A stretch of 64,000 nt of DNA from an uncultured bacterium. Its GTDB lineage: Bacteria; Acidobacteriota; Thermoanaerobaculia; Multivoradales; JAHZIX01. The position numbers were made by a program, and so were the translations under genes. Below, one piece after another: positions 1-64,000 of this stretch. Within the stretch, counting starts at the first letter, position 1. The number at the start of each line of letters is the position of its first letter. The DNA is taken from contig CBDUPA010000014.1 in the NCBI GenBank assembly GCA_965368975.1, positions 96,001 to 160,000 of the forward strand, written 5' to 3'. Below the pieces are notes generated by a model. It was not told the DNA's origin, did not search any database, and worked only from the letters and a program-made list of their open reading frames with translations.

Positions 1-503
1 CGCGACTCGGTGCTCATGTGCATCAGGGTCTGCATGTTGTGCAGCCGGTCAGCCAGCTTGACAAGGATGACCCGGATGTCGCGCGCCGACGCCAAGATCA
101 TCTTGCGGAAGGTCTCGGCCTGCGCCTGATCACGCCGCACATAAGAGTGCTTGCTGATCTTGGTGACACCGTCGACCACCTCGGTAATGTCGGCGCCCGC
201 CAGCTCTTCGACCGCCTCGCGCTCGGCCAGCGTGTCTTCGAGCACATCGTGCAGCAGACCGGCGGCGACGCACGTCTCGTCGAACTTGAGATCGGCCAGC
301 AGGTACGAGACCGCCAGCGGATGCGTCATGTACGGCTCACCCGAGCGCCGCTTCTGATCCTTGTGCTTGTCCGCGGAGAAGTCGTACACACGGCGTAGAA
401 AGTCGGCGTCGTACTCCTTGCCATTGTCCTGCAAACGAGCCAAGACCTGATCGAGAGACTCGACCGTCGGCGCGTGCACGGGCGGCGGCAAGGTTAGCAG
501 CAT
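1..503 (-). CDS. rel: RelA/SpoT family (p)ppGpp synthetase/hydrolase, N-terminal part (runs off window)
   Basis: Hand translation from ATG at 503: ...HKDQKRRSGEPYMTHPLAV...AGLLHDVLEDT...VDGVTKI...FRKMILASARDIRVILVKLADRLHNMQTL. Intact HD hydrolase motifs. Not in the ORF track because it is truncated. Confidence 0.95.
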   Translation of the reverse strand, partial: MLLTLPPPVHAPTVESLDQVLARLQDNGKEYDADFLRRVYDFSADKHKDQKRRSGEPYMTHPLAVSYLLADLKFDETCVAAGLLHDVLEDTLAEREAVEELAGADITEVVDGVTKISKHSYVRRDQAQAETFRKMILASARDIRVILVKLADRLHNMQTLMHMSTES

Positions 504-593
504 GGCGGTTGAGTATACCCCGAAGCACCGTCATGACGATACGCTGCAAATCGTTCCAATCCGGACGCCCGTGGGCCGCGCTAAGATGCAGGC

Positions 594-1853
594 ATGGATC
601 CAGCTGTCGTCTTCGCGCGCCTCGGCCTGGCCCTCGCGTTGGGGTTGCTGGTGGGCCTGCAGCGACAGCGCTCGGAATCAGAGCTGGCAGGCATCCGCAC
701 CTTCCCGCTCGCCACTGCTTTCGGCACCGTCTGCGGCCTTCTGGCACTCGAGCACGGCGGCTGGGTGCTGCTGGCAGGCCTCCTGTCGATGGCCGCGGCC
801 TTGGTGGTCGGTAACGTGGCCAAGATCCGGGCCAGCGCACCCGACCCCGGCCTGACCACCGAGGTCACATTGCTGCTGATGTTCACGCTGGGCGCCTACC
901 TGGTCACCGGCCACCTGAGCGTCGCGGTGGCCTTGGGCGGCGCAATCGCGATTCTCTTGCAGTTCAAGGAGCCGATGCACCGCTGGGCGCATCAATTGGG
1001 CGACGCAGATTTCCGCGCCATCCTGCAGTTCGTGCTCATCTCGCTGATCATCCTGCCAGTGCTGCCGGATCGCGCGTATGGCCCCTATCAGGTGCTGAAT
1101 CCGCGCAATATCTGGTGGATGGTCGTACTGATCGTCGGCATGAACCTGGCCGGCTACATCGCTCACAAGCTACTCGGCGCGCGGACCGGCGCCGCGCTCA
1201 GCGGCCTCCTCGGCGGCCTCATCTCGAGCACCGCCACCACGGTCAGCACCAGCCGTCGCTCCCACGGCAAGCGAGCTTCCGTCGCAGTGGACACAGTCGT
1301 CATCCTGATCGCCAGCACGGTCGTTTTCGCCCGCGTGCTCGTCGAGATCGCAGTCGTGGCTCCGGACGCCCTGCGTCTCACAGCTCCCCCTCTAGCCACC
1401 CTGTTCGCCGTCCTCTTGTTGCTCAGCCTCGCATCTTGGCTCTGGGCACACCCTGGCAGCGACAACACCAGGACCGAGACCCCATCCGACTCCGGCAATC
1501 CGTCAGAATTGCGCACCGCCATCGTCTTCGGTGGCCTCTACGCCCTCGTCCTGTTCGCCGTCGCCGCCGCCAAACACCTGCTCGGCGACCACGGCCTCTA
1601 CCTCGTCGCCGTTCTCTCCGGCCTCACCGACATGGACGCCATCACCCTGTCCACCTCGCGCCTGATGCAAGATGGCCGCCTACCCGTCGACACCGGCTGG
1701 CGCCTCATCCTCGTCGCGTCCCTGGCCAACTTGGCGTTCAAGCTGGGCCTCGTCGCGGTGCTCGGCTCCAAGTCGCTGCTGCGTCGAGTGGGACCGCTGT
1801 TTTTGCTGGGAGGGATCGCGGGAGGGGGAATCTTGTGGTTGTGGCCAGGGTGA
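594..1853 (+). CDS. MgtC/SapB family membrane protein with C-terminal DUF4010-type domain
   Basis: GLLVGLQRQ, AGIRTF, GLTTE, GGLISSTATT and SGLTDMDAI motifs; many TM segments. Confidence 0.88.
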   Translation: MDPAVVFARLGLALALGLLVGLQRQRSESELAGIRTFPLATAFGTVCGLLALEHGGWVLLAGLLSMAAALVVGNVAKIRASAPDPGLTTEVTLLLMFTLGAYLVTGHLSVAVALGGAIAILLQFKEPMHRWAHQLGDADFRAILQFVLISLIILPVLPDRAYGPYQVLNPRNIWWMVVLIVGMNLAGYIAHKLLGARTGAALSGLLGGLISSTATTVSTSRRSHGKRASVAVDTVVILIASTVVFARVLVEIAVVAPDALRLTAPPLATLFAVLLLLSLASWLWAHPGSDNTRTETPSDSGNPSELRTAIVFGGLYALVLFAVAAAKHLLGDHGLYLVAVLSGLTDMDAITLSTSRLMQDGRLPVDTGWRLILVASLANLAFKLGLVAVLGSKSLLRRVGPLFLLGGIAGGGILWLWPG

Positions 1854-1916
1854 AACACAGGTGCCAGCCGAATATTTCTGCCCGGTGCAAACACAGGTGC
1901 CAGCCGAATATTTCTG
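1853..1916 (+). repeat. Perfect 28-bp direct repeat AAACACAGGTGCCAGCCGAATATTTCTG (1853-1880, 1889-1916)
   Basis: Read directly; 8-bp spacer; lies just upstream of the Y1 transposase. Confidence 0.95.
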
Positions 1917-2061
1917 ACTTTTTGCCCGGTAGGCGACATGTAGCGCCCCTGGATGTCGTCTATCTACAGACAGGCCCACCCGAAAACCATCGGCTCGGGC
2001 TCGAAAGAAAAGGAGCCTGTCATGTTTACAAGTCCTCTCTCTTGCCTGGCGGAGGCCTGAC

Positions 2062-3012
2062 GTGGGTCGCCGCCTGCGTTACATCCCCGTCGGTGGTGCC
2101 CTCGTCGAAGTCACCGCTCGCACCCTACAAGGGCGATTCTTGCTGCGTCCCACTTCCTGGGTCAACGAGGCCATTGTCGGCGTCCTGGCTCGGGGCCGTC
2201 AGAGAGAGCCGAGCGTCAAGGTGCACGCGCTCGCCTTTCTCTCTAATCACTACCACCTGCTCCTCTGGGTGCCCCACGCCAAGGCGCTGAGAACCTTCAT
2301 GGAGTTCGTCAACTCCAACCTTGCCCGTGAAATTGGCAGGTTGGTGAAGTGGCGAGAGAAGTTCTGGTCGCGCCGCTACCAACACATCGTTGTCAGTGCC
2401 GAGCCCAACGCCCAGATCGAGCGACTGCGTTACATTCTGTCTCACGGCGTCAAGGAAGACCTGGTGAAGCGAGCCGAAGACTGGCCCGGTGTCCACGGCC
2501 TGGGTTGCCTGCTACGCGGCGAGAAGCTGCAAGGCTACTGGTTCGACAGGACGGCCGAGTACAAGGCACGCCTACGGGGTGAGGACTTCGAGCGGCTCAC
2601 CTACGCGACTCCGGAAGCACTGCAGCTCGATCCGCTCCCATGCTGGCGTCACCTGAGCGTCGAGCAGCGGCAGCAGCGAGTCCGGGAGCTGGTCGAGGAG
2701 ATCGAAGTCGAGCATGCTGCCCGCAGGAGAGCGGAGCGTAAGTGGGTGCTGGGAGTCCATGCCATCAAGGCCCGCGACCCGCACGAGCATCCACGAGAAC
2801 CCAAGAAGTCGCTGGCACCTTGGTTTCATGCTGGGAGTCGAAAGGTAAGACGCGAACTCAGGCAGGCGTATGAGGTCTTCTACGAAGCCTTCCGCGAGGC
2901 CACTGACGAGCTAAGAACCGGGAACCGAGAAGCTCCGTTTCCCGAGGGGAGCCACCCGCCGGCACTACCCTTCGTCGTGCCGTCCTTGCTCGCGCGACCG
3001 CAGCCAGCCTGA
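2062..3012 (+). CDS. HUH/Y1 tyrosine transposase, REP-associated (RAYT-like)
   Basis: EVTART, LSNHYHLLL (HUH), FWSRRY, LRYILSHGVKEDLV..AEDWP (candidate catalytic Tyr helix); C-terminal extension ending FPEGSHPP. Confidence 0.85.
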   Translation: MGRRLRYIPVGGALVEVTARTLQGRFLLRPTSWVNEAIVGVLARGRQREPSVKVHALAFLSNHYHLLLWVPHAKALRTFMEFVNSNLAREIGRLVKWREKFWSRRYQHIVVSAEPNAQIERLRYILSHGVKEDLVKRAEDWPGVHGLGCLLRGEKLQGYWFDRTAEYKARLRGEDFERLTYATPEALQLDPLPCWRHLSVEQRQQRVRELVEEIEVEHAARRRAERKWVLGVHAIKARDPHEHPREPKKSLAPWFHAGSRKVRRELRQAYEVFYEAFREATDELRTGNREAPFPEGSHPPALPFVVPSLLARPQPA

Positions 3013-3438
3013 TCGCGTCGCACAACCAGATACGCTTCCTCTTCGCTGTCGCCAGCTTCAGTGCACGGGTGAGGTGTGGCCAAACGCGCCCAAGCGCAGG
3101 CACATTCCCTCCTGACTCTATGAGCCAGGCTCGGAAGGACAAGCTCGATCCAGCGTGAGGAGCGTTCTGCGCAAGCTGCCAAGCTCCCAAAGCTCGATCC
3201 GCACTCGCAAACAGATACTCCCCTGGCACCTTGAAGGGAATCTTGGACTTTCTCCGACTCCCCGAGGTGCGATAGGCTCTTGGCTGTCCATCTGGACACT
3301 CGCTCCCCCAACTCCGCCTCAATCCTTTCCTTGACCGATGACCACGAGAGCCTCGCGACGAGGCTGCCACTTCGAACCACAGCTCGATCGATCGACGCCA
3401 TCTCCCGCAGCGCGGGGATGGCCGAACAGGAGACGCCG

Positions 3439-4014
3439 ATGAACAAACCCGCACCGACCGACCATCCCGTCCACGACCTGATCCGCGATCGCTGGAGTCC
3501 GCGCGCGTTCGGCACCGGCGAGGTAGCGCAAGCACAGATCGACTCGATGATCGAAGCAGCGCGGTGGGCGGCTTCCTGCTACAACGGCCAACCGTGGCGC
3601 TACGTCGTGGGAACCCAAGGCAGCGACACCTACCGCAAGATCTTCGACGCTCTCGTCCCCTTCAACCAGGGTTGGGCACAGGCCGCTCCCGTGTTGATCC
3701 TGGCGGTAGCCAAGCTGCAGTTCGACGACGGGCGCGACAACGGCCATGCTACCTACGACACCGGCCAGGCGACCGCGCAGCTGGTACTGCAGGCCACTGA
3801 TCTGGGCCTGCGCGTCCACCAGATGGCGGGCTTTGACGCCGACAAGGCGCGCGCTGCGTTCGAGATGCCGGACGGCTTCCAGCCGATCGCCGTGTTGGCG
3901 GTCGGACAACCTGGTGATCCGTCTTCGCTACCGGAAGACCTGCAAGGCGGCGAGAACGCACCACGCGAGCGAAAGCCGGGTTCCGCCCTGATCTACGACG
4001 GCACCTGGAGCTGA
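3439..4014 (+). CDS. Nitroreductase family protein
   Basis: RWSPRAF, AARWAASCYNGQPW, YDTGQA, HQMAGFD; AGGAG RBS before ATG 3439. Confidence 0.93.
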   Translation: MNKPAPTDHPVHDLIRDRWSPRAFGTGEVAQAQIDSMIEAARWAASCYNGQPWRYVVGTQGSDTYRKIFDALVPFNQGWAQAAPVLILAVAKLQFDDGRDNGHATYDTGQATAQLVLQATDLGLRVHQMAGFDADKARAAFEMPDGFQPIAVLAVGQPGDPSSLPEDLQGGENAPRERKPGSALIYDGTWS

Positions 4015-4024
4015 ATCACAGAAG

Positions 4025-4075
4025 GCGCTACAATCTTACGGTCCGACGCCCAGGTTGTAGCGCTGATTGTAGCGC
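4025..4075. promoter_or_regulatory. Probable operator: GCGCTACAATC / GATTGTAGCGC inverted repeat plus third half-site TTGTAGCGC
   Basis: Perfect 11-bp inverted pair (4025-4035, 4065-4075) and extra copy 4055-4063, upstream of the RHH gene. Confidence 0.55.
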
Positions 4076-4141
4076 AGCCACGAAGCATTCGCACCTGAAC
4101 CACCCAGCCACCAGTCAAGTTTGCAACAGCGGAGCGTACGC

Positions 4142-4363
4142 GTGAAGACCCGAGTGACGGTGACCATCGACGACAGTTTATTGATGCTGGCCCGGCGCCA
4201 TGCCAAGGCACGGGACGAGTCGCTCTCGCAGCTGCTGGAAGCCCTGGTGGACGAGCACCTGGACAAGGACGTGGTGCTGAAGGTTCCCCTGGCACCACCC
4301 TGCCTGGAACAAGAGTGGCTCGAAGCACGAGCGAACCGGTTGGCTAAGCGCTTTCAGCGCTAG
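4142..4363 (+). CDS. Small ribbon-helix-helix (antitoxin/CopG-like) protein
   Basis: MKTRVTVTIDDSLLMLARRHA...SLSQLLEAL RHH pattern; GGAG before GTG 4142. Confidence 0.7.
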   Translation: MKTRVTVTIDDSLLMLARRHAKARDESLSQLLEALVDEHLDKDVVLKVPLAPPCLEQEWLEARANRLAKRFQR

Positions 4364-4601
4364 GCTCGAAACCCCGGCAGTCGACGACCGGCAAGCGTGG
4401 ATAGCGTGGCCAGGCGCGCTCCTTGGCACTGGCAGAGATCCCGGGCGCAGGGGTCGTATCAGCCCACGCATCCACCAAGCCGCAACGGATGAACGTCGAA
4501 CGGCCGTTGCTCATCAACCGCAGGTGACGACAGTCCGCACACAGGCCCGCGTTTGCCCGCTGCGCGTGTCGTCGCGCGGAAGTGACATCGAGTTCCGCCA
4601 T
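4344..4601 (-). CDS. Small Cys-containing hypothetical protein (putative metal-binding)
   Basis: GLCADCRH...STFIRC...PRYPRLPVVDCRGF; four Cys; downstream of the hydrolase on the same strand. Confidence 0.55.
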   Translation of the reverse strand: MAELDVTSARRHAQRANAGLCADCRHLRLMSNGRSTFIRCGLVDAWADTTPAPGISASAKERAWPRYPRLPVVDCRGFEPSAESA

Positions 4602-4642
4602 CCTGCCGGGTCCGCCCTTAGCTACTTGGACCGCGCATGGAC

Positions 4643-5692
4643 TTAAACCGCGCCATGCTGGCGTGCCCAGCGCCCCACGTGCTGGACAGCGCGCACGCCC
4701 TCGCTGAGCATGGCACCGAACATCTGCCAGCCGTGCGTCAAGCTGTCCCAAGCTTCCAGCCGCACCGAGACGCCAGCAGCGCCAGCCCGCTCCGCCAGGC
4801 GCACGGAATCGTCATACAGGATCTCTTCCGTGCCGACCTGAATCAGCATCGGTGGCATGCCGGCGAACTGTCCGAAAAGGGGCGACAGTAAGGGGTCGCG
4901 CGCATCGGCACCGTTCAGGTACGCGCCTCCCGTGCGTTCGAGCAGCCGCGGCTGCAGGACCGGATCGCGCCTCTCGCGCTCGCGCACCGAAGCGCTGCCA
5001 TGCGTCAGGTCGACCCATGGCGACATCAGCATCAACGCCGCGGCCAGCGGCACACCGTCGCGCCGGGCACGCAGCTGCGTCGACAAGCACAAGCCCCCAC
5101 CTGCCGAGTCCCCGGCCAGGGAAATGCCTTCGGTTCGACCTCCAGCGGCATCGACGATCGCCCGGTAGACAGCGTAGCAATCCTCCAGCGCTGCCGGGTA
5201 CGGCGCCTCGGGCGCTCGCCGGTACTCCACCGCCACCACACGTGCCCCGGACGACGCCGAGAGCTGGCAGCACAGCTCACGATGAGTGTTGAGCGAGCCG
5301 CTGACGAAACCACCACCGTGCAGCAGCAGCATCGCCGGGCCCTGGCCCAATGGCACCTCCGGCACATTGCCGGCCCGCACCTGCTCGACGGTCACACCCC
5401 CCAGCTGCCCGCGGTCGATGCGCGCATCCTTGGGGATCGGGTACAGCTCGGAAAACATCTCGAACTCCGAGCGAAACTGCGCGAATGGGATGTTGCCGTC
5501 GCGTTTGCGCGCCCGCTGCATCTTGAGCAAGCGGTCACGCTCCGCCGTGGCCTCAGGCGTCGGCGGCACCTCGACCACCGCTCGCGCCGGCCTACCGTCC
5601 GGCGACGGATGTGTGTAGACCAATGGAGAGGCCCCAGGCCCAACGTCCCCGGGACCGTTGCCATGATTGCTTGCATTCGACATCGACCTCAC
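4643..5692 (-). CDS. Alpha/beta hydrolase, hormone-sensitive-lipase family esterase
   Basis: HGGGF oxyanion motif, GDSAGG nucleophile, EILYDD, HGWQ. Confidence 0.93.
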   Translation of the reverse strand: MRSMSNASNHGNGPGDVGPGASPLVYTHPSPDGRPARAVVEVPPTPEATAERDRLLKMQRARKRDGNIPFAQFRSEFEMFSELYPIPKDARIDRGQLGGVTVEQVRAGNVPEVPLGQGPAMLLLHGGGFVSGSLNTHRELCCQLSASSGARVVAVEYRRAPEAPYPAALEDCYAVYRAIVDAAGGRTEGISLAGDSAGGGLCLSTQLRARRDGVPLAAALMLMSPWVDLTHGSASVRERERRDPVLQPRLLERTGGAYLNGADARDPLLSPLFGQFAGMPPMLIQVGTEEILYDDSVRLAERAGAAGVSVRLEAWDSLTHGWQMFGAMLSEGVRAVQHVGRWARQHGAV

Positions 5693-5810
5693 CCCTCCGT
5701 GATAGCATCCTGATTACTTCTTTGAGTACCGATTCTTTGCGTAAGACAACCCGCCAAGGCCCCGGCAAACGGGCCCGGAAAACGGGCCCTACAAGAGGTG
5801 AAACCCTACC

Positions 5811-7013
5811 ATGTCGCGAAGCCGCCGCACGAGCCGATCGACGCGCTCCAGCTCCCGTACAGACAGCACCAAGAAGCCCTCGACCGATGACAAGCTCGCC
5901 CCTCGACAGGCCAGCGGCGACGGCGGGTGGCCGACTCCGACGCAAGGCCCGGGGGAGACGCCCGTGGCTGTCGACGCCGATGCGCTGCGGCGGGTGGTAA
6001 CCGGCGTCTTCGAGCGCCTCGACCTGACCCCGGACGACGCCGCCGTGGCCGCAGACATCCTGGTCGAAGCCGACCTGCGCGGCATCGAATCGCACGGTGT
6101 TTCCAACTATCTCAAGCTGCTCTACGTGCCCGGCCTGCAAAGCGGCCGCATCCAGGGCCGCCCCGAGCTGACGACCGCCCACGAGACACCCGTCAGCGCC
6201 CGTCTCGACGGCGCCAAAGGACTCGGCTTGGTGGTCGGTTACCATGCCATGCGCCGTGCCATGGCCAAGGCGCGCGACGGTTTCTTCGGCTTCGTCACGG
6301 TATGCAACAGCGGTCACTACGGCATCGCCGGCTATTACGCCAGCATGGCGCTCGAAGAAGGGATGATCGGCATCTCGATGACCAACGCCGACCCGCTGGT
6401 GCTCCCGACGTTCGGCAAGGAAGCGCGCCTGGGCACCAACCCGATCAGCGTCGCGGTGCCGACCGCCGAGCGCCCACCCTACCTTCTCGACATGGCTACC
6501 AGCACCGTCGCACTGGGCAAGATCCTCAACCAGCTGCGCGGCGGCACGCCGCTGCCACAGGGCTGGGCGGCGGACGATGAAGGAATCGAGACGCACGACG
6601 CCAGCGTCGCCTGGGACGCCAAGCGCCTGCTGCCGCTGGGGGGCCAGCGCGAACAGAGCGGCCACAAAGGCTACGGCCTGGCCATGCTGGTCGACATCTT
6701 CACCGCCCTGCTCGCCGGCGGCGTGCCCAGCTACGATGTCCACCTGACGCAGCCGGTGAGCCACTTCTTCGCCGCCCTGCGCATTGACGCCTTCCGCGAC
6801 CCGGAGGAGTTCCGAGCCGACATGGACGCCTTCCTCGACCGCCTGTGTGCGACGCCGCGCGTGGCCGGCGAGGAGCGCATCTTCTACCCCGGCCTGATCG
6901 AGCACGAGACCAAGCAGCAACGCTTGCAAGACGGTATTCCGCTGCACCCACAGGTGGTCGCGGACCTACAAGGCATTGCTGACGAACTCGACGTCGACGT
7001 TCAGCTGCGCTGA
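5811..7013 (+). CDS. Ldh2 (malate/L-lactate/L-sulfolactate-type) oxidoreductase
   Basis: ADLRGIESHG, NSGHYG, LGTNPI, LDMATS, GHKGYGL motifs. Confidence 0.92.
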   Translation: MSRSRRTSRSTRSSSRTDSTKKPSTDDKLAPRQASGDGGWPTPTQGPGETPVAVDADALRRVVTGVFERLDLTPDDAAVAADILVEADLRGIESHGVSNYLKLLYVPGLQSGRIQGRPELTTAHETPVSARLDGAKGLGLVVGYHAMRRAMAKARDGFFGFVTVCNSGHYGIAGYYASMALEEGMIGISMTNADPLVLPTFGKEARLGTNPISVAVPTAERPPYLLDMATSTVALGKILNQLRGGTPLPQGWAADDEGIETHDASVAWDAKRLLPLGGQREQSGHKGYGLAMLVDIFTALLAGGVPSYDVHLTQPVSHFFAALRIDAFRDPEEFRADMDAFLDRLCATPRVAGEERIFYPGLIEHETKQQRLQDGIPLHPQVVADLQGIADELDVDVQLR

Positions 7014-7029
7014 CTGCGAGCTGCGCCAG

Positions 7030-7608
7030 CTAGCCTGCGACCAGCGACAGCAACTCGCGCGACGCCGTCTCGGCGTGCTTACCAGCGAGTTCGACGATGT
7101 CGTGCGCCCGTTCGTAGGCTGGGCAGCTCGCCTCGTAGATCGGTCGCAGCTGCTCGACGTCTTCGAGCGGATGCGGCAGGAACGGGCTGGGGTGTCGACC
7201 CTGGCGCTCTTCGCGCGCCTTGAGCTGCCATAGCGCGTTGACCAGGTCCAGCTTCAGATAGACCAGGCGCGACGCCGCCAGCACCGCATCCAGGCTGCGC
7301 GGAGCCATCAAGGCCCCCTCGCCCAGCGCAATCACCGCCGGTGGCTTGCCGTTCAGCGCGCGCCGCAACTGCTGCGACTCCAGCTGCCGCAAGCGTGTCT
7401 CGCCCTGCGTCGCCACCAGCTCCCAGATCGAGCAGCCTGCTTCGTGCTCGATCCACCGGTCGAGATCGACGAAGGTCAACCCGGTACGGCCGGCAAGCCG
7501 GTAGGCGACTTGCCGGTGCTCGCTGCCGAAGAAACCCACCACTACCAGCGGCCGCTCGAGTGCCACGGTCGCGTGATGGCTGTAGTAATCCGCAGTAGAT
7601 TCCGACAT
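7030..7608 (-). CDS. Shikimate-kinase-like protein with degenerate P-loop
   Basis: VDLDRWIEHEAGCSI, GETRLRQLE, IALGEG, RPIYE; Walker A reads GFFGSEHRQV. Confidence 0.75.
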   Translation of the reverse strand: MSESTADYYSHHATVALERPLVVVGFFGSEHRQVAYRLAGRTGLTFVDLDRWIEHEAGCSIWELVATQGETRLRQLESQQLRRALNGKPPAVIALGEGALMAPRSLDAVLAASRLVYLKLDLVNALWQLKAREERQGRHPSPFLPHPLEDVEQLRPIYEASCPAYERAHDIVELAGKHAETASRELLSLVAG

Positions 7609-7837
7609 ATCCGTGCCCTTCGTCAACCTTCGTGTTCCCGTCCTGCGGGTTTGCCGCCTGCAAACCCTTCGTCGTCGGTCGACTGCCGGTTTCATGAACC
7701 CAGCAGCCAACCCGACACAAATTCAGATTTGCCAGAAATATGAAATTATGCGCCAGCTCGAATTATCTGTAGATAACAAATACTGACTCACGTATGCTCG
7801 GGCCACGCACTTACCTCTCACTACACAGGAGAAGATC

Positions 7838-8131
7838 ATGAGTCAAAAGCAGAAGAAAATTGCCACCTGGGGTGTGGTGGCGCTGGCCGCCCTGGCGGTG
7901 GTCGTGCTCGCCGGCCTGACCTATGCGCCGCAGAGTAACGCGATTCCGATGGAACCCAACTGCAGCTACAACCAGGACAAGCACGTCACCTACTATCAGA
8001 CCATCTTCAAGGAGATGGAAGTCGGTGGCAAGATCGACTACGGCTGCTTCTGCGGTGGCAGCACAGTCACCTGGGGACAGACGTCCTCATACTCGGAGGT
8101 CACCTGTACCTCCTGCTCCTGCATGTACTGA
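7838..8131 (+). CDS. Small secreted Cys-rich protein (DUF6289-like)
   Basis: CAGGAG RBS, signal peptide, TYY...VGG..YGCFCGG...WGQTSSY...CTSCSC. Confidence 0.7.
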   Translation: MSQKQKKIATWGVVALAALAVVVLAGLTYAPQSNAIPMEPNCSYNQDKHVTYYQTIFKEMEVGGKIDYGCFCGGSTVTWGQTSSYSEVTCTSCSCMY

Positions 8132-8162
8132 GCCGCTTGATGTGCAACGGCATCGGCGCGCG

Positions 8163-9446
8163 CTATGGCGCCGGTGCCGCCAGGTCCCAGAGCAGCACTT
8201 CGATCTGCAGGCGGCCACCGCGCGTGCCCTGGACTTTGAGCGCGGTCGAGTAACTGTCGCCGGTGACCTCACTCGGCTGCAGGGTCATGGTGAAGCGGCG
8301 CTGACGGTCGGGCAGCAGGTCGGCGACGGTGTGCGAGACGTGCGTAATCTCGACACCCAGCGGTGCGCGGAGGCCAGACAGCCCGAGCAGGTTGAGCGGT
8401 AAAGTCAGTTCTTGCCCCGGTTCGATGTCGCTGTCGGCGATGGTCAGGTTGACCGCCACGTTGCGCAGCGGCCCGCTGGCGCGCAGAGCCTCATCCTCGA
8501 TGAAGATCTCCCGGCTGCCGAGCGGCGAGCGCGGCGCTAACGCCAGCAGGTGACGCGGCGATTCGGCGAGCAGTTGCAGCGTGGTACCGCCCACCGTCAC
8601 CTTGGTGGTGGTCAGGTCGCCGTCGAACGGACCGCGCATGGCGAAGGGTGCCTCGGCCTGGATACGCGCCGGCACCTCCGCTCCCTCAACCGCCGGCGGT
8701 GCCTCTCCGAGCACCGGCACGACGTTGGCCCCCAGCTGCGTGCCATCGGCGTTCCACAGGTCGACCGGTACCTGGAACTGCGCCTCCGCCGGGATCGTGC
8801 CTACCCAGCGACCGGCAGGGAACAGCGACAGACCTGCAGTGCTCACCGGCTGACCGGCGATGTCCAGACGGTAGCCGCGCAGGGCGTCGAGGTTGCGACT
8901 GCGCTGGCGCTCGGAATCCCCCGCCGGCAACAGGCGCAAGGTGCCGGACGCCTGCTCGCCGGGGCTCATGTCGAGCGGCAGATAGAGCACCAAGTCACCC
9001 GACATGACGCTGAACGTCAGCGTCTGGTAGCCGGAGCGCTCGATCAGCGCCGACGACACGACGTCCTCGGCTGATGGCCCCTCCTTACGGCTGCCCAACA
9101 CGTCACCGTCCGCCTCGGTCCACCACCAGCGGTCGAGGATCGGGGCGCTCGGACAGTTGTGGCGCAGCAACAAACGTGCGACACCGCCCGGCGCCACCTG
9201 GCCACGATACAGCCGCAGGTTGCCGCGAACACCGGCGTTGGCCTGGAAGGGGCCGCTGTTGGTGACACCGACCTCGCAGTCGTCGACATCGAACTCGATC
9301 ATCATGCCGGCGGCGGGAACGCTCTGCAGATTCTTGAAGGCCACCTGGAGGACCTGCGCCGCAGCGGAGACCTCGGTCAGAGCCACGATCAGGACCAGCG
9401 CCAAGATCACCGCGAATGTGCGCGGACCGTGGTGAACCCGGCTCAT
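8163..9446 (-). CDS. Secreted hypothetical protein, beta-rich (possible Ig/IPT-like domains)
   Basis: Signal peptide after MSRVHH; ATGA overlap with the upstream sixA-like gene. Confidence 0.65.
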   Translation of the reverse strand: MSRVHHGPRTFAVILALVLIVALTEVSAAAQVLQVAFKNLQSVPAAGMMIEFDVDDCEVGVTNSGPFQANAGVRGNLRLYRGQVAPGGVARLLLRHNCPSAPILDRWWWTEADGDVLGSRKEGPSAEDVVSSALIERSGYQTLTFSVMSGDLVLYLPLDMSPGEQASGTLRLLPAGDSERQRSRNLDALRGYRLDIAGQPVSTAGLSLFPAGRWVGTIPAEAQFQVPVDLWNADGTQLGANVVPVLGEAPPAVEGAEVPARIQAEAPFAMRGPFDGDLTTTKVTVGGTTLQLLAESPRHLLALAPRSPLGSREIFIEDEALRASGPLRNVAVNLTIADSDIEPGQELTLPLNLLGLSGLRAPLGVEITHVSHTVADLLPDRQRRFTMTLQPSEVTGDSYSTALKVQGTRGGRLQIEVLLWDLAAPAP

Positions 9447-10000
9447 ACCACACCTCCCGCGGTCGCTTCCAGATCTACTTCGCGCTGCACCAACGCCAGA
9501 TCGCGCAGCTGGTCCGCGGTCAGCGACCACTGCAGCACGGCAGCACCAGCCACCAACCCCTGCGGGAACTCGACCAGGCAGGCGCCGCCCTCCGAAATCG
9601 TGAGCAGACGCTTCTCGTTGCCGATGATCAGCCAGCCGGCGAGCAGACTGAGCGCGGGCTCGTGCCCCACCAGCGCAATCGTGTCGGCGCGCTTGCGCGT
9701 GCGTAGCCAGCGGACGGCAGCGATCGACGAGCTGGTGGGCGACAGGTCTGGTACCTGAACCACATCCAGGCCGTACTCCTGACCTAGGATCTCAGCCGTC
9801 TCCTGCGACCGCCGTAGCGGGCTACAGCCGAGCAAGTCGACATCGGGCACCTGACGTACCAACGCACGCGCGGTGTGCCGCATCGTCTCGCGCCCTTCCT
9901 CGGTCAACGGGCGCTGGTCGTCATGCTCGTCACCGAAGAGCGCGAAGGTCTCCGCGTCTTCCGCGATAGCGTGGTGGATGAACAGGATTCTTCGGGCCAT
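9443..10000 (-). CDS. sixA: SixA-like phosphohistidine phosphatase
   Basis: IHHAIAE, RPLTEEG, SPLRRSQETA, LVGHEP. Confidence 0.8.
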   Translation of the reverse strand: MARRILFIHHAIAEDAETFALFGDEHDDQRPLTEEGRETMRHTARALVRQVPDVDLLGCSPLRRSQETAEILGQEYGLDVVQVPDLSPTSSSIAAVRWLRTRKRADTIALVGHEPALSLLAGWLIIGNEKRLLTISEGGACLVEFPQGLVAGAAVLQWSLTADQLRDLALVQREVDLEATAGGVV

Positions 10001-10297
10001 AGCTGGACTCCGACTGGTTCATAGGAAGCGATTTCGGGTAGCCAGCAGCATATGATGGTGCTCCCCCCGCGATGATGACGACAGCTCTGACAGGCAGGCA
10101 AGCTCTGAGAGATTCGGGCTGCTTCTACTCCCAGAGGATTTATTAGTCTAACAGGCACCCGTCATGAGAAGAAAGGCCAGCTTCGACGGCCCGAGAGCCA
10201 CGACAGCCTCGAAACGTGACGCCGCAGCCGACAAAACGACCGGTAGCAGGGCCGATGCAGCGGCCTCGGCAACCACCATGAGAAAGGAATCGGAAAG

Positions 10298-10468
10298 ATG
10301 GCTACAGCCCCGGAATCTATGGTCTGCCTCGAGTGCGAGTCGCCGTGCTATGTCTTCGAGTGGCAGGGAGACAAGATCGTCGAGATCCTGTGCGAGGTCT
10401 GCGGCAATGAGGATCCGGACTCGTTCATGACCCAGGACGACCTGGACGCCATGCTATCCGCCGAATAG
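10298..10468 (+). CDS. 56-aa zinc-ribbon-like protein (below ORF-track cutoff)
   Basis: MATAPESMVCLECESPCYVFEW...ILCEVCGNEDPDSF; two CxxC pairs; AAAGGA upstream. Confidence 0.7.
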   Translation: MATAPESMVCLECESPCYVFEWQGDKIVEILCEVCGNEDPDSFMTQDDLDAMLSAE

Positions 10469-10529
10469 CTGTCAACCACGAGCTGCCACCCCAAGAGGGC
10501 CATCCGACCGCGACGGTCCGCGCCCAGCT

Positions 10530-11918
10530 TCACGCCGCCGATGACGCCGCGGCGGATCGCTCCGACATCGGCAGCCACAAGCGCACGAGGGTGCCACGAC
10601 CAAGCTCGCTCTCGACTTCCAGGCGGCCGTCGTGCGAGCGCGCAATGCGCTGCACGATGGGTAGACCCAGGCCGGTACCGCCTTTGCGTGTCGAGAAGAA
10701 GACTTCGAACATCTTCTGCCGGCTCTCCTCATCCAGACCAATACCGTTGTCCTCGACCTCCAAGGCCACCAGGCGGTCTTCGGTGCGCGCCCGCAACACC
10801 AACCGCGGCGGCCGGTCCTTCAGCCCCTCGGTGGCCGCCAGCGCATTGTGCAGCAGGTTGAGCAACAGCTGGCGCATCTGACCGGGATCGACGGTCACCT
10901 GGACGCCGTCGCTGAGATCCTCGACCGCCATCGCCACACCCCTCGCTTCCAGCTCGGCGGCCATCACCGCCAGCGTCGCGTCGAACAGCTCGATCGGCGT
11001 GCGTGCCTCACGCTCGAGCGGCCGCGAGCGTGCGTACGAGAGAAAGTCCGACACCAGTCTTTCGAGACGGTGAATCTCGCTGCGCGTAATCGCCAGCAAA
11101 CGCTGATTGGCCGGATTGGCTCCGCCCGCCGCGCTGTCGGCTTCGTCCTCCTGCAGCAGTTGCATGTTGAGGTTGAGCGAGTTGAGCGGGTTGCGGATCT
11201 CGTGCGCCAGACCAGCCGCCAGCGTACCGATATAGGCCAACCGCTCCGCCTCGCGCGCCTGGTCTTCGAGCCGCTGGGCGCGCTTCAGCACCAACCAGAC
11301 ACAGGCATAGGCGGCGGCCAATAGCACCAGGGTTCCGAGCCCGATCCACAGCGTCTTGCGCACCAGATCCCGGCGCAGCACCGACACCCGCTTTTCCAGC
11401 TGCACGCGATCGATTTGCAAACGCAGGGTTCCCAGCTCGCCGATGTCCTCGACCACCACGCTCGAGTCCAACTCGTGCTCTTCGAACTCCGAGATCTCGT
11501 GCCGCAGGCTCGGCCGTTCCTGCAGGCTTGGCGGCTGCAGCGTCTCGTCCTGTGACTCGGGAATCGTCGTGCGCGTGGTCTGGCGGAAGACCAACATACC
11601 TTCCTTGGTCATCACCTCGACGGTCTCGACGATATCCGTCTGCTGCAGCACTTCGTCGAGATAGGTCCGCGTTTCGCGCTGCGACGCCACCACATCGTAG
11701 AGGTCGCGATTCTCGGCGCTGGCGGCGTCGGCCAGCCGGCGCGCCAGCTCACTGGCGTCCTGCCGCGTATCCAGCAGCACTCGGTCGATCTCGCGCTGCG
11801 ACAAGGACCGGAACACCAGCCAGCCGAAGAGCACGATATCGCAGAGCACGAAGAGGCCGAAGAGCACGGAGACCCAGAGCAATCGGCGACGAAAGGTCGA
11901 CGGCGCGATGTCGCTCAT
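10530..11918 (-). CDS. Membrane sensor histidine kinase
   Basis: Two TMs; H-box LAHEIRNPL, N-box NLLHNA, DNGIG, GTGLGL. Confidence 0.95.
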   Translation of the reverse strand: MSDIAPSTFRRRLLWVSVLFGLFVLCDIVLFGWLVFRSLSQREIDRVLLDTRQDASELARRLADAASAENRDLYDVVASQRETRTYLDEVLQQTDIVETVEVMTKEGMLVFRQTTRTTIPESQDETLQPPSLQERPSLRHEISEFEEHELDSSVVVEDIGELGTLRLQIDRVQLEKRVSVLRRDLVRKTLWIGLGTLVLLAAAYACVWLVLKRAQRLEDQAREAERLAYIGTLAAGLAHEIRNPLNSLNLNMQLLQEDEADSAAGGANPANQRLLAITRSEIHRLERLVSDFLSYARSRPLEREARTPIELFDATLAVMAAELEARGVAMAVEDLSDGVQVTVDPGQMRQLLLNLLHNALAATEGLKDRPPRLVLRARTEDRLVALEVEDNGIGLDEESRQKMFEVFFSTRKGGTGLGLPIVQRIARSHDGRLEVESELGRGTLVRLWLPMSERSAAASSAA

Positions 11919-12092
11919 GGCCGCGAGAATACACGAAAAGACGCAGCACGGCGGAGAAGTCCACGAAAGTGCCTGATTGTCGACCAGGAGGCCGGTAAAA
12001 GTTCCGCGAAAGCGGACCTCATGGAGGGTCGTCTATTTGACCGCCCGCGGGCAGTCGAGTACCATCCCGATACATGATCTCACTGTTGTGTC

Positions 12093-13907
12093 ATGGGCCT
12101 GCTATCTTCCCCAACCTCACCGCCTTGTCCCGCCTCCGCGGTCCCCGTCCCGGGGCTGGCAGCGCAGCGAGTACGGCTGGGCCCTAGGTTGCTGATTCCC
12201 GCATCTCTCACCCACCCTCTTCGCCGCCAGCGACTCCACTCCTCGTGGACACGACGGGCCGGCATTGCGGGTTGCTGTGCGCTGCTGCTGCTCGGACTCG
12301 CTTGCGGCTCGAAGCCCGAAGCCGAATCTGGAGAGCAGAAGCCCGCGACCGACCACGTCACCCTGGCGCCGCGCCAGGGCGGTACCGTCGTGATCGCCTA
12401 CTCCAGCGACATCGACGGCGTCAACGAGCTGGTCCACGGCAGCACGCAGCCGATGCGCCACGTGCTCGAACAAATGTTCCTGCGGCTGCTCCACGAACAA
12501 CCCGACTTCACCGAGCAGCCGCCGACCTTCGAGCCTCGCTTGGCCGAGTCCTACGAATTCTCCGACGACCACCTGACCCTCACCTTCCGGCTGCGCCGTA
12601 ACGCCGTGTGGAGCGACGGGGTGCCGATCACCGCCGAGGATGTGCGCTGGACCTGGCAGGCTCAGAACCACCCCGCGGTCGCTTGGGACAACGTGGTCAT
12701 GAAGGCCAGCATCCGCGATGTCGAGGTCGTCGACCCCTACACCGTGCGCTACCACTTCACGCACGCCTATCCAGGGCAACTCGTGCACGCCAACGAGGGC
12801 AACATCCTGCCCAAGCACGCCTGGAGTCAGCTGCCGTTCGACCGCTGGCGTCAAGAGGCTGACTGGTTCACCGACCACCTCGTCGTCTCGGGCCCGTTCC
12901 GCCTCGCTTCCTGGCGCCCCAACCAGGACATCGTGCTCGAGCCCAACGAGCGGTACTTCGAAGACGACATTCCCTACCTCGACCGCGTCGTCTTCCGCAT
13001 CCTGCCGGACCCGGCGGCGCAGTACCAAGCGTTCCTCAGCGGTGAAGTCGACTTCCTGCGCCAACTCACCGCCTCGACCGCCCTGGAAGTGACCAATCGT
13101 CCCGGCAACCGCCTGATCACCTTCTACCCACCAGCCTACTGTTCCGTGATCTGGAACCTGCGCCGGCCGCAGTTCCAAGACGCCCGAGTGCGCCGAGCTC
13201 TGACGCTCGGAATCGACCGGCAGGCCATCGTCGACACACTGTGGTTTGGCTTCGCCCAGATTGGCAGCTCACCAGTGATCTCGACACTGTGGGGCCACAA
13301 GCGCGACCTGCCCCCCTTGCCCTACGACCCCGAGCGCGCCCGCGGCCTGCTCGACGAGGCCGGCTGGATCGACCGTGATGGCAACGGCGTGCGCGAGAAT
13401 AGCGATGGCGTCCAGCTGACCTTCGACCTGCTGGTCAACGCCGGCAACAACGAGCGCAAGAACGCCGCCGAAATGATCCAGCAGCAGCTGCGTCAGGTCG
13501 GCATCGAGGCTCGCCCGCGCACCCTCGACTGGAACACCGTCGGCGCACGCTTGGAAAGCCGCAACTTCGACGCCACGATCGTCGCGCTCGGTGTCGAGAC
13601 CAGCATCGACCTCAGCTCCACCTTCCACAGCCGCGGCGTCGAGCACGAACTCAACTACAGCGGCTACGCCGATGACGAGGCCGATCGGCTGCTCGACGAG
13701 GCACGCCAGCAGGTGCAACTGCAAGACACCCTGCCCTACTTGCACCAGTTGCAGGAGCTGCTGCACCGGGACCAGCCGGTCACCTTGCTGTGGGAGTCAC
13801 AGCGCCTGATCGGTATCAAAGAGCGCGTGCACGGCGCCGAGCCCAACGCCCTCAGCGACCTCGACAACCTGCGCTATTGGTGGGTGGCGGACGCCCCCGC
13901 CGACTGA
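12093..13907 (+). CDS. Peptide/nickel ABC transporter substrate-binding lipoprotein (family 5); start uncertain
   Basis: LLGLAC lipobox, WSDGVPITAEDV, SGPF, VRRALTLGIDR. Confidence 0.92.
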   Translation: MGLLSSPTSPPCPASAVPVPGLAAQRVRLGPRLLIPASLTHPLRRQRLHSSWTRRAGIAGCCALLLLGLACGSKPEAESGEQKPATDHVTLAPRQGGTVVIAYSSDIDGVNELVHGSTQPMRHVLEQMFLRLLHEQPDFTEQPPTFEPRLAESYEFSDDHLTLTFRLRRNAVWSDGVPITAEDVRWTWQAQNHPAVAWDNVVMKASIRDVEVVDPYTVRYHFTHAYPGQLVHANEGNILPKHAWSQLPFDRWRQEADWFTDHLVVSGPFRLASWRPNQDIVLEPNERYFEDDIPYLDRVVFRILPDPAAQYQAFLSGEVDFLRQLTASTALEVTNRPGNRLITFYPPAYCSVIWNLRRPQFQDARVRRALTLGIDRQAIVDTLWFGFAQIGSSPVISTLWGHKRDLPPLPYDPERARGLLDEAGWIDRDGNGVRENSDGVQLTFDLLVNAGNNERKNAAEMIQQQLRQVGIEARPRTLDWNTVGARLESRNFDATIVALGVETSIDLSSTFHSRGVEHELNYSGYADDEADRLLDEARQQVQLQDTLPYLHQLQELLHRDQPVTLLWESQRLIGIKERVHGAEPNALSDLDNLRYWWVADAPAD

Positions 13908-13922
13908 GTCGAGTCGACCGCC

Positions 13923-14915
13923 GTGACCGCCTACCTGCTGCGGCGCCTGGCGGCCTCCCTGCTGCTGGTCTTCCTCGTCCTCACCGCCTCCTTCTTCCTC
14001 ATTCGCATCGCTCCCGGCGGTCCCCTGGCGCTCTACGAGGCGTCGCAACTCAATAGCGAGCAGACGCAGGTTCTCCGCCAGCTCTACGGTCTCGACCGTC
14101 CCTTGGTCGAGCAATATGTACGCTGGCTCGGCACTCTGCTGCTCGAAGGCGAGTGGGGCACCTCCTTCCAGTACCACCGTCCGGCGCTGCAAGTTCTCTG
14201 GCAGACCATCCCCTACTCCTTCGTGCTGGCCTGCAGCGCCCTCTTCCTGCAGTACGTCTTCGGCATCCTGCTCGGTGTCGCCGCGGCGCGCAAGCCGGGC
14301 AGCTGGGTCGACCAGTCCGTACGCCTGATGTCGATGGGCCTCTACTCCGTGCCCCTCTTCTGGCTGGCGCTGATGGCCATCCTGGTGTTCCACGTCTGGT
14401 GGGGCCTGGTGCCCGGCGGTGGCGCCACCTCCGTCGGCATCGACAGCATGGCCATGTGGCCGGCCTTGCTCGACCGCCTGCACCACTTGGCCCTACCCGC
14501 GATCGTGCTCGGCGTCACCTCCGCCGGCGCCCTGGCGCGCTTCGTGCGCAACAGCCTGATCGACAACCTGAGTCAAGACCACGTGCGCACCGCACGCGCC
14601 AAGGGCCTGTCCGAAAGCCGCGTGCTGTGGATGCACGGCGTGCGCAACTCGCTGGTGCCGCTGGTCCAGTTGCTCGGCTTCGCCCTGCCGCGCCTGCTCA
14701 ACGGCGTGCTGGTCGTCGAAGTCGTCTTCGCTTGGCCCGGGCTCGGGCGCGTCATGTTCGACGCCAGCATGGCGCGCGACTACCCGCTCATCCTCGCCGG
14801 TACCGTCTTTAGCGCGACCCTTGTGATCGCTTCCAACCTGCTCGCCGACGGCCTCCACATGCTCGCCGATCCGCGCGTCCGGCACGCGCACGCCCAACCG
14901 GGACTCCAGGGATGA
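13923..14915 (+). CDS. ABC transporter permease (OppB/DppB type)
   Basis: YGLDRPL..QY, TARAKGL, EVVFAWPGLG. Confidence 0.95.
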   Translation: MTAYLLRRLAASLLLVFLVLTASFFLIRIAPGGPLALYEASQLNSEQTQVLRQLYGLDRPLVEQYVRWLGTLLLEGEWGTSFQYHRPALQVLWQTIPYSFVLACSALFLQYVFGILLGVAAARKPGSWVDQSVRLMSMGLYSVPLFWLALMAILVFHVWWGLVPGGGATSVGIDSMAMWPALLDRLHHLALPAIVLGVTSAGALARFVRNSLIDNLSQDHVRTARAKGLSESRVLWMHGVRNSLVPLVQLLGFALPRLLNGVLVVEVVFAWPGLGRVMFDASMARDYPLILAGTVFSATLVIASNLLADGLHMLADPRVRHAHAQPGLQG

Positions 14916-15967
14916 GTGACGCCGCCCTCACTCCCCTTGACCCGCTCCCCGTCGAGCCCCCCTACAGGCGCCCCTGGATTTCACCTGCCTGGCGTAGCTC
15001 CCTGCTACCCGGCCTGATCCTGCTCGCCCTCCCCGTCCTGCTGGCCCTGCTGCCTCCCTCCGTCGATCCAGCGCAGATGGTCGACCCGGCCGTCAGTCGC
15101 CACCGGCCCCCCGGCACGGTGCTGTGGGAACTGCACCAGGAGGACGGTCGCGTGCTGCTGGCCGAAGAGGTCCACGTCGATGGCGATCGACTCCTCCTGC
15201 TCAGCCGCGGTCAGCAACGCGACATCGCCCGCGCCTCCATCACCAACCTCGACGGAGATGGCCATCCCACCGACCGCCGCCGCTACTGGCTGGGCTCCGA
15301 CCAGCTCGGCCGCGACGTCGCCGCCCGCCTCGTCGTCGGTGCGCGCATTTCCCTGCTGCTCGGCGTGCTATCCGTCTTCGTCGCCATGATCATCGGCGTC
15401 GCCATCGGTGCTCTGTCGGCCAGTGGCGGCCCCTGGCTCGATAGCACCCTGATGCGCCTGGTGGATGCCTGCATGGCCTTCCCACAACTCTTCCTCCTCA
15501 TCGCCCTCGCCGCAGTGCTGCAACCCACTACTTGGGTCGTCGTCCTGTTCATCGGCGGCACCAGCTGGATGCGCATCAGCCGCCTCACCCGTGCTGAACT
15601 GCTCGGCCTGCGCAACCAAGACTTCGTCCTCGCCGCCCGCGGCATCGGCCAGCGTCCCTCCCGCATCCTGCTGCGCCACCTGCTGCCCAACGCGCTCACG
15701 CCCCTGGTCGTCGAAGCGACACTGATGATCGGCGACGTCATTCTGGTCGAGACCGCCCTCTCCTTCTTCGGCTTCGGCGTCCAGCCCCCCACCCCCAGCT
15801 GGGGCAGCATGATCAACGACGGCCGCGCCGCCCTCGGCGCCGCCCCCTGGGTCTCCCTGCTCCCCGGCATCGCCATCATGATCACCGTCATCGCCTTCAA
15901 CCTAGTAGGCGACGGTCTACGCGACTGGCTCGACCCCAAAAACCACGACAACACCCCTCGCACCTGA
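14912..15967 (+). CDS. ABC transporter permease (OppC/DppC type)
   Basis: LGSDQLGRD, HLLPN, PSWGSMI, GDGLRD. Confidence 0.93.
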   Translation: MSDAALTPLDPLPVEPPYRRPWISPAWRSSLLPGLILLALPVLLALLPPSVDPAQMVDPAVSRHRPPGTVLWELHQEDGRVLLAEEVHVDGDRLLLLSRGQQRDIARASITNLDGDGHPTDRRRYWLGSDQLGRDVAARLVVGARISLLLGVLSVFVAMIIGVAIGALSASGGPWLDSTLMRLVDACMAFPQLFLLIALAAVLQPTTWVVVLFIGGTSWMRISRLTRAELLGLRNQDFVLAARGIGQRPSRILLRHLLPNALTPLVVEATLMIGDVILVETALSFFGFGVQPPTPSWGSMINDGRAALGAAPWVSLLPGIAIMITVIAFNLVGDGLRDWLDPKNHDNTPRT

Positions 15968-15996
15968 GCTCGCCCCTACGTCCTGGACTCACTGCC

Positions 15997-17043
15997 ATGC
16001 GCACCGACGATTTCGACTACGTTCTGCCCCCCGAACGCATCGCCCAGCATCCCCTGCCAAGAGGTGCCAGCCGATTATTGGTGCTCGACGGCGACACCTG
16101 CAAACACCAGCAAGTGAGCGACTTACCCGAGCTTCTCCAGCCCGGCGACCTGCTCGTCGTCAACAACACCCGTGTCATCCCCGCCCGTCTCTTCGCCCAG
16201 CGCCCCGACACCGGTGGCCGCCTCGAGTTGCTGCTCCTCGAACCCGATAGCCGCGACAGCGCAACCTGGACCGCCCTCGCCAAGCCCGCCAAGAAAGCCC
16301 CACCCGGCCGCTGCTTCCAGCTGCTCGACCACGGTGGCGAACTATCAGAGATCGAGCTAGAGATCGTCGAGCGCGGCGAAGAAGGTCGCGTCCGTGTCCG
16401 CTTCTCCGAAGCGATCGAGCCGTACTTACAGCACCTGGGCCACGTCCCCTTGCCGCCCTACATCCAGCGCTGCGACGACGAGGAAGACCGCGAACGCTAC
16501 CAGACCGTCTATGCCCGCCACGACGGCTCCGTCGCGGCTCCGACGGCGGGACTGCACCTGAGTGAAAGCCTGCTGGAAGAGTTGGCGGAAGCCGGTGTGC
16601 AGACGGCGGAAGTGACGCTGCACGTCGGTATCGGAACGTTCCGTCCGGTGAACGTCGAGAAGGCGGAAGATCACCAGATGGACGCGGAGCGCTACGAGAT
16701 TTCCGAAGTAGCGGCGGCGGCGATCGAGCGGACGCGGCGGGAGGGCGGAAAGGTCGTGGCGGTGGGAACGACGGTGGTGCGGACGCTCGAAAGTGCGGCG
16801 CGCGAGGATGGGACGGTGCAGACTGGAACCGGGTCGACGCGGTTGTACATCCGTCCGGGTTTCGAATTTCGCGTCGTGGATCGGTTGCTGACGAATTTTC
16901 ACCTGCCGAAGTCGACGCTGCTGATGTTGGTGAGTGCTTTGGCGGGGCGGGAGCGGGTGCTGGCGGCGTATGCGGAGGCGGTCGAGAGGGAGTATCGGTT
17001 TTATTCGTATGGGGATGCGATGTTGGTGGGGCGAGAGGGGTGA
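15997..17043 (+). CDS. queA: S-adenosylmethionine:tRNA ribosyltransferase-isomerase
   Basis: FDYVLP, NNTRVIPARL, PLPPYI, YQTVYA, AAPTAGLH, TNFHLPKSTL, YSYGDAM. Confidence 0.98.
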   Translation: MRTDDFDYVLPPERIAQHPLPRGASRLLVLDGDTCKHQQVSDLPELLQPGDLLVVNNTRVIPARLFAQRPDTGGRLELLLLEPDSRDSATWTALAKPAKKAPPGRCFQLLDHGGELSEIELEIVERGEEGRVRVRFSEAIEPYLQHLGHVPLPPYIQRCDDEEDRERYQTVYARHDGSVAAPTAGLHLSESLLEELAEAGVQTAEVTLHVGIGTFRPVNVEKAEDHQMDAERYEISEVAAAAIERTRREGGKVVAVGTTVVRTLESAAREDGTVQTGTGSTRLYIRPGFEFRVVDRLLTNFHLPKSTLLMLVSALAGRERVLAAYAEAVEREYRFYSYGDAMLVGREG

Positions 17044-17060
17044 CCTGAGCCTGAATCCAG

Positions 17061-17100
17061 CAGGCTCTCTGGGTAGGGGTAGGCCCATGTGCCTACCCTG
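17061..17100 (+). repeat. GTAG-type REP-like hairpin
   Basis: CTCTGGGTAGGGGTAGGCCCATGTGCCTACCCTG; the 13-mer CTCTGGGTAGGGG recurs at 18292-18304 (inverted) and 40058-40070. Confidence 0.7.
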
Positions 17101-17160
17101 AGCGGGCGGGGGAATCTCCAGCGGTATCGGCATCTCTGTCGAACTCTGCCCGGGCTAGCC

Positions 17161-17466
17161 AAGTACCTGGCACCTCGCCTGGGTCACGCCATAGACACTG
17201 ATTCCCAAGTCTGCGTAACCCACCTCAGAGTTCAACATCACAACTCGCCGACGCGGAGCACCCTATGGCCTCAAGTCGACTTCGGGCTACCTTCAAGTGG
17301 ATTGCCCTAGTAGTACTCCTGTTGTTCCTCGGCAGCTGCGCCAACTATTTCTGGAACGCCAAGCAGAAGCTGGACCGCAAGGTCACCGTAACCCGCATGA
17401 TGGAACTCGCGAATGGCATGGTGCAAGTTTGGTGAGCAGAGCAAATCGAGAGAAGTACCTGGCACC
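17161..17466 (+). repeat. 14-bp direct repeat AAGTACCTGGCACC (17161-17174, 17453-17466)
   Basis: Read directly; shares the CTGGCACC core with the transposase end motif. Confidence 0.85.
17265..17435 (+). CDS. 56-aa putative lipoprotein or truncated pseudopilin-like ORF
   Basis: GGAG RBS; MASSRLRATFKWIALVVLLLFLGSCANYF...; flanked by 14-bp direct repeats. Confidence 0.45.
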   Translation: MASSRLRATFKWIALVVLLLFLGSCANYFWNAKQKLDRKVTVTRMMELANGMVQVW

Positions 17467-17691
17467 CCTAGACACAACCCGCTCTTAAGCCAGCTCGTAC
17501 TTGAGATCACACCGGAGGGCAAGTACACTGTTCGCAGTAGATCTAATTTCAGAAAGGCGAGAGCCTCAACGAGAGACTGATCGAGAGATACACCTTCAAA
17601 TTGGTCAAGAATTTTGACCCAGAGATCTTGAAACATAAGGCGATTGCAATAGAAATAATTAGAGATAAGACAACACTGGAGGGCACAAAGA

Positions 17692-18276
17692 ATGTCTCAA
17701 CAAGCCCGGTCACATCTCCCAGAAGATCTCTTTCAACGATTCCACAGACCCCTGACCCGCTTTTTCCGGCGCAAGGGAGCGTCACCCGAAGAGAGTGAAG
17801 ACCTGACGCAAGACATTTTCCTACGCATCCTCAAGACGACTTCGACCTTCCGAGAAGACTCAGACCTCGAAACGTGGCTGTTTCGTATAGCCCGAAACCG
17901 CTGGTTCAACCACCTGCGTGACCGCAACACTCTCAAGCGCGGCGCACCGGAAGTACCTCTCGATCTGGGAAATGAAGATTCTGACTGTGACCTCCCGATT
18001 GCCGCAGATGTCCAGACGGAACCCGACCCCGAGACACGCCTGCTGCGCCGGGAGACTGTCGAACACGTTCAGGGTGCTGTGCGTCAGCTATCACCGAGAA
18101 TGCAGGAGTGCTGCCTTCTGCGGCTGCGCGACCTCAAATACGAAGAGATCGCCGGTGAGATGTCCGTGCCACTCCAAACCGTCCGCTCTCAACTCTTCCA
18201 GGCGCGTCAACGTCTTAAAGAAACGTTGTCGACTGTTGACGCGATCGGCTTTTCGGTCCAATCTGAAAGAAAATAG
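17692..18276 (+). CDS. ECF sigma factor
   Basis: EDLTQDIF, TWLFRIARN, YEEIA...TVRSQLFQARQRL; GGAGG RBS. Confidence 0.93.
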   Translation: MSQQARSHLPEDLFQRFHRPLTRFFRRKGASPEESEDLTQDIFLRILKTTSTFREDSDLETWLFRIARNRWFNHLRDRNTLKRGAPEVPLDLGNEDSDCDLPIAADVQTEPDPETRLLRRETVEHVQGAVRQLSPRMQECCLLRLRDLKYEEIAGEMSVPLQTVRSQLFQARQRLKETLSTVDAIGFSVQSERK

Positions 18277-18294
18277 TAGCGTAGCCTCGTGCCC

Positions 18295-18687
18295 CTACCC
18301 AGAGCCTGACTCCCCCTCCCCCCGTGGCCAGCGCAACAGCAACGGCACGCAGAAGAAGATCAGGCTGATCACGACGCAGTACAGCGGCGCCAGGGGGGAG
18401 AAGTGCTGGTAGTTGGCCGGCATCATCGACCAGGTCAGGACGCCCAGGGACGGCGGGTGGAAGAGGTAGATGAGCAGGAGCTTGCGGCGGACGAGCGGGG
18501 GTTGACCGCGCCGCCGCGCGACATACACATTTCCCGCGATCCAGCCAGCGGCAGCGGCGGTGGCGAAGACGCCTCGCAGGGTGATGGCCAGGCGGTCACC
18601 CAGGTACACGACGCCCAGCAGATGCAGCACCGACGTGGCCCAGCAGGCCAGGAAGAAGGCGAAGAGGATAGACTCGAAGCGCTTCAT
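18295..18687 (-). CDS. Hypothetical membrane protein (about 4 TM)
   Basis: Hydrophobic segments; directly downstream of gcvPB. Confidence 0.7.
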   Translation of the reverse strand: MKRFESILFAFFLACWATSVLHLLGVVYLGDRLAITLRGVFATAAAAGWIAGNVYVARRRGQPPLVRRKLLLIYLFHPPSLGVLTWSMMPANYQHFSPLAPLYCVVISLIFFCVPLLLRWPRGEGESGSG

Positions 18688-18717
18688 CCGGCCGGCTGGG
18701 TCCTCATACTCAGACGA

Positions 18718-20262
18718 TCAGGCTTCGGAGGCGTCGGCGTCCGGGAACCAGCGCAGAATGGTCTGACGGGCGGCGCGGACTTCGTCGCAGCGGCGCACGG
18801 GGGTGCTGTGCGGGGCTTCCTTGATCACCTCGGGGCACTCTTCGGCCTCGCGCGCGATGCGGCGTAGGGCGTCGATGAAGGTGTCGAGGTCTTCCTTGCC
18901 GTAGCTCTCGGTGGGCTCGATCATCAAGGCACCGGAGACGATGGTCGGGAAGTAGACGGTCGGCGGATGGAAGCCATAGTCCATCATCCGCTTGGCGATG
19001 TCCATGGTGGTGACGTGCTGGTCGTGCTGACGCTTGTCGTTGAACACGACCTCGTGCAGGGTCGGCGACTTGTAGGGCAGGTGGTAGACGTCTTCCAGGC
19101 CCTTGCGCACGTAGTTGGCGTTGAGCACGGCCGTCTCGGCGACGTTGGCCAGACCCTGACCGCCCATGGCGAGGATGTAGGAGAGGGCGCGCACGAACAT
19201 GCCGAACTGGCCGTGGAAGCTGCGCACGCGGCCGATCGAGTCGGGGCGGTCGGTGTCGAGGTAGTAGCTGCCGTCGTCGGCACGCTCGACCATCGGATTG
19301 GGCAGGAAGGGGACGAGTTCGTCCGAAACGCCCACCGGACCGGAGCCGGGACCGCCACCGCCGTGGGGGGTGGTGAAGGTCTTGTGCAGGTTCATGTGCA
19401 GCACGTCGACGCCCATGTCGCCGGGACGGGCCTTGCCGACGAACGAGTTGAAGTTGGCGCCGTCGCAGTAGAGGAAACCGCCTTTGGCGTGAACGATGCG
19501 GGCGATCTCGAGGATGTGGTCCTCGAAGACACCGAGGGTGTTGGGCACGGTGAGCATCAACGCCGCCACGTCCTCGGTCATCGCCGCTTCCAGGTCGGCC
19601 AGGTCGAGGGTGCCCTGCTTGTTGGACACCAGTTCCTTGACGTCGAAGCCGGCAAAGCGGGCGGATGCCGGGTTGGTGCCGTGGGCGGAGTCGGGGATCA
19701 GGACGTAGCGGCGATCCTCACCACGCTTGCGCAGTGCAGCTTGTGCCAACAGGATGCCGGTCAGCTCGCCCTGGGCACCTGCAGCCGGCTGCAGCGTGAC
19801 GCGCGACAAGCCGGTGAGGCGGATCAGGATCTGCTCCAGCGTGTGCATCAGCTCCAGGTTGCCCTGCACCGTCGAGTCCGGCTGCAGCGGGTGGCTGAGC
19901 GCGAAGCCGGGGCGCCGCGCCAGCTCTTCGTTGATGCGCGGGTTGTACTTCATGGTACAGCTGCCGAGCGGATACAGCGCCAGGTCGGGGGCGTAGTTGC
20001 GCCGCGACAGGCGGGTGTAGTGCCGCAGCACGTCGACCTCGGACAGCTCGGGCATGCCCTCGATCTCGTCGCGCACCAGGTCGGCGGGCAGCAGGCTGTC
20101 GAGCGCCTGTTCTTCGACGCCCGAGGCTGGTAGTTGCACGCCGATACGGCCGGGGCGGCTCTGTTCGAACAGCAGCTGCGGGTGGCGCCAGGCGATGCGC
20201 GGATGGGTGGTGCCGACGTCCGAGGTCTCGGGGGTGGTGGTCTTTTTCTCGTGGGTGCTCAT
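18718..20262 (-). CDS. gcvPB: Glycine dehydrogenase subunit 2
   Basis: YPLGSCTMKYNP, AHGTNPAS, NLHKTFTTPHGGGGPG. Confidence 0.97.
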   Translation of the reverse strand: MSTHEKKTTTPETSDVGTTHPRIAWRHPQLLFEQSRPGRIGVQLPASGVEEQALDSLLPADLVRDEIEGMPELSEVDVLRHYTRLSRRNYAPDLALYPLGSCTMKYNPRINEELARRPGFALSHPLQPDSTVQGNLELMHTLEQILIRLTGLSRVTLQPAAGAQGELTGILLAQAALRKRGEDRRYVLIPDSAHGTNPASARFAGFDVKELVSNKQGTLDLADLEAAMTEDVAALMLTVPNTLGVFEDHILEIARIVHAKGGFLYCDGANFNSFVGKARPGDMGVDVLHMNLHKTFTTPHGGGGPGSGPVGVSDELVPFLPNPMVERADDGSYYLDTDRPDSIGRVRSFHGQFGMFVRALSYILAMGGQGLANVAETAVLNANYVRKGLEDVYHLPYKSPTLHEVVFNDKRQHDQHVTTMDIAKRMMDYGFHPPTVYFPTIVSGALMIEPTESYGKEDLDTFIDALRRIAREAEECPEVIKEAPHSTPVRRCDEVRAARQTILRWFPDADASEA

Positions 20263-20279
20263 GCTGATTCCTCGGAGCC

Positions 20280-21776
20280 TCAGGCCGCGCCAGCGGACGC
20301 CCGGCGCAAGGGGGTCACATTGCCACCACGGACGGGCTTGGCGGCGACGGCTTCACCAGTGTCCTTGAGGGCGTCGATCAGGCGGTCGATGTCCTCCGGG
20401 CTGGTGCACTCGGTGACCGCGACCAGGAAGCTGTCTTCGAGCTCCGGATAGTCGGGACCCAGCGGTACGCCGGCGAGCACACCGCGCTCGCTCAGCTCGG
20501 CGAGCAGGCGCGACACGGGTTGGCTGGAACGGACGGCGAACTCGTTGAAGCAGGGCGAGCCGTCGAGCGGTCCGAAAGGACTGCCGAAGCCCGCCTCGGC
20601 CAGGCGACGGCGGGCGTAGGCGGCACGCTGCAGGTTGAGCTCGGCCAGGCGACGCAGTCCCTTGCGACCATGCAGGCCCAGGTACAGCGTGGCCCCCAGG
20701 GCGCACAGGGCCTGATTGGTGCAGATGTTGGACGTCGCTTTTTCGCGCCGGATGTGCTGCTCGCGGGTCGACAGAGTGAGCACGTAGGCGCGCTCACCGT
20801 CGGCGTCGACGGTCTCGCCAGCCAGGCGTCCGGGCAGGGCGCGCAGGAACTTCTGGCGTGCCGCCATGAAGCCGAGGTATGGGCCACCGTAGGCCAGCGG
20901 TAGGCCGAAGCTCTGGGCTTCGCCGACCACGATGTCGCAGCCGCCATCACCGGGGCTTTGCAGCAACGCCAGGCTGAGCGCCTCCGACACCACGCCGACG
21001 GTCAACGCCCCGTTGGCCGACGCCGGCACCGAGACGCGTTGCCACGGCTCGACGACACCGAAGTAGTTGGGCGACTGCACGGCGACGCAGGCGGTGTTGT
21101 CGTCCAGCTCGGACTCGAGCTGCACCAGATCGACGCGGCCGGTGTCGTCCCAGCCGATCTCGACGACCTCGATGTCGAGGTGGGCGAGGTAGGTGGTGAG
21201 CACCTGGCGGTAGTGCGGATGGACGCTGCGCGCGACGATCACCTTGTTGCGCTTCTTCTGCACGCGATCGGCCATCAGGATCGCCTCGGCGAAGCCGGAA
21301 CCGCCCTCGTAGAGGGAGGCGTTGGCCACCGGCAAGCCGGTGAGCAGCGAGATGAAGGTCTGGAATTCGAAAATCGCTTGCAGCGTCCCCTGACTCACCT
21401 CGGGCTGGTAGGGCGTGTAGACGGTGAGGAATTCCGAGCGCGTCAGGAAGCCGTCGATCATCGCCGGCGTCTCGTGACGGTAAGCACCGCCCCCCAGGAA
21501 GCTGATCAGGTCGCCGTTGCCGGGGGAACCCGCGACACGATTGGCAGCGGCCAGGCGATCAAAGCGCTGGCGCAGTTCCTGGTCGGACAGCGGACCCTCG
21601 ACATCCACATGCTGGCGCAGTCGGATCGACTCCGGCAGCGCGTCGAACAGGCGCTCTACCGAGTCGACACCCACCGCTTCCAGCATCTCTCGCCGGTCTT
21701 CGGGGCCGACGGGCAAATAGCGATGCCCCGGGGCCGTCGAGCCGCCGGGACCTTGGCGCGAATCATGGTCGGTCAT
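20280..21776 (-). CDS. gcvPA: Glycine dehydrogenase subunit 1
   Basis: EFLTVYTPYQPEVSQGTLQ, REQHIRREKATSNICTN; start set at ATG 21776. Confidence 0.96.
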   Translation of the reverse strand: MTDHDSRQGPGGSTAPGHRYLPVGPEDRREMLEAVGVDSVERLFDALPESIRLRQHVDVEGPLSDQELRQRFDRLAAANRVAGSPGNGDLISFLGGGAYRHETPAMIDGFLTRSEFLTVYTPYQPEVSQGTLQAIFEFQTFISLLTGLPVANASLYEGGSGFAEAILMADRVQKKRNKVIVARSVHPHYRQVLTTYLAHLDIEVVEIGWDDTGRVDLVQLESELDDNTACVAVQSPNYFGVVEPWQRVSVPASANGALTVGVVSEALSLALLQSPGDGGCDIVVGEAQSFGLPLAYGGPYLGFMAARQKFLRALPGRLAGETVDADGERAYVLTLSTREQHIRREKATSNICTNQALCALGATLYLGLHGRKGLRRLAELNLQRAAYARRRLAEAGFGSPFGPLDGSPCFNEFAVRSSQPVSRLLAELSERGVLAGVPLGPDYPELEDSFLVAVTECTSPEDIDRLIDALKDTGEAVAAKPVRGGNVTPLRRASAGAA

Positions 21777-21799
21777 ACGTTGTGTCTTCTTCGTCCAGA

Positions 21800-22195
21800 C
21801 TATTCTTCTTCGTCGTCGCCGGCTTGCACGAACTCGGCGTACTGCTCGGCGTTCATCAGCTCTTTGAGGTCGTCGGCCGAGAAGAACTTGAGCTTCACCA
21901 GCCAGCCATCCGTATGCGGCGCATCGTTGACCAGCTCCGGGTCGTCGGCGACGGTTTCGTTGATTTCGACGATCTCGCCGGCAACCGGCGTGAACACTTC
22001 CGCCACCGCCTTGACCGACTCGATGGTGCCGATCTCGTCGTGCGCTTCGTAGGTCTGCCCGACCTCCGGTAGCTCGACGAACACCACTTCGCCCAGCTCC
22101 TTCTGAGCGAATTCGGAAATTCCCAGGGTGCAGATGTCTTCTTCTACGCTGACCCACTCGTGGTCGGTCGTGTAGAGATAATTGCTCGGGTACAT
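21800..22195 (-). CDS. gcvH: Glycine cleavage H protein
   Basis: DHEWV, IESVKAV lipoyl-Lys motif. Confidence 0.98.
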   Translation of the reverse strand: MYPSNYLYTTDHEWVSVEEDICTLGISEFAQKELGEVVFVELPEVGQTYEAHDEIGTIESVKAVAEVFTPVAGEIVEINETVADDPELVNDAPHTDGWLVKLKFFSADDLKELMNAEQYAEFVQAGDDEEE

Positions 22196-22308
22196 GGCAC
22201 GCCTCCTCAGGCCCCTGGAGCGAGGCCGGTATCCGCGATGGGTCGCTTGGCTTTATCTGTCCTTCTGCAGGATCTGTGACTTCTTCAGGATCTCAGGCTT
22301 CTACGAGA

Positions 22309-23415
22309 TTACTTGGCGCGGCGGTAGAACGGCGTCTCCACCACACGTGCAGGCAAGCGCCGGGAGCGCACCTGCAGTGTCAGTTCGCTGCCGGGCTCCG
22401 CCATCTCGACCGGCACGTACGCCAGGCCGAGCGCTTTCTCGAAGCTCGGGCTGAAGGTGCCACTGGTCACCTGCCCGACCGGCTGTTCGCCGCGCAACAC
22501 GGCGTGGCCCTCGCGCGCGATGCCCCGGCCCTCGACTTCGAAGCCGACCAGCTTGCGGCGCACGCCGGAGTCGCGCTGCTCGACCAGCGCCTGGCGGCCG
22601 ATGAAGTCGCCCTTGGCCAGCTTGACGGTCCAGTCGAGCGCGGCATCCCAAGGCGTCGTACTGTCGTCGATCTCGTGACCGTAGAGCGCCATCGCCGCCT
22701 CCAGGCGCAACGTGTCGCGCGCGCCCAGGCCTGCCGGCACCAGGCCATGCGTCTCGCCCGCGGCCATCAGCGCCCGCCACACCTGGGCGGAGCCGTCGGG
22801 CGGCAGGTAGAGCTCGAAGCCGTCTTCCCCGGTGTAGCCGGTGCGCGAAACGATGCCCTCGACGCCGTCGACGCTGCCCTGCGCGAAGCGGTAGTAGCGG
22901 ATAGCGTCGAGGTCGAGGTCGGTGAGCTGGCGCAGGATGTCGACCGCGGCCGGGCCTTGCAAGGCCAGCAGCGCCCACTGCTCGGACACGTTCTCCACCG
23001 TAACGTCTCCGCTGACGTGCCCGCGTACCCAGTCGAAGTCCTTGGCCACGTTGGCGGCATTGACCACGACCAGGAAGTCGGCCTCGTCCAGGCGGTAGAC
23101 CAGGATGTCGTCGAGATAGGTGCCGCGCTCGTTCAGCAGGGCACTGTAGTGCGCCCGGCCGGGCTTGAGCTTACTGACGTCATTCGGCGTCAGCTGCTGC
23201 AGGAACGTCTCGGCGTCCGGACCGCTGACGCGCAACTCCCCCATGTGGGAAACGTCGAACAACCCGGCGGCACTGCGCACCGCGCGGTGTTCGTCCATGA
23301 CGCCCAGGTACTGCACCGGCATCTGCCAGCCGGCAAACTCGACAAACTTGGCTCCGGCCTCTTTGTGACAGTCGTACAGGGCCGTTTGCTGCGGATTCGG
23401 TGTCGCTGTGCTCAT
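22309..23415 (-). CDS. gcvT: Glycine cleavage aminomethyltransferase
   Basis: [41 protein letters not shown]. Confidence 0.98.
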
Positions 23416-23667
23416 GCCCAGGGAGCGTACCGCAAAGCCCCGGCCGGTACCAGTCCAAATGCACTAGCTCAGATGACCAGTCCGCGCGGCCCGGGTGAGA
23501 AAGCGACGAAAAAACTTCAGGTCGCGGCGCAGGGATGTTCGATACCGAGGGTTCCAATCACAGACGCCGGCATGAACGACCCCGACCGGCAAGAGCTTCA
23601 GCTGAACGATCCGAGAACCAGAGCAAGATATCTCGACAACGAGACGATCCGAACAAGGAGACCTACC

Positions 23668-24264
23668 ATGCGCTTGATCCTGACCCTCCTCACCTGTGCC
23701 CTACTGCTCACCCTGCCCGCCGTCGCCCAGCCCCCTGGCCAATCCGGAGGTGGCTTCGGTGGCGGTCCCGGCGGCGTCGGCGGCGACGGTCCCGGCATGC
23801 GTGGCCCGGGTGGCCACGGTCCCGGTGGCCTCCACGGTGGCTTTCTGAGTCACCGCATCGCCGAGTACCTGGAGCTGACCGACGAGCAGATCGCCGCCGC
23901 CAAGCAGATCAAGGAAGACCTGCGCGCCGAAGTCGAACCCCTGCACGAGCAGGCACAGACCCAGCGTCAAGACCTGCGCGACCTCCTCGACACCGACAAC
24001 CCGGACGCCGCCACCGTCGGCCAGCTGGTGATCGACAGCCACGGCATCCGCGAGCAGGTCCGTAGTGCCGGCGAAGACGCCAAAGCCGCCTTCGTTGCCC
24101 TACTGACCCCGGAGCAGCTCGAGCTGTGGGAAGACCTGCAGAACATCCGCGACGTCTTCGGTCCCGGCAAGGGCCGCTTCGGTGGCGGTCCCGGCGCCGA
24201 GGGTGGCCCGCGCCACCGTGGTCCGCATGGTGGTGGCGAACGCTTCGGCGGCTTCGGCGGCTGA
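23668..24264 (+). CDS. Spy/CpxP-like periplasmic protein with Gly-rich tails
   Basis: AAGGAG RBS, signal peptide, LELTDEQ and LLTPEQ (LTxxQ) motifs. Confidence 0.85.
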   Translation: MRLILTLLTCALLLTLPAVAQPPGQSGGGFGGGPGGVGGDGPGMRGPGGHGPGGLHGGFLSHRIAEYLELTDEQIAAAKQIKEDLRAEVEPLHEQAQTQRQDLRDLLDTDNPDAATVGQLVIDSHGIREQVRSAGEDAKAAFVALLTPEQLELWEDLQNIRDVFGPGKGRFGGGPGAEGGPRHRGPHGGGERFGGFGG

Positions 24265-24368
24265 CGCCTGCAACTGAGGCCTGAAGTCCGATCTCTCAAA
24301 CTCGGAGGCAGAAGCCAGGAAGCTAAAGGCTCAGCAACCAGGTCGAGTCCTCCGACCTACCTTCACTT

Positions 24369-24438
24369 GCCCCCCCGGCGCCGACCTGACCTGAATGTCA
24401 GACCGGACCGCCCTGCCGGGGGGGCGTTTCTCTTTTCT
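24369..24438 (+). terminator. Long hairpin plus U-rich tail, likely intrinsic terminator
   Basis: Perfect 11-bp stem GCCCCCCCGGC/GCCGGGGGGGC with inner CTGAC/GTCAG stem, followed by TTTCTCTTTT. Confidence 0.65.
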
Positions 24439-24500
24439 GGGATCGCGGCCTGTATGATTGGGCGCATCGCCCACCCTAGCTTCAGGACCAAGGAAACTCG

Positions 24501-25619
24501 ATGCCCACGACCCAGTGCCCGTTCCGCCCACCGCATCGCCCACACGCCCGGTTCGCCCCTGCCTTGTGGCTTTCGCTGTGGGGGCTCGTCTTACCCTTGA
24601 TGCTCGCCGCGCAAACCATCGGACCCAGCGACGCAAACAGCAACGCCGAGACCTCCAACCCCAGCACCACGTCGACACGGTTCGAGCCGCTGCACCAGCA
24701 CATCCAGGAAGTCCTGGGCGACTCGCTGGCGACCGACCGGGCGGGTCTGCTGCTGATCCACGGCGGTGAGGTCGTCTACGAACGCTACTTCGGCAACTAC
24801 CATGCCGGCAGCGTCGTGCCACTGGGCTCGGCCAGCCAGTGGCTATCAGCGGCGCTGGTACTGACTCTGGTCGACAGCGGCCACCTGGAACTGGACGCCA
24901 CGCTCGCCGACATCGTCGAGACACTGCCGGACGGCACGCCGGCGCCACGGCTGCCGGACGACAAGAGCGGAATCACCCTGCGTCAGCTGCTCAACCACAC
25001 GTCCGGCCTGCCGTCTCAGCACACCTGCCTGGCCGAGCGCAATGTGACCCTCGCCAGCTGCGCCGAGCTGATCTTGCAGCAGCCCTTGAAGTCCCGCCCC
25101 GGGCGCGAGTTCCGCTACGGTGCCGCTTCGTACCAGGTCGCCGCCTACCTGGCTGAGCTGACCACCGGTCAGACCTGGCACGCGCTGCTGCGCCAGCGCC
25201 TGGGTGAACCGCTCGGACTCGGGCACACCGACTTCGGCGACGGTACCAATCCAATTGTGGCTTCCGGCGCCCGCTCCAACGCCAGCGACTACGCCGCTTT
25301 CCTCGAAATGCTGCTGCAACGCGGCCTGTCCCAAGGCCAGCGCTTGCTCAGCGAGGCCTTGATCACCGAGTTGCTGAGCGATCAGGTGGGCGACGCCGAG
25401 GTCGTCTACAGTCCCTACGAAGAGCGCCGCTACACCCTCGGTGCCTGGCGCCAGGAAGACCGCCTGAGCTGCCCTGGTACCTTCGGCTTCACTCCCTGGA
25501 TCGATCTCGACCCCGGCCTCATCGGCGTACTACAGGTCGTCGCCCGCCCGGACGTCGCCGATCCACTGGCCGTGCGCCTCCAGACCGAGGCCCGTGCCGC
25601 GCTCGAACCGACAGACTGA
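24501..25619 (+). CDS. Beta-lactamase-related serine hydrolase fold protein
   Basis: ITLRQLLNHTSGL, PGREFRYG, PLGL, GTFGFTPWID; SxxK appears as SASQ. Confidence 0.85.
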   Translation: MPTTQCPFRPPHRPHARFAPALWLSLWGLVLPLMLAAQTIGPSDANSNAETSNPSTTSTRFEPLHQHIQEVLGDSLATDRAGLLLIHGGEVVYERYFGNYHAGSVVPLGSASQWLSAALVLTLVDSGHLELDATLADIVETLPDGTPAPRLPDDKSGITLRQLLNHTSGLPSQHTCLAERNVTLASCAELILQQPLKSRPGREFRYGAASYQVAAYLAELTTGQTWHALLRQRLGEPLGLGHTDFGDGTNPIVASGARSNASDYAAFLEMLLQRGLSQGQRLLSEALITELLSDQVGDAEVVYSPYEERRYTLGAWRQEDRLSCPGTFGFTPWIDLDPGLIGVLQVVARPDVADPLAVRLQTEARAALEPTD

Positions 25620-25694
25620 GCTCGCCGCGCAGGACGGTCGCGGCCTCCCACGGCAACGGCCGGACACTCGGCTCTCCTGGTATCCTGCCGCGCC

Positions 25695-27587
25695 ATGAAC
25701 ATCCTCGGCCTCTCCGCCTTCTACCATGAGTCCGCCTGCTGCCTGCTGCAAGACGGCCGGCTGGCGGCGGCGGCAGCCGAGGAGCGCTTCAGCCGCGTCA
25801 AGTACGACGCGGCCTTGCCCGTGCAGGCCTTCCGCTTCTGCCTCGACGCCGCGGGCTTGACGGGGTCCCCCCTGACCGTCGCCGACCTCGACGCCATCGC
25901 CTACTACGAGCGCCCCGCCGACAAGCTGGCACGCCAGCTGTGGTCCAAGACGCCCGCGGGCGCCTCCCCCGACCTGCCGTGGCTCGACGCCGAGCAGCCC
26001 TTGCGCGCCATCCGTGAGCGGCTGGGTTTCGACGGCCCTATCCTCACCTTTCCCCACCACGCCAGCCACGCCGCCAGCAGCTATTACTTCTCCGGCTTCG
26101 GCGAAGCCGCCGTGCTCACCGTCGACGGCGTCGGCGAATGGGCGACCACCACGTACGGCTACGGACGGGGCAAGCAGCTGGAGAGTTTCGAAGAAGTGCG
26201 CTTTCCGCACTCGCTGGGTCTGCTCTACGCGACGCTGACGTCGTACCTTGGCTTCCGCGTCAACGGCGGCGAGTACAAGGTGATGGGCCTGGCTCCGTAC
26301 GGCGAACCGCGGTACCTGGACGCACTGCGTAAGCTGGTACTGCGTGCCGGTACTGGACGTAGCGGTACTCGGCACGAAACTCCTGGGCACGACACCCCGG
26401 GACACGAAGACGGCCAGTTCGAACTCGACCTCGACTACTTCGACTTCGTGCGCGGCCGCCGCATGTACAGCCGCAAGCTGTGCCAGCTCCTGGGCCGCGA
26501 GCCGCGCCAGCCGGAGAGCGAGATCGACGACTTCCACAAGGACGTCGCGTGCAGCCTGCAAGCCCTGCTCGAAGAGTTGCTGCTCGACCTGGTCGGCTAC
26601 CTGCACCGAACGCTGCAACGACGCGGTACGCCGTCCGACAACCTGTGCCTGGCCGGCGGCGTGGCGCTCAACTGCGTCGCCAACGCGCGCATCCGGCGCG
26701 ACAGCCCCTTCCAGCGCCTCTTCGTGCAGCCGGCGGCCGGCGATGCTGGGGGCTGCGTCGGTGCCGCCGCGCTGGCGCACGTCCAGCTGACCGGAGAGCG
26801 TCCCGCGCGGCTCACGGGTCCGGCTTCGGAACCACTGCCCCACGTCTATCTCGGTCCGTCCTGGCACCCCGACACCGTCGCCCGCCTGCTCGATGTCGGC
26901 GGCCTGCCAGCGCAGGACTTCCGCGGCCGAGAGAGCGACCTTGCCGACGCGGTCGCCGAGCATCTGGCAGAGCGCCGGACCGTCGGCTTCTTCCGCGGCG
27001 CGATGGAATTCGGTCCCCGGGCACTCGGTGCGCGCAGCATCCTGGCCAACCCGCTCGACCCGGACATTCGTGATCGGCTCAACGCCGTGGTCAAGAAACG
27101 CGAGGCCTTCCGTCCATTCGCCCCCAGCGTGCTGGCCGAACACGCGGCCGACCACTTCGACCTCGATCACCCTTCTCCTTTCATGCTCGAGACCTGCCAG
27201 GTCACCTCGACGCTGGAGCTACCCGGCATCACCCACGTCGACGGCTCGGCGCGGCCGCAAACGGTAGACCGAGCAGTCAGCCGAGAGTTCGCCGCCATCC
27301 TCGATGCCTTCCACCGGCGCACCGGCTGCCCGCTGCTGGTCAACACCAGCTTCAACGTGCGCGGCGAGCCGATTGTCTGCACCCCCACGGATGCCCTCTT
27401 CTGCTTCGCCGACTCGGGCCTCGACGTGCTCGTGCTCGAAGACCACCTGCTCGACCGCCGCGACCTGCCGGACGGCTGGGTCGACCTGGTCAACGCCTGG
27501 AAACCACCACGGCGAGCCGTGGCCCCCCAATCACGGGGTTCCCGGAACCAGAATGCCTTGCGCGAGCACCTTTACACGTTCGTCTAG
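25695..27587 (+). CDS. O-carbamoyltransferase (NodU/CmcH family)
   Basis: HHASHAAS, DGVGE, GEYKVMGLAPYG, AGGVALN, EFGPRALGARS, FRPFAP, NTSFN. Confidence 0.95.
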   Translation: MNILGLSAFYHESACCLLQDGRLAAAAAEERFSRVKYDAALPVQAFRFCLDAAGLTGSPLTVADLDAIAYYERPADKLARQLWSKTPAGASPDLPWLDAEQPLRAIRERLGFDGPILTFPHHASHAASSYYFSGFGEAAVLTVDGVGEWATTTYGYGRGKQLESFEEVRFPHSLGLLYATLTSYLGFRVNGGEYKVMGLAPYGEPRYLDALRKLVLRAGTGRSGTRHETPGHDTPGHEDGQFELDLDYFDFVRGRRMYSRKLCQLLGREPRQPESEIDDFHKDVACSLQALLEELLLDLVGYLHRTLQRRGTPSDNLCLAGGVALNCVANARIRRDSPFQRLFVQPAAGDAGGCVGAAALAHVQLTGERPARLTGPASEPLPHVYLGPSWHPDTVARLLDVGGLPAQDFRGRESDLADAVAEHLAERRTVGFFRGAMEFGPRALGARSILANPLDPDIRDRLNAVVKKREAFRPFAPSVLAEHAADHFDLDHPSPFMLETCQVTSTLELPGITHVDGSARPQTVDRAVSREFAAILDAFHRRTGCPLLVNTSFNVRGEPIVCTPTDALFCFADSGLDVLVLEDHLLDRRDLPDGWVDLVNAWKPPRRAVAPQSRGSRNQNALREHLYTFV

Positions 27588-27663
27588 GAGAGCGTCTAGG
27601 AGAGGCGCCTGCAATGAACTGAAATGAATTGTCAAACACCTCTAACTCAGCTAACGTCTACGT

Positions 27664-29685
27664 GTGCGCTTACCGCTGAGAACCGCCCTCCTTCTACTCT
27701 GGCTCCTGTCGCCAGCCTTCCCCACTGACCTCCCAGCGTCGGCCCAAACTCCGGCCCCAACGTCGTCCCCCACGACGCAGGCTGACGCCGAAACCGCAAG
27801 CACCGAGATTCTGCGTGTCGAGATCAGTGGCGTCGAGGACGAGGCGCTGCGCAACGTCCAGAGCCTGCTCGGCTTGCAGCGCGAAGTCCAGTTGCTGCAG
27901 GCGGAGCCGGACGCGGCTCCACGGGGTGACACTCCGCAGGGAGATACTCTGCAAGGAGATACCGTGTCGGGCGAGCGGCTGCGGCAGCTGTTCGAGGCCG
28001 GGTACGACGAGATCATGACCGCGCTCCAGCCTTTTGGCTACTACCAGGCACAGGTCGACGGCACCTTGCAGCGTGAGCAGGAGACCTGGGTCGCCCGCTA
28101 CCAGATCGATCCCGGACCGCGGATGTTGCTGACCGAGGTCGACCTGCACCTGCTCGGCGACGGTGCGGACGATCCCGCGTTCCAGCAGCTGGTCTCGGAG
28201 CTGCCGCTGGTCGAGGGTGACCCGCTGTCGCACACCGCCTATGAGGCGGCCAAGAATCGATTGCTGGGACGGGCGGCCGAGCGCGGCTACCTGCAGGCGA
28301 AGTTCACCGTCAACAAGCTGCGCATCGACCTGCAGGGCTACCAGGCGTCCGCCTTCCTGCGCTTCTACACCGGGCCGCGCTTCCTACTCGGCGAGGTGAG
28401 CTTTCGCCAGTACGAGGCCGAGGCACCGCTGGCGGCGCGGCAAGACGGAAGCGATACCCCGCACGAGCCGCCGCGGGAGCAGGAAATCCTGAAACCCGAA
28501 GTGCTGCGACGGTTGGTGCCCTTCGAACCTGGCGACCCCTACGACACCGAAGTGCTGATCCGGCTGGAGCGCGACCTCAGTAGTACCGCCTACTTCGACA
28601 ACGTCACCATCGTGCCGCAGCTCGACACCATTGAGGATCTGCGCGTGCCGATCGAGGTGCGGCTCACTGCCGGCCGGCGCGCGCTCTACTCCGGCGGCAT
28701 CGGCTACGGCACCGACACCGGCGCCCGCCTGACCTTCGACCTCGACTACCGGCGGTTCAACCGGCGCGGGCACCACGGTGACCTACGGGCACGGGTCTCG
28801 GAGGTAGAGCAGAGCGTCGGAGCCCGCTACATCGTGCCGCTGGCCGCGCCCTTCGATCGGGTACACCGCACGGACACCGACGACCCACTCGGCGGCCTGG
28901 CCTCGCACAGGGCACGCAGCCACACTTTGACCTACAGCGCCGGCTATTTCGACCTCAAACCCGACACCAGCGACAGCCAGACCGCGCGCATCGGCGTCGC
29001 GCTGAGCCGCAGCCGCGGCGCCTGGCAAGAAGTCCTGTCACTCGACCTGGAACGTACCGATTTCGAGGTTGGCGTCGACTCGGTCGGAGGCGACAGCGGG
29101 CGCACCGACCTGCTCATTCCCGGCATCGCCTGGACCTGGGTCGAGAGCGACGACAGATTGTTCTCCAGCCGTGGCTGGCGGCTGCAGTTCCAGATCCGCG
29201 GCGCGGACGACAGCGTCGTTTCGAACGCCTCTTTCCTGCGCCTCTACAGCGAAGGCAAGCTGATCCTGCCGCTCGGCGACCGCATGCGGCTGCTGCTGCG
29301 CGCCGAGGGCGGCACGCTGCTGATCTCTGACTTCCGTCAGCTGCCGCCGGCACTGCGCTTCTTCACCGGCGGCGACCGCAGCATCCGCGGCTTCGGCTAC
29401 CGCGACCTGGGTGGTCGCGACGAGGAAGGCAACCTGATCGGTGGCAAGAACCTGGCGGTGGTCAGCGCCGAAGTCGAGGCGCGCATCTGGCGCGACTGGG
29501 GCGCCGCCGTGTTCTATGACGCCGGCAACGCCCTCGACCGCCCGTTCGAGTCCCCCGAGCGCGGCGCCGGAATCGGTGCGCGTTGGTTCTCGCCGGTGGG
29601 CCCCTTCCGCCTCGATGTCGCCTGGGCCTTGTCGCGCGAAGGCACACCGGTGCGCGTCCACCTCGGCTTCGGGATCGATCTATGA
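27664..29685 (+). CDS. tamA: Omp85-family autotransporter assembly protein TamA
   Basis: ALQPFGYY POTRA, GYGTDTG, RFFTGGDRSIRGF, SPVGPFRLD. Confidence 0.92.
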   Translation: MRLPLRTALLLLWLLSPAFPTDLPASAQTPAPTSSPTTQADAETASTEILRVEISGVEDEALRNVQSLLGLQREVQLLQAEPDAAPRGDTPQGDTLQGDTVSGERLRQLFEAGYDEIMTALQPFGYYQAQVDGTLQREQETWVARYQIDPGPRMLLTEVDLHLLGDGADDPAFQQLVSELPLVEGDPLSHTAYEAAKNRLLGRAAERGYLQAKFTVNKLRIDLQGYQASAFLRFYTGPRFLLGEVSFRQYEAEAPLAARQDGSDTPHEPPREQEILKPEVLRRLVPFEPGDPYDTEVLIRLERDLSSTAYFDNVTIVPQLDTIEDLRVPIEVRLTAGRRALYSGGIGYGTDTGARLTFDLDYRRFNRRGHHGDLRARVSEVEQSVGARYIVPLAAPFDRVHRTDTDDPLGGLASHRARSHTLTYSAGYFDLKPDTSDSQTARIGVALSRSRGAWQEVLSLDLERTDFEVGVDSVGGDSGRTDLLIPGIAWTWVESDDRLFSSRGWRLQFQIRGADDSVVSNASFLRLYSEGKLILPLGDRMRLLLRAEGGTLLISDFRQLPPALRFFTGGDRSIRGFGYRDLGGRDEEGNLIGGKNLAVVSAEVEARIWRDWGAAVFYDAGNALDRPFESPERGAGIGARWFSPVGPFRLDVAWALSREGTPVRVHLGFGIDL

Positions 29686-32600
29686 CCCGCGAAGCCGCAC
29701 CCAAGAAAGCACCGAAGCGGCGCTGGCGTCGCTGGCTGAAGTGGTCCCTGCTCTCCGTGGGCTCGCTGACGCTGCTCGCCGCGGGCCTGGTCTACTGGCT
29801 CGTCGGTACCGCCGGTGGTAGTCGCTGGCTGCTGCAGCGGGCGGCCCGAGAGCTGCCGGTGGATAGCCAGCTCGATGTCGGTGAGGTCGGCGGATCGGTG
29901 CTGCACGGCCTCGACCTACACGACGTGCAGTACCGCGACGGTAGCGGCCCGCGGGTGACGGTCGACCGCCTGCGCGTCTGGCTCGCGCTCGCACCTCTGC
30001 TCGACCACCCCAGACTGCTGCGCCTGGACCATCTACTCGCCGACGGCGTGCGCGTGGAGCTACCTCCTAGCCCGGAGCGTCCACCGGAACCCGTAGAGGC
30101 ACCGATCGAGTTACCCCAGATCGAGCTACCTCTCGACTTCCACCTCGCTGACGGTCACATCACCGATCTCCAGGTACGCAGTGGCGCAGAAACGCTGTTC
30201 GAGCTGGAGAAAGGGGCCTTGGCTGCCGAGCTGGACGGCATCCACTCCGGCCGCGTCACGGTGGGCAACCTGAAGTCACGGCTGTGGCTGACGGCACCAA
30301 CTTGGGACCTGGAGGCACGCCTGCAGATCCGTCTGCGTGACGCCTACCCGTTGCAGCTGGATGTTGCGTCGCTGCACCACGAGGCACTTGCGTCCTCCGG
30401 CGTCGAGGACCCGGTGCTCCGGGGTCGGGCCGAGGGCGACCTGCAACGCTTGCAGATCACGGCGGCCCTGCACACCGGCACGATTGAAGCCACGGCTGGG
30501 GCTGTAGACGCCCCAATGCGCTTGCGCGCCGAGGTCGAAGACCTGCTCGGCGACCTGAACCTGCAAGGTAACCTCGCCTTCGACCAACTCGACCTGCGAC
30601 AGCTGGCTCCGGCAGCACCCGAGATCCGGCTGGCCGGCGATGTCGACTTCCGCGGCCGGCCGCCGGCACTACTGCTGGACCTGCGCATCGACGCCGAGAG
30701 CCCGGACTACGGCAACTGGCACCTCCGCGGCGGCGCCGGACTGCCGGATAGCAACCCCCTCGGCGCGGAGGCGCCGAGCAGCAACACCGCCGGGAGCACC
30801 GTGAGCTTGCAGGCGCTACACCTGCGGCGCACCGACGGTCCGGGCGAGCTGACCTTGGAGGCGCGCGTCGACGAACGTGGTATCGAAGTCACCTCCGTCG
30901 AGGGCGAGCTACTGCGCGGTCGACTGCACGGTCAAGGGCGCCTCGACTGGCAGCCGGAAGTGGCCTGGGACTTCGACCTACGCGCCGACGCGTTGGCGCC
31001 GGAAGAATTCTGGCCCGACTGGCCGGGCAGGCTCAGCGCCGAGGCGTCGATGATCGGCCGCCGCGACGCCGAGACGGCAGACCTGGAAGGCACCCTGCAA
31101 CTGCGGCGCCTCAGCGGTCGACTGCGCGGCAGCGACCTGAGCGGCAGCGGCGAGATCGGCTTCGGCCTGGATCCGACGCACACCTTGCCCGAGATCGAGA
31201 TCGCCGACCTGCGGCTGAACTGGGGGGGTACCCAGCTGCAGGCCCAAGGCCGAGTCGGCCTGCAGACACGCGGGCGGCAGGCACAGCGGGAGGGCTGGGA
31301 CCTCGAATGGCGTCTCGACGTACCCGACCTGGCCCGTCTCCAGGAACTGCTCCCGACTCCCGTCCCGACCAGCTCCGGTGCGAGCGACACCACCGAGCCG
31401 CTGCCGCTGCGTGGCCAGCTCCAGAGCCAGGGACGCCTGCTGGGCGCTCTCGACCAACCAGGCATCGAGGCCAACTTCGAGCTCGAGCGCGTCAGCTGGG
31501 GTCCCCGCTCGGTCCGGTCCGCCAGCGGCACCGTGCGCGCCGAGCTCCGGCCGGGCAGCCCGCTGCGCTTGCAGGTACAGGCCCAACAAGTCCGCGCCCC
31601 CGAGCTCGCGTCAGTGGCCCCAATCAGCCGCGCTTCCTCGGACCTGGACGAGCTGGGCGAGTTACAGCAGCTCACTCTGGACGCCGACGGCACGCCCGGC
31701 GATCATCGCCTGCAGCTACGCATCGAGGCTGCGGGACCACGGTGGCTGGAGTTGACGCTCGCCGGCAGCGCCGAGTTACCGCCGTTCCCCGACCTGACGA
31801 CGCTAGCCTGGCGCGGCACCGTCGAGCAACTGCGCTTCCGTGACCCCGCCGCGGGTGCCTGGAGTAGCCGTGACTCCACGGAACTGAGTGTCGCGGCCGG
31901 ACGCTGGCGTCTCGACGAGCTGTGCCTGCGGCGTAGCGACGCTAGCGGTACCCAGTCCGTCGGCGGTTTCTTGTGTGCCGCCGGTGCCCGACAACCGTCC
32001 GGCGCCTGGCGTCTCGAAGGGCGCGTGGAACAGTTGCCGCTGAGCCTGTTCGCCAGCTTCCTGCCGCCCGAGCTGGGCATCGACGGTGACCTCGACGGCG
32101 ACCTGCAGGCGCGCGGCGGCACGAGTGCCTCGGCAGGGCCCGCCAGTACGGCCAGCGAGACCAGCGGCCGGCTAGAGCTGACCCTCGGCCCCGGCCAGCT
32201 GCGGCTGCCCTCCGAGCCGGGCTTGCCGGACCTGCGCAGCCACAGCGGCGGCAAGATCGAGGCCAGGCTGCGGGGCGGCGTCGTGCGCGGCGACGGCCGG
32301 CTCGATCTCGACGCCCTGGGCTTCGTCGAGAGCCGCTTCCAGATCCCGATCACCACCTTGCCGCCGCCCGACGACAGCCGCGAGATCCCGCTGCGCGTCC
32401 AGGTGCGCACCGAGCTGCGTGACCTGCGCTTCCTCGACGCGCTGACACCGGCACTCGACGATGTGCGCGGCGTGCTCGATGCAGACGTCACCTGGCAGCA
32501 GGCGACCGCTCTGCAAACCACAACCCAAGCCACAGTACAAGCCACGGCACAAACCACGCTGCGAGGTACCGCGCACCTGCGTGAAGCCCAGGCCAAGGTG

Positions 32601-33740
32601 CCGGCACTGGGCATCCGCCTGCGCGACATCAGCCTCGACGCGCAGGCCGACGGTAGCCCTCGAGTACAGATCGAGGGCAGCGCCACCAGCGGCGGCGGCA
32701 CCCTGCAGCTCACCGGCAGTGCCTATCCGCCGTTGCCAGGCCTGGTGCCCGTGGAAAGCGAGGACGACGATCCTCTGCTCGCCGATCTGAACGTGCGCGG
32801 CAACGGCTTCCTGGCCCAGCGCAGCCCCGAGCTGACCCTCTACATCAGCCCCGAGCTGCAACTGCGCGTGCGCCGTCAGCGCATCGACGTCGAGGGCCAG
32901 GTCGTAGTGCCGCGCGCCAATTTCGACCTCGACGCTGGCCAGGCCGCGGTGCCGGTGTCCGCCGATGTCGTCTACGTCAACGATCAGCCGTCGAGCGGCG
33001 CGAGCGAGCCGGAGATCCCGATCTACAGCCGACTCCAGGTGATCCTCGGCGACGATGTGACCCTGCGCGGCGGCGCTCTGTCGCTGCAGCCCCGCGGCCA
33101 GCTGATGCTGATCGACCAGCCGGGCCGCGCCACCACCGCCGTCGGCGAGCTGGTGCTCGAGACCGGCACCTACACCCTCTACGGCAATACCCTGACCCTC
33201 GACGGCGGCACCATCCTCTACACCGGCAATCCGATCGACAACCCGGGCCTGCGCCTGCGCGCCTACCGCGCGATTGAGAACTCGGAGACCCGCGCCGGAG
33301 TCTCGATCACAGGCACCGCCGCGCAACCCGAGATCGAGATCTTCACCGAGCCGGCGACCACGCCGAGCGACTCGCTCGCCTACCTGCTCACAGGCCGACC
33401 GCTGGCCAGCACGCGCAGCACCGACAGCAGCATGCTGGTCGAAGCCGCCGCCAAGCTCGGCCTGCGTCGCGGCAACCTGCTGCTGCAACGCCTGGGGCAA
33501 AAGGTCGGCCTCGAAGAGGCCAAGATCGAGAGCCGCGGCAACCTCGAAGATGCCTCGCTGTTCCTGGGCAAGCAACTCACCGACCGCCTCTACGTCGTCT
33601 ACCGAGTCGGCCTGATCGAACCGGTCAGCACGCTGCAGATCCGCTACCAGCTGAGCCAGAAATGGAGCCTGCGTGGCACGACCAGTCAGGGTAGCGGCGG
33701 CGAGGGCAGCGGCGGCGATCTGCTGTACTCGGTGCAGTAG
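29682..33740 (+). CDS. tamB: Translocation/assembly module TamB
   Basis: N-terminal anchor, long beta-rich body, C-terminal LAYLLTGRPL...GKQLTDRLYV; ATGA overlap with tamA. Confidence 0.9.
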   Translation: MTREAAPKKAPKRRWRRWLKWSLLSVGSLTLLAAGLVYWLVGTAGGSRWLLQRAARELPVDSQLDVGEVGGSVLHGLDLHDVQYRDGSGPRVTVDRLRVWLALAPLLDHPRLLRLDHLLADGVRVELPPSPERPPEPVEAPIELPQIELPLDFHLADGHITDLQVRSGAETLFELEKGALAAELDGIHSGRVTVGNLKSRLWLTAPTWDLEARLQIRLRDAYPLQLDVASLHHEALASSGVEDPVLRGRAEGDLQRLQITAALHTGTIEATAGAVDAPMRLRAEVEDLLGDLNLQGNLAFDQLDLRQLAPAAPEIRLAGDVDFRGRPPALLLDLRIDAESPDYGNWHLRGGAGLPDSNPLGAEAPSSNTAGSTVSLQALHLRRTDGPGELTLEARVDERGIEVTSVEGELLRGRLHGQGRLDWQPEVAWDFDLRADALAPEEFWPDWPGRLSAEASMIGRRDAETADLEGTLQLRRLSGRLRGSDLSGSGEIGFGLDPTHTLPEIEIADLRLNWGGTQLQAQGRVGLQTRGRQAQREGWDLEWRLDVPDLARLQELLPTPVPTSSGASDTTEPLPLRGQLQSQGRLLGALDQPGIEANFELERVSWGPRSVRSASGTVRAELRPGSPLRLQVQAQQVRAPELASVAPISRASSDLDELGELQQLTLDADGTPGDHRLQLRIEAAGPRWLELTLAGSAELPPFPDLTTLAWRGTVEQLRFRDPAAGAWSSRDSTELSVAAGRWRLDELCLRRSDASGTQSVGGFLCAAGARQPSGAWRLEGRVEQLPLSLFASFLPPELGIDGDLDGDLQARGGTSASAGPASTASETSGRLELTLGPGQLRLPSEPGLPDLRSHSGGKIEARLRGGVVRGDGRLDLDALGFVESRFQIPITTLPPPDDSREIPLRVQVRTELRDLRFLDALTPALDDVRGVLDADVTWQQATALQTTTQATVQATAQTTLRGTAHLREAQAKVPALGIRLRDISLDAQADGSPRVQIEGSATSGGGTLQLTGSAYPPLPGLVPVESEDDDPLLADLNVRGNGFLAQRSPELTLYISPELQLRVRRQRIDVEGQVVVPRANFDLDAGQAAVPVSADVVYVNDQPSSGASEPEIPIYSRLQVILGDDVTLRGGALSLQPRGQLMLIDQPGRATTAVGELVLETGTYTLYGNTLTLDGGTILYTGNPIDNPGLRLRAYRAIENSETRAGVSITGTAAQPEIEIFTEPATTPSDSLAYLLTGRPLASTRSTDSSMLVEAAAKLGLRRGNLLLQRLGQKVGLEEAKIESRGNLEDASLFLGKQLTDRLYVVYRVGLIEPVSTLQIRYQLSQKWSLRGTTSQGSGGEGSGGDLLYSVQ

Positions 33741-33763
33741 CGCAGACTGATAAGGTGACACCC

Positions 33764-34645
33764 ATGTCGACCCACCGTGCCCGCCCCTGGTGGGGCGAAT
33801 TCACCACCCCGATCGGCGAGACCCGGCTGTGGCACATCGGCCCCTTGAGTCTGTGGGCTGAACGTCGCTCGCACGAGTGGCGCCTGTGCCACTACAGCAG
33901 TGGCGACCTGCTGGCAGACGCCTTGGCGATCGACAGCAAAGCCGACTTCCCGACGCCGGAAGAACTCGACAGCCTGCCGAGCCCGGCAGGTGCGGCTGCG
34001 GGCAGCTCACCCGGCAACGTGCTACGCGCCGGCGGCCAGAAGATCGACACCTTGAGCCTGCTGCCGGCCCTCGCCGACCGCTCCGTCGTCGCCCGGCCCG
34101 AAGATCCCTTCTCTATCCTGGCCGGCAGCGAAGGGACCTTCTACGTCAGCACGCTGCTGTGGCTGACCGTCCGCCTCGGCGGAATGGCGGCGAACGGCGC
34201 GGAGCGCACCAAGGACCGCCAGGCGTCCTGGCAGACCATTCTCGACATTCCAACGAGCCGTCCTGCTGATACCTGGTTCGGCCCATCCACGCGCGAGGGA
34301 ACACTCAGCTACGCACTGCAGACCAAGCTGCGGCGCGACGTCGACAACCTGCCGCGGCAGCCACACCGGGCGATCACCCAGGTCATCCTGCGCAACCGCG
34401 CCAACGAACAGCTGAACGTCGAGCGCTTCAACGTGCCGGTACCCGAGTTGGCCCTCTACAGCGACGCCGATGGCCACCTTTGGACGCCCGTGGTCGAACT
34501 CGACCGCCGCTCCTCTGGCGATGTCGAGATCCGGATGGATCGTGGCTTGCCAGAGGTCGCCGGCCCCCTGGAACTGGTCCGCGAGGCCCGCCGTAGTAGC
34601 TCGCGCAACCTGCTCGTCCGCACCCTCGGCTCCCTGCTGGACTAG
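33764..34645 (+). CDS. Hypothetical protein (DUF432-like) paired with mscS
   Basis: Coding-like ORF; LPALADRSVVARP, DTWFGPSTREG; family assignment tentative. Confidence 0.6.
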   Translation: MSTHRARPWWGEFTTPIGETRLWHIGPLSLWAERRSHEWRLCHYSSGDLLADALAIDSKADFPTPEELDSLPSPAGAAAGSSPGNVLRAGGQKIDTLSLLPALADRSVVARPEDPFSILAGSEGTFYVSTLLWLTVRLGGMAANGAERTKDRQASWQTILDIPTSRPADTWFGPSTREGTLSYALQTKLRRDVDNLPRQPHRAITQVILRNRANEQLNVERFNVPVPELALYSDADGHLWTPVVELDRRSSGDVEIRMDRGLPEVAGPLELVREARRSSSRNLLVRTLGSLLD

Positions 34646-34665
34646 CGAGTCTGACCCCGAACACC

Positions 34666-35529
34666 ATGCAAGACCTCTGGCAGCGCCTCAACACCTGGCT
34701 GACCCCCGAGCGCTTCGACTCGCTCCTTACCGCCATCGCCCTGGTCGTGATCGGCTACGCGCTGGCCAAGCTCCTGCGCTCCATCCTCGACCGCCTGGCG
34801 CGCACTCGCCTGAGCGCCCAGCACTCGATCCTGCTCGGCCGCATCACCTTCTACCTCGTCTTCGCGCTGGCGATCATCTCGGCCCTGCGCGAGGTGGGTG
34901 TCGACTTCAGCTTGTTGGTAGGTGCAGCCGGTATCCTCACCGTGGCGCTCGGCTTCGCCTCCCAGACGTCCGTCTCGAACATCATCAGTGGCCTGTTCCT
35001 GATCGGCGAGAAGCCGTTCGAGATCGGGGACACCGTGCGCATCGGCACCACGACCGGCGAAGTGCTGTCGATCGACCTGCTGTCCGTACGCCTGCGCACG
35101 TTCGACAACCTGCTGGTGCGCATCCCGAACGAGAATCTGCTCAAGGCCGAGATCACCAACCTCACACGCTACCCGATCCGCCGCATCGATCTGCTGGTCG
35201 GCGTTGCTTACCGTCAAGACCTGGTCGAAGCCGAGAAGGTCTTGCGCGCGGTCGCCGCCGCCAATCCACTGCTGCTCGACGAGCCTCATCCCAGGCTTTT
35301 CATCCTCGCTTTCGGCCAGTCGTCGATCGATCTCCAATTCTCCGTCTGGGCCACGCGCGAGAACTTTGTCGACCTCAAGACCGCCTTCTACCGCGAGGTC
35401 AAACAAGCTTTCGACTCCCATGGCATCGAGATCCCCTTCCCACAGCGCGTGGTCACCTTCGCTGGCGGCTCCGGACCCACCGCGCTCGACACGGGACCGG
35501 ACTCCGCCCCCGGACAGACGCTAGACTAG
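34666..35529 (+). CDS. mscS: Small-conductance mechanosensitive channel
   Basis: GFASQTSVSNIISG, PFEIGD, IPN, GIEIPFPQ. Confidence 0.93.
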   Translation: MQDLWQRLNTWLTPERFDSLLTAIALVVIGYALAKLLRSILDRLARTRLSAQHSILLGRITFYLVFALAIISALREVGVDFSLLVGAAGILTVALGFASQTSVSNIISGLFLIGEKPFEIGDTVRIGTTTGEVLSIDLLSVRLRTFDNLLVRIPNENLLKAEITNLTRYPIRRIDLLVGVAYRQDLVEAEKVLRAVAAANPLLLDEPHPRLFILAFGQSSIDLQFSVWATRENFVDLKTAFYREVKQAFDSHGIEIPFPQRVVTFAGGSGPTALDTGPDSAPGQTLD

Positions 35530-35536
35530 CCGCCTC

Positions 35537-37855
35537 ATGGCCGGTAACCCAGACAACCCCCAAGACCCACGTCTCGGCGTCAGCCGCGAGCTAGCCGAGC
35601 TGCTGACCCGTCCGGATGGCCTGCGCACCGCGCGCCTGCTGGAGCTGGCGGGTATCTTGCGCAGCTCAGGCTCCGTCGACCTCCCCATGCCAGCCGAGTC
35701 TTCGCCCGGCGGCCAGCGAGCCGCCGAGCCCGACGCACCGCGTCCCATCCGCATCTGGACGCCCGAGACGCGCACCAGCGCGGACGGCACGAGTGAGGGC
35801 GCCCGCAGCGAGACCGTCTTCGTGCGTCCCGAACCCGGCCCCTTCGGTGACCACCACGCACAGCGGCTCGAGATTCCGGCGCGCAAGCCGGCCGGCACCC
35901 TGCGCATCGGCTGGTTCGGCGAGAGCGCTGCCGCCGGTTACCTCTACGCCCCGCACATCACGCCGGCGCAGATCCTCGAGCAGTACCTGGACGCCGCCGC
36001 CGTACCCAACCCGGACAGCGCCAGCTCGGCAGGTGAACGTCGTCGCTTTGATGTCGTCGACCTGGCACGCACCAACGAAACCCTCGACGACCTGCTGCGC
36101 ACTGCCGAAGCCGCCCTGGCACAGCTCGACCTCGACGCCGCGGTGGTGTTCACGGGCAACAACTGGAAGCTGCTGGAAACGCCCGACGTCTCGCCCTACC
36201 TGCCCAACATCCGTGCGCGTCAACGCTATGCCCTCGCCCTGCGTTCCGCCGGCCTCGCCGGTCCGCCACGGCTGGCCGAGCGGCAGCTGGAGCGTAAGGT
36301 CACGAGCTTCTTCGACCGGCTCGCAGCCCTCGTATCTGGTCACGGGGTACCGGCCGTGATCGTCATCCCCGAGGTCAACCACGTCGACTGGGAAAGCCGT
36401 CAGCCCGTCCCCTGGCTGCCCGGCGACGGCGTCGCGAAGTGGTACGCCGCCTACGAGCGCGCCGTCACCCTGCTGACCGAAGACCTGGGCACCGCCTCTC
36501 TCGCAGAGGACGATCCGCGCGACTTCGCCGCCATCCTCGAAGCCTGCCACGAGATGCTCGATCTCGACGGCGGTCGGTGCGCCACCAGCCACCGCCTGCG
36601 CGCGCGGGCCCTGCTCGGCCGCGGCAAGATCAAGAAGGCGCGCCAAGCCATCCGCGACGAAGTCGACGCCGCCGGCATCGGCCTGCTCGCCTTTCTCGAC
36701 GCACCCCGCCTGGGCGGTCATGGGTTGGAACTGCTGCGCGCCGCCACCAAGGACCACGGCTTCGCCGCCGTCGACCTGCCCAACCTCTTCGCCGCCGACG
36801 CCGAAGCCACCGACCGGCAGCACTTCCTCGACTACTGCCACCTCACCCTCGCCGGCCTGCAACGCGCCCTCGCCGCCACCGCCGCTGTGACCCTGCGCAC
36901 CCTCGACGTCCCCCGCGACGTGTCCAAGCTGGCACCACCGCCGGCCGTCGAGCTCGCTCCCGCCCACGAAGCCTTGGCACACCTCGGCGCCGCCATCCAC
37001 AGCGCCCACCGTCTGCTCACCACCGGACCGCGCGGCCCCCTGCTCCAACACTGGTGCCGCCACGCCCTCGAAACCGATCCGTCGATCGCCGCCACCTTCG
37101 TCGACCTGCTCGAAGCCCGCTGCGCCACCCCCCTCCCCGCCGTCCTCACCGCCGCGCAGCAGCGCAACCGCAGTAGCGAGCACGTCCTGCACCACGCCCA
37201 CGGCTGGCGCTGGAACGACCTCGACGCGGACGTCCTGCTAGCGCTGTGCCGGGCCCTGGAAGCGCACGCGTCGACGTCCGAGCAGCCGCTCGACCCTCGT
37301 CTCGAAAGTACCTCCCCCGGCGAGTTCTTGGTCCACGCCCTGTCCGCGCACCGTCCGACCGACGGCGACTACCTCGACCTGACCCAATCTCCCTACCGCT
37401 GGCAGCCACTCGAACGCTTCTACCCCGAAGCCATGGATCTAGACGGCCCCGCCGGTCATGCCACCTACCGCTGCCCATGGCCCGAAGCGTCGTTCTGCCT
37501 CCCCATCCCGGCGGAAAACAAGCCCGAGCACGTCCAGCTGGAACTCACCGTCCGTCTTCCCCCGATTCCGGGCCTGGACGACGTGCAGCGTGAAGGCAAC
37601 CTGAGCGTCTACCTGGACGGGCGCCGGCTGGTGGACGCGGAGCTGAGCAAGGCATGGAGCAAGGTGCGCGTCGAGGTGCCAGCCGAACGTCTCCACCCCG
37701 GCCTCGCCCGCCTCAGCCTGCGCTGGCCGATGCCGCCACCGGTCGGCGAAGAGGCCTTGGACGCTGCGATCCAGCGGCTGGAGCAGGGGATCGAGGCGGA
37801 TGTGCACCCTGTCTTCGGGGAGATCTACTCGATCCGGGTCTGGTTCGAAGGCTGA
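35537..37855 (+). CDS. Large SGNH/GDSL-like hypothetical protein
   Basis: FGESAAAG (block I-like), TGNN, FLDYCHL (DxxH). Confidence 0.6.
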   Translation: MAGNPDNPQDPRLGVSRELAELLTRPDGLRTARLLELAGILRSSGSVDLPMPAESSPGGQRAAEPDAPRPIRIWTPETRTSADGTSEGARSETVFVRPEPGPFGDHHAQRLEIPARKPAGTLRIGWFGESAAAGYLYAPHITPAQILEQYLDAAAVPNPDSASSAGERRRFDVVDLARTNETLDDLLRTAEAALAQLDLDAAVVFTGNNWKLLETPDVSPYLPNIRARQRYALALRSAGLAGPPRLAERQLERKVTSFFDRLAALVSGHGVPAVIVIPEVNHVDWESRQPVPWLPGDGVAKWYAAYERAVTLLTEDLGTASLAEDDPRDFAAILEACHEMLDLDGGRCATSHRLRARALLGRGKIKKARQAIRDEVDAAGIGLLAFLDAPRLGGHGLELLRAATKDHGFAAVDLPNLFAADAEATDRQHFLDYCHLTLAGLQRALAATAAVTLRTLDVPRDVSKLAPPPAVELAPAHEALAHLGAAIHSAHRLLTTGPRGPLLQHWCRHALETDPSIAATFVDLLEARCATPLPAVLTAAQQRNRSSEHVLHHAHGWRWNDLDADVLLALCRALEAHASTSEQPLDPRLESTSPGEFLVHALSAHRPTDGDYLDLTQSPYRWQPLERFYPEAMDLDGPAGHATYRCPWPEASFCLPIPAENKPEHVQLELTVRLPPIPGLDDVQREGNLSVYLDGRRLVDAELSKAWSKVRVEVPAERLHPGLARLSLRWPMPPPVGEEALDAAIQRLEQGIEADVHPVFGEIYSIRVWFEG

Positions 37856-37858
37856 ATC

Positions 37859-38206
37859 TCAAGCCGCCTGCAGCAGGAACTCGACCTTCACGGCCTCATA
37901 CGGAAACTCGATCTCACCGCTCTCGACGCGATCTAGAATCCCCGCCTTGAGCAGGGCCGTGACGTCTCCGTGCACTGCCTTGACATCCCGGGCCACACGG
38001 CGTGCTGCCTCACGAATCGAGACCGGACCGGTGCCGCTTAGCGCCTTTAAGAGTTCCCAGCGCTTCGCCGTCAGAACCTTCCAGAGAAGCTCCGGACTGG
38101 TGAAACTGATGCGGGCAGCATCCTGCGATTCACCAGACTTCCACGCGCGGCTGAAGTCGGCCATGGCAGCTTCCGGAGAACGAACGTCGAGTGTCACAGT
38201 CTTCAT
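37859..38206 (-). CDS. HTH antitoxin (HVO_A0114/TumA-like)
   Basis: ISFTSPELLWKVLTAKRWELL, SIREAARRVARDVKAVHGDV; ATGA overlap with the toxin gene. Confidence 0.85.
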   Translation of the reverse strand: MKTVTLDVRSPEAAMADFSRAWKSGESQDAARISFTSPELLWKVLTAKRWELLKALSGTGPVSIREAARRVARDVKAVHGDVTALLKAGILDRVESGEIEFPYEAVKVEFLLQAA

Positions 38207-38502
38207 GTTCCCACCTCGTTGTCTCGGTTCCACTGGGCAATGGCTTCCTGGAAGTCGGCAAGCAGCTGGTCTGCCGTCGAGAATGCATAGGAGAATTCCT
38301 GCTCCCCGCGATGGAAGTGGTCGCCCTTCCCGGCTTCGTTGTCGTAGCGCAGCACACACAGCCCGTCGACCACGTAGGCCAAGCGATACTTGAACGAGTG
38401 TGCTGAGCCAGGAACTGGGCTTGGGACTTGCCACAACACCAATTCCGCGAAGGCTGTCTCCGTGTAGAGAACGCGAGTTCGGGCTAGTGGAACAGCCTTC
38501 AT
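38203..38502 (-). CDS. DUF6516/TumE-like toxin
   Basis: HSFKYRLAY...LRYDNEAGKGDHFH. Confidence 0.85.
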   Translation of the reverse strand: MKAVPLARTRVLYTETAFAELVLWQVPSPVPGSAHSFKYRLAYVVDGLCVLRYDNEAGKGDHFHRGEQEFSYAFSTADQLLADFQEAIAQWNRDNEVGT

Positions 38503-38549
38503 GTTGGAGAAGGTACCAACACCCTAGTCCGTTGTCAACTACTCCAACA
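38502..38549. promoter_or_regulatory. Probable TA autoregulatory operator
   Basis: TGTTGGAG (38502-09) / CTCCAACA (38542-49) inverted repeat enclosing GTTGTCAAC. Confidence 0.5.
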
Positions 38550-38563
38550 AGCCACGACCTCGC

Positions 38564-39928
38564 TTAGACGCCCCGCGGTCCCGGAATCAGGTCCCGTGTC
38601 AGGTCGCGGAAACCGTCTTCGGTGCAGGCGACGTTGTCCTCGATCCGAACGCCGCCGAAGGGGGTCAGGGCGTCGACCAGGTCCCAGTTCACCAGACCGG
38701 CGGCGTCGCCGCGGCGTAGCGGAGTGAGCAGCATGTCGATGAAGTAGAGGCCGGGCTCGATGGTGACCAGGTGGCCGGGTTCGACGGTGCGGGTGTTGCG
38801 CAGCAGCGGGTACTCGGACGGAGGAGCCTTGCGACCGCCTTCAGGAGTGGCCTGGTGGCCGCCGACGTCGTGCACTTGCAGACCGATCTGGTGACCGACA
38901 CCGTGCGGCATGAAGACTCCGACAACGCCAGCACTGAGCGCTTCCTCGACGCTGCCGGTGATGACGCCCGTCTCGACCAGCAACGCGCCGATGCGGCGGT
39001 GGGCTTCGACGTGGATGTCGACGTAGTCGCGGCCGGGAGTGACCATGGCGACCAGGTCGCGTTCGAGCGCGTCCATACCTTCGACCAGCGCGGTCATCAC
39101 CGGGTGGGCGTCGGCACGCGTCCAGGTGCGGGTGACGTCAGAGGCGTAGCCCTCGTAGTCGGCACCGGCATCGACCAGCAGCAACTTGCCGGGCCCCGTC
39201 TCGGGGCCGCGCTTGTGCTGGTAGTGCAGGATGGAGGCTTTGTCGTCGAAGGCGATGATGTCGTTGTACGGCAGGTCGTTGCCGATCTGCTCTGTGGCCT
39301 GCAGGAAGGCCCAGTGCAACTCGCGCTCACTGACGCCTTGCTGGAAGCCTTCGTAGATCGCCTGGAAGCCACGAGCTGCGAGTTCGGCGGCCTTGCGGGT
39401 GAGGTGGAGTTCGAGCTCGGTCTTGGTACCACGGTGCCAGTCGAGCGGCGCCATCAAGGCCGCGGGCTCGACGAGTTCGGGCGGGATACCGAGGGTGGCG
39501 GCGGCGCCGGGAGCGCTGCCGACATAGGCCAGGCGCTCGGATGCACCGAGGATCGGACCGACCTGGTCGAACGTCTCGACCTCGTGGAGTTCGACCTCGC
39601 TCTCCCACCAGCTCTCGGGCGGCGGCGAAGTGTCGTACCAGAAGTCTCTGGGTCGCACGCGGACGACCAGCAACTTCTGCGACGGCCGCGCCACCACGAC
39701 ACTGTCGGGCAGGTCGAGAGGCGGCACCCAGCGCCGCAGGTGCGGCGTCGGGCGGAAGACGATCTCGAGGTCGTCAGCGTAGTAGGTCCCGATGCGGCCA
39801 GCGTGGAAGAGAACGCCGTCCAGTTGGACGCCGCTACGGCCGGCACGGGACAGCGCGTCCTGCAGGTAGCCGTCCAGGGCCTCGAGGTGGTCGCGGTAGA
39901 GCTGGGTGAGGTGTGCGGTGCCGCTCAT
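38564..39928 (-). CDS. pepQ: Xaa-Pro dipeptidase (prolidase)
   Basis: DAGA...SDVTRT, PHGVGHQIGLQVHDVG, TIEPGLYF, GGVRIEDN. Confidence 0.93.
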   Translation of the reverse strand: MSGTAHLTQLYRDHLEALDGYLQDALSRAGRSGVQLDGVLFHAGRIGTYYADDLEIVFRPTPHLRRWVPPLDLPDSVVVARPSQKLLVVRVRPRDFWYDTSPPPESWWESEVELHEVETFDQVGPILGASERLAYVGSAPGAAATLGIPPELVEPAALMAPLDWHRGTKTELELHLTRKAAELAARGFQAIYEGFQQGVSERELHWAFLQATEQIGNDLPYNDIIAFDDKASILHYQHKRGPETGPGKLLLVDAGADYEGYASDVTRTWTRADAHPVMTALVEGMDALERDLVAMVTPGRDYVDIHVEAHRRIGALLVETGVITGSVEEALSAGVVGVFMPHGVGHQIGLQVHDVGGHQATPEGGRKAPPSEYPLLRNTRTVEPGHLVTIEPGLYFIDMLLTPLRRGDAAGLVNWDLVDALTPFGGVRIEDNVACTEDGFRDLTRDLIPGPRGV

Positions 39929-40015
39929 GGGTGCCTCCTAGGATCGAACACAAGGTCTGAGTGAGGTATCGAGCATACCAGGGAAAAGGCAGTCATTAGG
40001 AAAGGGGGGAATCCA

Positions 40016-40127
40016 GATGCGGCTACGCCGCAGGGTAGGCTCAGATTCGGATCCACGCTCTGGGTAGGGGCGACCACATCGGACCGCGCCCCTACGACTG
40101 GACAGGCGCCCCTACGACCGGACAGGC
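40016..40127. repeat. Composite REP-like element with GTAGGGGCG...CGCCCCTAC palindrome and 20-bp tandem duplication
   Basis: Inverted repeat 40064-72/40087-95; second CGCCCCTAC 40107-15; hairpin GCGGC-TAC-GCCGC within 40016-31. Confidence 0.8.
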
Positions 40128-43100
40128 ACCCAGCGCACCGCCAACCCCGACGCCTCGTAGATCCGCTTGCCGTCGACCCACAAGGAAGCATCGGCAACGG
40201 TCAGGGTACCGTCTTCAGCTACTTCAGTGACCTCGACCTCGACGACCACCTTGCGGTTGTGCGGCAGCACTTGGCCTCGATACTTCCAGCTGAACTCGCG
40301 GCCGATGGCAGGCGCCTGGAAGCGACGTTCCTCGAGCCCCTTCCCGCCTGTGCCAGCTACGACCGCGAAGCGCAGCAGCTGGAGCAGGGCTTCGAGGCCA
40401 AGCGAGCCGGGCTGGACCGGATCCTGGTAGAAGTGAGCGGCGAAGAACCAGGCGGTCGGGTCGACGTCGAACTCGGCGCGCGCGCGCCCCAGGCCGGCGT
40501 CACCGCCTTGCGGCCACCAGCCGGTGACGCGATCGAGCAAGCGCAGACGACCACGGGCGAGACCGGCACCACCACCTTCGTCGTTCACGAACCACCCTTC
40601 CGGCTCGCGGGTCAGGTCGAGCGACGCAAAGGCCGGATCTCCGCCATCGGCGTCCGCGGGCAGTTCGAGGCGTGCGCGTTGGGCGTCGGTGGTCGGCAGG
40701 CCGGCCTGGTCGGCGAGCGCGGCGGCGGGGAAGAAGCCGAAGGCCGTCTGCATGGTGAACACCGGCTCTTTGCCGTTGGCAGTATCCCGCTCCATGCGCA
40801 CGTCGAAACGCTCGATGATCGAGCTGCCCGAACGCGCGACGCCGACCAGTTCCGTGCGTGTCGAGACGGTTCCTTGTGTCGAGCGAGGGTCCTCACCGGC
40901 CCGCAACTCGGCATGAACGGTGCCGGTGCCGTCGAGGTTGCGGAAGTGCAGATTCTCGCTGGAATGCAGTGTGCTCCCCACATAGGAAGCCAGCCAGCCG
41001 CACGGCTGCAGGCCGGTCTCCATGAGCAGCGCGAAGGGCAGGGCACCCGTGCCGCCTTCGGGGACGAAGTCGTCCTCGGGAAACAGTCTCTCGGCGCGCG
41101 CATGCGGTAGATCGTAGTCGAGGGTCGCAGCATAGCGCTGACGCAGCCCGGCGCTGGGGTCGAGCGTGCCTTGCTCGCCGTCGATCTCGACCACGCGCGA
41201 GAGGCAGTGGTACGGCGGCCCGGGCAGGCGCGGCGTGCGGCGGTCGGCAGCGTCGAAACGGATGAAGGGCGCGCCGAAGGCGGCGGAGGGGGCTCCCCAG
41301 GCGGAAGCGAGGAGGGCGGCGCCGTCGAAGGTGTGGGCATCGCTCTGGCCGGGCCGCACCGTGACCGGTGGCCGCGCGGTCGGCGGCAGCGCCACCGCGG
41401 TATGCAGGCGTTCCGGAGCGCTCGAGAGTGGCTGGTCGGGCACCAGGCGCAGGCCGACGCGGCGGCCGTGGAAGGCTTTCAGGCCGTCGACGGTGCACAG
41501 CAGGTCGGCCCATAGCGTAGGGCCACACTGCGGATTCGACGGGTCGACGATGTCGACCTGGTGCACGAACACCTCGTAGACCAGCTGCTTCGACGTCGGG
41601 ATCACCTGCCCACGGCAGCGCAGCGGGTAGGCGACTTCCGGCACCGGCTCGAAGCGCCAGCCGTCACGGTCGAGGGTGTAACCGAGGGCGGCGAGCACCA
41701 ACGCCATGGTGTTGAGACAACCTTCGAACATGACGGTGCCGGGCATGCACGGATCGTTCTTGAAGTGACCGTCGAAGATCCAGCTGTCGCCGTCGCCGAT
41801 GTCCAGCTCGGCGCGCAGATAGCCGCGTCCCCAGGGGCCGCCTTGGATGTCGAGATCGGTCACGCGGTCGAGCAGCAGCAATGGCGGTGCCGGGATCGAG
41901 GGCGTGCGCACATGCGTCGCGGCGCGGGCGTACGCCGAGCCGAGGGCGGCGGCACCCCTGCCTCGGGCGAAGTCGAGGAGCTGGTCTTTGCTCAGCTGGC
42001 GTGGAATCAACGCGGCTTCCACGCACGGAACGGGTGGCGTGTAGGTCTCCGGCGACGGCGTGTCCGTGGACGCATCCCACAGCAGCCCGCCCGAGTCGGC
42101 AAGTTCCTGGTCGGTGAAGAAACCAGCCTGGCCACCGCGCACGGACAGCCGACGCGCGCCATCAATGCGGCAATCGTAGTGGAAGAAGAAAAGGCGCACA
42201 TCGCCTTGCTTGGCGTGGCCGTCGATGTGGATGTCGTAGGCCAGCGTCTCCCCGACCGCCGGGGGTCGGCCATGGTAGGTCAGGTCGCAGCCGAGCAAGC
42301 GGTAGACGCGCTCGCCCTGGTTCAGGAAATCGACGCCGAGCCAGGAGATCAGCGTCAGGTCGGCCTGCCCGGCCTCGATCATCAAGCCAGCGGGCATGCG
42401 ACCGTCGTGTAGGTACCAGGAGTCCTCGCGCACGTCGGTCTCGGTCCAGATGGTGCCGGTGCCCATGGAACCAGCTTCGGCGTCGATACCGGTGATGCGG
42501 TCGACGAGCAGGAAGGGCGGCTCGGGCAGACGTACCTGGCGCGGGTAGGCATCCTGGCGGCGGAAGAGGTCGCCGAAGACGGTCGAGATGCGGCCAGAGG
42601 CGAGCTCGAGCAATTGGGCGCGGTCGAAGGCCGGACCGCGGGGCGGTGGGACGGCAGGATCGACTGGGCCAATGGACGGTGGTGTCGTTTGGGGGTCGGA
42701 TGCGGCTACGCCGCTAGGCACCCACGGGGGGATCTCCTTACCCGCATGGGGATCCGAACTCTGTGCAGGGGCACCCCACTGTGAGTGCCCTGGGCGGATG
42801 GGCGGTTCCGCATGCGGCATCCTCTCCGCCTCCGCCCCCAACATGCCTGCCAACATCCCTTGCTGCACCGCCAAGAACCGCTCGTGCAGCTGGCTCTGTT
42901 GCGCCAAGAACTCCTGCTGTGCGCGGGCGATGCTGGCTTGCAGATGCTGCAGTTCGTCGAGGTGCGGGGAGGTCGGATTTGGCTGCGGTCGATATTCGGC
43001 TGGCACCTCCTGAGGCAGCACCTCTCGAGGCAACACCTTCTGAGGCAGAGCGGCTCCTCGATACTCGGCTGGCACCTCTCCGAGGACGGGTGGTAGAACG

Positions 43101-46100
43101 GGTGCGGGGGCCATGATCTGGACGTTGGCCTCGGCCGCGGACACGGACGACATGGGGGCCTCCTGCTCCTGGTTCGACAAGCTAGCCACGGGCGGCCAGT
43201 GGGCGGGGAAGGTGAGACGATGCTGGGGCAAGGCGGCGGCGGTCGGCAGGGTCAAGGCGCTCAGGGCCAAGGCGCTCAGGGTCAAGGCACTGTAGTCGCC
43301 CGCGACGCCGGCGGCCAGGAGTTGCGCGGCGGCCTCGACGGTGGCACGCAGGCCGCGGGCGCCATCACTGGTGGATGCGCGGGCGGACAAACGCCGACGG
43401 TCGAGCGGCACGGCGAGGAAGGACTCCTCGGGCACGCCGTCGGCGAGCAGGGTCTTGCGAATCCAGCTGCTGCACAGGCCGCGCGGGCCGTGCTCCAGGA
43501 AGACGCGCACACCGTCTGCATAGGCTCGGCGCACGACGCGGCGGAAGTCGAGGGTGTCGGCGGCCTGGGCCAGGATCGCCTGGGCGGCGCTTTCGCGATC
43601 GGGACGGTAGGGGGCGGCCTTGGCTCCCGAGTACAGGCGCACCGCTGCGCCGTCCCGCTCCAGCGCCTCGGGCCGCGTCGGCAGGCGGTGCAAGTCGAGC
43701 CAGGCATCGGCGACGTCGCGCACTTGCGGGCAGTGGACGACCATGCGGTAGTCGAGCGGCACGCCGGTGACGTCCAGGGCGTCGAGGACGCGGCGGCAAG
43801 CGGCTTGATCGCCACCGAGAACAGCATCCTCGGGACTGCTGATCAGCGTCAGGTGGACCAGGCCACCCTGCGCCACTTCGGTCTCGACGGCGGCCCGCAC
43901 GGCGTCGACGGGCGCGCTCAGCTGGTAGTTCATCCAGTGGATGGTCTGCTCACCGTCCTTGACGGGCGTCAGCACGCGGCACTCGCCGCACAGGTCGCGG
44001 CTCAGCAGCTCGCCGGCTTCGCTGGCCAGCACCAGCTGGTCGACGTCCGGCCAGACGCCCGTCGCGACCAGGGAGTTGGTCTCACCCGAGGAGTAGCCGA
44101 GTACGGCGTCGGGCTGCAGGCCGAGCAGGCCACGGCTCAGTTCGGTGTGCAGCTGACACAGGAATGAGGTACCCCAGAGCAGCTGCAAGGGATCGGGGGC
44201 TTCCTCCGTCTGCCCGTAGACCCAGGCTGCCGCGCGGGGCAGTTCGCGGCTGCGAGCTTCGAGGCGGTCGAGCAAGGATGGGAACGTCGCGAGCAACCCG
44301 GCGCCCATCTCGGGGTAGGCCGCGCCGCCACCGGTGTAGACGAAGGCGAGTTGGCCAGCGTCAGAATCGTCTTGCCCAACCAGGGAACCCTGCCCGACCA
44401 GGGGTCGCTCGCGGAAGGCCATACCGGCTGGCAAACGACCGGTACCTTGTTGCAACCAGGAGGCCGCCTGGCTGCGCCGCGTGGCAAGGTCGTCTTCACT
44501 GTCGGCGACCAGCACCAGGCGGGCAGGGTCATTCGTCGTCACGGCGGCTCGCTGATCGCGCTGCAGCCGCTGGAGGACTTCGCCGCGATCGGTACCGCTG
44601 TAGAGCACCAGACCTGGACGCACTCCGGACGGTGTCGCTCCGAACGGTGTTGCTCCGAACGGTGTTGCTCCGAACGGTGGCGCCCCGTCCGCGGCCTGGA
44701 GCTGGACGGTCCCGGAGGCACCCGTCAGGGCTTCGACACGCACCTCGGCGATTCGGCTCCGCGCGCCGGACGGCAGCAGCCATGGACGCCCAACCTTCGA
44801 ATGCCCGGCCGCACCGCCGAAACACCTTCGACGGTGCAGCGCCTGGACGGCCGCCGCGACCTGCAACAGACCGGAAGCGGCATGGGCGTGTCCAAAGCGA
44901 GCGGTTACGGCGTCTGTATCGGAGTCGGTACCGAGTGTGAACCGCGCTATATCGTGCTCTATCGCAGGCTCCCCCACCTCGTGGCTTCCGAGCACGGCCA
45001 GCACCGGCTCACCCAGCCGGCGGGCATCGGCCAGGCGCCGCAACACCAGCACGACGGCGGCATCTCCTCCTCGACGCGGACTTCCAGCCGGCAACAGAGC
45101 CTCGAGCACCGCTTGTTGCACCGGCTCGCCGGCCACCACGTCGACGGCACCGACGACCGCGGCGTCCAGCTCACCGTGACGCAGCGCCTGCGCCGCCACG
45201 CGTAGCGCTTCGATACCGGAGAGTTCTTCCGCCGCCACCACCGCGCTGCCGCCGCGCAGGTCGAACTGCTGGTTGAGCCGGTTGGCGGGGATGTTCGGCA
45301 TCGTGCCGACGACACCGGCGGCATGCAGCTCGGGCACGGCCGCCAAGCATCCTGGATGCTCGTGACCGTGACGCCAGCGCAGGCCATAGCGCGCGATCTC
45401 GGCATCCACCTGCAGACCGACCAGCACGCCCGTCCTGTCGGGTGGCAACTCCAGACCGCCCCCGCTCGCCTCGGCATTGCCATCCAGCAACCGCCGGGCC
45501 GCCTGCAACAAGAGCAGCTGCTGCGGTAGCGCTTGTTCGAGGTCGCGCGGCGGGAAGCGCAGACCGGCGAGCTCGAGCTCGACCTGCTGTCGAGCCGGCA
45601 GTCTGTCTGGTGGGGGGGCTTCGAGCGCAGCCACGAAGTCGTCGACGCCGCGTCCCTCTCCCGCCAGCACCTCGAGCGCGACGATGGCGACGGGCTCCGA
45701 TGTGGCAGTGACGGGTACCTGGTCCGGCGGCCGCAATGGCGCCTTCAGACGGGGCGGTGCCTTCGGCCGGTACTCCTCCACCAGCAAGTGAGCATTGTTG
45801 CCACCGAAGCCGAAGGCGCTGAGCGCCGCCAGGCGGGGCGCGTCCTGCTCGGGCCAGGGCTCGGGCTCGCTGAGCAGACGGAAGGGCGTACCGTCAAAAG
45901 CCGGGGTCGGATCGTCAGCGGCGTGCAAGCTGGGCGGCCGCGTGCCGTGCTCGAGGGCACCGAGCACCTTGAGCAGGCCGGCCATGCCGGCGACGGTGAT
46001 CAGGTGACCGAGGTTGGACTTGAGCGAGCCGAGAGCAATGGGTTCGACCGCGGAACCAGCGCCATCGCGCGTGTAGACGGCGGCCAGCGACTGCAGTTCG

Positions 46101-47071
46101 GTGGCGTCGCCGACGCGGGTGCCGGTGGCATGGCACTCGATCAACGACACGTGCGCGGGCGTGCGACCAGCCGTGGCGTAGGCGGCATGTAGGGCGCGCT
46201 GCTGACCTTCTGTCGACGGCGCTAGCAAGCCACGGCCGCGCCCGTCGTTGGACAGGCCAATGCCGCGCAGCACGCCCAAGATCGGGCGCCCGGCGGCGAT
46301 GGCGTCGTCGAGTCGCTGCAATACGACGCAGGCAGCCCCCTCGGCGGGCAGCAGGCCGTCGGCATCCCGGTGGAACGGTCGGCTCTGGCCGCTCGGGCTG
46401 AGCGCCTCGAGGGCGGTAAAGCCGATGTGCAGGAAGAGGTCGTCGGCACAGGAGACGGCACCCGCCAGCATGATGTCGGCACTGCCCTCGCGCAGGCGGC
46501 GGCAGGCGAATTCGAGTGCGTAGAGCGAGGAGGCGCAGGCCGCGTCAAGGCAGAAAGCACCGGCACCAAGACCCAGGATGTCGGCGAGCAGGTGCGCGGG
46601 CAAGCCGGCGCTGCAACGGTCGCGCGCGTCGAGGTGCGAGGTGTCTTTGCCGCGCCAGACGGCCTCGGCGAATCGGCTGGCACCTAGCGTCGGGAACATC
46701 AGATTGCCGAAGACAGCTCCGGTACGCGTTCCCGCGGTTCCGCTCACGCCGACCTCAGCGGCCTCCACACCCGCCTCCTCCAGCGCCTGACGGGCGGCGC
46801 GCAACAACCAGTGAAAGAGTGGGTCGAGCCCGTCGACCGCCGGCTCGTGCACCGTCTCGTGGATGTACCCGCCGCGATCGTGCCAGGCACGGTCCCGCAG
46901 GGATGGCTTGTCTCCACCGACACGTGAGGGCAAGACGCGCTCGGGGTCGAGCCCCCAGCGGCCCGCCGGCGCCTGGCTCACCAGGTCTCGGCCGGCAGCA
47001 ACGGCTTGCCACAGCGCGGCCGGGTCCGGCGCACCGGGCAGCACGCAGCCACGGCCGACGATGGCAATCAT
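40112..47071 (-). CDS. PUFA-synthase-like subunit KS-CLF-AT-FabA-type DH domains (PfaBC / myxobacterial Pfa3 type)
   Basis: DAACASS, ECHATGT, LGHLIT; CLF-like region; AT GYSSG; GHFKNDPCMPG and HFYQDPVQPG dehydratase motifs. Confidence 0.92.
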   Translation of the reverse strand: MIAIVGRGCVLPGAPDPAALWQAVAAGRDLVSQAPAGRWGLDPERVLPSRVGGDKPSLRDRAWHDRGGYIHETVHEPAVDGLDPLFHWLLRAARQALEEAGVEAAEVGVSGTAGTRTGAVFGNLMFPTLGASRFAEAVWRGKDTSHLDARDRCSAGLPAHLLADILGLGAGAFCLDAACASSLYALEFACRRLREGSADIMLAGAVSCADDLFLHIGFTALEALSPSGQSRPFHRDADGLLPAEGAACVVLQRLDDAIAAGRPILGVLRGIGLSNDGRGRGLLAPSTEGQQRALHAAYATAGRTPAHVSLIECHATGTRVGDATELQSLAAVYTRDGAGSAVEPIALGSLKSNLGHLITVAGMAGLLKVLGALEHGTRPPSLHAADDPTPAFDGTPFRLLSEPEPWPEQDAPRLAALSAFGFGGNNAHLLVEEYRPKAPPRLKAPLRPPDQVPVTATSEPVAIVALEVLAGEGRGVDDFVAALEAPPPDRLPARQQVELELAGLRFPPRDLEQALPQQLLLLQAARRLLDGNAEASGGGLELPPDRTGVLVGLQVDAEIARYGLRWRHGHEHPGCLAAVPELHAAGVVGTMPNIPANRLNQQFDLRGGSAVVAAEELSGIEALRVAAQALRHGELDAAVVGAVDVVAGEPVQQAVLEALLPAGSPRRGGDAAVVLVLRRLADARRLGEPVLAVLGSHEVGEPAIEHDIARFTLGTDSDTDAVTARFGHAHAASGLLQVAAAVQALHRRRCFGGAAGHSKVGRPWLLPSGARSRIAEVRVEALTGASGTVQLQAADGAPPFGATPFGATPFGATPSGVRPGLVLYSGTDRGEVLQRLQRDQRAAVTTNDPARLVLVADSEDDLATRRSQAASWLQQGTGRLPAGMAFRERPLVGQGSLVGQDDSDAGQLAFVYTGGGAAYPEMGAGLLATFPSLLDRLEARSRELPRAAAWVYGQTEEAPDPLQLLWGTSFLCQLHTELSRGLLGLQPDAVLGYSSGETNSLVATGVWPDVDQLVLASEAGELLSRDLCGECRVLTPVKDGEQTIHWMNYQLSAPVDAVRAAVETEVAQGGLVHLTLISSPEDAVLGGDQAACRRVLDALDVTGVPLDYRMVVHCPQVRDVADAWLDLHRLPTRPEALERDGAAVRLYSGAKAAPYRPDRESAAQAILAQAADTLDFRRVVRRAYADGVRVFLEHGPRGLCSSWIRKTLLADGVPEESFLAVPLDRRRLSARASTSDGARGLRATVEAAAQLLAAGVAGDYSALTLSALALSALTLPTAAALPQHRLTFPAHWPPVASLSNQEQEAPMSSVSAAEANVQIMAPAPVLPPVLGEVPAEYRGAALPQKVLPREVLPQEVPAEYRPQPNPTSPHLDELQHLQASIARAQQEFLAQQSQLHERFLAVQQGMLAGMLGAEAERMPHAEPPIRPGHSQWGAPAQSSDPHAGKEIPPWVPSGVAASDPQTTPPSIGPVDPAVPPPRGPAFDRAQLLELASGRISTVFGDLFRRQDAYPRQVRLPEPPFLLVDRITGIDAEAGSMGTGTIWTETDVREDSWYLHDGRMPAGLMIEAGQADLTLISWLGVDFLNQGERVYRLLGCDLTYHGRPPAVGETLAYDIHIDGHAKQGDVRLFFFHYDCRIDGARRLSVRGGQAGFFTDQELADSGGLLWDASTDTPSPETYTPPVPCVEAALIPRQLSKDQLLDFARGRGAAALGSAYARAATHVRTPSIPAPPLLLLDRVTDLDIQGGPWGRGYLRAELDIGDGDSWIFDGHFKNDPCMPGTVMFEGCLNTMALVLAALGYTLDRDGWRFEPVPEVAYPLRCRGQVIPTSKQLVYEVFVHQVDIVDPSNPQCGPTLWADLLCTVDGLKAFHGRRVGLRLVPDQPLSSAPERLHTAVALPPTARPPVTVRPGQSDAHTFDGAALLASAWGAPSAAFGAPFIRFDAADRRTPRLPGPPYHCLSRVVEIDGEQGTLDPSAGLRQRYAATLDYDLPHARAERLFPEDDFVPEGGTGALPFALLMETGLQPCGWLASYVGSTLHSSENLHFRNLDGTGTVHAELRAGEDPRSTQGTVSTRTELVGVARSGSSIIERFDVRMERDTANGKEPVFTMQTAFGFFPAAALADQAGLPTTDAQRARLELPADADGGDPAFASLDLTREPEGWFVNDEGGGAGLARGRLRLLDRVTGWWPQGGDAGLGRARAEFDVDPTAWFFAAHFYQDPVQPGSLGLEALLQLLRFAVVAGTGGKGLEERRFQAPAIGREFSWKYRGQVLPHNRKVVVEVEVTEVAEDGTLTVADASLWVDGKRIYEASGLAVRWVPVRS

Positions 47072-50000
47072 TGACTGCTGGCAGAAGCGGCGAGCGCGGC
47101 CAGCGGTGAGCCGGTTCCTTCGCCCGAACCCTCAGCCGTGGAGCGGCGCTCGTCGCGGTCACCGGAGTCCGGCGTCGAACTCGCGGCGACATCCGGGCGA
47201 CGGTGGATCGAGACGCCGCGCAGCTCGACGGCCAACTCACCAGTCTCGGTGCTGAGAAAAACGTCGCAGCGCAGGTGGTCGTTGCCCAGCTGGCGCGCGT
47301 GCACGACCGCGCGCAGCGGTCCGGCCACCGGCAGCTCGCCATACAGGCGCCAGGTATCGACAGCGGTCGGTAGCGAGGCGCCACCCAGCTTGCGCTCGAA
47401 GGCGAGCACGGCCAGTTGCAGTGCGCCATCGAGGGTGCCGGGATCGGCGCCGGCGCGCGCGCTCGGGTACCAGCCCAGCTCGGCGCCAGTGGTCAGGCGC
47501 GCGGCCAGGCCGAGGCCGTCGTGCCCCTCGGTGGCGACACCGTCGAGCTGCTGCAGCACCTGGAAAGCCGGACCGTGGAACAGCACATCGCCGTCGTAGA
47601 AAGGCTCACGATCCCACGGTTCGAGACCAGCGGGTGCCGGCGGCGCGGCCGGATAGTGCGGTGGCCGCGGTGCCATCTCGGCAGTGGCACGGTAGCGTGC
47701 ATGGCCAGCGGCGTCGGTCAGCTCGAGCGCCAGGCGCGATTCGGGACCGTTGGAGATCAGGCGTGCCGCCAGGCGCAGGCGCTCGCCGCGACCACCGTCG
47801 TAGTCGTCCAGCCGGACACCCCGTAGCACCTGCAGATCCTGGCAAGCTGCCAGCACCAGACTCGGGCAGCAGGCTTCGGCCAGGTGGCGGAACCAGTGCA
47901 GCACGACCGCCACCGGCAGCACCGCGGTACCGTCCAGGCGGTGGTCACTCAGGTAGTCATGACGGCGGGCGCTGAGCCAGACATCCAGACTCCAGCGGCG
48001 CGGCGACTCGGCGCCGACCAGCGGTGCCAGACGCGGCTCGCCGCCGATCACCACTTCGACGTCCGTGCCGCGCGTCAGTTCGTCAGCCAGGCGTCGGGCC
48101 CCTTCGTCGAGCGGAATCAGAGGCACGCCCTGTTCGGCGAAACGAGCGCTCAGTTCCGCTGTCACCATGCCGCCCTGCCAGGGCCCCCAGCCGACCGCCA
48201 GCACCCGGCACGCTGGGCCGTCGGTGGAGTTGTGCGAGCGGCGGGCGGCCTCGGCGTGGGCAACCTTGTTGAGAACTTCGTTGGCCATCGCGTAGTCGGC
48301 CTGCCCGCGGTTGCCGCAGCGGCCAGCGACCGAGGAGAAGAGGCACAGCAGGCGTAGCGGATCTCCGGCAGTGGCGTCGAGCAGGGTGCGCAGACCGCCG
48401 ACCTTGGTACCGTAGACGCGCGCCACCTGCTCGGGGGTTTTGTCGGCGATGAACTTGTCGGCCAGCACGCCAGCCGCGTGTACGACGCCGGTGATCGGGC
48501 CCCAGTCGCGGCGCAGCTCGGCGAGCGCGGCACCAACGGCGAGCGCATCCTGGACGTCGACCGCCAGGTAGCGCGGACGCGCCCCGGTCGCTTCGAGGGC
48601 GGCGAGCGTCGCCCGCACTTCGCGGCCGGCGAGCAGCCGGCTGACCGCACGACCCAGCTCAGCCGGGGTCGGCGTCTCACCACGGTTACGGGCGTCGTCG
48701 AGCAGGGCTCGCTTGAGGGCCGTTTCCGCCTCGGGCCCCGTTGCAGCGACAGCAGCCGCGGCGGCCGGTTCCTCGGCCAGCGGTGTGCGACCGAGCAACG
48801 CCAGGCGCAGACCCGGTGCACGCCGCGCCAGTTCCAGCACGCAGGCCGCGGTAACACCGCGCGCGCCACCGGAGACCACCAAGACATCATTGCCATTCAA
48901 GGGCGGTAGCGCGTCCGTGCCAGCGGTCTGCGGTAGAGCCTCGGCGGCACTGACCACCACACGACGGCAGCCATCGGCGGACAAGGCAACTTCGGTGTGC
49001 GCGCCACCAGCCAGCAGTTCGTCGGCCAGCACGCGTGCCACGGCCGCGGCGGAGCGACCACCGCGCTGCAGATCGATCACCTTGACGGCGACCCCCGGCC
49101 ATTCCTGAGCCGCGGTCTTGGCCAGGCCCGAAAGCCCCGCCAACCAGGCGCCCGAGAGGCCCACTGACCGGCTGCTCTCCGCGGCCTCGGCATCGAGCAG
49201 AAAGCTCCCCCCCGTGTCCTGCACCGTGACAAAGACGCCCTCGGCTTCCTGGCGGTCGTCACCCGCGGCGTCCTGGCGCTGGCGCGCGAAGGCACGCGCG
49301 GCCTCGAAAGCGGCATAGGCAACACGGTCCGAGTCTGCACTGTCGGTCGGATCGACCAGGCCGCCCAGAAAGATCAGGGAAGCGGCCGACGCGGGCACGT
49401 GCTCGCTGACCACCACGTCCAGTCCTTGTTCGGCCAGCTCGGCGGCCAGCGCGTCGCCGATACCGGAGCCGGCGTCCAGGATGGCGATCAGCCCGGCGGC
49501 CAGCCCGGCCGGGGCAACCCCGACAGCTGGCCGTTCCTGCAGCCGTGGCACGAAGCGTCCCAGGGGTGCCGCTTCTCTTGCTGGCGGCTCCACCGGCCGA
49601 GACGGCGCGGCCTCGATCTCCTGGGTCGCGGGAAGTGCGGGTGTGATTTCAGGCAGTGCGGCTTGCTGTTGGGCAACGGCGCCAGTCCCGGCGGGCGCAC
49701 CACCGAGACGGTCCACGATCTGACCCAACGTGTGCAGCGCACCCAGTTCGGCGGCCTCCAGCTCCGGCAGCTCGGGCGCTCGCTCGCGCAGCGCCGACAG
49801 GATTTCGACCCGCTTGATCGAGTCGATGCCGAGGTCCGCTTCCAGGTCCATCTCGGCGCTCAGCATCTCCGCCGGATAGCCCGTCTTCTCCGCCACCACG
49901 TCGAGCACTAGGGGCTCGAGGTCTGGCGCGGCCGTCGAGCGCGCGCCGATAGTGTGGGCGGGAGTTGCCGCCACCGGGGATTCTTCCGTGGCCGTGGGCG

Positions 50001-53000
50001 CTCCCAGGCGCTCGGTGATCTGGCCCAGCGTGTGCAGCGCACCCAGTTCGGCGGCCTCCAGCTCCGGCAGCTCGGGCGCCCGCTCGCGCAGCGCCGACAA
50101 GATCTCGACCCGCTTGATCGAGTCGATGCCGAGGTCCGCTTCCAGGTCCATCTCGGCGCTCAGCATCTCCGCCGGATAGCCCGTCTTCTCCGCTACCACG
50201 TCGAGCACCAGGGCGCCGACATCGACGGAGCTAGCAACCCTGGGCTGCGATACGGGAGCAGCAACCGGCTCTGGCGCTGGAGGTTCGGACGGCAGGGTGG
50301 GCTGCACGGATGGTGAAGTCGCGCCTGGGACCTGCGCAGGAGCGCCAGGCTGAGGTGCAGCCGGCTGGGACACTACTGCCGGCTGGGACACTGCGAGCTG
50401 GGGTGTCGCGAGCTGGGACGATGCCGGCTGACCGCTCAGCATCGTCGTCAGGTTCTGGAACGAAGCTTCAGCGGTACGCAGAAAGGCCATCTGCGTGTCA
50501 GCCATGGTGCGCTGGAAGGCGCTGTGGGTCTCCACCATCTGGCGCTGTGCTTCCTGGTAGACGCGCATCCAGTCACTGCCGGCAGCGGCGGACGGAGCCG
50601 CGGCGGGGCCGGCTGGAGCGGTAGCAGGCTTGGTCGGGATTTCAGACATGGAATTCGACTCGCTCTCCGGGCCCCGAGTCGCGGTCGCGGCGGGCCCAGC
50701 TGGAAGGACGGGTGCTTCGAGGGAAACTGCTGGTTGAACTGCTGGTTGGACGGGTGAGATCGCGGGCTGCTCTTCGGGATTGGGCCCGGGCAACTCGGCG
50801 GCGCCGCCGGGCGGCGGGTAGGGGCGGCCATAGTTGCTGCCGCGGATCGACAGGGTCATCTTGGGCCGCGGGCGTTGGTGTGGATCTTCCGGCACCCGGA
50901 AGCCCTGCCACAGGGCCGCGAAGTCGAGACGCCGGCCGGACGCGGCGAGGCGTCCCAGGGCGTGCCACAAGCCGGCCAAGCCACCATTGCTCTTGCGCTC
51001 CAGGCTCACCGCCAGGTGCGGACGCTCGCCCAGGCACTTACGCACCAACTGCGTCAGTACGCTGCCGGGGCCCACCTCGACGAAGGTGCGCACGCCGCGT
51101 GCGTACAGCGCTTCGACCTGCTCGACGAAGAGCACCGGCCGGCTCAGTTGCTCGGCCAGGCGGGTGCGCACGGCGTCCGCCGCCTGCGGGTAGGGCTGGG
51201 CGTCGGCGTTGGCGATCACCGGCAGCCGCGGCGGCTGCATCTCGACGCGGCTCAGGAAGTCGGCGAAGGGGCGCGACGAGCTACTGACGTGCGGGGAGTG
51301 GAAGGCGGTGTGGACGTCGAGCTTCTTGACCTTCAGGCCATCTTCTTTCAAGCGACCGGCGATCGAATCGATGGCGCTCTCGGGACCGGACAGCACGACC
51401 TGCCGCGGCGCATTGTGGTTGGCAATCGACAGCTCGATGAACTCGGGAGCTTCGAGTAGCGGTCGCAAGTCCTCGGGCGAGGCTGCCACGGCCAGCATGG
51501 CCCCCGGCTCACCACCAGCAGCAGCACCCGCACCGTTCGTTGCCCGTGCGGCGGCCTCGGTCATCAGTTCACCGCGGCGCCGAGCGACGCGCAGGGCACT
51601 GGCGGCATCGAGCACGCCAGCGGCGGCCAGCGCGGTCACTTCGCCGAAGCTGTGACCGGCGACGCAGTCGGGCTCGAGCCCCAGGCGCCGCAACAAGGCC
51701 AGTTGCGCCAGGCTAGCGGCTCCCAGCGCCGGCTGGGCCCAGTGCGTCTCGGTAAGACGCGCTTCCTGGGCCGCGCGCTGCGGGTCCTCGCCTGTCGGCA
51801 AGGGGAAGGTCGGCGGCGGGAAGACGACGCGCGACAATTCGGGCTGCACATCGGCAGCCAGGTCCCAGACCTCGCGCGCGCCGTCGAAGTTGGCGGCCAG
51901 CTCGGCACCCATGTGCAAGCGCTGACTGCCCTGGCCAGGGAAGAGGAAAGCCAGTTCGTCGACGGCGCCGTCGGTAGCGGAACTGGCATCGGAGCCGTAG
52001 ACCCCTCCGCCAAAAACACCGTGCTCTGGCCTATCACCGCCTTCCAGCCGGCCGGCGGCACGCTCCAACTTGTCGGCCAACTCGGCGGCATCCGTCGTTA
52101 CCACGGCCAAGCGCTGGTGCCGGCTCCAGGCGGCGTCGCCGGCGGCCGCGATCTGCGTCGAGTGCGCCAACCAGGCGAGCCAGCTCTGCCCTGCGGCCAG
52201 GTCACCGACGACGGGATCGGCCACGGCTCGCCGAGCCTCCTGCGCCAGCCGACGGCAACGTCTGGCCAGCGACGGTACGTCCTCGGCGCTCAGCAGCAGC
52301 AGCTCCGTGCCGACCGGGCGGAAGCGTGGTGCCGCATGCGCTCCTCGGTACTCTTCGAGCGTCAGGTGGAAGTTGGAACCACCGAAGCCAAAGGCACTCA
52401 CCCCCGCCCGTCGCGGATGGTCACCACCACGAATCCACGGCCGTGGGCTCTCTGTTGTCGAGGACGAGCCGGCCACGTTGAGGTAGAAGGGGCTGGCGTC
52501 GAGTTCGAGCTTGGGGTTGGGACGATCGATCTTGATACCGCCCGGCAGCACCTTGTGGTGCAGCGCCATGATCACCTTGAACAGGCCGGCGGCACCCGCC
52601 GCGGCCTTGGTGTGCCCCACCTGCGATTTGACGGAACCGAGTGCGCACCAGGGCGCCAAAGTCCCCGCGGTCGCCGTCGCATCGGCAGCCTCGCCGAAGA
52701 CGAGCTTCAGTCCCGCGACTTCGGCGGCGTCGCCCGCCTTGGTGCCGGTGCCGTGCGCTTCCACCAGTTCCACCGTCTCGGGGCCGTATCCAGCGCGCTC
52801 GTAGGCGCGGCGCACGGCACGCGCCTGGCCTTCGGGCAGCGGTGCATAGACACTCTTGGCCCGACCGTCCGACGACGAGCCGATGCCGCGTAGCACGGCG
52901 TAGATGCGGTCGCCATCACGCTCGGCGTCTTCGAGCCGCTTGAGCGCCACCATGCCGAGCCCCTCGCCCAGCAGCGTGCCGTCGGCGCGGTCCGAGAACG

Positions 53001-53865
53001 GCCGCACGTCGCCGCTCATCGACAGCGCCGGTGTCTTGCTGAAGCACATCTGCATAAAGATGTCCGAGAAGGTGTCGACACCACCGGTGATCACCAGCTT
53101 GGAGTGCCCCAGATAGAGCTCGTGCACCGCCATCGACAGCGCCGAAAAGGCCGACGCGCACGCGGCGTCGGTGACGCTGTTGGTACCGCCGAGGTCAAAG
53201 CGGTTGGCGATGCGGCCGGCGACAACGTTGCCGAGCAGCCCCGGGAAGGTGCTCTCCTGCCACGGCACGTAGTGCTCGGCAATGCGCTCGCAGGCCTCCT
53301 GCACGCGGCTCTCCGGCAGCCCCATCTCGCGCAGCGCCTTGACCCAGATCGGCCGCTGCAGCCGTCCGGCCATCTCGCCGAGCAGCTCCTGCGCCGAGGT
53401 GACGCCAAGGATGATCGACACGTCGCGCTTGTCGAGGGCGTCGAACTGGCCCTGCGTCGCGTCGTCGAGCACTTGGCGGGCGACGATCAGCGCCAGCAGC
53501 TGTGAAGTGTCGGTCGCCGGCACGATCGACGGTGGGATGCCGAAGGCGACCGGGTCAAAATCAACGTCGTCGAGGAAGGAGCCGCGGCGCGCATACGTCT
53601 TGTCCGGCGCCTTGGGATCGGGATCGTAGTAGTCCTCGGGCAGCCAGTGGCTGGGCGGCACGTCGGTGATCAGGTCGCGCCCAGCCAGGATGTCGCGCCA
53701 GAAACCGCCGGCATCCGCAGAGCCGGCGAACAGCGTGCTCACCCCGACCACCGCGACCGGCATCGACGCTCCCGCCAGCACCGCGCTCTCGCGCACTGCC
53801 GTCTCGGGCCCCTGGTTTGCGGGCCTGCGGGTGTCGGGCTTGGTGTCGGGCATCTTGGGAGTCAT
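47068..53865 (-). CDS. pfaA: PUFA-synthase-like subunit KS-AT-ACP-ACP-KR-DH (PfaA / Pfa2 type)
   Basis: FPGLLGNVVAGRIANR, DAACAS, EAHGTGT, GHSFG, two LGIDSIKRVEI, GGARGV, DYAMAN, DHRLDG. Confidence 0.93.
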   Translation of the reverse strand: MTPKMPDTKPDTRRPANQGPETAVRESAVLAGASMPVAVVGVSTLFAGSADAGGFWRDILAGRDLITDVPPSHWLPEDYYDPDPKAPDKTYARRGSFLDDVDFDPVAFGIPPSIVPATDTSQLLALIVARQVLDDATQGQFDALDKRDVSIILGVTSAQELLGEMAGRLQRPIWVKALREMGLPESRVQEACERIAEHYVPWQESTFPGLLGNVVAGRIANRFDLGGTNSVTDAACASAFSALSMAVHELYLGHSKLVITGGVDTFSDIFMQMCFSKTPALSMSGDVRPFSDRADGTLLGEGLGMVALKRLEDAERDGDRIYAVLRGIGSSSDGRAKSVYAPLPEGQARAVRRAYERAGYGPETVELVEAHGTGTKAGDAAEVAGLKLVFGEAADATATAGTLAPWCALGSVKSQVGHTKAAAGAAGLFKVIMALHHKVLPGGIKIDRPNPKLELDASPFYLNVAGSSSTTESPRPWIRGGDHPRRAGVSAFGFGGSNFHLTLEEYRGAHAAPRFRPVGTELLLLSAEDVPSLARRCRRLAQEARRAVADPVVGDLAAGQSWLAWLAHSTQIAAAGDAAWSRHQRLAVVTTDAAELADKLERAAGRLEGGDRPEHGVFGGGVYGSDASSATDGAVDELAFLFPGQGSQRLHMGAELAANFDGAREVWDLAADVQPELSRVVFPPPTFPLPTGEDPQRAAQEARLTETHWAQPALGAASLAQLALLRRLGLEPDCVAGHSFGEVTALAAAGVLDAASALRVARRRGELMTEAAARATNGAGAAAGGEPGAMLAVAASPEDLRPLLEAPEFIELSIANHNAPRQVVLSGPESAIDSIAGRLKEDGLKVKKLDVHTAFHSPHVSSSSRPFADFLSRVEMQPPRLPVIANADAQPYPQAADAVRTRLAEQLSRPVLFVEQVEALYARGVRTFVEVGPGSVLTQLVRKCLGERPHLAVSLERKSNGGLAGLWHALGRLAASGRRLDFAALWQGFRVPEDPHQRPRPKMTLSIRGSNYGRPYPPPGGAAELPGPNPEEQPAISPVQPAVQPAVSLEAPVLPAGPAATATRGPESESNSMSEIPTKPATAPAGPAAAPSAAAGSDWMRVYQEAQRQMVETHSAFQRTMADTQMAFLRTAEASFQNLTTMLSGQPASSQLATPQLAVSQPAVVSQPAAPQPGAPAQVPGATSPSVQPTLPSEPPAPEPVAAPVSQPRVASSVDVGALVLDVVAEKTGYPAEMLSAEMDLEADLGIDSIKRVEILSALRERAPELPELEAAELGALHTLGQITERLGAPTATEESPVAATPAHTIGARSTAAPDLEPLVLDVVAEKTGYPAEMLSAEMDLEADLGIDSIKRVEILSALRERAPELPELEAAELGALHTLGQIVDRLGGAPAGTGAVAQQQAALPEITPALPATQEIEAAPSRPVEPPAREAAPLGRFVPRLQERPAVGVAPAGLAAGLIAILDAGSGIGDALAAELAEQGLDVVVSEHVPASAASLIFLGGLVDPTDSADSDRVAYAAFEAARAFARQRQDAAGDDRQEAEGVFVTVQDTGGSFLLDAEAAESSRSVGLSGAWLAGLSGLAKTAAQEWPGVAVKVIDLQRGGRSAAAVARVLADELLAGGAHTEVALSADGCRRVVVSAAEALPQTAGTDALPPLNGNDVLVVSGGARGVTAACVLELARRAPGLRLALLGRTPLAEEPAAAAAVAATGPEAETALKRALLDDARNRGETPTPAELGRAVSRLLAGREVRATLAALEATGARPRYLAVDVQDALAVGAALAELRRDWGPITGVVHAAGVLADKFIADKTPEQVARVYGTKVGGLRTLLDATAGDPLRLLCLFSSVAGRCGNRGQADYAMANEVLNKVAHAEAARRSHNSTDGPACRVLAVGWGPWQGGMVTAELSARFAEQGVPLIPLDEGARRLADELTRGTDVEVVIGGEPRLAPLVGAESPRRWSLDVWLSARRHDYLSDHRLDGTAVLPVAVVLHWFRHLAEACCPSLVLAACQDLQVLRGVRLDDYDGGRGERLRLAARLISNGPESRLALELTDAAGHARYRATAEMAPRPPHYPAAPPAPAGLEPWDREPFYDGDVLFHGPAFQVLQQLDGVATEGHDGLGLAARLTTGAELGWYPSARAGADPGTLDGALQLAVLAFERKLGGASLPTAVDTWRLYGELPVAGPLRAVVHARQLGNDHLRCDVFLSTETGELAVELRGVSIHRRPDVAASSTPDSGDRDERRSTAEGSGEGTGSPLAALAASASSQ

Positions 53866-53890
53866 TCTCAGCTAGTCAGTTCGAGCCGGC

Positions 53891-55567
53891 TCACCCGAGT
53901 GGGCGGGGCGCAAAGCGGAAAGCGCCCGGAGGTACCGGTACGCCGTAGGTTCGGAATTGTTGTGCACGCGTGACCACCGCCGCGCCCTCGAGCAGGTTAC
54001 GGGCGATCTGGACGACAGTGCGGGCTTCCGGATCTTCCAGGAACGAGCCTCGCACCCAATCGTTGAAAGCGCCCATGGCGGGGCCACACCAGATCTGAAA
54101 ATCAAGTTCGCGACCGGCCTGCCCTTGGATGGCCCAAGCGCTCGAAAGTCCGAGGTACCAGCGAAAGACCAACGCCATCCGGTGCTTGGCATCACCGCGG
54201 GCACGCTCGGCCTGGGCCGGGTCGCGTTCGGCGAAGAAGCGTTCGGTGGCAGCCCAGACGTCGTCCAGACTCTGTTGGAAGATTTCGCTTTCGAGACGCT
54301 GGCGTACCGCCGCCGGCAGCGCGTCGAGAGACGGATACTGCCGGTACAGTTCGTACAGGCGGGCGGCGCGGCCTGCAAACATACTACCGCGTTTCAGAAC
54401 CTGAACGCGGATCCCCTGCTCGAACATGTCCGCCGCCGGGGCCATGACGACGTCCGCCAGCGACGCTTGCGCCAGCATGCGGCGACCCGCCGGTGACAGC
54501 CCGGACTCGCGCGCCGACTGGTTGACCGAGCCGGTGAGCACGTAGGCCGCGCCGAGTCCGAAGGCGGCTGCCACCGCTGACGGTGTGCCCAGCCCCCCGG
54601 CCGCACCGACGCGAATCGGTCGCGTGTAGCCGTGGCGCGCGCTCAGTTCGTCGCGCAGCGCATGGATAATCGGGAACAGCGCGGTCAAGCTCTGGTTGTC
54701 GGTGTGCCCGCCCGAATCGGCCTCCACCGTCACGTCTTCGGCCACCGGCAGACGCGCCGCCAGCTCCGCCTCGCGCGCCGAAAGCTGCCCCGCCTCGACC
54801 AACGCCGATAGCATCTCCGCCGGCGCCGGCGAGAGAAACCGCCGCGCCACCTCGGGCCGCGAAATCTTGGCGAACACGTGGTTGCGCCGGTGCAGCCGTC
54901 CCGCCGCGTCGACGTCCAGCCCACTGGCCGCGTAGCGCACCAGTGCCGGCGTCAAGGCCATGTAGGCCGACGCCGAGACGCGTCGCACACCGCGCCGCAA
55001 GTAGAGGTCGACCACCGCTCGCTCCAGCTCCGGCTCGTTGGGCGAGTGGATGAGGTTGGAGCCCCAAGGCAAGACCGCGTGGCCATTGCCGCCACTCTCA
55101 TGGCGCGCGGATCCCAAAGCCGCCTCGATCTCCTCCAGCGCCGCTTCCACCCGCGCAGGACCCAGTCCGGCGGCACCGAAGAATCCGAGCATGCCGGCAC
55201 GCGCCATGGCGATCACCAGCTCCGCCGTCGCAATGCCGTTGGCCATCGCTCCCGCGACGTACGGGAAACGCACCTGGTGCGCCTCCAGGAACGACCGATC
55301 ACCCAGCCATTCCGGGTAGAGCGCCGGCAAGGTCGCCAACCAGGGGCGCACGTCCCGGGCGCCGTTGACCTGCCCCCCTGGCGTCACGATGCCCCCCAAG
55401 GCCACGCCGACCCGACCGGCGACCGCTTCGCGCACCACGTGCGCGGGCTCGCGCACCCGCTCCGTCGCGGCGGTCAAACCCGTCGCGTCGAAAGCCGGTG
55501 CGTCGGCAGCCAGCGTCGAGGGCCCCGGTGCCCAGGCACCTACAGCGATCAATTCAGAAGACGGCAT
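53891..55567 (-). CDS. pfaD: PUFA synthase enoyl reductase (PfaD / Pfa1)
   Basis: AGAMANGIA, EADSGGHTDN, MAPAADMFE, QIWCGPAMGAFN; start may be as far up as 55672. Confidence 0.95.
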   Translation of the reverse strand: MPSSELIAVGAWAPGPSTLAADAPAFDATGLTAATERVREPAHVVREAVAGRVGVALGGIVTPGGQVNGARDVRPWLATLPALYPEWLGDRSFLEAHQVRFPYVAGAMANGIATAELVIAMARAGMLGFFGAAGLGPARVEAALEEIEAALGSARHESGGNGHAVLPWGSNLIHSPNEPELERAVVDLYLRRGVRRVSASAYMALTPALVRYAASGLDVDAAGRLHRRNHVFAKISRPEVARRFLSPAPAEMLSALVEAGQLSAREAELAARLPVAEDVTVEADSGGHTDNQSLTALFPIIHALRDELSARHGYTRPIRVGAAGGLGTPSAVAAAFGLGAAYVLTGSVNQSARESGLSPAGRRMLAQASLADVVMAPAADMFEQGIRVQVLKRGSMFAGRAARLYELYRQYPSLDALPAAVRQRLESEIFQQSLDDVWAATERFFAERDPAQAERARGDAKHRMALVFRWYLGLSSAWAIQGQAGRELDFQIWCGPAMGAFNDWVRGSFLEDPEARTVVQIARNLLEGAAVVTRAQQFRTYGVPVPPGAFRFAPRPLG

Positions 55568-55911
55568 GGTGGTCAATTCGAGATTGTGTGCAGAGACAGA
55601 AGTACCGGCGCGGGCGCGCCGGCTGCCACTGACCGGTGAGTGGCCCTTGTTACTATCTCGCAGGTACTGCAAGGGCTGTGTCAGAAATCCGTCAGACTTG
55701 CTCTTGTGGGAGAGTCAGCCCACAGTGGTGAGCCGCTACAGCAGCTCGAGTGCGGTTGCCGCACCCCCGGCCCCATGTCACAATAGCGGCGACCGCCCGC
55801 TCTGGACGGCACTTTCCTGGTGGCGCTCCACCTGCCACCAGCAAAACAAGCAAGCACACGCATCGCGCAATCCAACAATATCTGACGACCACCCGACGGG
55901 AGGAGTCTTCT

Positions 55912-56715
55912 ATGTCCCAGGAAACCAAGACGCTGGTTCACTACGACGTACGCGACGGCGTCGCCTACCTGACGCTCGACGACGCGCCGGCCAACACCTA
56001 CACCCACCAGATGATGCGCCAGCTCGACGAGGCCATTCTGAAAGCGCGCTTCGACGCCGATGTGCACGTCATCGTGATGACCGGCATGGGCCAGAAGTTC
56101 TTCTGCGCCGGCGCCGACATCAACATGCTGCAGACCTCCGACCCGACCTTCAAGTACTTCTTCTGCCTGCACGCCAACGAGACCCTCAACCGTCTCGAGC
56201 AAACGCCGAAGCTGGTGATCGCGGCGCTCAACGGACACACCGTCGGTGGTGGTCTGGAGATCGCGATGGCGGCGGACATCCGCATTGCGCGCAAGGGCGC
56301 GGGCAAGGTCGGCCTGCCGGAGATCAACCTGGGTGTGCTGCCGGGCACCGGTGGCACTCAGCGGCTCTCGCGCGTGGTCGGCAAGAGCAAGTCGATCGAG
56401 CTGATGGTGACCGGCGAGACCTTCGGCTTCGAGCAGGCGCAGGAGTACGGCCTGGTCAACCAGATCTTCGACTGCGACGGCGACGCCTTCGCGGAGCAGA
56501 TCCACGCTTACGCGACGCAGTTCTGCCCGCCGAACAAGGCCGCCAAGGCTGCCGGTCGTATCAAGCGCTCGGTGCAGTCCGGCTGGGAGATCCCGTTCGA
56601 AAGCGCCCTGGCGATCGAGCGCGAGCTGCAGCAGCAGCTGTTCCAGAGCGACGACGCCCGCGAGGGTCTCGACGCCTACGTCAACAAGCGCAAGCCGGCC
56701 TTCAAGGCCTGCTGA
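55912..56715 (+). CDS. Enoyl-CoA hydratase/isomerase (resembles BoxC-type N-terminal domain)
   Basis: GGAGGAG RBS; FCAGADI, FCLHANET, GGGLEIA, LPEINLGVLPGTGGTQRL. Confidence 0.88.
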   Translation: MSQETKTLVHYDVRDGVAYLTLDDAPANTYTHQMMRQLDEAILKARFDADVHVIVMTGMGQKFFCAGADINMLQTSDPTFKYFFCLHANETLNRLEQTPKLVIAALNGHTVGGGLEIAMAADIRIARKGAGKVGLPEINLGVLPGTGGTQRLSRVVGKSKSIELMVTGETFGFEQAQEYGLVNQIFDCDGDAFAEQIHAYATQFCPPNKAAKAAGRIKRSVQSGWEIPFESALAIERELQQQLFQSDDAREGLDAYVNKRKPAFKAC

Positions 56716-56742
56716 GCGAGACCGAGGAAGGACGGGACGCCC

Positions 56743-57930
56743 ATGGAGCGCGCACCCCTGTTGTTGACGGCACCGGTGCGCACTCCGATCGGCAAGTTCG
56801 GCGGTGCACTGGCGCCGCTGTCCGCCGCTGATCTGGGCACCGCCGCTGCCGAGGCGTGCCTGGCGCGCGCCGGCTGCCCGCCCGAGGCCGTCGATCAGGT
56901 GATCTTCGGTCATGGGCGCCAGGCCGGCGGGGGCCCCAACGTGGCGCGCCAGGTGGCCTTCCGCGCCGGAGTGCCGGTGGAGCGCCCCGCCTTCACGGTC
57001 AATCAAGCCTGCGCCTCCGGGCTGCAGGCCGTCTTCGCCGCCGCTCGCGCGCTACTGCTGGGTGAAGCCCGGGTAGTGCTGGCGGGCGGCGTCGAGAGCA
57101 TGTCGAACACGCCCTACATGCTGCCGCGGGCGCGCTGGGGCTACCGCCTCGGCCACGCCGAGCTGACCGACGGCATGTACCGCGACGGCTTCAACGATCC
57201 GCTGTCCGAGCTGATCATGGGCGAGACCGCCGAGGAGCTGGCCGAAGAGGCCGGCGTCGATCGCGCGGCCGCCGATGCCTGGGCGGCGACGTCGCAGCAG
57301 CGCTGCCAGGCAGCGCGCGAGCGGGGTCGCTTTGTCCGCGAGATCGCACCGGTGACCGTCCAGGGACGCCGCGGTGACAGCCTCGTCGAGACCGACGAGC
57401 ACCCGCGCGACGACATCACCGCCGAAGGTCTGGCCCGGCTCGCGCCCGTGTTCCGCGACGGCGGCACGGTCACCGCGGGCAATGCTTCCGGTATCACTGA
57501 TGGCGCCGCCGCAGTCCTCCTGACCACCTCCGACGCGGCCGCCGAACTCGGCCTCGAGCCCGCCGGCCGCCTCGTCGACTGGCAAGTGGTGGGCGTCGAG
57601 CCGCGCGTCATGGGCATCGGTCCAGTGCCGGCGGTGGCACAGCTGCTGGAACGCCAGCGTGTCGACTTCGACGACATCGACCAGATCGAGCTCAACGAAG
57701 CCTTCGCCAGCCAGGTGCTGGCCTGCGTCCAGAAGTGGCCGATCGGGCGCGAGCGCGTCAACCCCGATGGCGGCGCCATCGCCCTCGGCCATCCGATCGG
57801 CTGCACCGGCACACGCATCCTGGTCACGCTGCTCCACGGCTTGGCGGAGCACGGAGGCACCACGGGCATCGCGACTCTGTGCGTCTCGGGCGGCATGGGC
57901 GCGGCGGCCCTGGTCGAAGCAATCGACTGA
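56743..57930 (+). CDS. Acetyl-CoA C-acyltransferase (thiolase)
   Basis: NQACASG, NEAFA, GHPIG, CVSGG. Confidence 0.96.
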   Translation: MERAPLLLTAPVRTPIGKFGGALAPLSAADLGTAAAEACLARAGCPPEAVDQVIFGHGRQAGGGPNVARQVAFRAGVPVERPAFTVNQACASGLQAVFAAARALLLGEARVVLAGGVESMSNTPYMLPRARWGYRLGHAELTDGMYRDGFNDPLSELIMGETAEELAEEAGVDRAAADAWAATSQQRCQAARERGRFVREIAPVTVQGRRGDSLVETDEHPRDDITAEGLARLAPVFRDGGTVTAGNASGITDGAAAVLLTTSDAAAELGLEPAGRLVDWQVVGVEPRVMGIGPVPAVAQLLERQRVDFDDIDQIELNEAFASQVLACVQKWPIGRERVNPDGGAIALGHPIGCTGTRILVTLLHGLAEHGGTTGIATLCVSGGMGAAALVEAID

Positions 57931-57969
57931 AGCAGACGGACTCTCAACCCACTCCGATCAGGAGGCGTC

Positions 57970-58728
57970 ATGCCCGTCACCTTGCAGCGTACCGGCCGCG
58001 TCGCCACCGTGGTGCTCGACAAGGCACCGCTCAACATTCTCGACCTCGACCTGATCGACCGCCTGGACCAGGTGCTAGCGGCTCTGAGCTACGAGGACGA
58101 TCTCCAGCTGGTGGTGCTGCGCGGCGCCGGCAAGGGCTTCTCGGCTGGCGTTTCGGTGCAGGATCACAGCGCCGACAAGGTCGACGACATGCTCGACGGC
58201 TTCCACGGTGCGGTGCGCAAGCTGCGCAGCCTGCCTGCCGTCACGCTCGCGGCGGTCCACGGTGCCTGCCTGGGTGGCGGCTGCGAGCTGGCGACGGCCT
58301 GTGACCTGGTACTCGCCACCGACGAGACCCGCTTCGGCCTGCCCGAGATCCGTCTCGGTTGCTTCCCGCCGGTCGCCGCCACCCTCTACCCGCGTCGCCT
58401 CGGCCCCGGACGCACGCTCGACCTGCTGCTCACCGGCCGCGAGTTCAGCGCCAGCGAGGCCGAAGAGCTGGGCCTGGTGACCTGGCGCTGTGCCGCCACC
58501 GATCTGGACCTGCGCCTGCAAGAGAAGATCGCCGAACTGACCACCTTCTCCGCCCCGGTCAGCCGCCTGATCAAGCAAGCGGTGCGCGCCGGCATGAGTC
58601 GACCGTTCGACGAGGCGCTGGTGGAAGCCGAGGAACTCTACCGCCGCAAGCTGGTGCCCCTCGACGACATGCGCGAAGGGCTCGACGCCTTCCTGGAAAA
58701 GCGCGAGCCCGAGTGGACGCACCGCTGA
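57970..58728 (+). CDS. Enoyl-CoA hydratase (cyclohexadienoyl-CoA hydratase-like)
   Basis: PLNILD, FSAGVSVQDH, CLGGGCELA, PEIRLGCFPP. Confidence 0.85.
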   Translation: MPVTLQRTGRVATVVLDKAPLNILDLDLIDRLDQVLAALSYEDDLQLVVLRGAGKGFSAGVSVQDHSADKVDDMLDGFHGAVRKLRSLPAVTLAAVHGACLGGGCELATACDLVLATDETRFGLPEIRLGCFPPVAATLYPRRLGPGRTLDLLLTGREFSASEAEELGLVTWRCAATDLDLRLQEKIAELTTFSAPVSRLIKQAVRAGMSRPFDEALVEAEELYRRKLVPLDDMREGLDAFLEKREPEWTHR

Positions 58729-58750
58729 GTTGACGTCGCGATGGCTCCAT

Positions 58751-61135
58751 TCAGGGAGGAAAGATCCCAGACCAGCGCGACAGATCTCCACTCTCGAAAC
58801 CATCCGTGAAGATCAGGTTCGGGCAGGCGTAGCGGGCCATGAAGTAGGACGACACTGCGCCGGTGATGGTGAACTCACCGCCAGCGTACAGGGACGGGCC
58901 GGTGCCGTCGTCGAAGGTGCCGAGGGCCCACACGAGGGCATTCATGCCGGTCTGCACGTCGCTCCAGCCGCTGCCATCCCAGGCCGCGACGGCCTGCGCG
59001 GGTTCGGCGGTCCCCGAGGCGCCACCGACGGAGTTGAAGTCACCACCGGCGATGAGCATCGAGCCGGAGCCGTAGTCGAAGACGGTCAGGGCGTTGACGC
59101 GCAGCGGGTCGAAGCCGTAGGGATCGGCGACATCGCCCAGCGACGACCACGATGCGCCATTCCAGGCCGCGATGTGGCTGGCGACAGCATCACCGGTAGT
59201 GAAGCGTCCGCCGACGTAGAGCTGCTCGCCACCGCCGTCGTCCCAGACCTGCAAGGCGCGCACGGCGGCCTGGCTGGCGAAGTCGAGGTCGTTGGGCAGG
59301 GAGTTCCAGGACGACCCGTTCCAGCGCGCGATCAACCCGGCATTCATGCCGCCGGCCTGGGTGAAGCCGCCACCGGCGTAGAGTTCGGCGCCGTTGCCGT
59401 CGTCGTAGACCGCCAGCGCCCAGACGACGCCATTGACGCCGAGACCGACCGGCGACCAGGAGGTGCCGTCCCACTTGGCGATGCCACTGGCCGCCATACC
59501 GCCGGCCATGGAGAACCCGCCACCGACGTAGAGTGCGGGACCACCGCCATCATCGTAGACCGCCATAGCCAAGACCGACCCGTTGACGCCAGAACCGAGC
59601 GTCGACCAGGACGTACCGTCCCAGGCTGCGATGTTGTTGGCCGCGGAGCCACCGGCGGTATTGAAGACGCCGCCGACGATCAATTCCTCACCGCCGCCGT
59701 CGTCATAGACGGTGAGCGCGTTGACCGACGTGTCTCCGCCAGCCGACGCGACGCCAACGCCGAGCGCGGTCCAGGCCGTGCCGCTCCAGCGCGCCACGTA
59801 GTTGGCGGGAACATCGCCGACGCTGGTGAACCAGCCTCCGGCGTAGAGCGCTTCGCCACCGCCGTCATCATAGGTGGCAAAGGCGAGCACCTTGTCTTCG
59901 GGGGCTTCCGCGTCGATGGGGCCGTGCAGACCGGCCCACGACGTGCCATTCCACGACGCGATCCGTCGATGACTGGCACCACCGGCGAGAGAGAAAGCGC
60001 CACCGGCGATCAAATCCGCACCGCCGCCATCGTCGAAAGAAATCATCGCCAGGACCGCATCAGTCGTTCCGGTACCCAGTGCGGACCAGGCCGTGCCATT
60101 CCACGACGCGATCCGCACCGTCGCGGCACCATCGACCATGGTGAAATCACCGCCCACGTAGAGTTCGTCACCGCCGCCGTCGTTGTAGACCGCTAGAGAG
60201 TGGACGCTCGCATTGACGCCACCGCCGGCCGTGACACCCAAAGCCGACCACGTCGTCCCATTCCACGACGCCACACGGTTCGCCGCCGTGCCACCGGCCG
60301 CGATGAAATCACCACCAGCGTAGAGTTCGGCACCACCGCCATCGTCGTACACCGTCAGCGCTCGCACCACGTTGCCGGCACCGGTGCCAACCGTGGCCCA
60401 GGTGGTGCCGTTCCAACGCGCAATGTAGTCTGCGCTCATGCCGCCAGCGGTGGTGAACTCGCCACCGACGTAGAGCCGCGCACCGCCGCCGTCGTTGTAC
60501 ACCGCCAGCGAGCGCACGGGCGCGTCGACGCCGGTGCCGAGCGCGGTCCAGGTCGAACCGTCCCACCTGGCGATGTTGGAAGCTCCGCCGCCGCCGGCCA
60601 TGGTGAAATCACCGCCAACATAGAGGTCTTCGCCGCCACCGTCGTCATACACCGCCAGCGCGTAGACGCGACCGTCCAGACCACTGCCGAGTGCCGTCCA
60701 GGAGGACCCGTCCCACTTGGCGACATAGTTGGCCGCGCCGCCGCCGGAACCGGAGATCTTGGTGAAGTTGCCCGCCGCATACAGCGCATCCCCGCCGCCG
60801 TCGTTGAAGACAGCCAACGCGTCGACCTGCCGGTTGAAGCCCAGGCCGACTTTGCTCCAGCCACTGCCGTCCCAGCGCGCAACGAAGTTGGCGATCACGT
60901 CTTCGAGTAGCTTGAACTCACCCCCGGCGTAGAGCGCGTCACCGCCGCCGTCGTCGAAGACAGCCAGAGCCTTGACGTCGTCGCTCGGATACGGTCGATG
61001 GAAGCCGCTCTGCCAGGCACAGTCCGGAGACTGAGCGTACAACTGGGCGGGCACGCTCATCGCCAGCACAAGACATCCCAGTCCCAGGCCTCCTACGAAC
61101 CACGCGCTTGTCGTCAGTGAAGAGATGAGTTTCAT
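58751..61135 (-). CDS. Secreted beta-propeller repeat protein (14 repeats)
   Basis: Signal peptide; 14 units like V.ALAVYDDGGG..LYAGG.F..AGG....IA.WDG..W; C-terminal IFTDGFESGDLSRWS; GGAGG RBS. Confidence 0.9.
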   Translation of the reverse strand: MKLISSLTTSAWFVGGLGLGCLVLAMSVPAQLYAQSPDCAWQSGFHRPYPSDDVKALAVFDDGGGDALYAGGEFKLLEDVIANFVARWDGSGWSKVGLGFNRQVDALAVFNDGGGDALYAAGNFTKISGSGGGAANYVAKWDGSSWTALGSGLDGRVYALAVYDDGGGEDLYVGGDFTMAGGGGASNIARWDGSTWTALGTGVDAPVRSLAVYNDGGGARLYVGGEFTTAGGMSADYIARWNGTTWATVGTGAGNVVRALTVYDDGGGAELYAGGDFIAAGGTAANRVASWNGTTWSALGVTAGGGVNASVHSLAVYNDGGGDELYVGGDFTMVDGAATVRIASWNGTAWSALGTGTTDAVLAMISFDDGGGADLIAGGAFSLAGGASHRRIASWNGTSWAGLHGPIDAEAPEDKVLAFATYDDGGGEALYAGGWFTSVGDVPANYVARWSGTAWTALGVGVASAGGDTSVNALTVYDDGGGEELIVGGVFNTAGGSAANNIAAWDGTSWSTLGSGVNGSVLAMAVYDDGGGPALYVGGGFSMAGGMAASGIAKWDGTSWSPVGLGVNGVVWALAVYDDGNGAELYAGGGFTQAGGMNAGLIARWNGSSWNSLPNDLDFASQAAVRALQVWDDGGGEQLYVGGRFTTGDAVASHIAAWNGASWSSLGDVADPYGFDPLRVNALTVFDYGSGSMLIAGGDFNSVGGASGTAEPAQAVAAWDGSGWSDVQTGMNALVWALGTFDDGTGPSLYAGGEFTITGAVSSYFMARYACPNLIFTDGFESGDLSRWSGIFPP

Positions 61136-61249
61136 GAGTCCTCCCGGAGGTGGATTGATTCTGGATAACGAGTTCTTTCGAGTCTTCGCGGTCGTGATCT
61201 ACGCGGTATCCGTCGTTCACAGTCTTTTGTAACCAGAACCCGCCTTCCG

Positions 61250-61824
61250 TTACATATCGACCTCGTCGACCAGTTCCGACCCCGACCAACGGCGCAGACT
61301 TCCGCGCTCGAAGTCGTCCGCGAAGAGCAGGGGCTCGCAGGTGTACTTGGCGAGGCTGAAGGCTTCGGCACCACCAACTTGCTGGAAAGCACCACCCGCG
61401 AACAAACTCGGGCCGCTGCCGTCGTCGTACGATGCCAGCGTCCGAACAATTGGGAAGGGATCTGGTGAGAAGCTTCCTTGGACGTCGACCCAGGCTATGG
61501 CTGGACCGATTGCATCCCAGCGGGCGATCCCAGCGACGGGATGGCCAGCCACACTTCGAAACTCACCACCGGCATAGAGTGCCGGCCCGCCAAGAAGAAT
61601 CCGCAAGCGATGAGCGAGCGTTCTCCGCTCACATTCACTTTGGCCACTTCGTAGACTTCACCGGGCAGATCCATACCACCAACCCAGCGACACGCTTCAG
61701 CGCCAGCTCTGCCGGGAATCTGAATGAGTGACAGACAAGCGATGGCGAGAGTCAGGACGCTCCAACGTAGGAAACACCGCTCTGGTATCAAAGACGGGAA
61801 AAGGAAAACCGAGACTTGTTCCAT
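61250..61824 (-). pseudogene. Internally deleted, frameshifted paralog of the beta-propeller gene
   Basis: N-terminal signal plus first blade in one frame (...SLIACGFF); last two blades and LFADDFERGSLRRWS in another; junction near 61592. Confidence 0.7.
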
Positions 61825-61996
61825 GGCTGGCTCCCCATCAGCAAGAGTACCCACATACTACCCGCTAGCCTAGAACGACCCGAAACTACTTTCTCTCAAG
61901 CACGGAGGATCACGGTATGCTCGACGCGACAACCGCTGGTCCGCCGCGGGGTCATTCCCTCGATATATCACTCGTTTCGACATAGGAGATCCGATC

Positions 61997-62773
61997 ATGG
62001 CTGAAGCCGTTCTGATGGAGCGCGAAGGTCGCGTCGCCATTCTCACCGTCAACCGCCCGGACAAGCTCAACGCGCTCAACGAAGCCGTGCGCACCGAGAT
62101 GCTCGCGCACCTGGAAGCCATCGAGACCGACGACAGCATCGGCGCGGTGGTGATCACCGGTGCTGGCGAGAAGGCGTTCATCGCCGGGGCCGACATCGGC
62201 GAGTTCGCCGGCCGCAGCCCGTTCGACCAGCGCCACGCCATGCGCTCGCCGCGCGTGTTCGACGTCATGTCCGAGTTCCCGAAACCGGTGATCGCGATGA
62301 TCAACGGCTTCTGCCTGGGCGGCGGCTGTGAGCTGGCGTCGAGCTGCGACATGCGCATCGCGTCCGACAACGCCAAGTTCGGTCAGCCGGAGATCAAGCT
62401 CGGCATCATTCCCGGTGGCGGTGGCACGCAGCGCCTGTCGCGCCTGATCGGGCTCGGTCACACCATGCGCTTGGTGCTCACCGGCGACTTCATCGGCGCC
62501 GCCGAGGCCAAGGACATCGGCTTGGTCGAGCAGGTGGTGCCGGCGGCAGAGCTGCGCGAGACGGCGGTCGGGCTGGCGCAGAAGATCGCGTCCTTCAGTC
62601 CGCTGACCGTCAAGGTGGGCAAGGAAGCCGTGCGCGCCGGCGAGCGTCTGAGTATCGAGGACGGCATCCGCTACGAGCGCGACCTGTTCTGCCTGTGCTT
62701 CTCGTCCGAAGACAAGGAGGAGGGCGTCGACGCCTTCCTCAACAAGCGCAAGGCGGAGTGGAAGGGCCGCTGA
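61997..62773 (+). CDS. Enoyl-CoA hydratase (crotonase)
   Basis: AGGAG RBS; NRPDKLNAL, AFIAGADI, GGGCEL, GQPEIKLGIIPGGGGTQRL. Confidence 0.95.
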   Translation: MAEAVLMEREGRVAILTVNRPDKLNALNEAVRTEMLAHLEAIETDDSIGAVVITGAGEKAFIAGADIGEFAGRSPFDQRHAMRSPRVFDVMSEFPKPVIAMINGFCLGGGCELASSCDMRIASDNAKFGQPEIKLGIIPGGGGTQRLSRLIGLGHTMRLVLTGDFIGAAEAKDIGLVEQVVPAAELRETAVGLAQKIASFSPLTVKVGKEAVRAGERLSIEDGIRYERDLFCLCFSSEDKEEGVDAFLNKRKAEWKGR

Positions 62774-62780
62774 TCCGGTC

Positions 62781-63713
62781 TTGCTCGTGACGAAGCTGCC
62801 GACCCACGACGGCTCCTCCTATGGCGGACCCGTCTTCGACGCCCACGTCCACATCCAGCCGCCGGAGCAGTTCAAGCCGCACATGCGGCCGCTGGTCGAC
62901 CCCGGTGACGCGGCGGCGTTGGAGGCATTGCGCTCGCCAGCGGCGTTGCTACGTTTGATGGACGAGGCCGGCGTCGAGAAGGTGGGCATGATCCAGTACG
63001 TGGCGCCGGAGCTCATGGGCTTCGACGCCGCGCTGCTGGACTACGGCCTCGACTTCGCGCGCCACGCCCCGGACCGCCTGGTACCTTTCGGCGGCGTCCA
63101 TCCACGGCACTGCACGCATCCCGGCGACGACGTCGAGCGCCTCTACGAGCGCGGTGCGCGGGCGCTCAAGTTCCACCCGCCCCACCAGATGTTTCAGGTC
63201 AACGCCTACCTGGACGCCCTGCCCCACCTGGCGCAGGCCTACGAGCGCGCACAGGCGCTCGGCATGCCGATCACGATCCACACCGGTACCTCCATCTTCC
63301 CCGGTGCCCGCAACCGCTTCGCCGACCCCATGCCGGTGGACGATGTCGCCGTCGACTTCCCGGATCTCAAGCTGATCCTCGCCCACGCCGGCCGGCCGCT
63401 CTACATGGACACCGCCTTCTTCCTGGCCCGGCGGCACCCGAACGTCTACCTGGAACTCTCCGGCATCCCACCAAAGAAGATCCTCGACTACCTGCCACGC
63501 CTACCGCTGATCGCCGACAAGGTGCTGTGGGGCACGGATTGGCCGAGCCCGGGTGTACGTGAATTGGGCAAGAATTTATTTGCTTTTCGGCAGTTGGGAC
63601 TGGGCGAGGAGGTGGAGCGCAAGATTCTGTGGGACACGCCCATGCGGGTGTTCGACACAGCACCCACGCCTGCATCCAAGACCCTGCGTCGCAATGCACA
63701 GCGCTTGCGATAA
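62781..63713 (+). CDS. Amidohydrolase-2 family metallohydrolase
   Basis: DAHVH, KFHP, IHTG, LAHAG, GTDWP. Confidence 0.9.
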   Translation: MLVTKLPTHDGSSYGGPVFDAHVHIQPPEQFKPHMRPLVDPGDAAALEALRSPAALLRLMDEAGVEKVGMIQYVAPELMGFDAALLDYGLDFARHAPDRLVPFGGVHPRHCTHPGDDVERLYERGARALKFHPPHQMFQVNAYLDALPHLAQAYERAQALGMPITIHTGTSIFPGARNRFADPMPVDDVAVDFPDLKLILAHAGRPLYMDTAFFLARRHPNVYLELSGIPPKKILDYLPRLPLIADKVLWGTDWPSPGVRELGKNLFAFRQLGLGEEVERKILWDTPMRVFDTAPTPASKTLRRNAQRLR

Positions 63714-63772
63714 GCATGCTATAGTTTGTAGCTTCAAGCCAGCGCCAAACCTGAATTTCCACTAGAGACAAT

Positions 63773-64000
63773 ATGAACTCCACACCTGGCAGAGTTCTGG
63801 CAATCGCTAGCCAGAAAGGTGGCGTCGGCAAGACGACGCTCGCTCTCAACCTCAGTCACGCCTTTGCTTCGTTGGGATGGAAGACGCTGCTGATGGACGC
63901 CGATCCACTGGGCAGCATCGGCCTGTCGCTGCGCGAAGATCTTGCCAATCGCGCCGGCCTCGCCGAAGTCGCTGCCGAACGTGCCCAACTGGACGATGTG
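63773..64000 (+). CDS. ParA/Soj family ATPase, N-terminal part (runs off window)
   Basis: Hand translation: MNSTPGRVLAIASQKGGVGKTTLALNL...LLMDADPLG. Confidence 0.9.
   Translation, partial: MNSTPGRVLAIASQKGGVGKTTLALNLSHAFASLGWKTLLMDADPLGSIGLSLREDLANRAGLAEVAAERAQLDDV

Follow-up and report, generated by a model that had tools for sequence, protein, structure and literature searches.

The stretch of DNA analysed here, a 64-kb window of the 7.13-Mb source genome G000, raises the question of whether a non-palindromic 13-mer, AGGTGCCAGCCGA, found both beside an HUH transposase gene and inside protein-coding genes, belongs to the transposase, and how it came to lie in coding DNA. All seven exact copies that a sequence-only reading had located were recovered (Table 1), while the mean over 100 dinucleotide shuffles was 0.01 copies and the maximum 1; the hand estimate in that reading had been 0.005 chance copies. 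At 1859 and 1895, two copies stand in tandem with a period of 36 nt, 5′ of the GTG start of the transposase gene, and the first unit lies directly 3′ of the stop of an MgtC/DUF4010 ORF (594–1853). A degenerate inverted copy, AGGTGCCAGGGGA, had been absent from the earlier list and is included here.

Table 1. Transposase gene and copies of the 13-nt word within the 64-kb window.
Feature	Position	Strand	Description
Exact word	1859–1871	+	Intergenic, 203 nt 5′ of transposase start; unit 1 of tandem pair
Exact word	1895–1907	+	167 nt 5′ of transposase start; unit 2 of tandem pair
Y1 HUH transposase gene, TIRYT/RAYT-like	2062–3012	+	316 aa, GTG start
Degenerate inverted word AGGTGCCAGGGGA	3219–3231	-	210 nt past transposase stop; right-hand terminal repeat
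Exact word, queA (15997–17043)	16062–16074	+	Sense; AGA GGT GCC AGC CGA TTA TTG = RGASRLL; in place
Exact word, 772-aa ORF (35537–37855)	37674–37686	+	Sense, EVPAE frame
Exact word, inter-domain linker of PKS/PUFA-type ORF	42996–43008	-	Sense, EVPAEY; 69 nt from neighbouring copy
Exact word, same PKS linker as the 42996 copy	43065–43077	-	Sense, EVPAEY
Exact word, N-terminal ketosynthase domain of PKS ORF	46673–46685	-	Sense; CTA GGT GCC AGC CGA = LGASR

As had been described, the five genic copies of the window use two frames, namely xxA GGT GCC AGC CGA (GASR) in queA (Pfam Queuosine_synth, 1.2e-131) and in the ketosynthase (KS) domain, and xAG GTG CCA GCC GAx (EVPAE) at 37674, 42996 and 43065. 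The last two copies and the one at 46673 belong to a single PKS/PUFA-type ORF of 2319 aa (40112–47071). The 772-aa ORF had been called SGNH-like, a label that found no backing, as a Pfam search of this ORF returned no family. Rare codons had been said to be forced upon queA and the KS domain, and this holds against the codon usage of G000 itself, where AGA accounts for 2.1% and CGA for 8.4% of Arg, TTA for 0.4%, CTA for 3.9% and TTG for 12% of Leu, and GGT for 21%. The extension [A/T/G]TAT, likewise seen earlier on several copies, is present at five of the seven and absent at 37674 and 46673. No hairpins were found at the tandem copies on either strand (z of +0.28 and +0.42), and for the copies of the window, folding does not surpass that of shuffled sequences on either strand (z of +0.3 to +0.7).

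The reverse complement of the word holds TGGCAC, the -24 element of sigma-54 promoters. A promoter of this type was rejected because TTGCA follows downstream only at the tandem pair, where the spacing is one base too long, and the other copies are without a -12 element. As a separate, post-hoc curiosity, the 9-mer TGCAAACAC (14 copies in the genome) is common to the tandem unit and queA; of all 21 genomic copies of the word, those of the tandem pair and of queA alone have the 7-nt core of this 9-mer, CAAACAC, no farther than 100 nt away.

These 21 exact copies in G000 include 10 on the window's own 194-kb contig (C14). The reversed word occurs once, 40 permutations have a mean of 0.5 copies and a maximum of 3, and each of the 39 one-mismatch neighbours is present 0 to 5 times; an order-8 Markov expectation, obtained by hand arithmetic, is approximately 1.5 copies. 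Since 1,728 other 13-mers, mostly from repeated NRPS/PKS domains, reach at least 21 copies, raw counts are uninformative, and the permutation, neighbour and codon-aware nulls were used in their place. No excess of sub-words of 9 nt or shorter is seen in G000. With codons and peptides taken into account, 1.40 copies are expected within genes and 15 were observed (Poisson p = 3e-11), so that the enrichment predicted from the window withstands a codon-aware null; for the GASR frame, 0.015 copies are expected among 56 compatible sites and three were observed.

The copies are placed 11 in sense, six in antisense, three between genes and one ambiguously, and 17 to 18 of the 21 are genic, on both strands and in five of the six frames. 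The sense orientation common to the five genic copies of the window thus does not hold genome-wide, where 11 against six is not a significant strand bias (binomial p = 0.33). The EVPA[DE] frame, with the exactly 15-nt stretch GAG GTG CCA GCC GAx, accounts for seven of the 11 copies in sense, and its sites include the PKS linker, an OmpR-TPR linker and the N-terminal part of a GSDH-protein. Contig C14 represents 2.7% of the genome, and the clustering of 10 of the 21 copies on it (p = 6e-11) persists when independent loci are counted (7 of 16, p = 1e-7); copies with one mismatch do not cluster (2 of 63 on C14). Half of the exact copies lie within 62 kb of the intact cognate transposase gene. A longer mobile unit was sought with blastn-short, using the flanks of the transposase gene and the patch in queA as queries on the genome, and nothing common was found beyond 17–19 nt; past approximately 19 nt the flanks are unrelated between copies, and the host gene families are unrelated as well.

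The transposase matches the Pfam profile Y1_Tnp with 25.2 bits (cut-off 23) and reaches 43 bits against the curated RAYT profile NCBIfam REP_Tyr_transpos (NF047646), below its cut-off of 80. Its HUH motif, NHYH, occupies residues 62–65, and both H63 and H65 are invariant in the 18 aligned homologs. So is Y124, a candidate catalytic tyrosine judging from its spacing of about 60 residues past the HUH motif, which lies within a predicted helix (115–126). A PDB search by sequence gave no match. For the AlphaFold2 model (pLDDT 83), the best Foldseek match was 4ER8 (E. coli RAYT in complex with REP; E = 4.8e-6), covering the N-terminal 160 residues or so; 22 matches had E ≤ 0.001, and among the matches listed by name all were Y1 transposases, with 4ER8, ISDra2 and IS608 first. 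Paralogs within G000 are few and 72–74% identical, and the word was not found upstream of the one on contig C10.

Across a Thermoanaerobaculia-type order of the Acidobacteriota, the homologous loci share a cassette form consisting of a direct word, the transposase gene, approximately 230 nt and an inverted word. The direct word or a variant lies upstream at 18 of 24 loci, and the inverted word follows 208–280 nt past the stop, again at 18 of 24. When 12 downstream regions were aligned, the TGGCACCT end was the only conserved block (three columns invariant, seven nearly so), in register in ten regions and displaced in two. An RNA between the stop and the inverted word was considered and dropped, since the spacer is not conserved in sequence and an Rfam search of positions 1500–3600 returned no family. 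Inverted pairs of the word in relatives do yield long hairpins (z of -6.2 and -5.6). The exact word was confirmed beside a transposase gene in five of the seven word-rich genomes, all but G015 and G021. The tie between AGGTGCCAGCCGA and the HUH (Y1) transposase, first suspected from the window, is therefore real, as the word or its variants flank homologous genes, in inverted arrangement, in many genomes. Being the conserved core of the terminal inverted repeat, it is the presumed recognition word. At three loci (L001, L017 and L023) the left and right flanks carry different words, and the covariation of word and transposase is imperfect.

The seven word-rich genomes, out of 31 in the order, are G025 (37 copies), G007 (34), G000 (21), G015 (19), G021 (15), G008 (14) and G013 (10); the others hold 0–4 exact words, and the reversed control 0–1. 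Outside the order, the word stays at background in a survey of 151 genomes, and does so in 139 genomes from other orders and classes of the phylum. The variants depart from the word within its last five bases, chiefly at positions 9–10, and those ending in CACCCGA and CAGGCGA are enriched solely in particular genomes. The variant AGGTGCCACCCGA reaches 31 copies in G006, 24 in G023 and 20 in G025, and AGGTGCCAGGCGA reaches 88 in G013, with at most six elsewhere. Transposase genes in G023, G008, G013 and, by coordinate reading, G028 are bordered by these variants. The five genomes without a transposase match hold 1–4 words. Many genomes, among them G001 (12 matches, no exact word) and G005 (38 matches, two words), combine numerous homologs with almost no exact words and may use other cognate words. 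In other genomes, 16 of 56 and 10 of 37 copies appear coding-like by two classifiers, fractions that are rough indications as both classifiers are crude and the first called three known genic sites of G000 non-coding. Copies there look mostly intergenic, so the mostly genic pattern of G000 may be unusual. Pfam domains were assigned to all eight word-bearing ORFs tested in G007, G025 and G015, with the site inside a domain envelope in five of them.

The unusual feature is that genic copies overlay homologous codons without a change in length in queA, an FtsX permease, an M14 peptidase and a trypsin-like protease, in ortholog comparisons that all draw on genomes from other genera. At the queA site, 27 orthologs are gap-free and encode RGx[S/A]R[L/M][L/F], and none has the word. 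Length is equally constant at the FtsX (5/5 homologs), M14 (4/4) and trypsin-like (3/3 close homologs) sites, where the homologs show 2–6 mismatches to the word. The pattern anticipated for converted near-matches was thus found, the relatives having near-matches and not the word at the orthologous sites. In the M14 peptidase, five residues are replaced and none added (FGWHL vs [VH]G[CYF]R[RFL]). A hydantoinase is five codons longer than 3/3 close orthologs at or adjoining the word, which may reflect an insertion or, as the alignment also allows, an in-place word over RASS-like codons with a separate 15-nt gain. At the KS site (46673), the KS domains of five relatives are just 30–35% identical, the ComB-type phosphatase site has matches in 0/5 genomes, and the EVPAEY site of the GSDH-protein lies in a variable region where alignment gaps are unreliable.

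We consider it probable that AGGTGCCAGCCGA is the end word of a TIRYT/RAYT-like Y1 family of one Acidobacteriota order, spreading locally and partly by in-place conversion of near-matching sites, through a mechanism that we infer, including the binding, cleavage position and strand of the putative transposase action. By analogy with IS608 TnpA and the E. coli RAYT at their own sites, the transposase would bind the word and cut and rejoin single-stranded DNA there. The neighbourhood of its own gene would be the preferred place for new copies, of which some would be intergenic units in tandem or inverted arrangement and others would result from exchange of a 13–21-nt segment at near-cognate sites, by which the word would be overwritten into coding DNA. 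Purifying selection would then retain the copies with a tolerated peptide (GASR, EVPA[DE], SAGT, FGWHL or RLAP). We know of no HUH mechanism that swaps a 13–21-nt segment in place. The bolder claim, that a Y1 HUH transposase itself rewrites chromosomal DNA at near-cognate sites to the exact word, mostly within tens of kb of its own gene, appears doubtful to us. If true, such rewriting would impose rare-codon runs, as in queA, or new residues, as with FGWHL in the M14 peptidase, at unchanged gene length; it would amount to the spread of a mobile element without insertion and to a candidate programmable short-patch DNA editor.

The genic copies could instead have arisen when a very short mobile unit (approximately 13–15 nt or multiples) inserted in frame at loops and linkers that tolerate it, with nothing overwritten. 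We regard this as unlikely, although the longer hydantoinase, the predominance of the 15-nt EVPA[DE] unit with several sites in linkers or non-domain regions, and micro-tandem word arrays with periods of 13–36 nt all speak for it, and intragenic REP insertions are documented in the parts of two earlier papers covered here (PMC3733652, PMC6006769). Those papers also cite Rickettsia palindromic elements, which like intragenic REPs are short repeats inside functional ORFs that keep the frame and often occupy loops or linkers. However, these are insertions adding 20–80 residues, whereas at least four genic copies here add nothing; the queA, FtsX, M14 and trypsin-like genes are unchanged in length, the residues of the M14 peptidase are swapped, and the hydantoinase is equally readable the other way.

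Over-represented words embedded in coding DNA are known in the form of DUS/USS, Chi and cyanobacterial HIP1. AGGTGCCAGCCGA resembles them as an exact short word that occurs in place within genes, in several reading frames, and is kept at the DNA level, and it might be a host chromosomal signal (a host-protein site, or a Chi-, uptake- or KOPS-like sequence) borrowed by transposase cassettes as an end; an uptake- or Chi-like signal had also been considered in the sequence-only reading. The sharp preference for the exact word over all 39 one-mismatch neighbours, the identical sequence shared by several families of the order, suggestive of functional constraint, and its genic position in all orientations without disruption, as with uptake and Chi sequences, would fit such a signal. 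We nevertheless judge it very improbable: copy numbers of 10–37 per genome are orders of magnitude below those of the known signals, which have hundreds to thousands of copies all over the chromosome, occur in all close relatives and are often polar; the phyletic spread is patchy in the order with background counts outside it, and the copies cluster at the transposase gene. Moreover, sister words with two positions changed replace the word elsewhere, beside the transposase genes that carry them, and along contig C1 of G013 the orientation is mixed in blocks, with replichore-like polarity absent. It is scarcely credible that only the transposase-flanking copies are meaningful and the genic ones a chance product of codon usage and of peptides as common as GASR and EVPAE. 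The many other 13-mers of equal abundance, the ordinary frequency of the sub-words and the location of two copies (C29:84 and C29:3567) in one giant NRPS ORF, where they could be paralogous repeats, are in keeping with coincidence, but the codon-aware expectation, computed from the actual peptides, is far exceeded, and flanks and gene families are unrelated.

Among described systems, the architecture is closest to the TIRYT/TIRtron and RAYT/REP kinds, and given this closeness to published systems it is not categorically new. The suggestion of an undescribed HUH system finds no support, as TIRYT/TIRtrons (PMC3733652) and non-GTAG repeats (PMC6006769) already appear in the literature. Di Nocera et al. 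(2013, PMC3733652) described, in the parts covered, TIRYT/TIRtrons as Y1 transposases with non-REP terminal inverted repeats (TIRs) that also form dispersed families, an Acidobacteria group included, and Quentin et al. (2018, PMC6006769), within the same limits, equated TIRYT with TnpA-Y1 subclass 2.1. The present system is alike in its Y1 HUH transposase, longer than IS200 TnpA and bounded by non-REP terminal inverted repeats, in the moderately abundant dispersed occurrence of the repeats as singles, dimers and clusters, and in the HuH motif (NH[YF]H in subclass 2.1, NHYH here). It differs in that GGGGWSAS, a motif common to most published TIRs, is missing from AGGTGCCAGCCGA and its variants, and in the Y-motif, given as Y---NP for class 2 and YILSHG here. 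The covered parts of the TIRYT papers hold no 13-nt order-wide word, genome-tracking variants or in-place genic copies.

With RAYT/REP, the system shares a gene flanked by inverted cognate repeats, 4ER8 as the best structural match, few and diverged paralogs, a repeat and transposase that seem to co-vary, and, in relatives, inverted word pairs that fold like REPIN doublets. Unlike REPs, which are imperfect palindromes with a 5′ GT[AG]G and are extragenic and of high copy number, the word is non-palindromic and without a GTAG foot, its window copies are unfolded, and it occurs in tens of copies, not hundreds, mostly genic in G000; relatives carry 10–88 copies of the word or variants, many of them intergenic by crude classifiers. 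The atypical TnpA-Y1 subclass 2.6 and class 3, which have non-GTAG flanking repeats and are called intermediate between IS and REPtron by their authors, are found in Acidobacteria and Planctomycetes, with weakly structured repeats that lack GT[AG]G and can be dispersed, as far as the covered parts of that paper go (PMC6006769). Class 3 repeats have a 5′ CnGA foot there, and the word here ends in CCGA. The class 3 proteins described in these parts have approximately 178 aa, NHVH and YV[VI]xEQ (PMC6006769), and our protein, with 316 aa, NHYH and YILSHG, lies outside these listed signatures. IS200/IS605 elements have subterminal hairpins, no TIRs and near-identical copies, whereas here inverted words, no window-end hairpin and paralogs of 72–74% identity were found. 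A text search of the literature for a 12-mer of the word gave, among the matches listed, unrelated mammalian and biomedical papers, and nothing related was found on Thermoanaerobaculia with a transposase and repeat.

For the TIRYT/RAYT-like end word that we favour, the setting is of more general interest, since, to our knowledge, it is still unknown how RAYT-like enzymes copy REP- or TIR-type repeats. In the present system, the repeat amounts to no more than a non-palindromic word of 13 nt whose variable last five bases seem to track the transposase paralogs, which makes the protein–DNA specificity directly testable with few oligonucleotides. Should the genic copies be tolerated micro-insertions, the system would add one more member to the TIRYT/REP kinds, from a phylum that has received little study. 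If, on the other hand, the enzyme makes the genic copies, the element would spread by overwriting, not by insertion, and around its own gene it would alter the use of codons and, now and then, the encoded proteins.

The 13-nt word AGGTGCCAGCCGA was found to be linked to the Y1 transposase by a recurrent cassette architecture. Homologs of the 316-aa protein were present in 26 of the 31 compared genomes of the order, as a rule in several copies, and their group comprises Acidobacteriota of the class Thermoanaerobaculia and some Holophagales. At 18 of the 24 loci with flanking sequence, the word or a close variant lay upstream in the orientation of the gene, and an inverted word followed 208 to 280 nt past the stop codon, again at 18 of 24. 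The terminal TGGCACCT was the sole conserved block in 12 aligned downstream regions. The cassette of the window fits this architecture, with two exact upstream words and an inverted AGGTGCCAGGGGA at +210. The distance from stop codon to inverted word is near constant across the loci, yet the spacer sequence is not conserved, and no Rfam match was obtained for the downstream spacer of the window's transposase.

The exact word was enriched in seven of the 31 genomes, namely the source genome G000 (21 copies), G007 (34), G025 (37), G015 (19), G021 (15), G008 (14), and G013 (10). The remaining genomes of the order held 0-4 exact words, with 0-1 copies of the reversed control; in the five genomes lacking any transposase match, the count was 1-4. 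Of the sister words, which differ in the last five bases, AGGTGCCACCCGA reached 31, 24, and 20 copies in G006, G023, and G025, respectively, and AGGTGCCAGGCGA occurred 88 times in G013 and at most 6 times in every other genome. Sister words also flank transposase genes in G023, G008, and G013, and likewise in G028, as read from coordinates. Outside the order, the counts of the four word variants were about those of the reversed control and at most 6 in the survey of 151 genomes of the phylum, a tally that takes in the unpublished G078, on which no claim is based.

Within G000, contig C14, of which the window covers positions 96001-160000, represents 2.7% of the genome, yet 10 of all 21 exact words (p 6e-11) or, counted as independent loci, 7 of 16 (p 1e-7) are located there, spanning -62 kb to +45 kb of the transposase start. 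On contig C6, a transposase fragment has a further copy at a distance of 1.7 kb. One-mismatch copies were unclustered (2 of 63 on C14). In G007, the exact word clustered as it does in G000, with 13 exact copies in approximately 28 kb (C1:1051485-1079418) around its gene. With regard to cassette flanks, genome-specific words, and clustering, the word-transposase link proposed by the sequence-only reading is well supported.

The enzyme itself matched Pfam Y1_Tnp, and 18 aligned homologs, with 46-72% identity to the protein of the window, share invariant H63, H65, and Y124 and a conserved C-terminal half. Compared with PDB structures, an AlphaFold2 model (pLDDT 83) matched best to 4ER8, the complex of E. 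coli RAYT with REP (E 4.8e-6), and next best to ISDra2 and IS608 TnpA. No PDB relative was found by sequence, and the NCBIfam RAYT model scored under its cut-off.

Several smaller features were noted around the cassettes. A 23-nt identity (E 2e-5) connects window positions 1953-1975, upstream of the transposase, with G000:C10:160684-160706, about 1.6 kb upstream of the paralog on contig C10, and might mark an outer cassette boundary. An antisense near-word (first 10 of 13 bases) lies within the transposase ORF at 2806-2820 (minus strand) over conserved KKS[LP]AP codons, as it does in the paralogs on C10 and C6. Words, complete or partial, form micro-tandem arrays at G000:C14:73823-73848 and at the individual loci L016:1120-1180 and L015:1278-1330; in one, two words directly adjoin each other (period 13 nt), and in one in G015, four GAAGAGGTGCC are followed by a full word. 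These arrays suggest that the word undergoes slippage or repeated cutting and joining. Many copies in the relatives belong to tandem arrays or to inverted pairs folding as long hairpins; no hairpin folding was found at the word copies of the window. Read as its reverse complement, the word includes TGGCAC, the sequence of the sigma-54 -24 element. On the reverse complement of 1859-1907, it is followed by TTGCA between the tandem copies, at a spacing one base over the consensus, and TTGCA is absent after TGGCAC at the other word copies.

The G000 assembly (7.13 Mb, 59 contigs, 65.4% GC) does not make a count of 21 remarkable in itself, as 1,728 other 13-mers also reach 21 copies, and these stem mostly from NRPS/PKS domain repeats. 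The excess over chance is real by four nulls. The reversed word occurred once, 40 permutations averaged 0.5 copies with a maximum of 3, the 39 one-mismatch neighbours had 0-5 copies each, and sub-words of up to 9 nt matched expectation. In the window, exactly the seven copies listed by the sequence-only reading were recovered, position for position, versus a mean of 0.01 in 100 dinucleotide shuffles; at up to 2 mismatches, 12 matches compare with 3.43 expected. The enrichment over a codon-aware null that the sequence-only reading required was also present: keeping actual peptides and own codon usage in a crude set of 3,027 ORFs (76.5% of the genome), 15 genic copies were observed versus 1.40 expected (Poisson p 3e-11), and 3 versus 0.015 in the GASR frame, with 56 compatible sites.

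The placement of all 21 copies, derived from Pfam searches of the covering ORFs and from translations, is summarized in the table.

Cassette elements of the window and placement of the word copies in G000
Feature	Position	Strand	Remarks
Tandem word pair, 36-nt	1859 + 1895	+	203 and 167 nt ahead of the GTG start of the 316-aa ORF
Inverted degenerate word AGGTGCCAGGGGA	3219-3231	-	+210 nt past the transposase stop; among the matches with <=2 mismatches
Sense copies (n=11)			queA; KS domain; PKS linker x2; 772-aa ORF; MacB/FtsX permease; hydantoinase; GSDH-domain protein; OmpR-TPR regulator; NRPS x2
Antisense copies (n=6)			FG-GAP/ASPIC protein; FG-GAP/phospholipase C protein
Antisense copies (n=6), continued			M14 peptidase; MFS transporter C-terminus; trypsin-like protease; ComA/ComB fusion
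Non-genic or uncertain copies			3 intergenic; 1 ambiguous, at N-terminus

The five genic copies of the window are indeed all in sense and use two frames, GASR (queA and KS domain) and EVPAE (37674, 42996, and 43065). This strand bias held for the window, while the genome-wide sense excess was non-significant (p 0.33), and genic words occupy five of six frames (GASR, EVPA[DE], SAGT, FGWHL, RLAP). The codons singled out as rare are rare in this genome (AGA 2.1%, CGA 8.4%, TTA 0.4%, and CTA 3.9% of the respective amino acids). The ORF at 35537-37855, which holds copy 37674, matched no Pfam family, and its former label "SGNH-like" found no backing. In contrast to REPs, which are extragenic, the word copies of G000 have a genic share at about the level of random placement. 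Genic copies occur beyond G000 too: all eight tested word-bearing ORFs in G007, G025, and G015 had Pfam domains, including S1/P1 nuclease, GT4 glycosyltransferase, alanine racemase, molybdopterin enzyme, and PhoU, and in five of them the site lies inside the domain envelope. In other genomes, the copies close to transposase genes, and likewise the G013 singletons, were mostly intergenic-looking, with coding-like fractions of 16/56 and 10/37 by two crude classifiers.

Two of the word-bearing regions have further peculiarities. The intact queA (15997-17043, Pfam match over the whole protein) uses mostly C-ending codons in its first half, as in the other coding strands of the genome, and mostly G-ending ones in the second; the 2-kb GC skew changes sign at the same switch near 16540, and queA may be a recombinant gene or may result from chimeric assembly. 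At 40112-53865 (minus strand) lie two adjacent, very large ORFs of 2319 and 2265 aa. The former has KS, KS C-terminal, and FabA-like domains in a PUFA-synthase-like architecture, and no close orthologs of it were found in five relatives of family and order.

The main rival explanation for the genic copies is that they are tolerated micro-insertions. The hydantoinase (G000:C8:84986, L079) can be read in this way, being five codons longer than all three closest orthologs at or beside the word; the loop is of variable length a few residues upstream as well, and the site is either a 15-nt insertion or a word in place next to an independent gain. However, no length change was found at the queA, FtsX permease, trypsin-like protease, and M14 peptidase sites. 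There, in keeping with the conversion of near-matches that the sequence-only reading suggested looking for, the word lies in place over homologous codons, and the relatives of the latter three carry mismatched sites. In all 27 queA orthologs with data, RGx[S/A]R[L/M][L/F] is written in common codons (e.g. CGC GGC GAG AGC CGC CTG CTG), with neither gap nor word. G000 has AGA GGT GCC AGC CGA TTA TTG. Relative to the most similar ortholog pattern, this makes about seven mostly synonymous differences, each in the direction of the word and of WTATYG, the extension specific to this genome. Gaps were likewise absent in 5/5 homologs of the FtsX permease (2-5 mismatches to the word), 3/3 close homologs of the trypsin-like protease (3-5), and 4/4 of the M14 peptidase (4-6). 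In the latter, five residues are replaced (FGWHL versus [VH]G[CYF]R[RFL]) and, judging by this alignment, the protein is altered by the word.

Four observations underlie our proposed mechanism: the cassette architecture, the association of the word with the transposase, its clustering near the gene, and genic copies lying in place where the site was near-cognate. Y1 enzymes such as IS608 TnpA and RAYT are known to cut and rejoin ssDNA at defined sites, as a rule at replication forks (see also PMC6006769). Here, the enzyme would recognise the non-palindromic word, and new copies would be made mainly in cis. At near-cognate sites, a 13-21 nt segment may be exchanged, with selection then filtering the outcomes; the exchange carries most of the uncertainty because, to our knowledge, it has no precedent.

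In TIRYTs or TIRtrons, a tyrosine transposase lies between TIRs that have no relation to REPs; some TIRs form dispersed families, an Acidobacteria group exists, and genic REPs are described as insertions (available part of PMC3733652). The TnpA-Y1 classification places TIRYTs in subclass 2.1 and lists atypical repeats for classes 2.6 and 3, the latter with a CnGA foot; none of the signatures tabulated in the available part of PMC6006769 was fully matched by the window protein. No other treatment of the word or TIRYT was found in the literature searched; the TIR sequences printed in figures or supplements of the two papers may include the word. An uptake or Chi-like signal was not supported. 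What had been suggested as a possible undescribed HUH-nuclease system is a novel variant within the TIRYT/RAYT kind and no category of its own; its genic copies in place merit experimental work.
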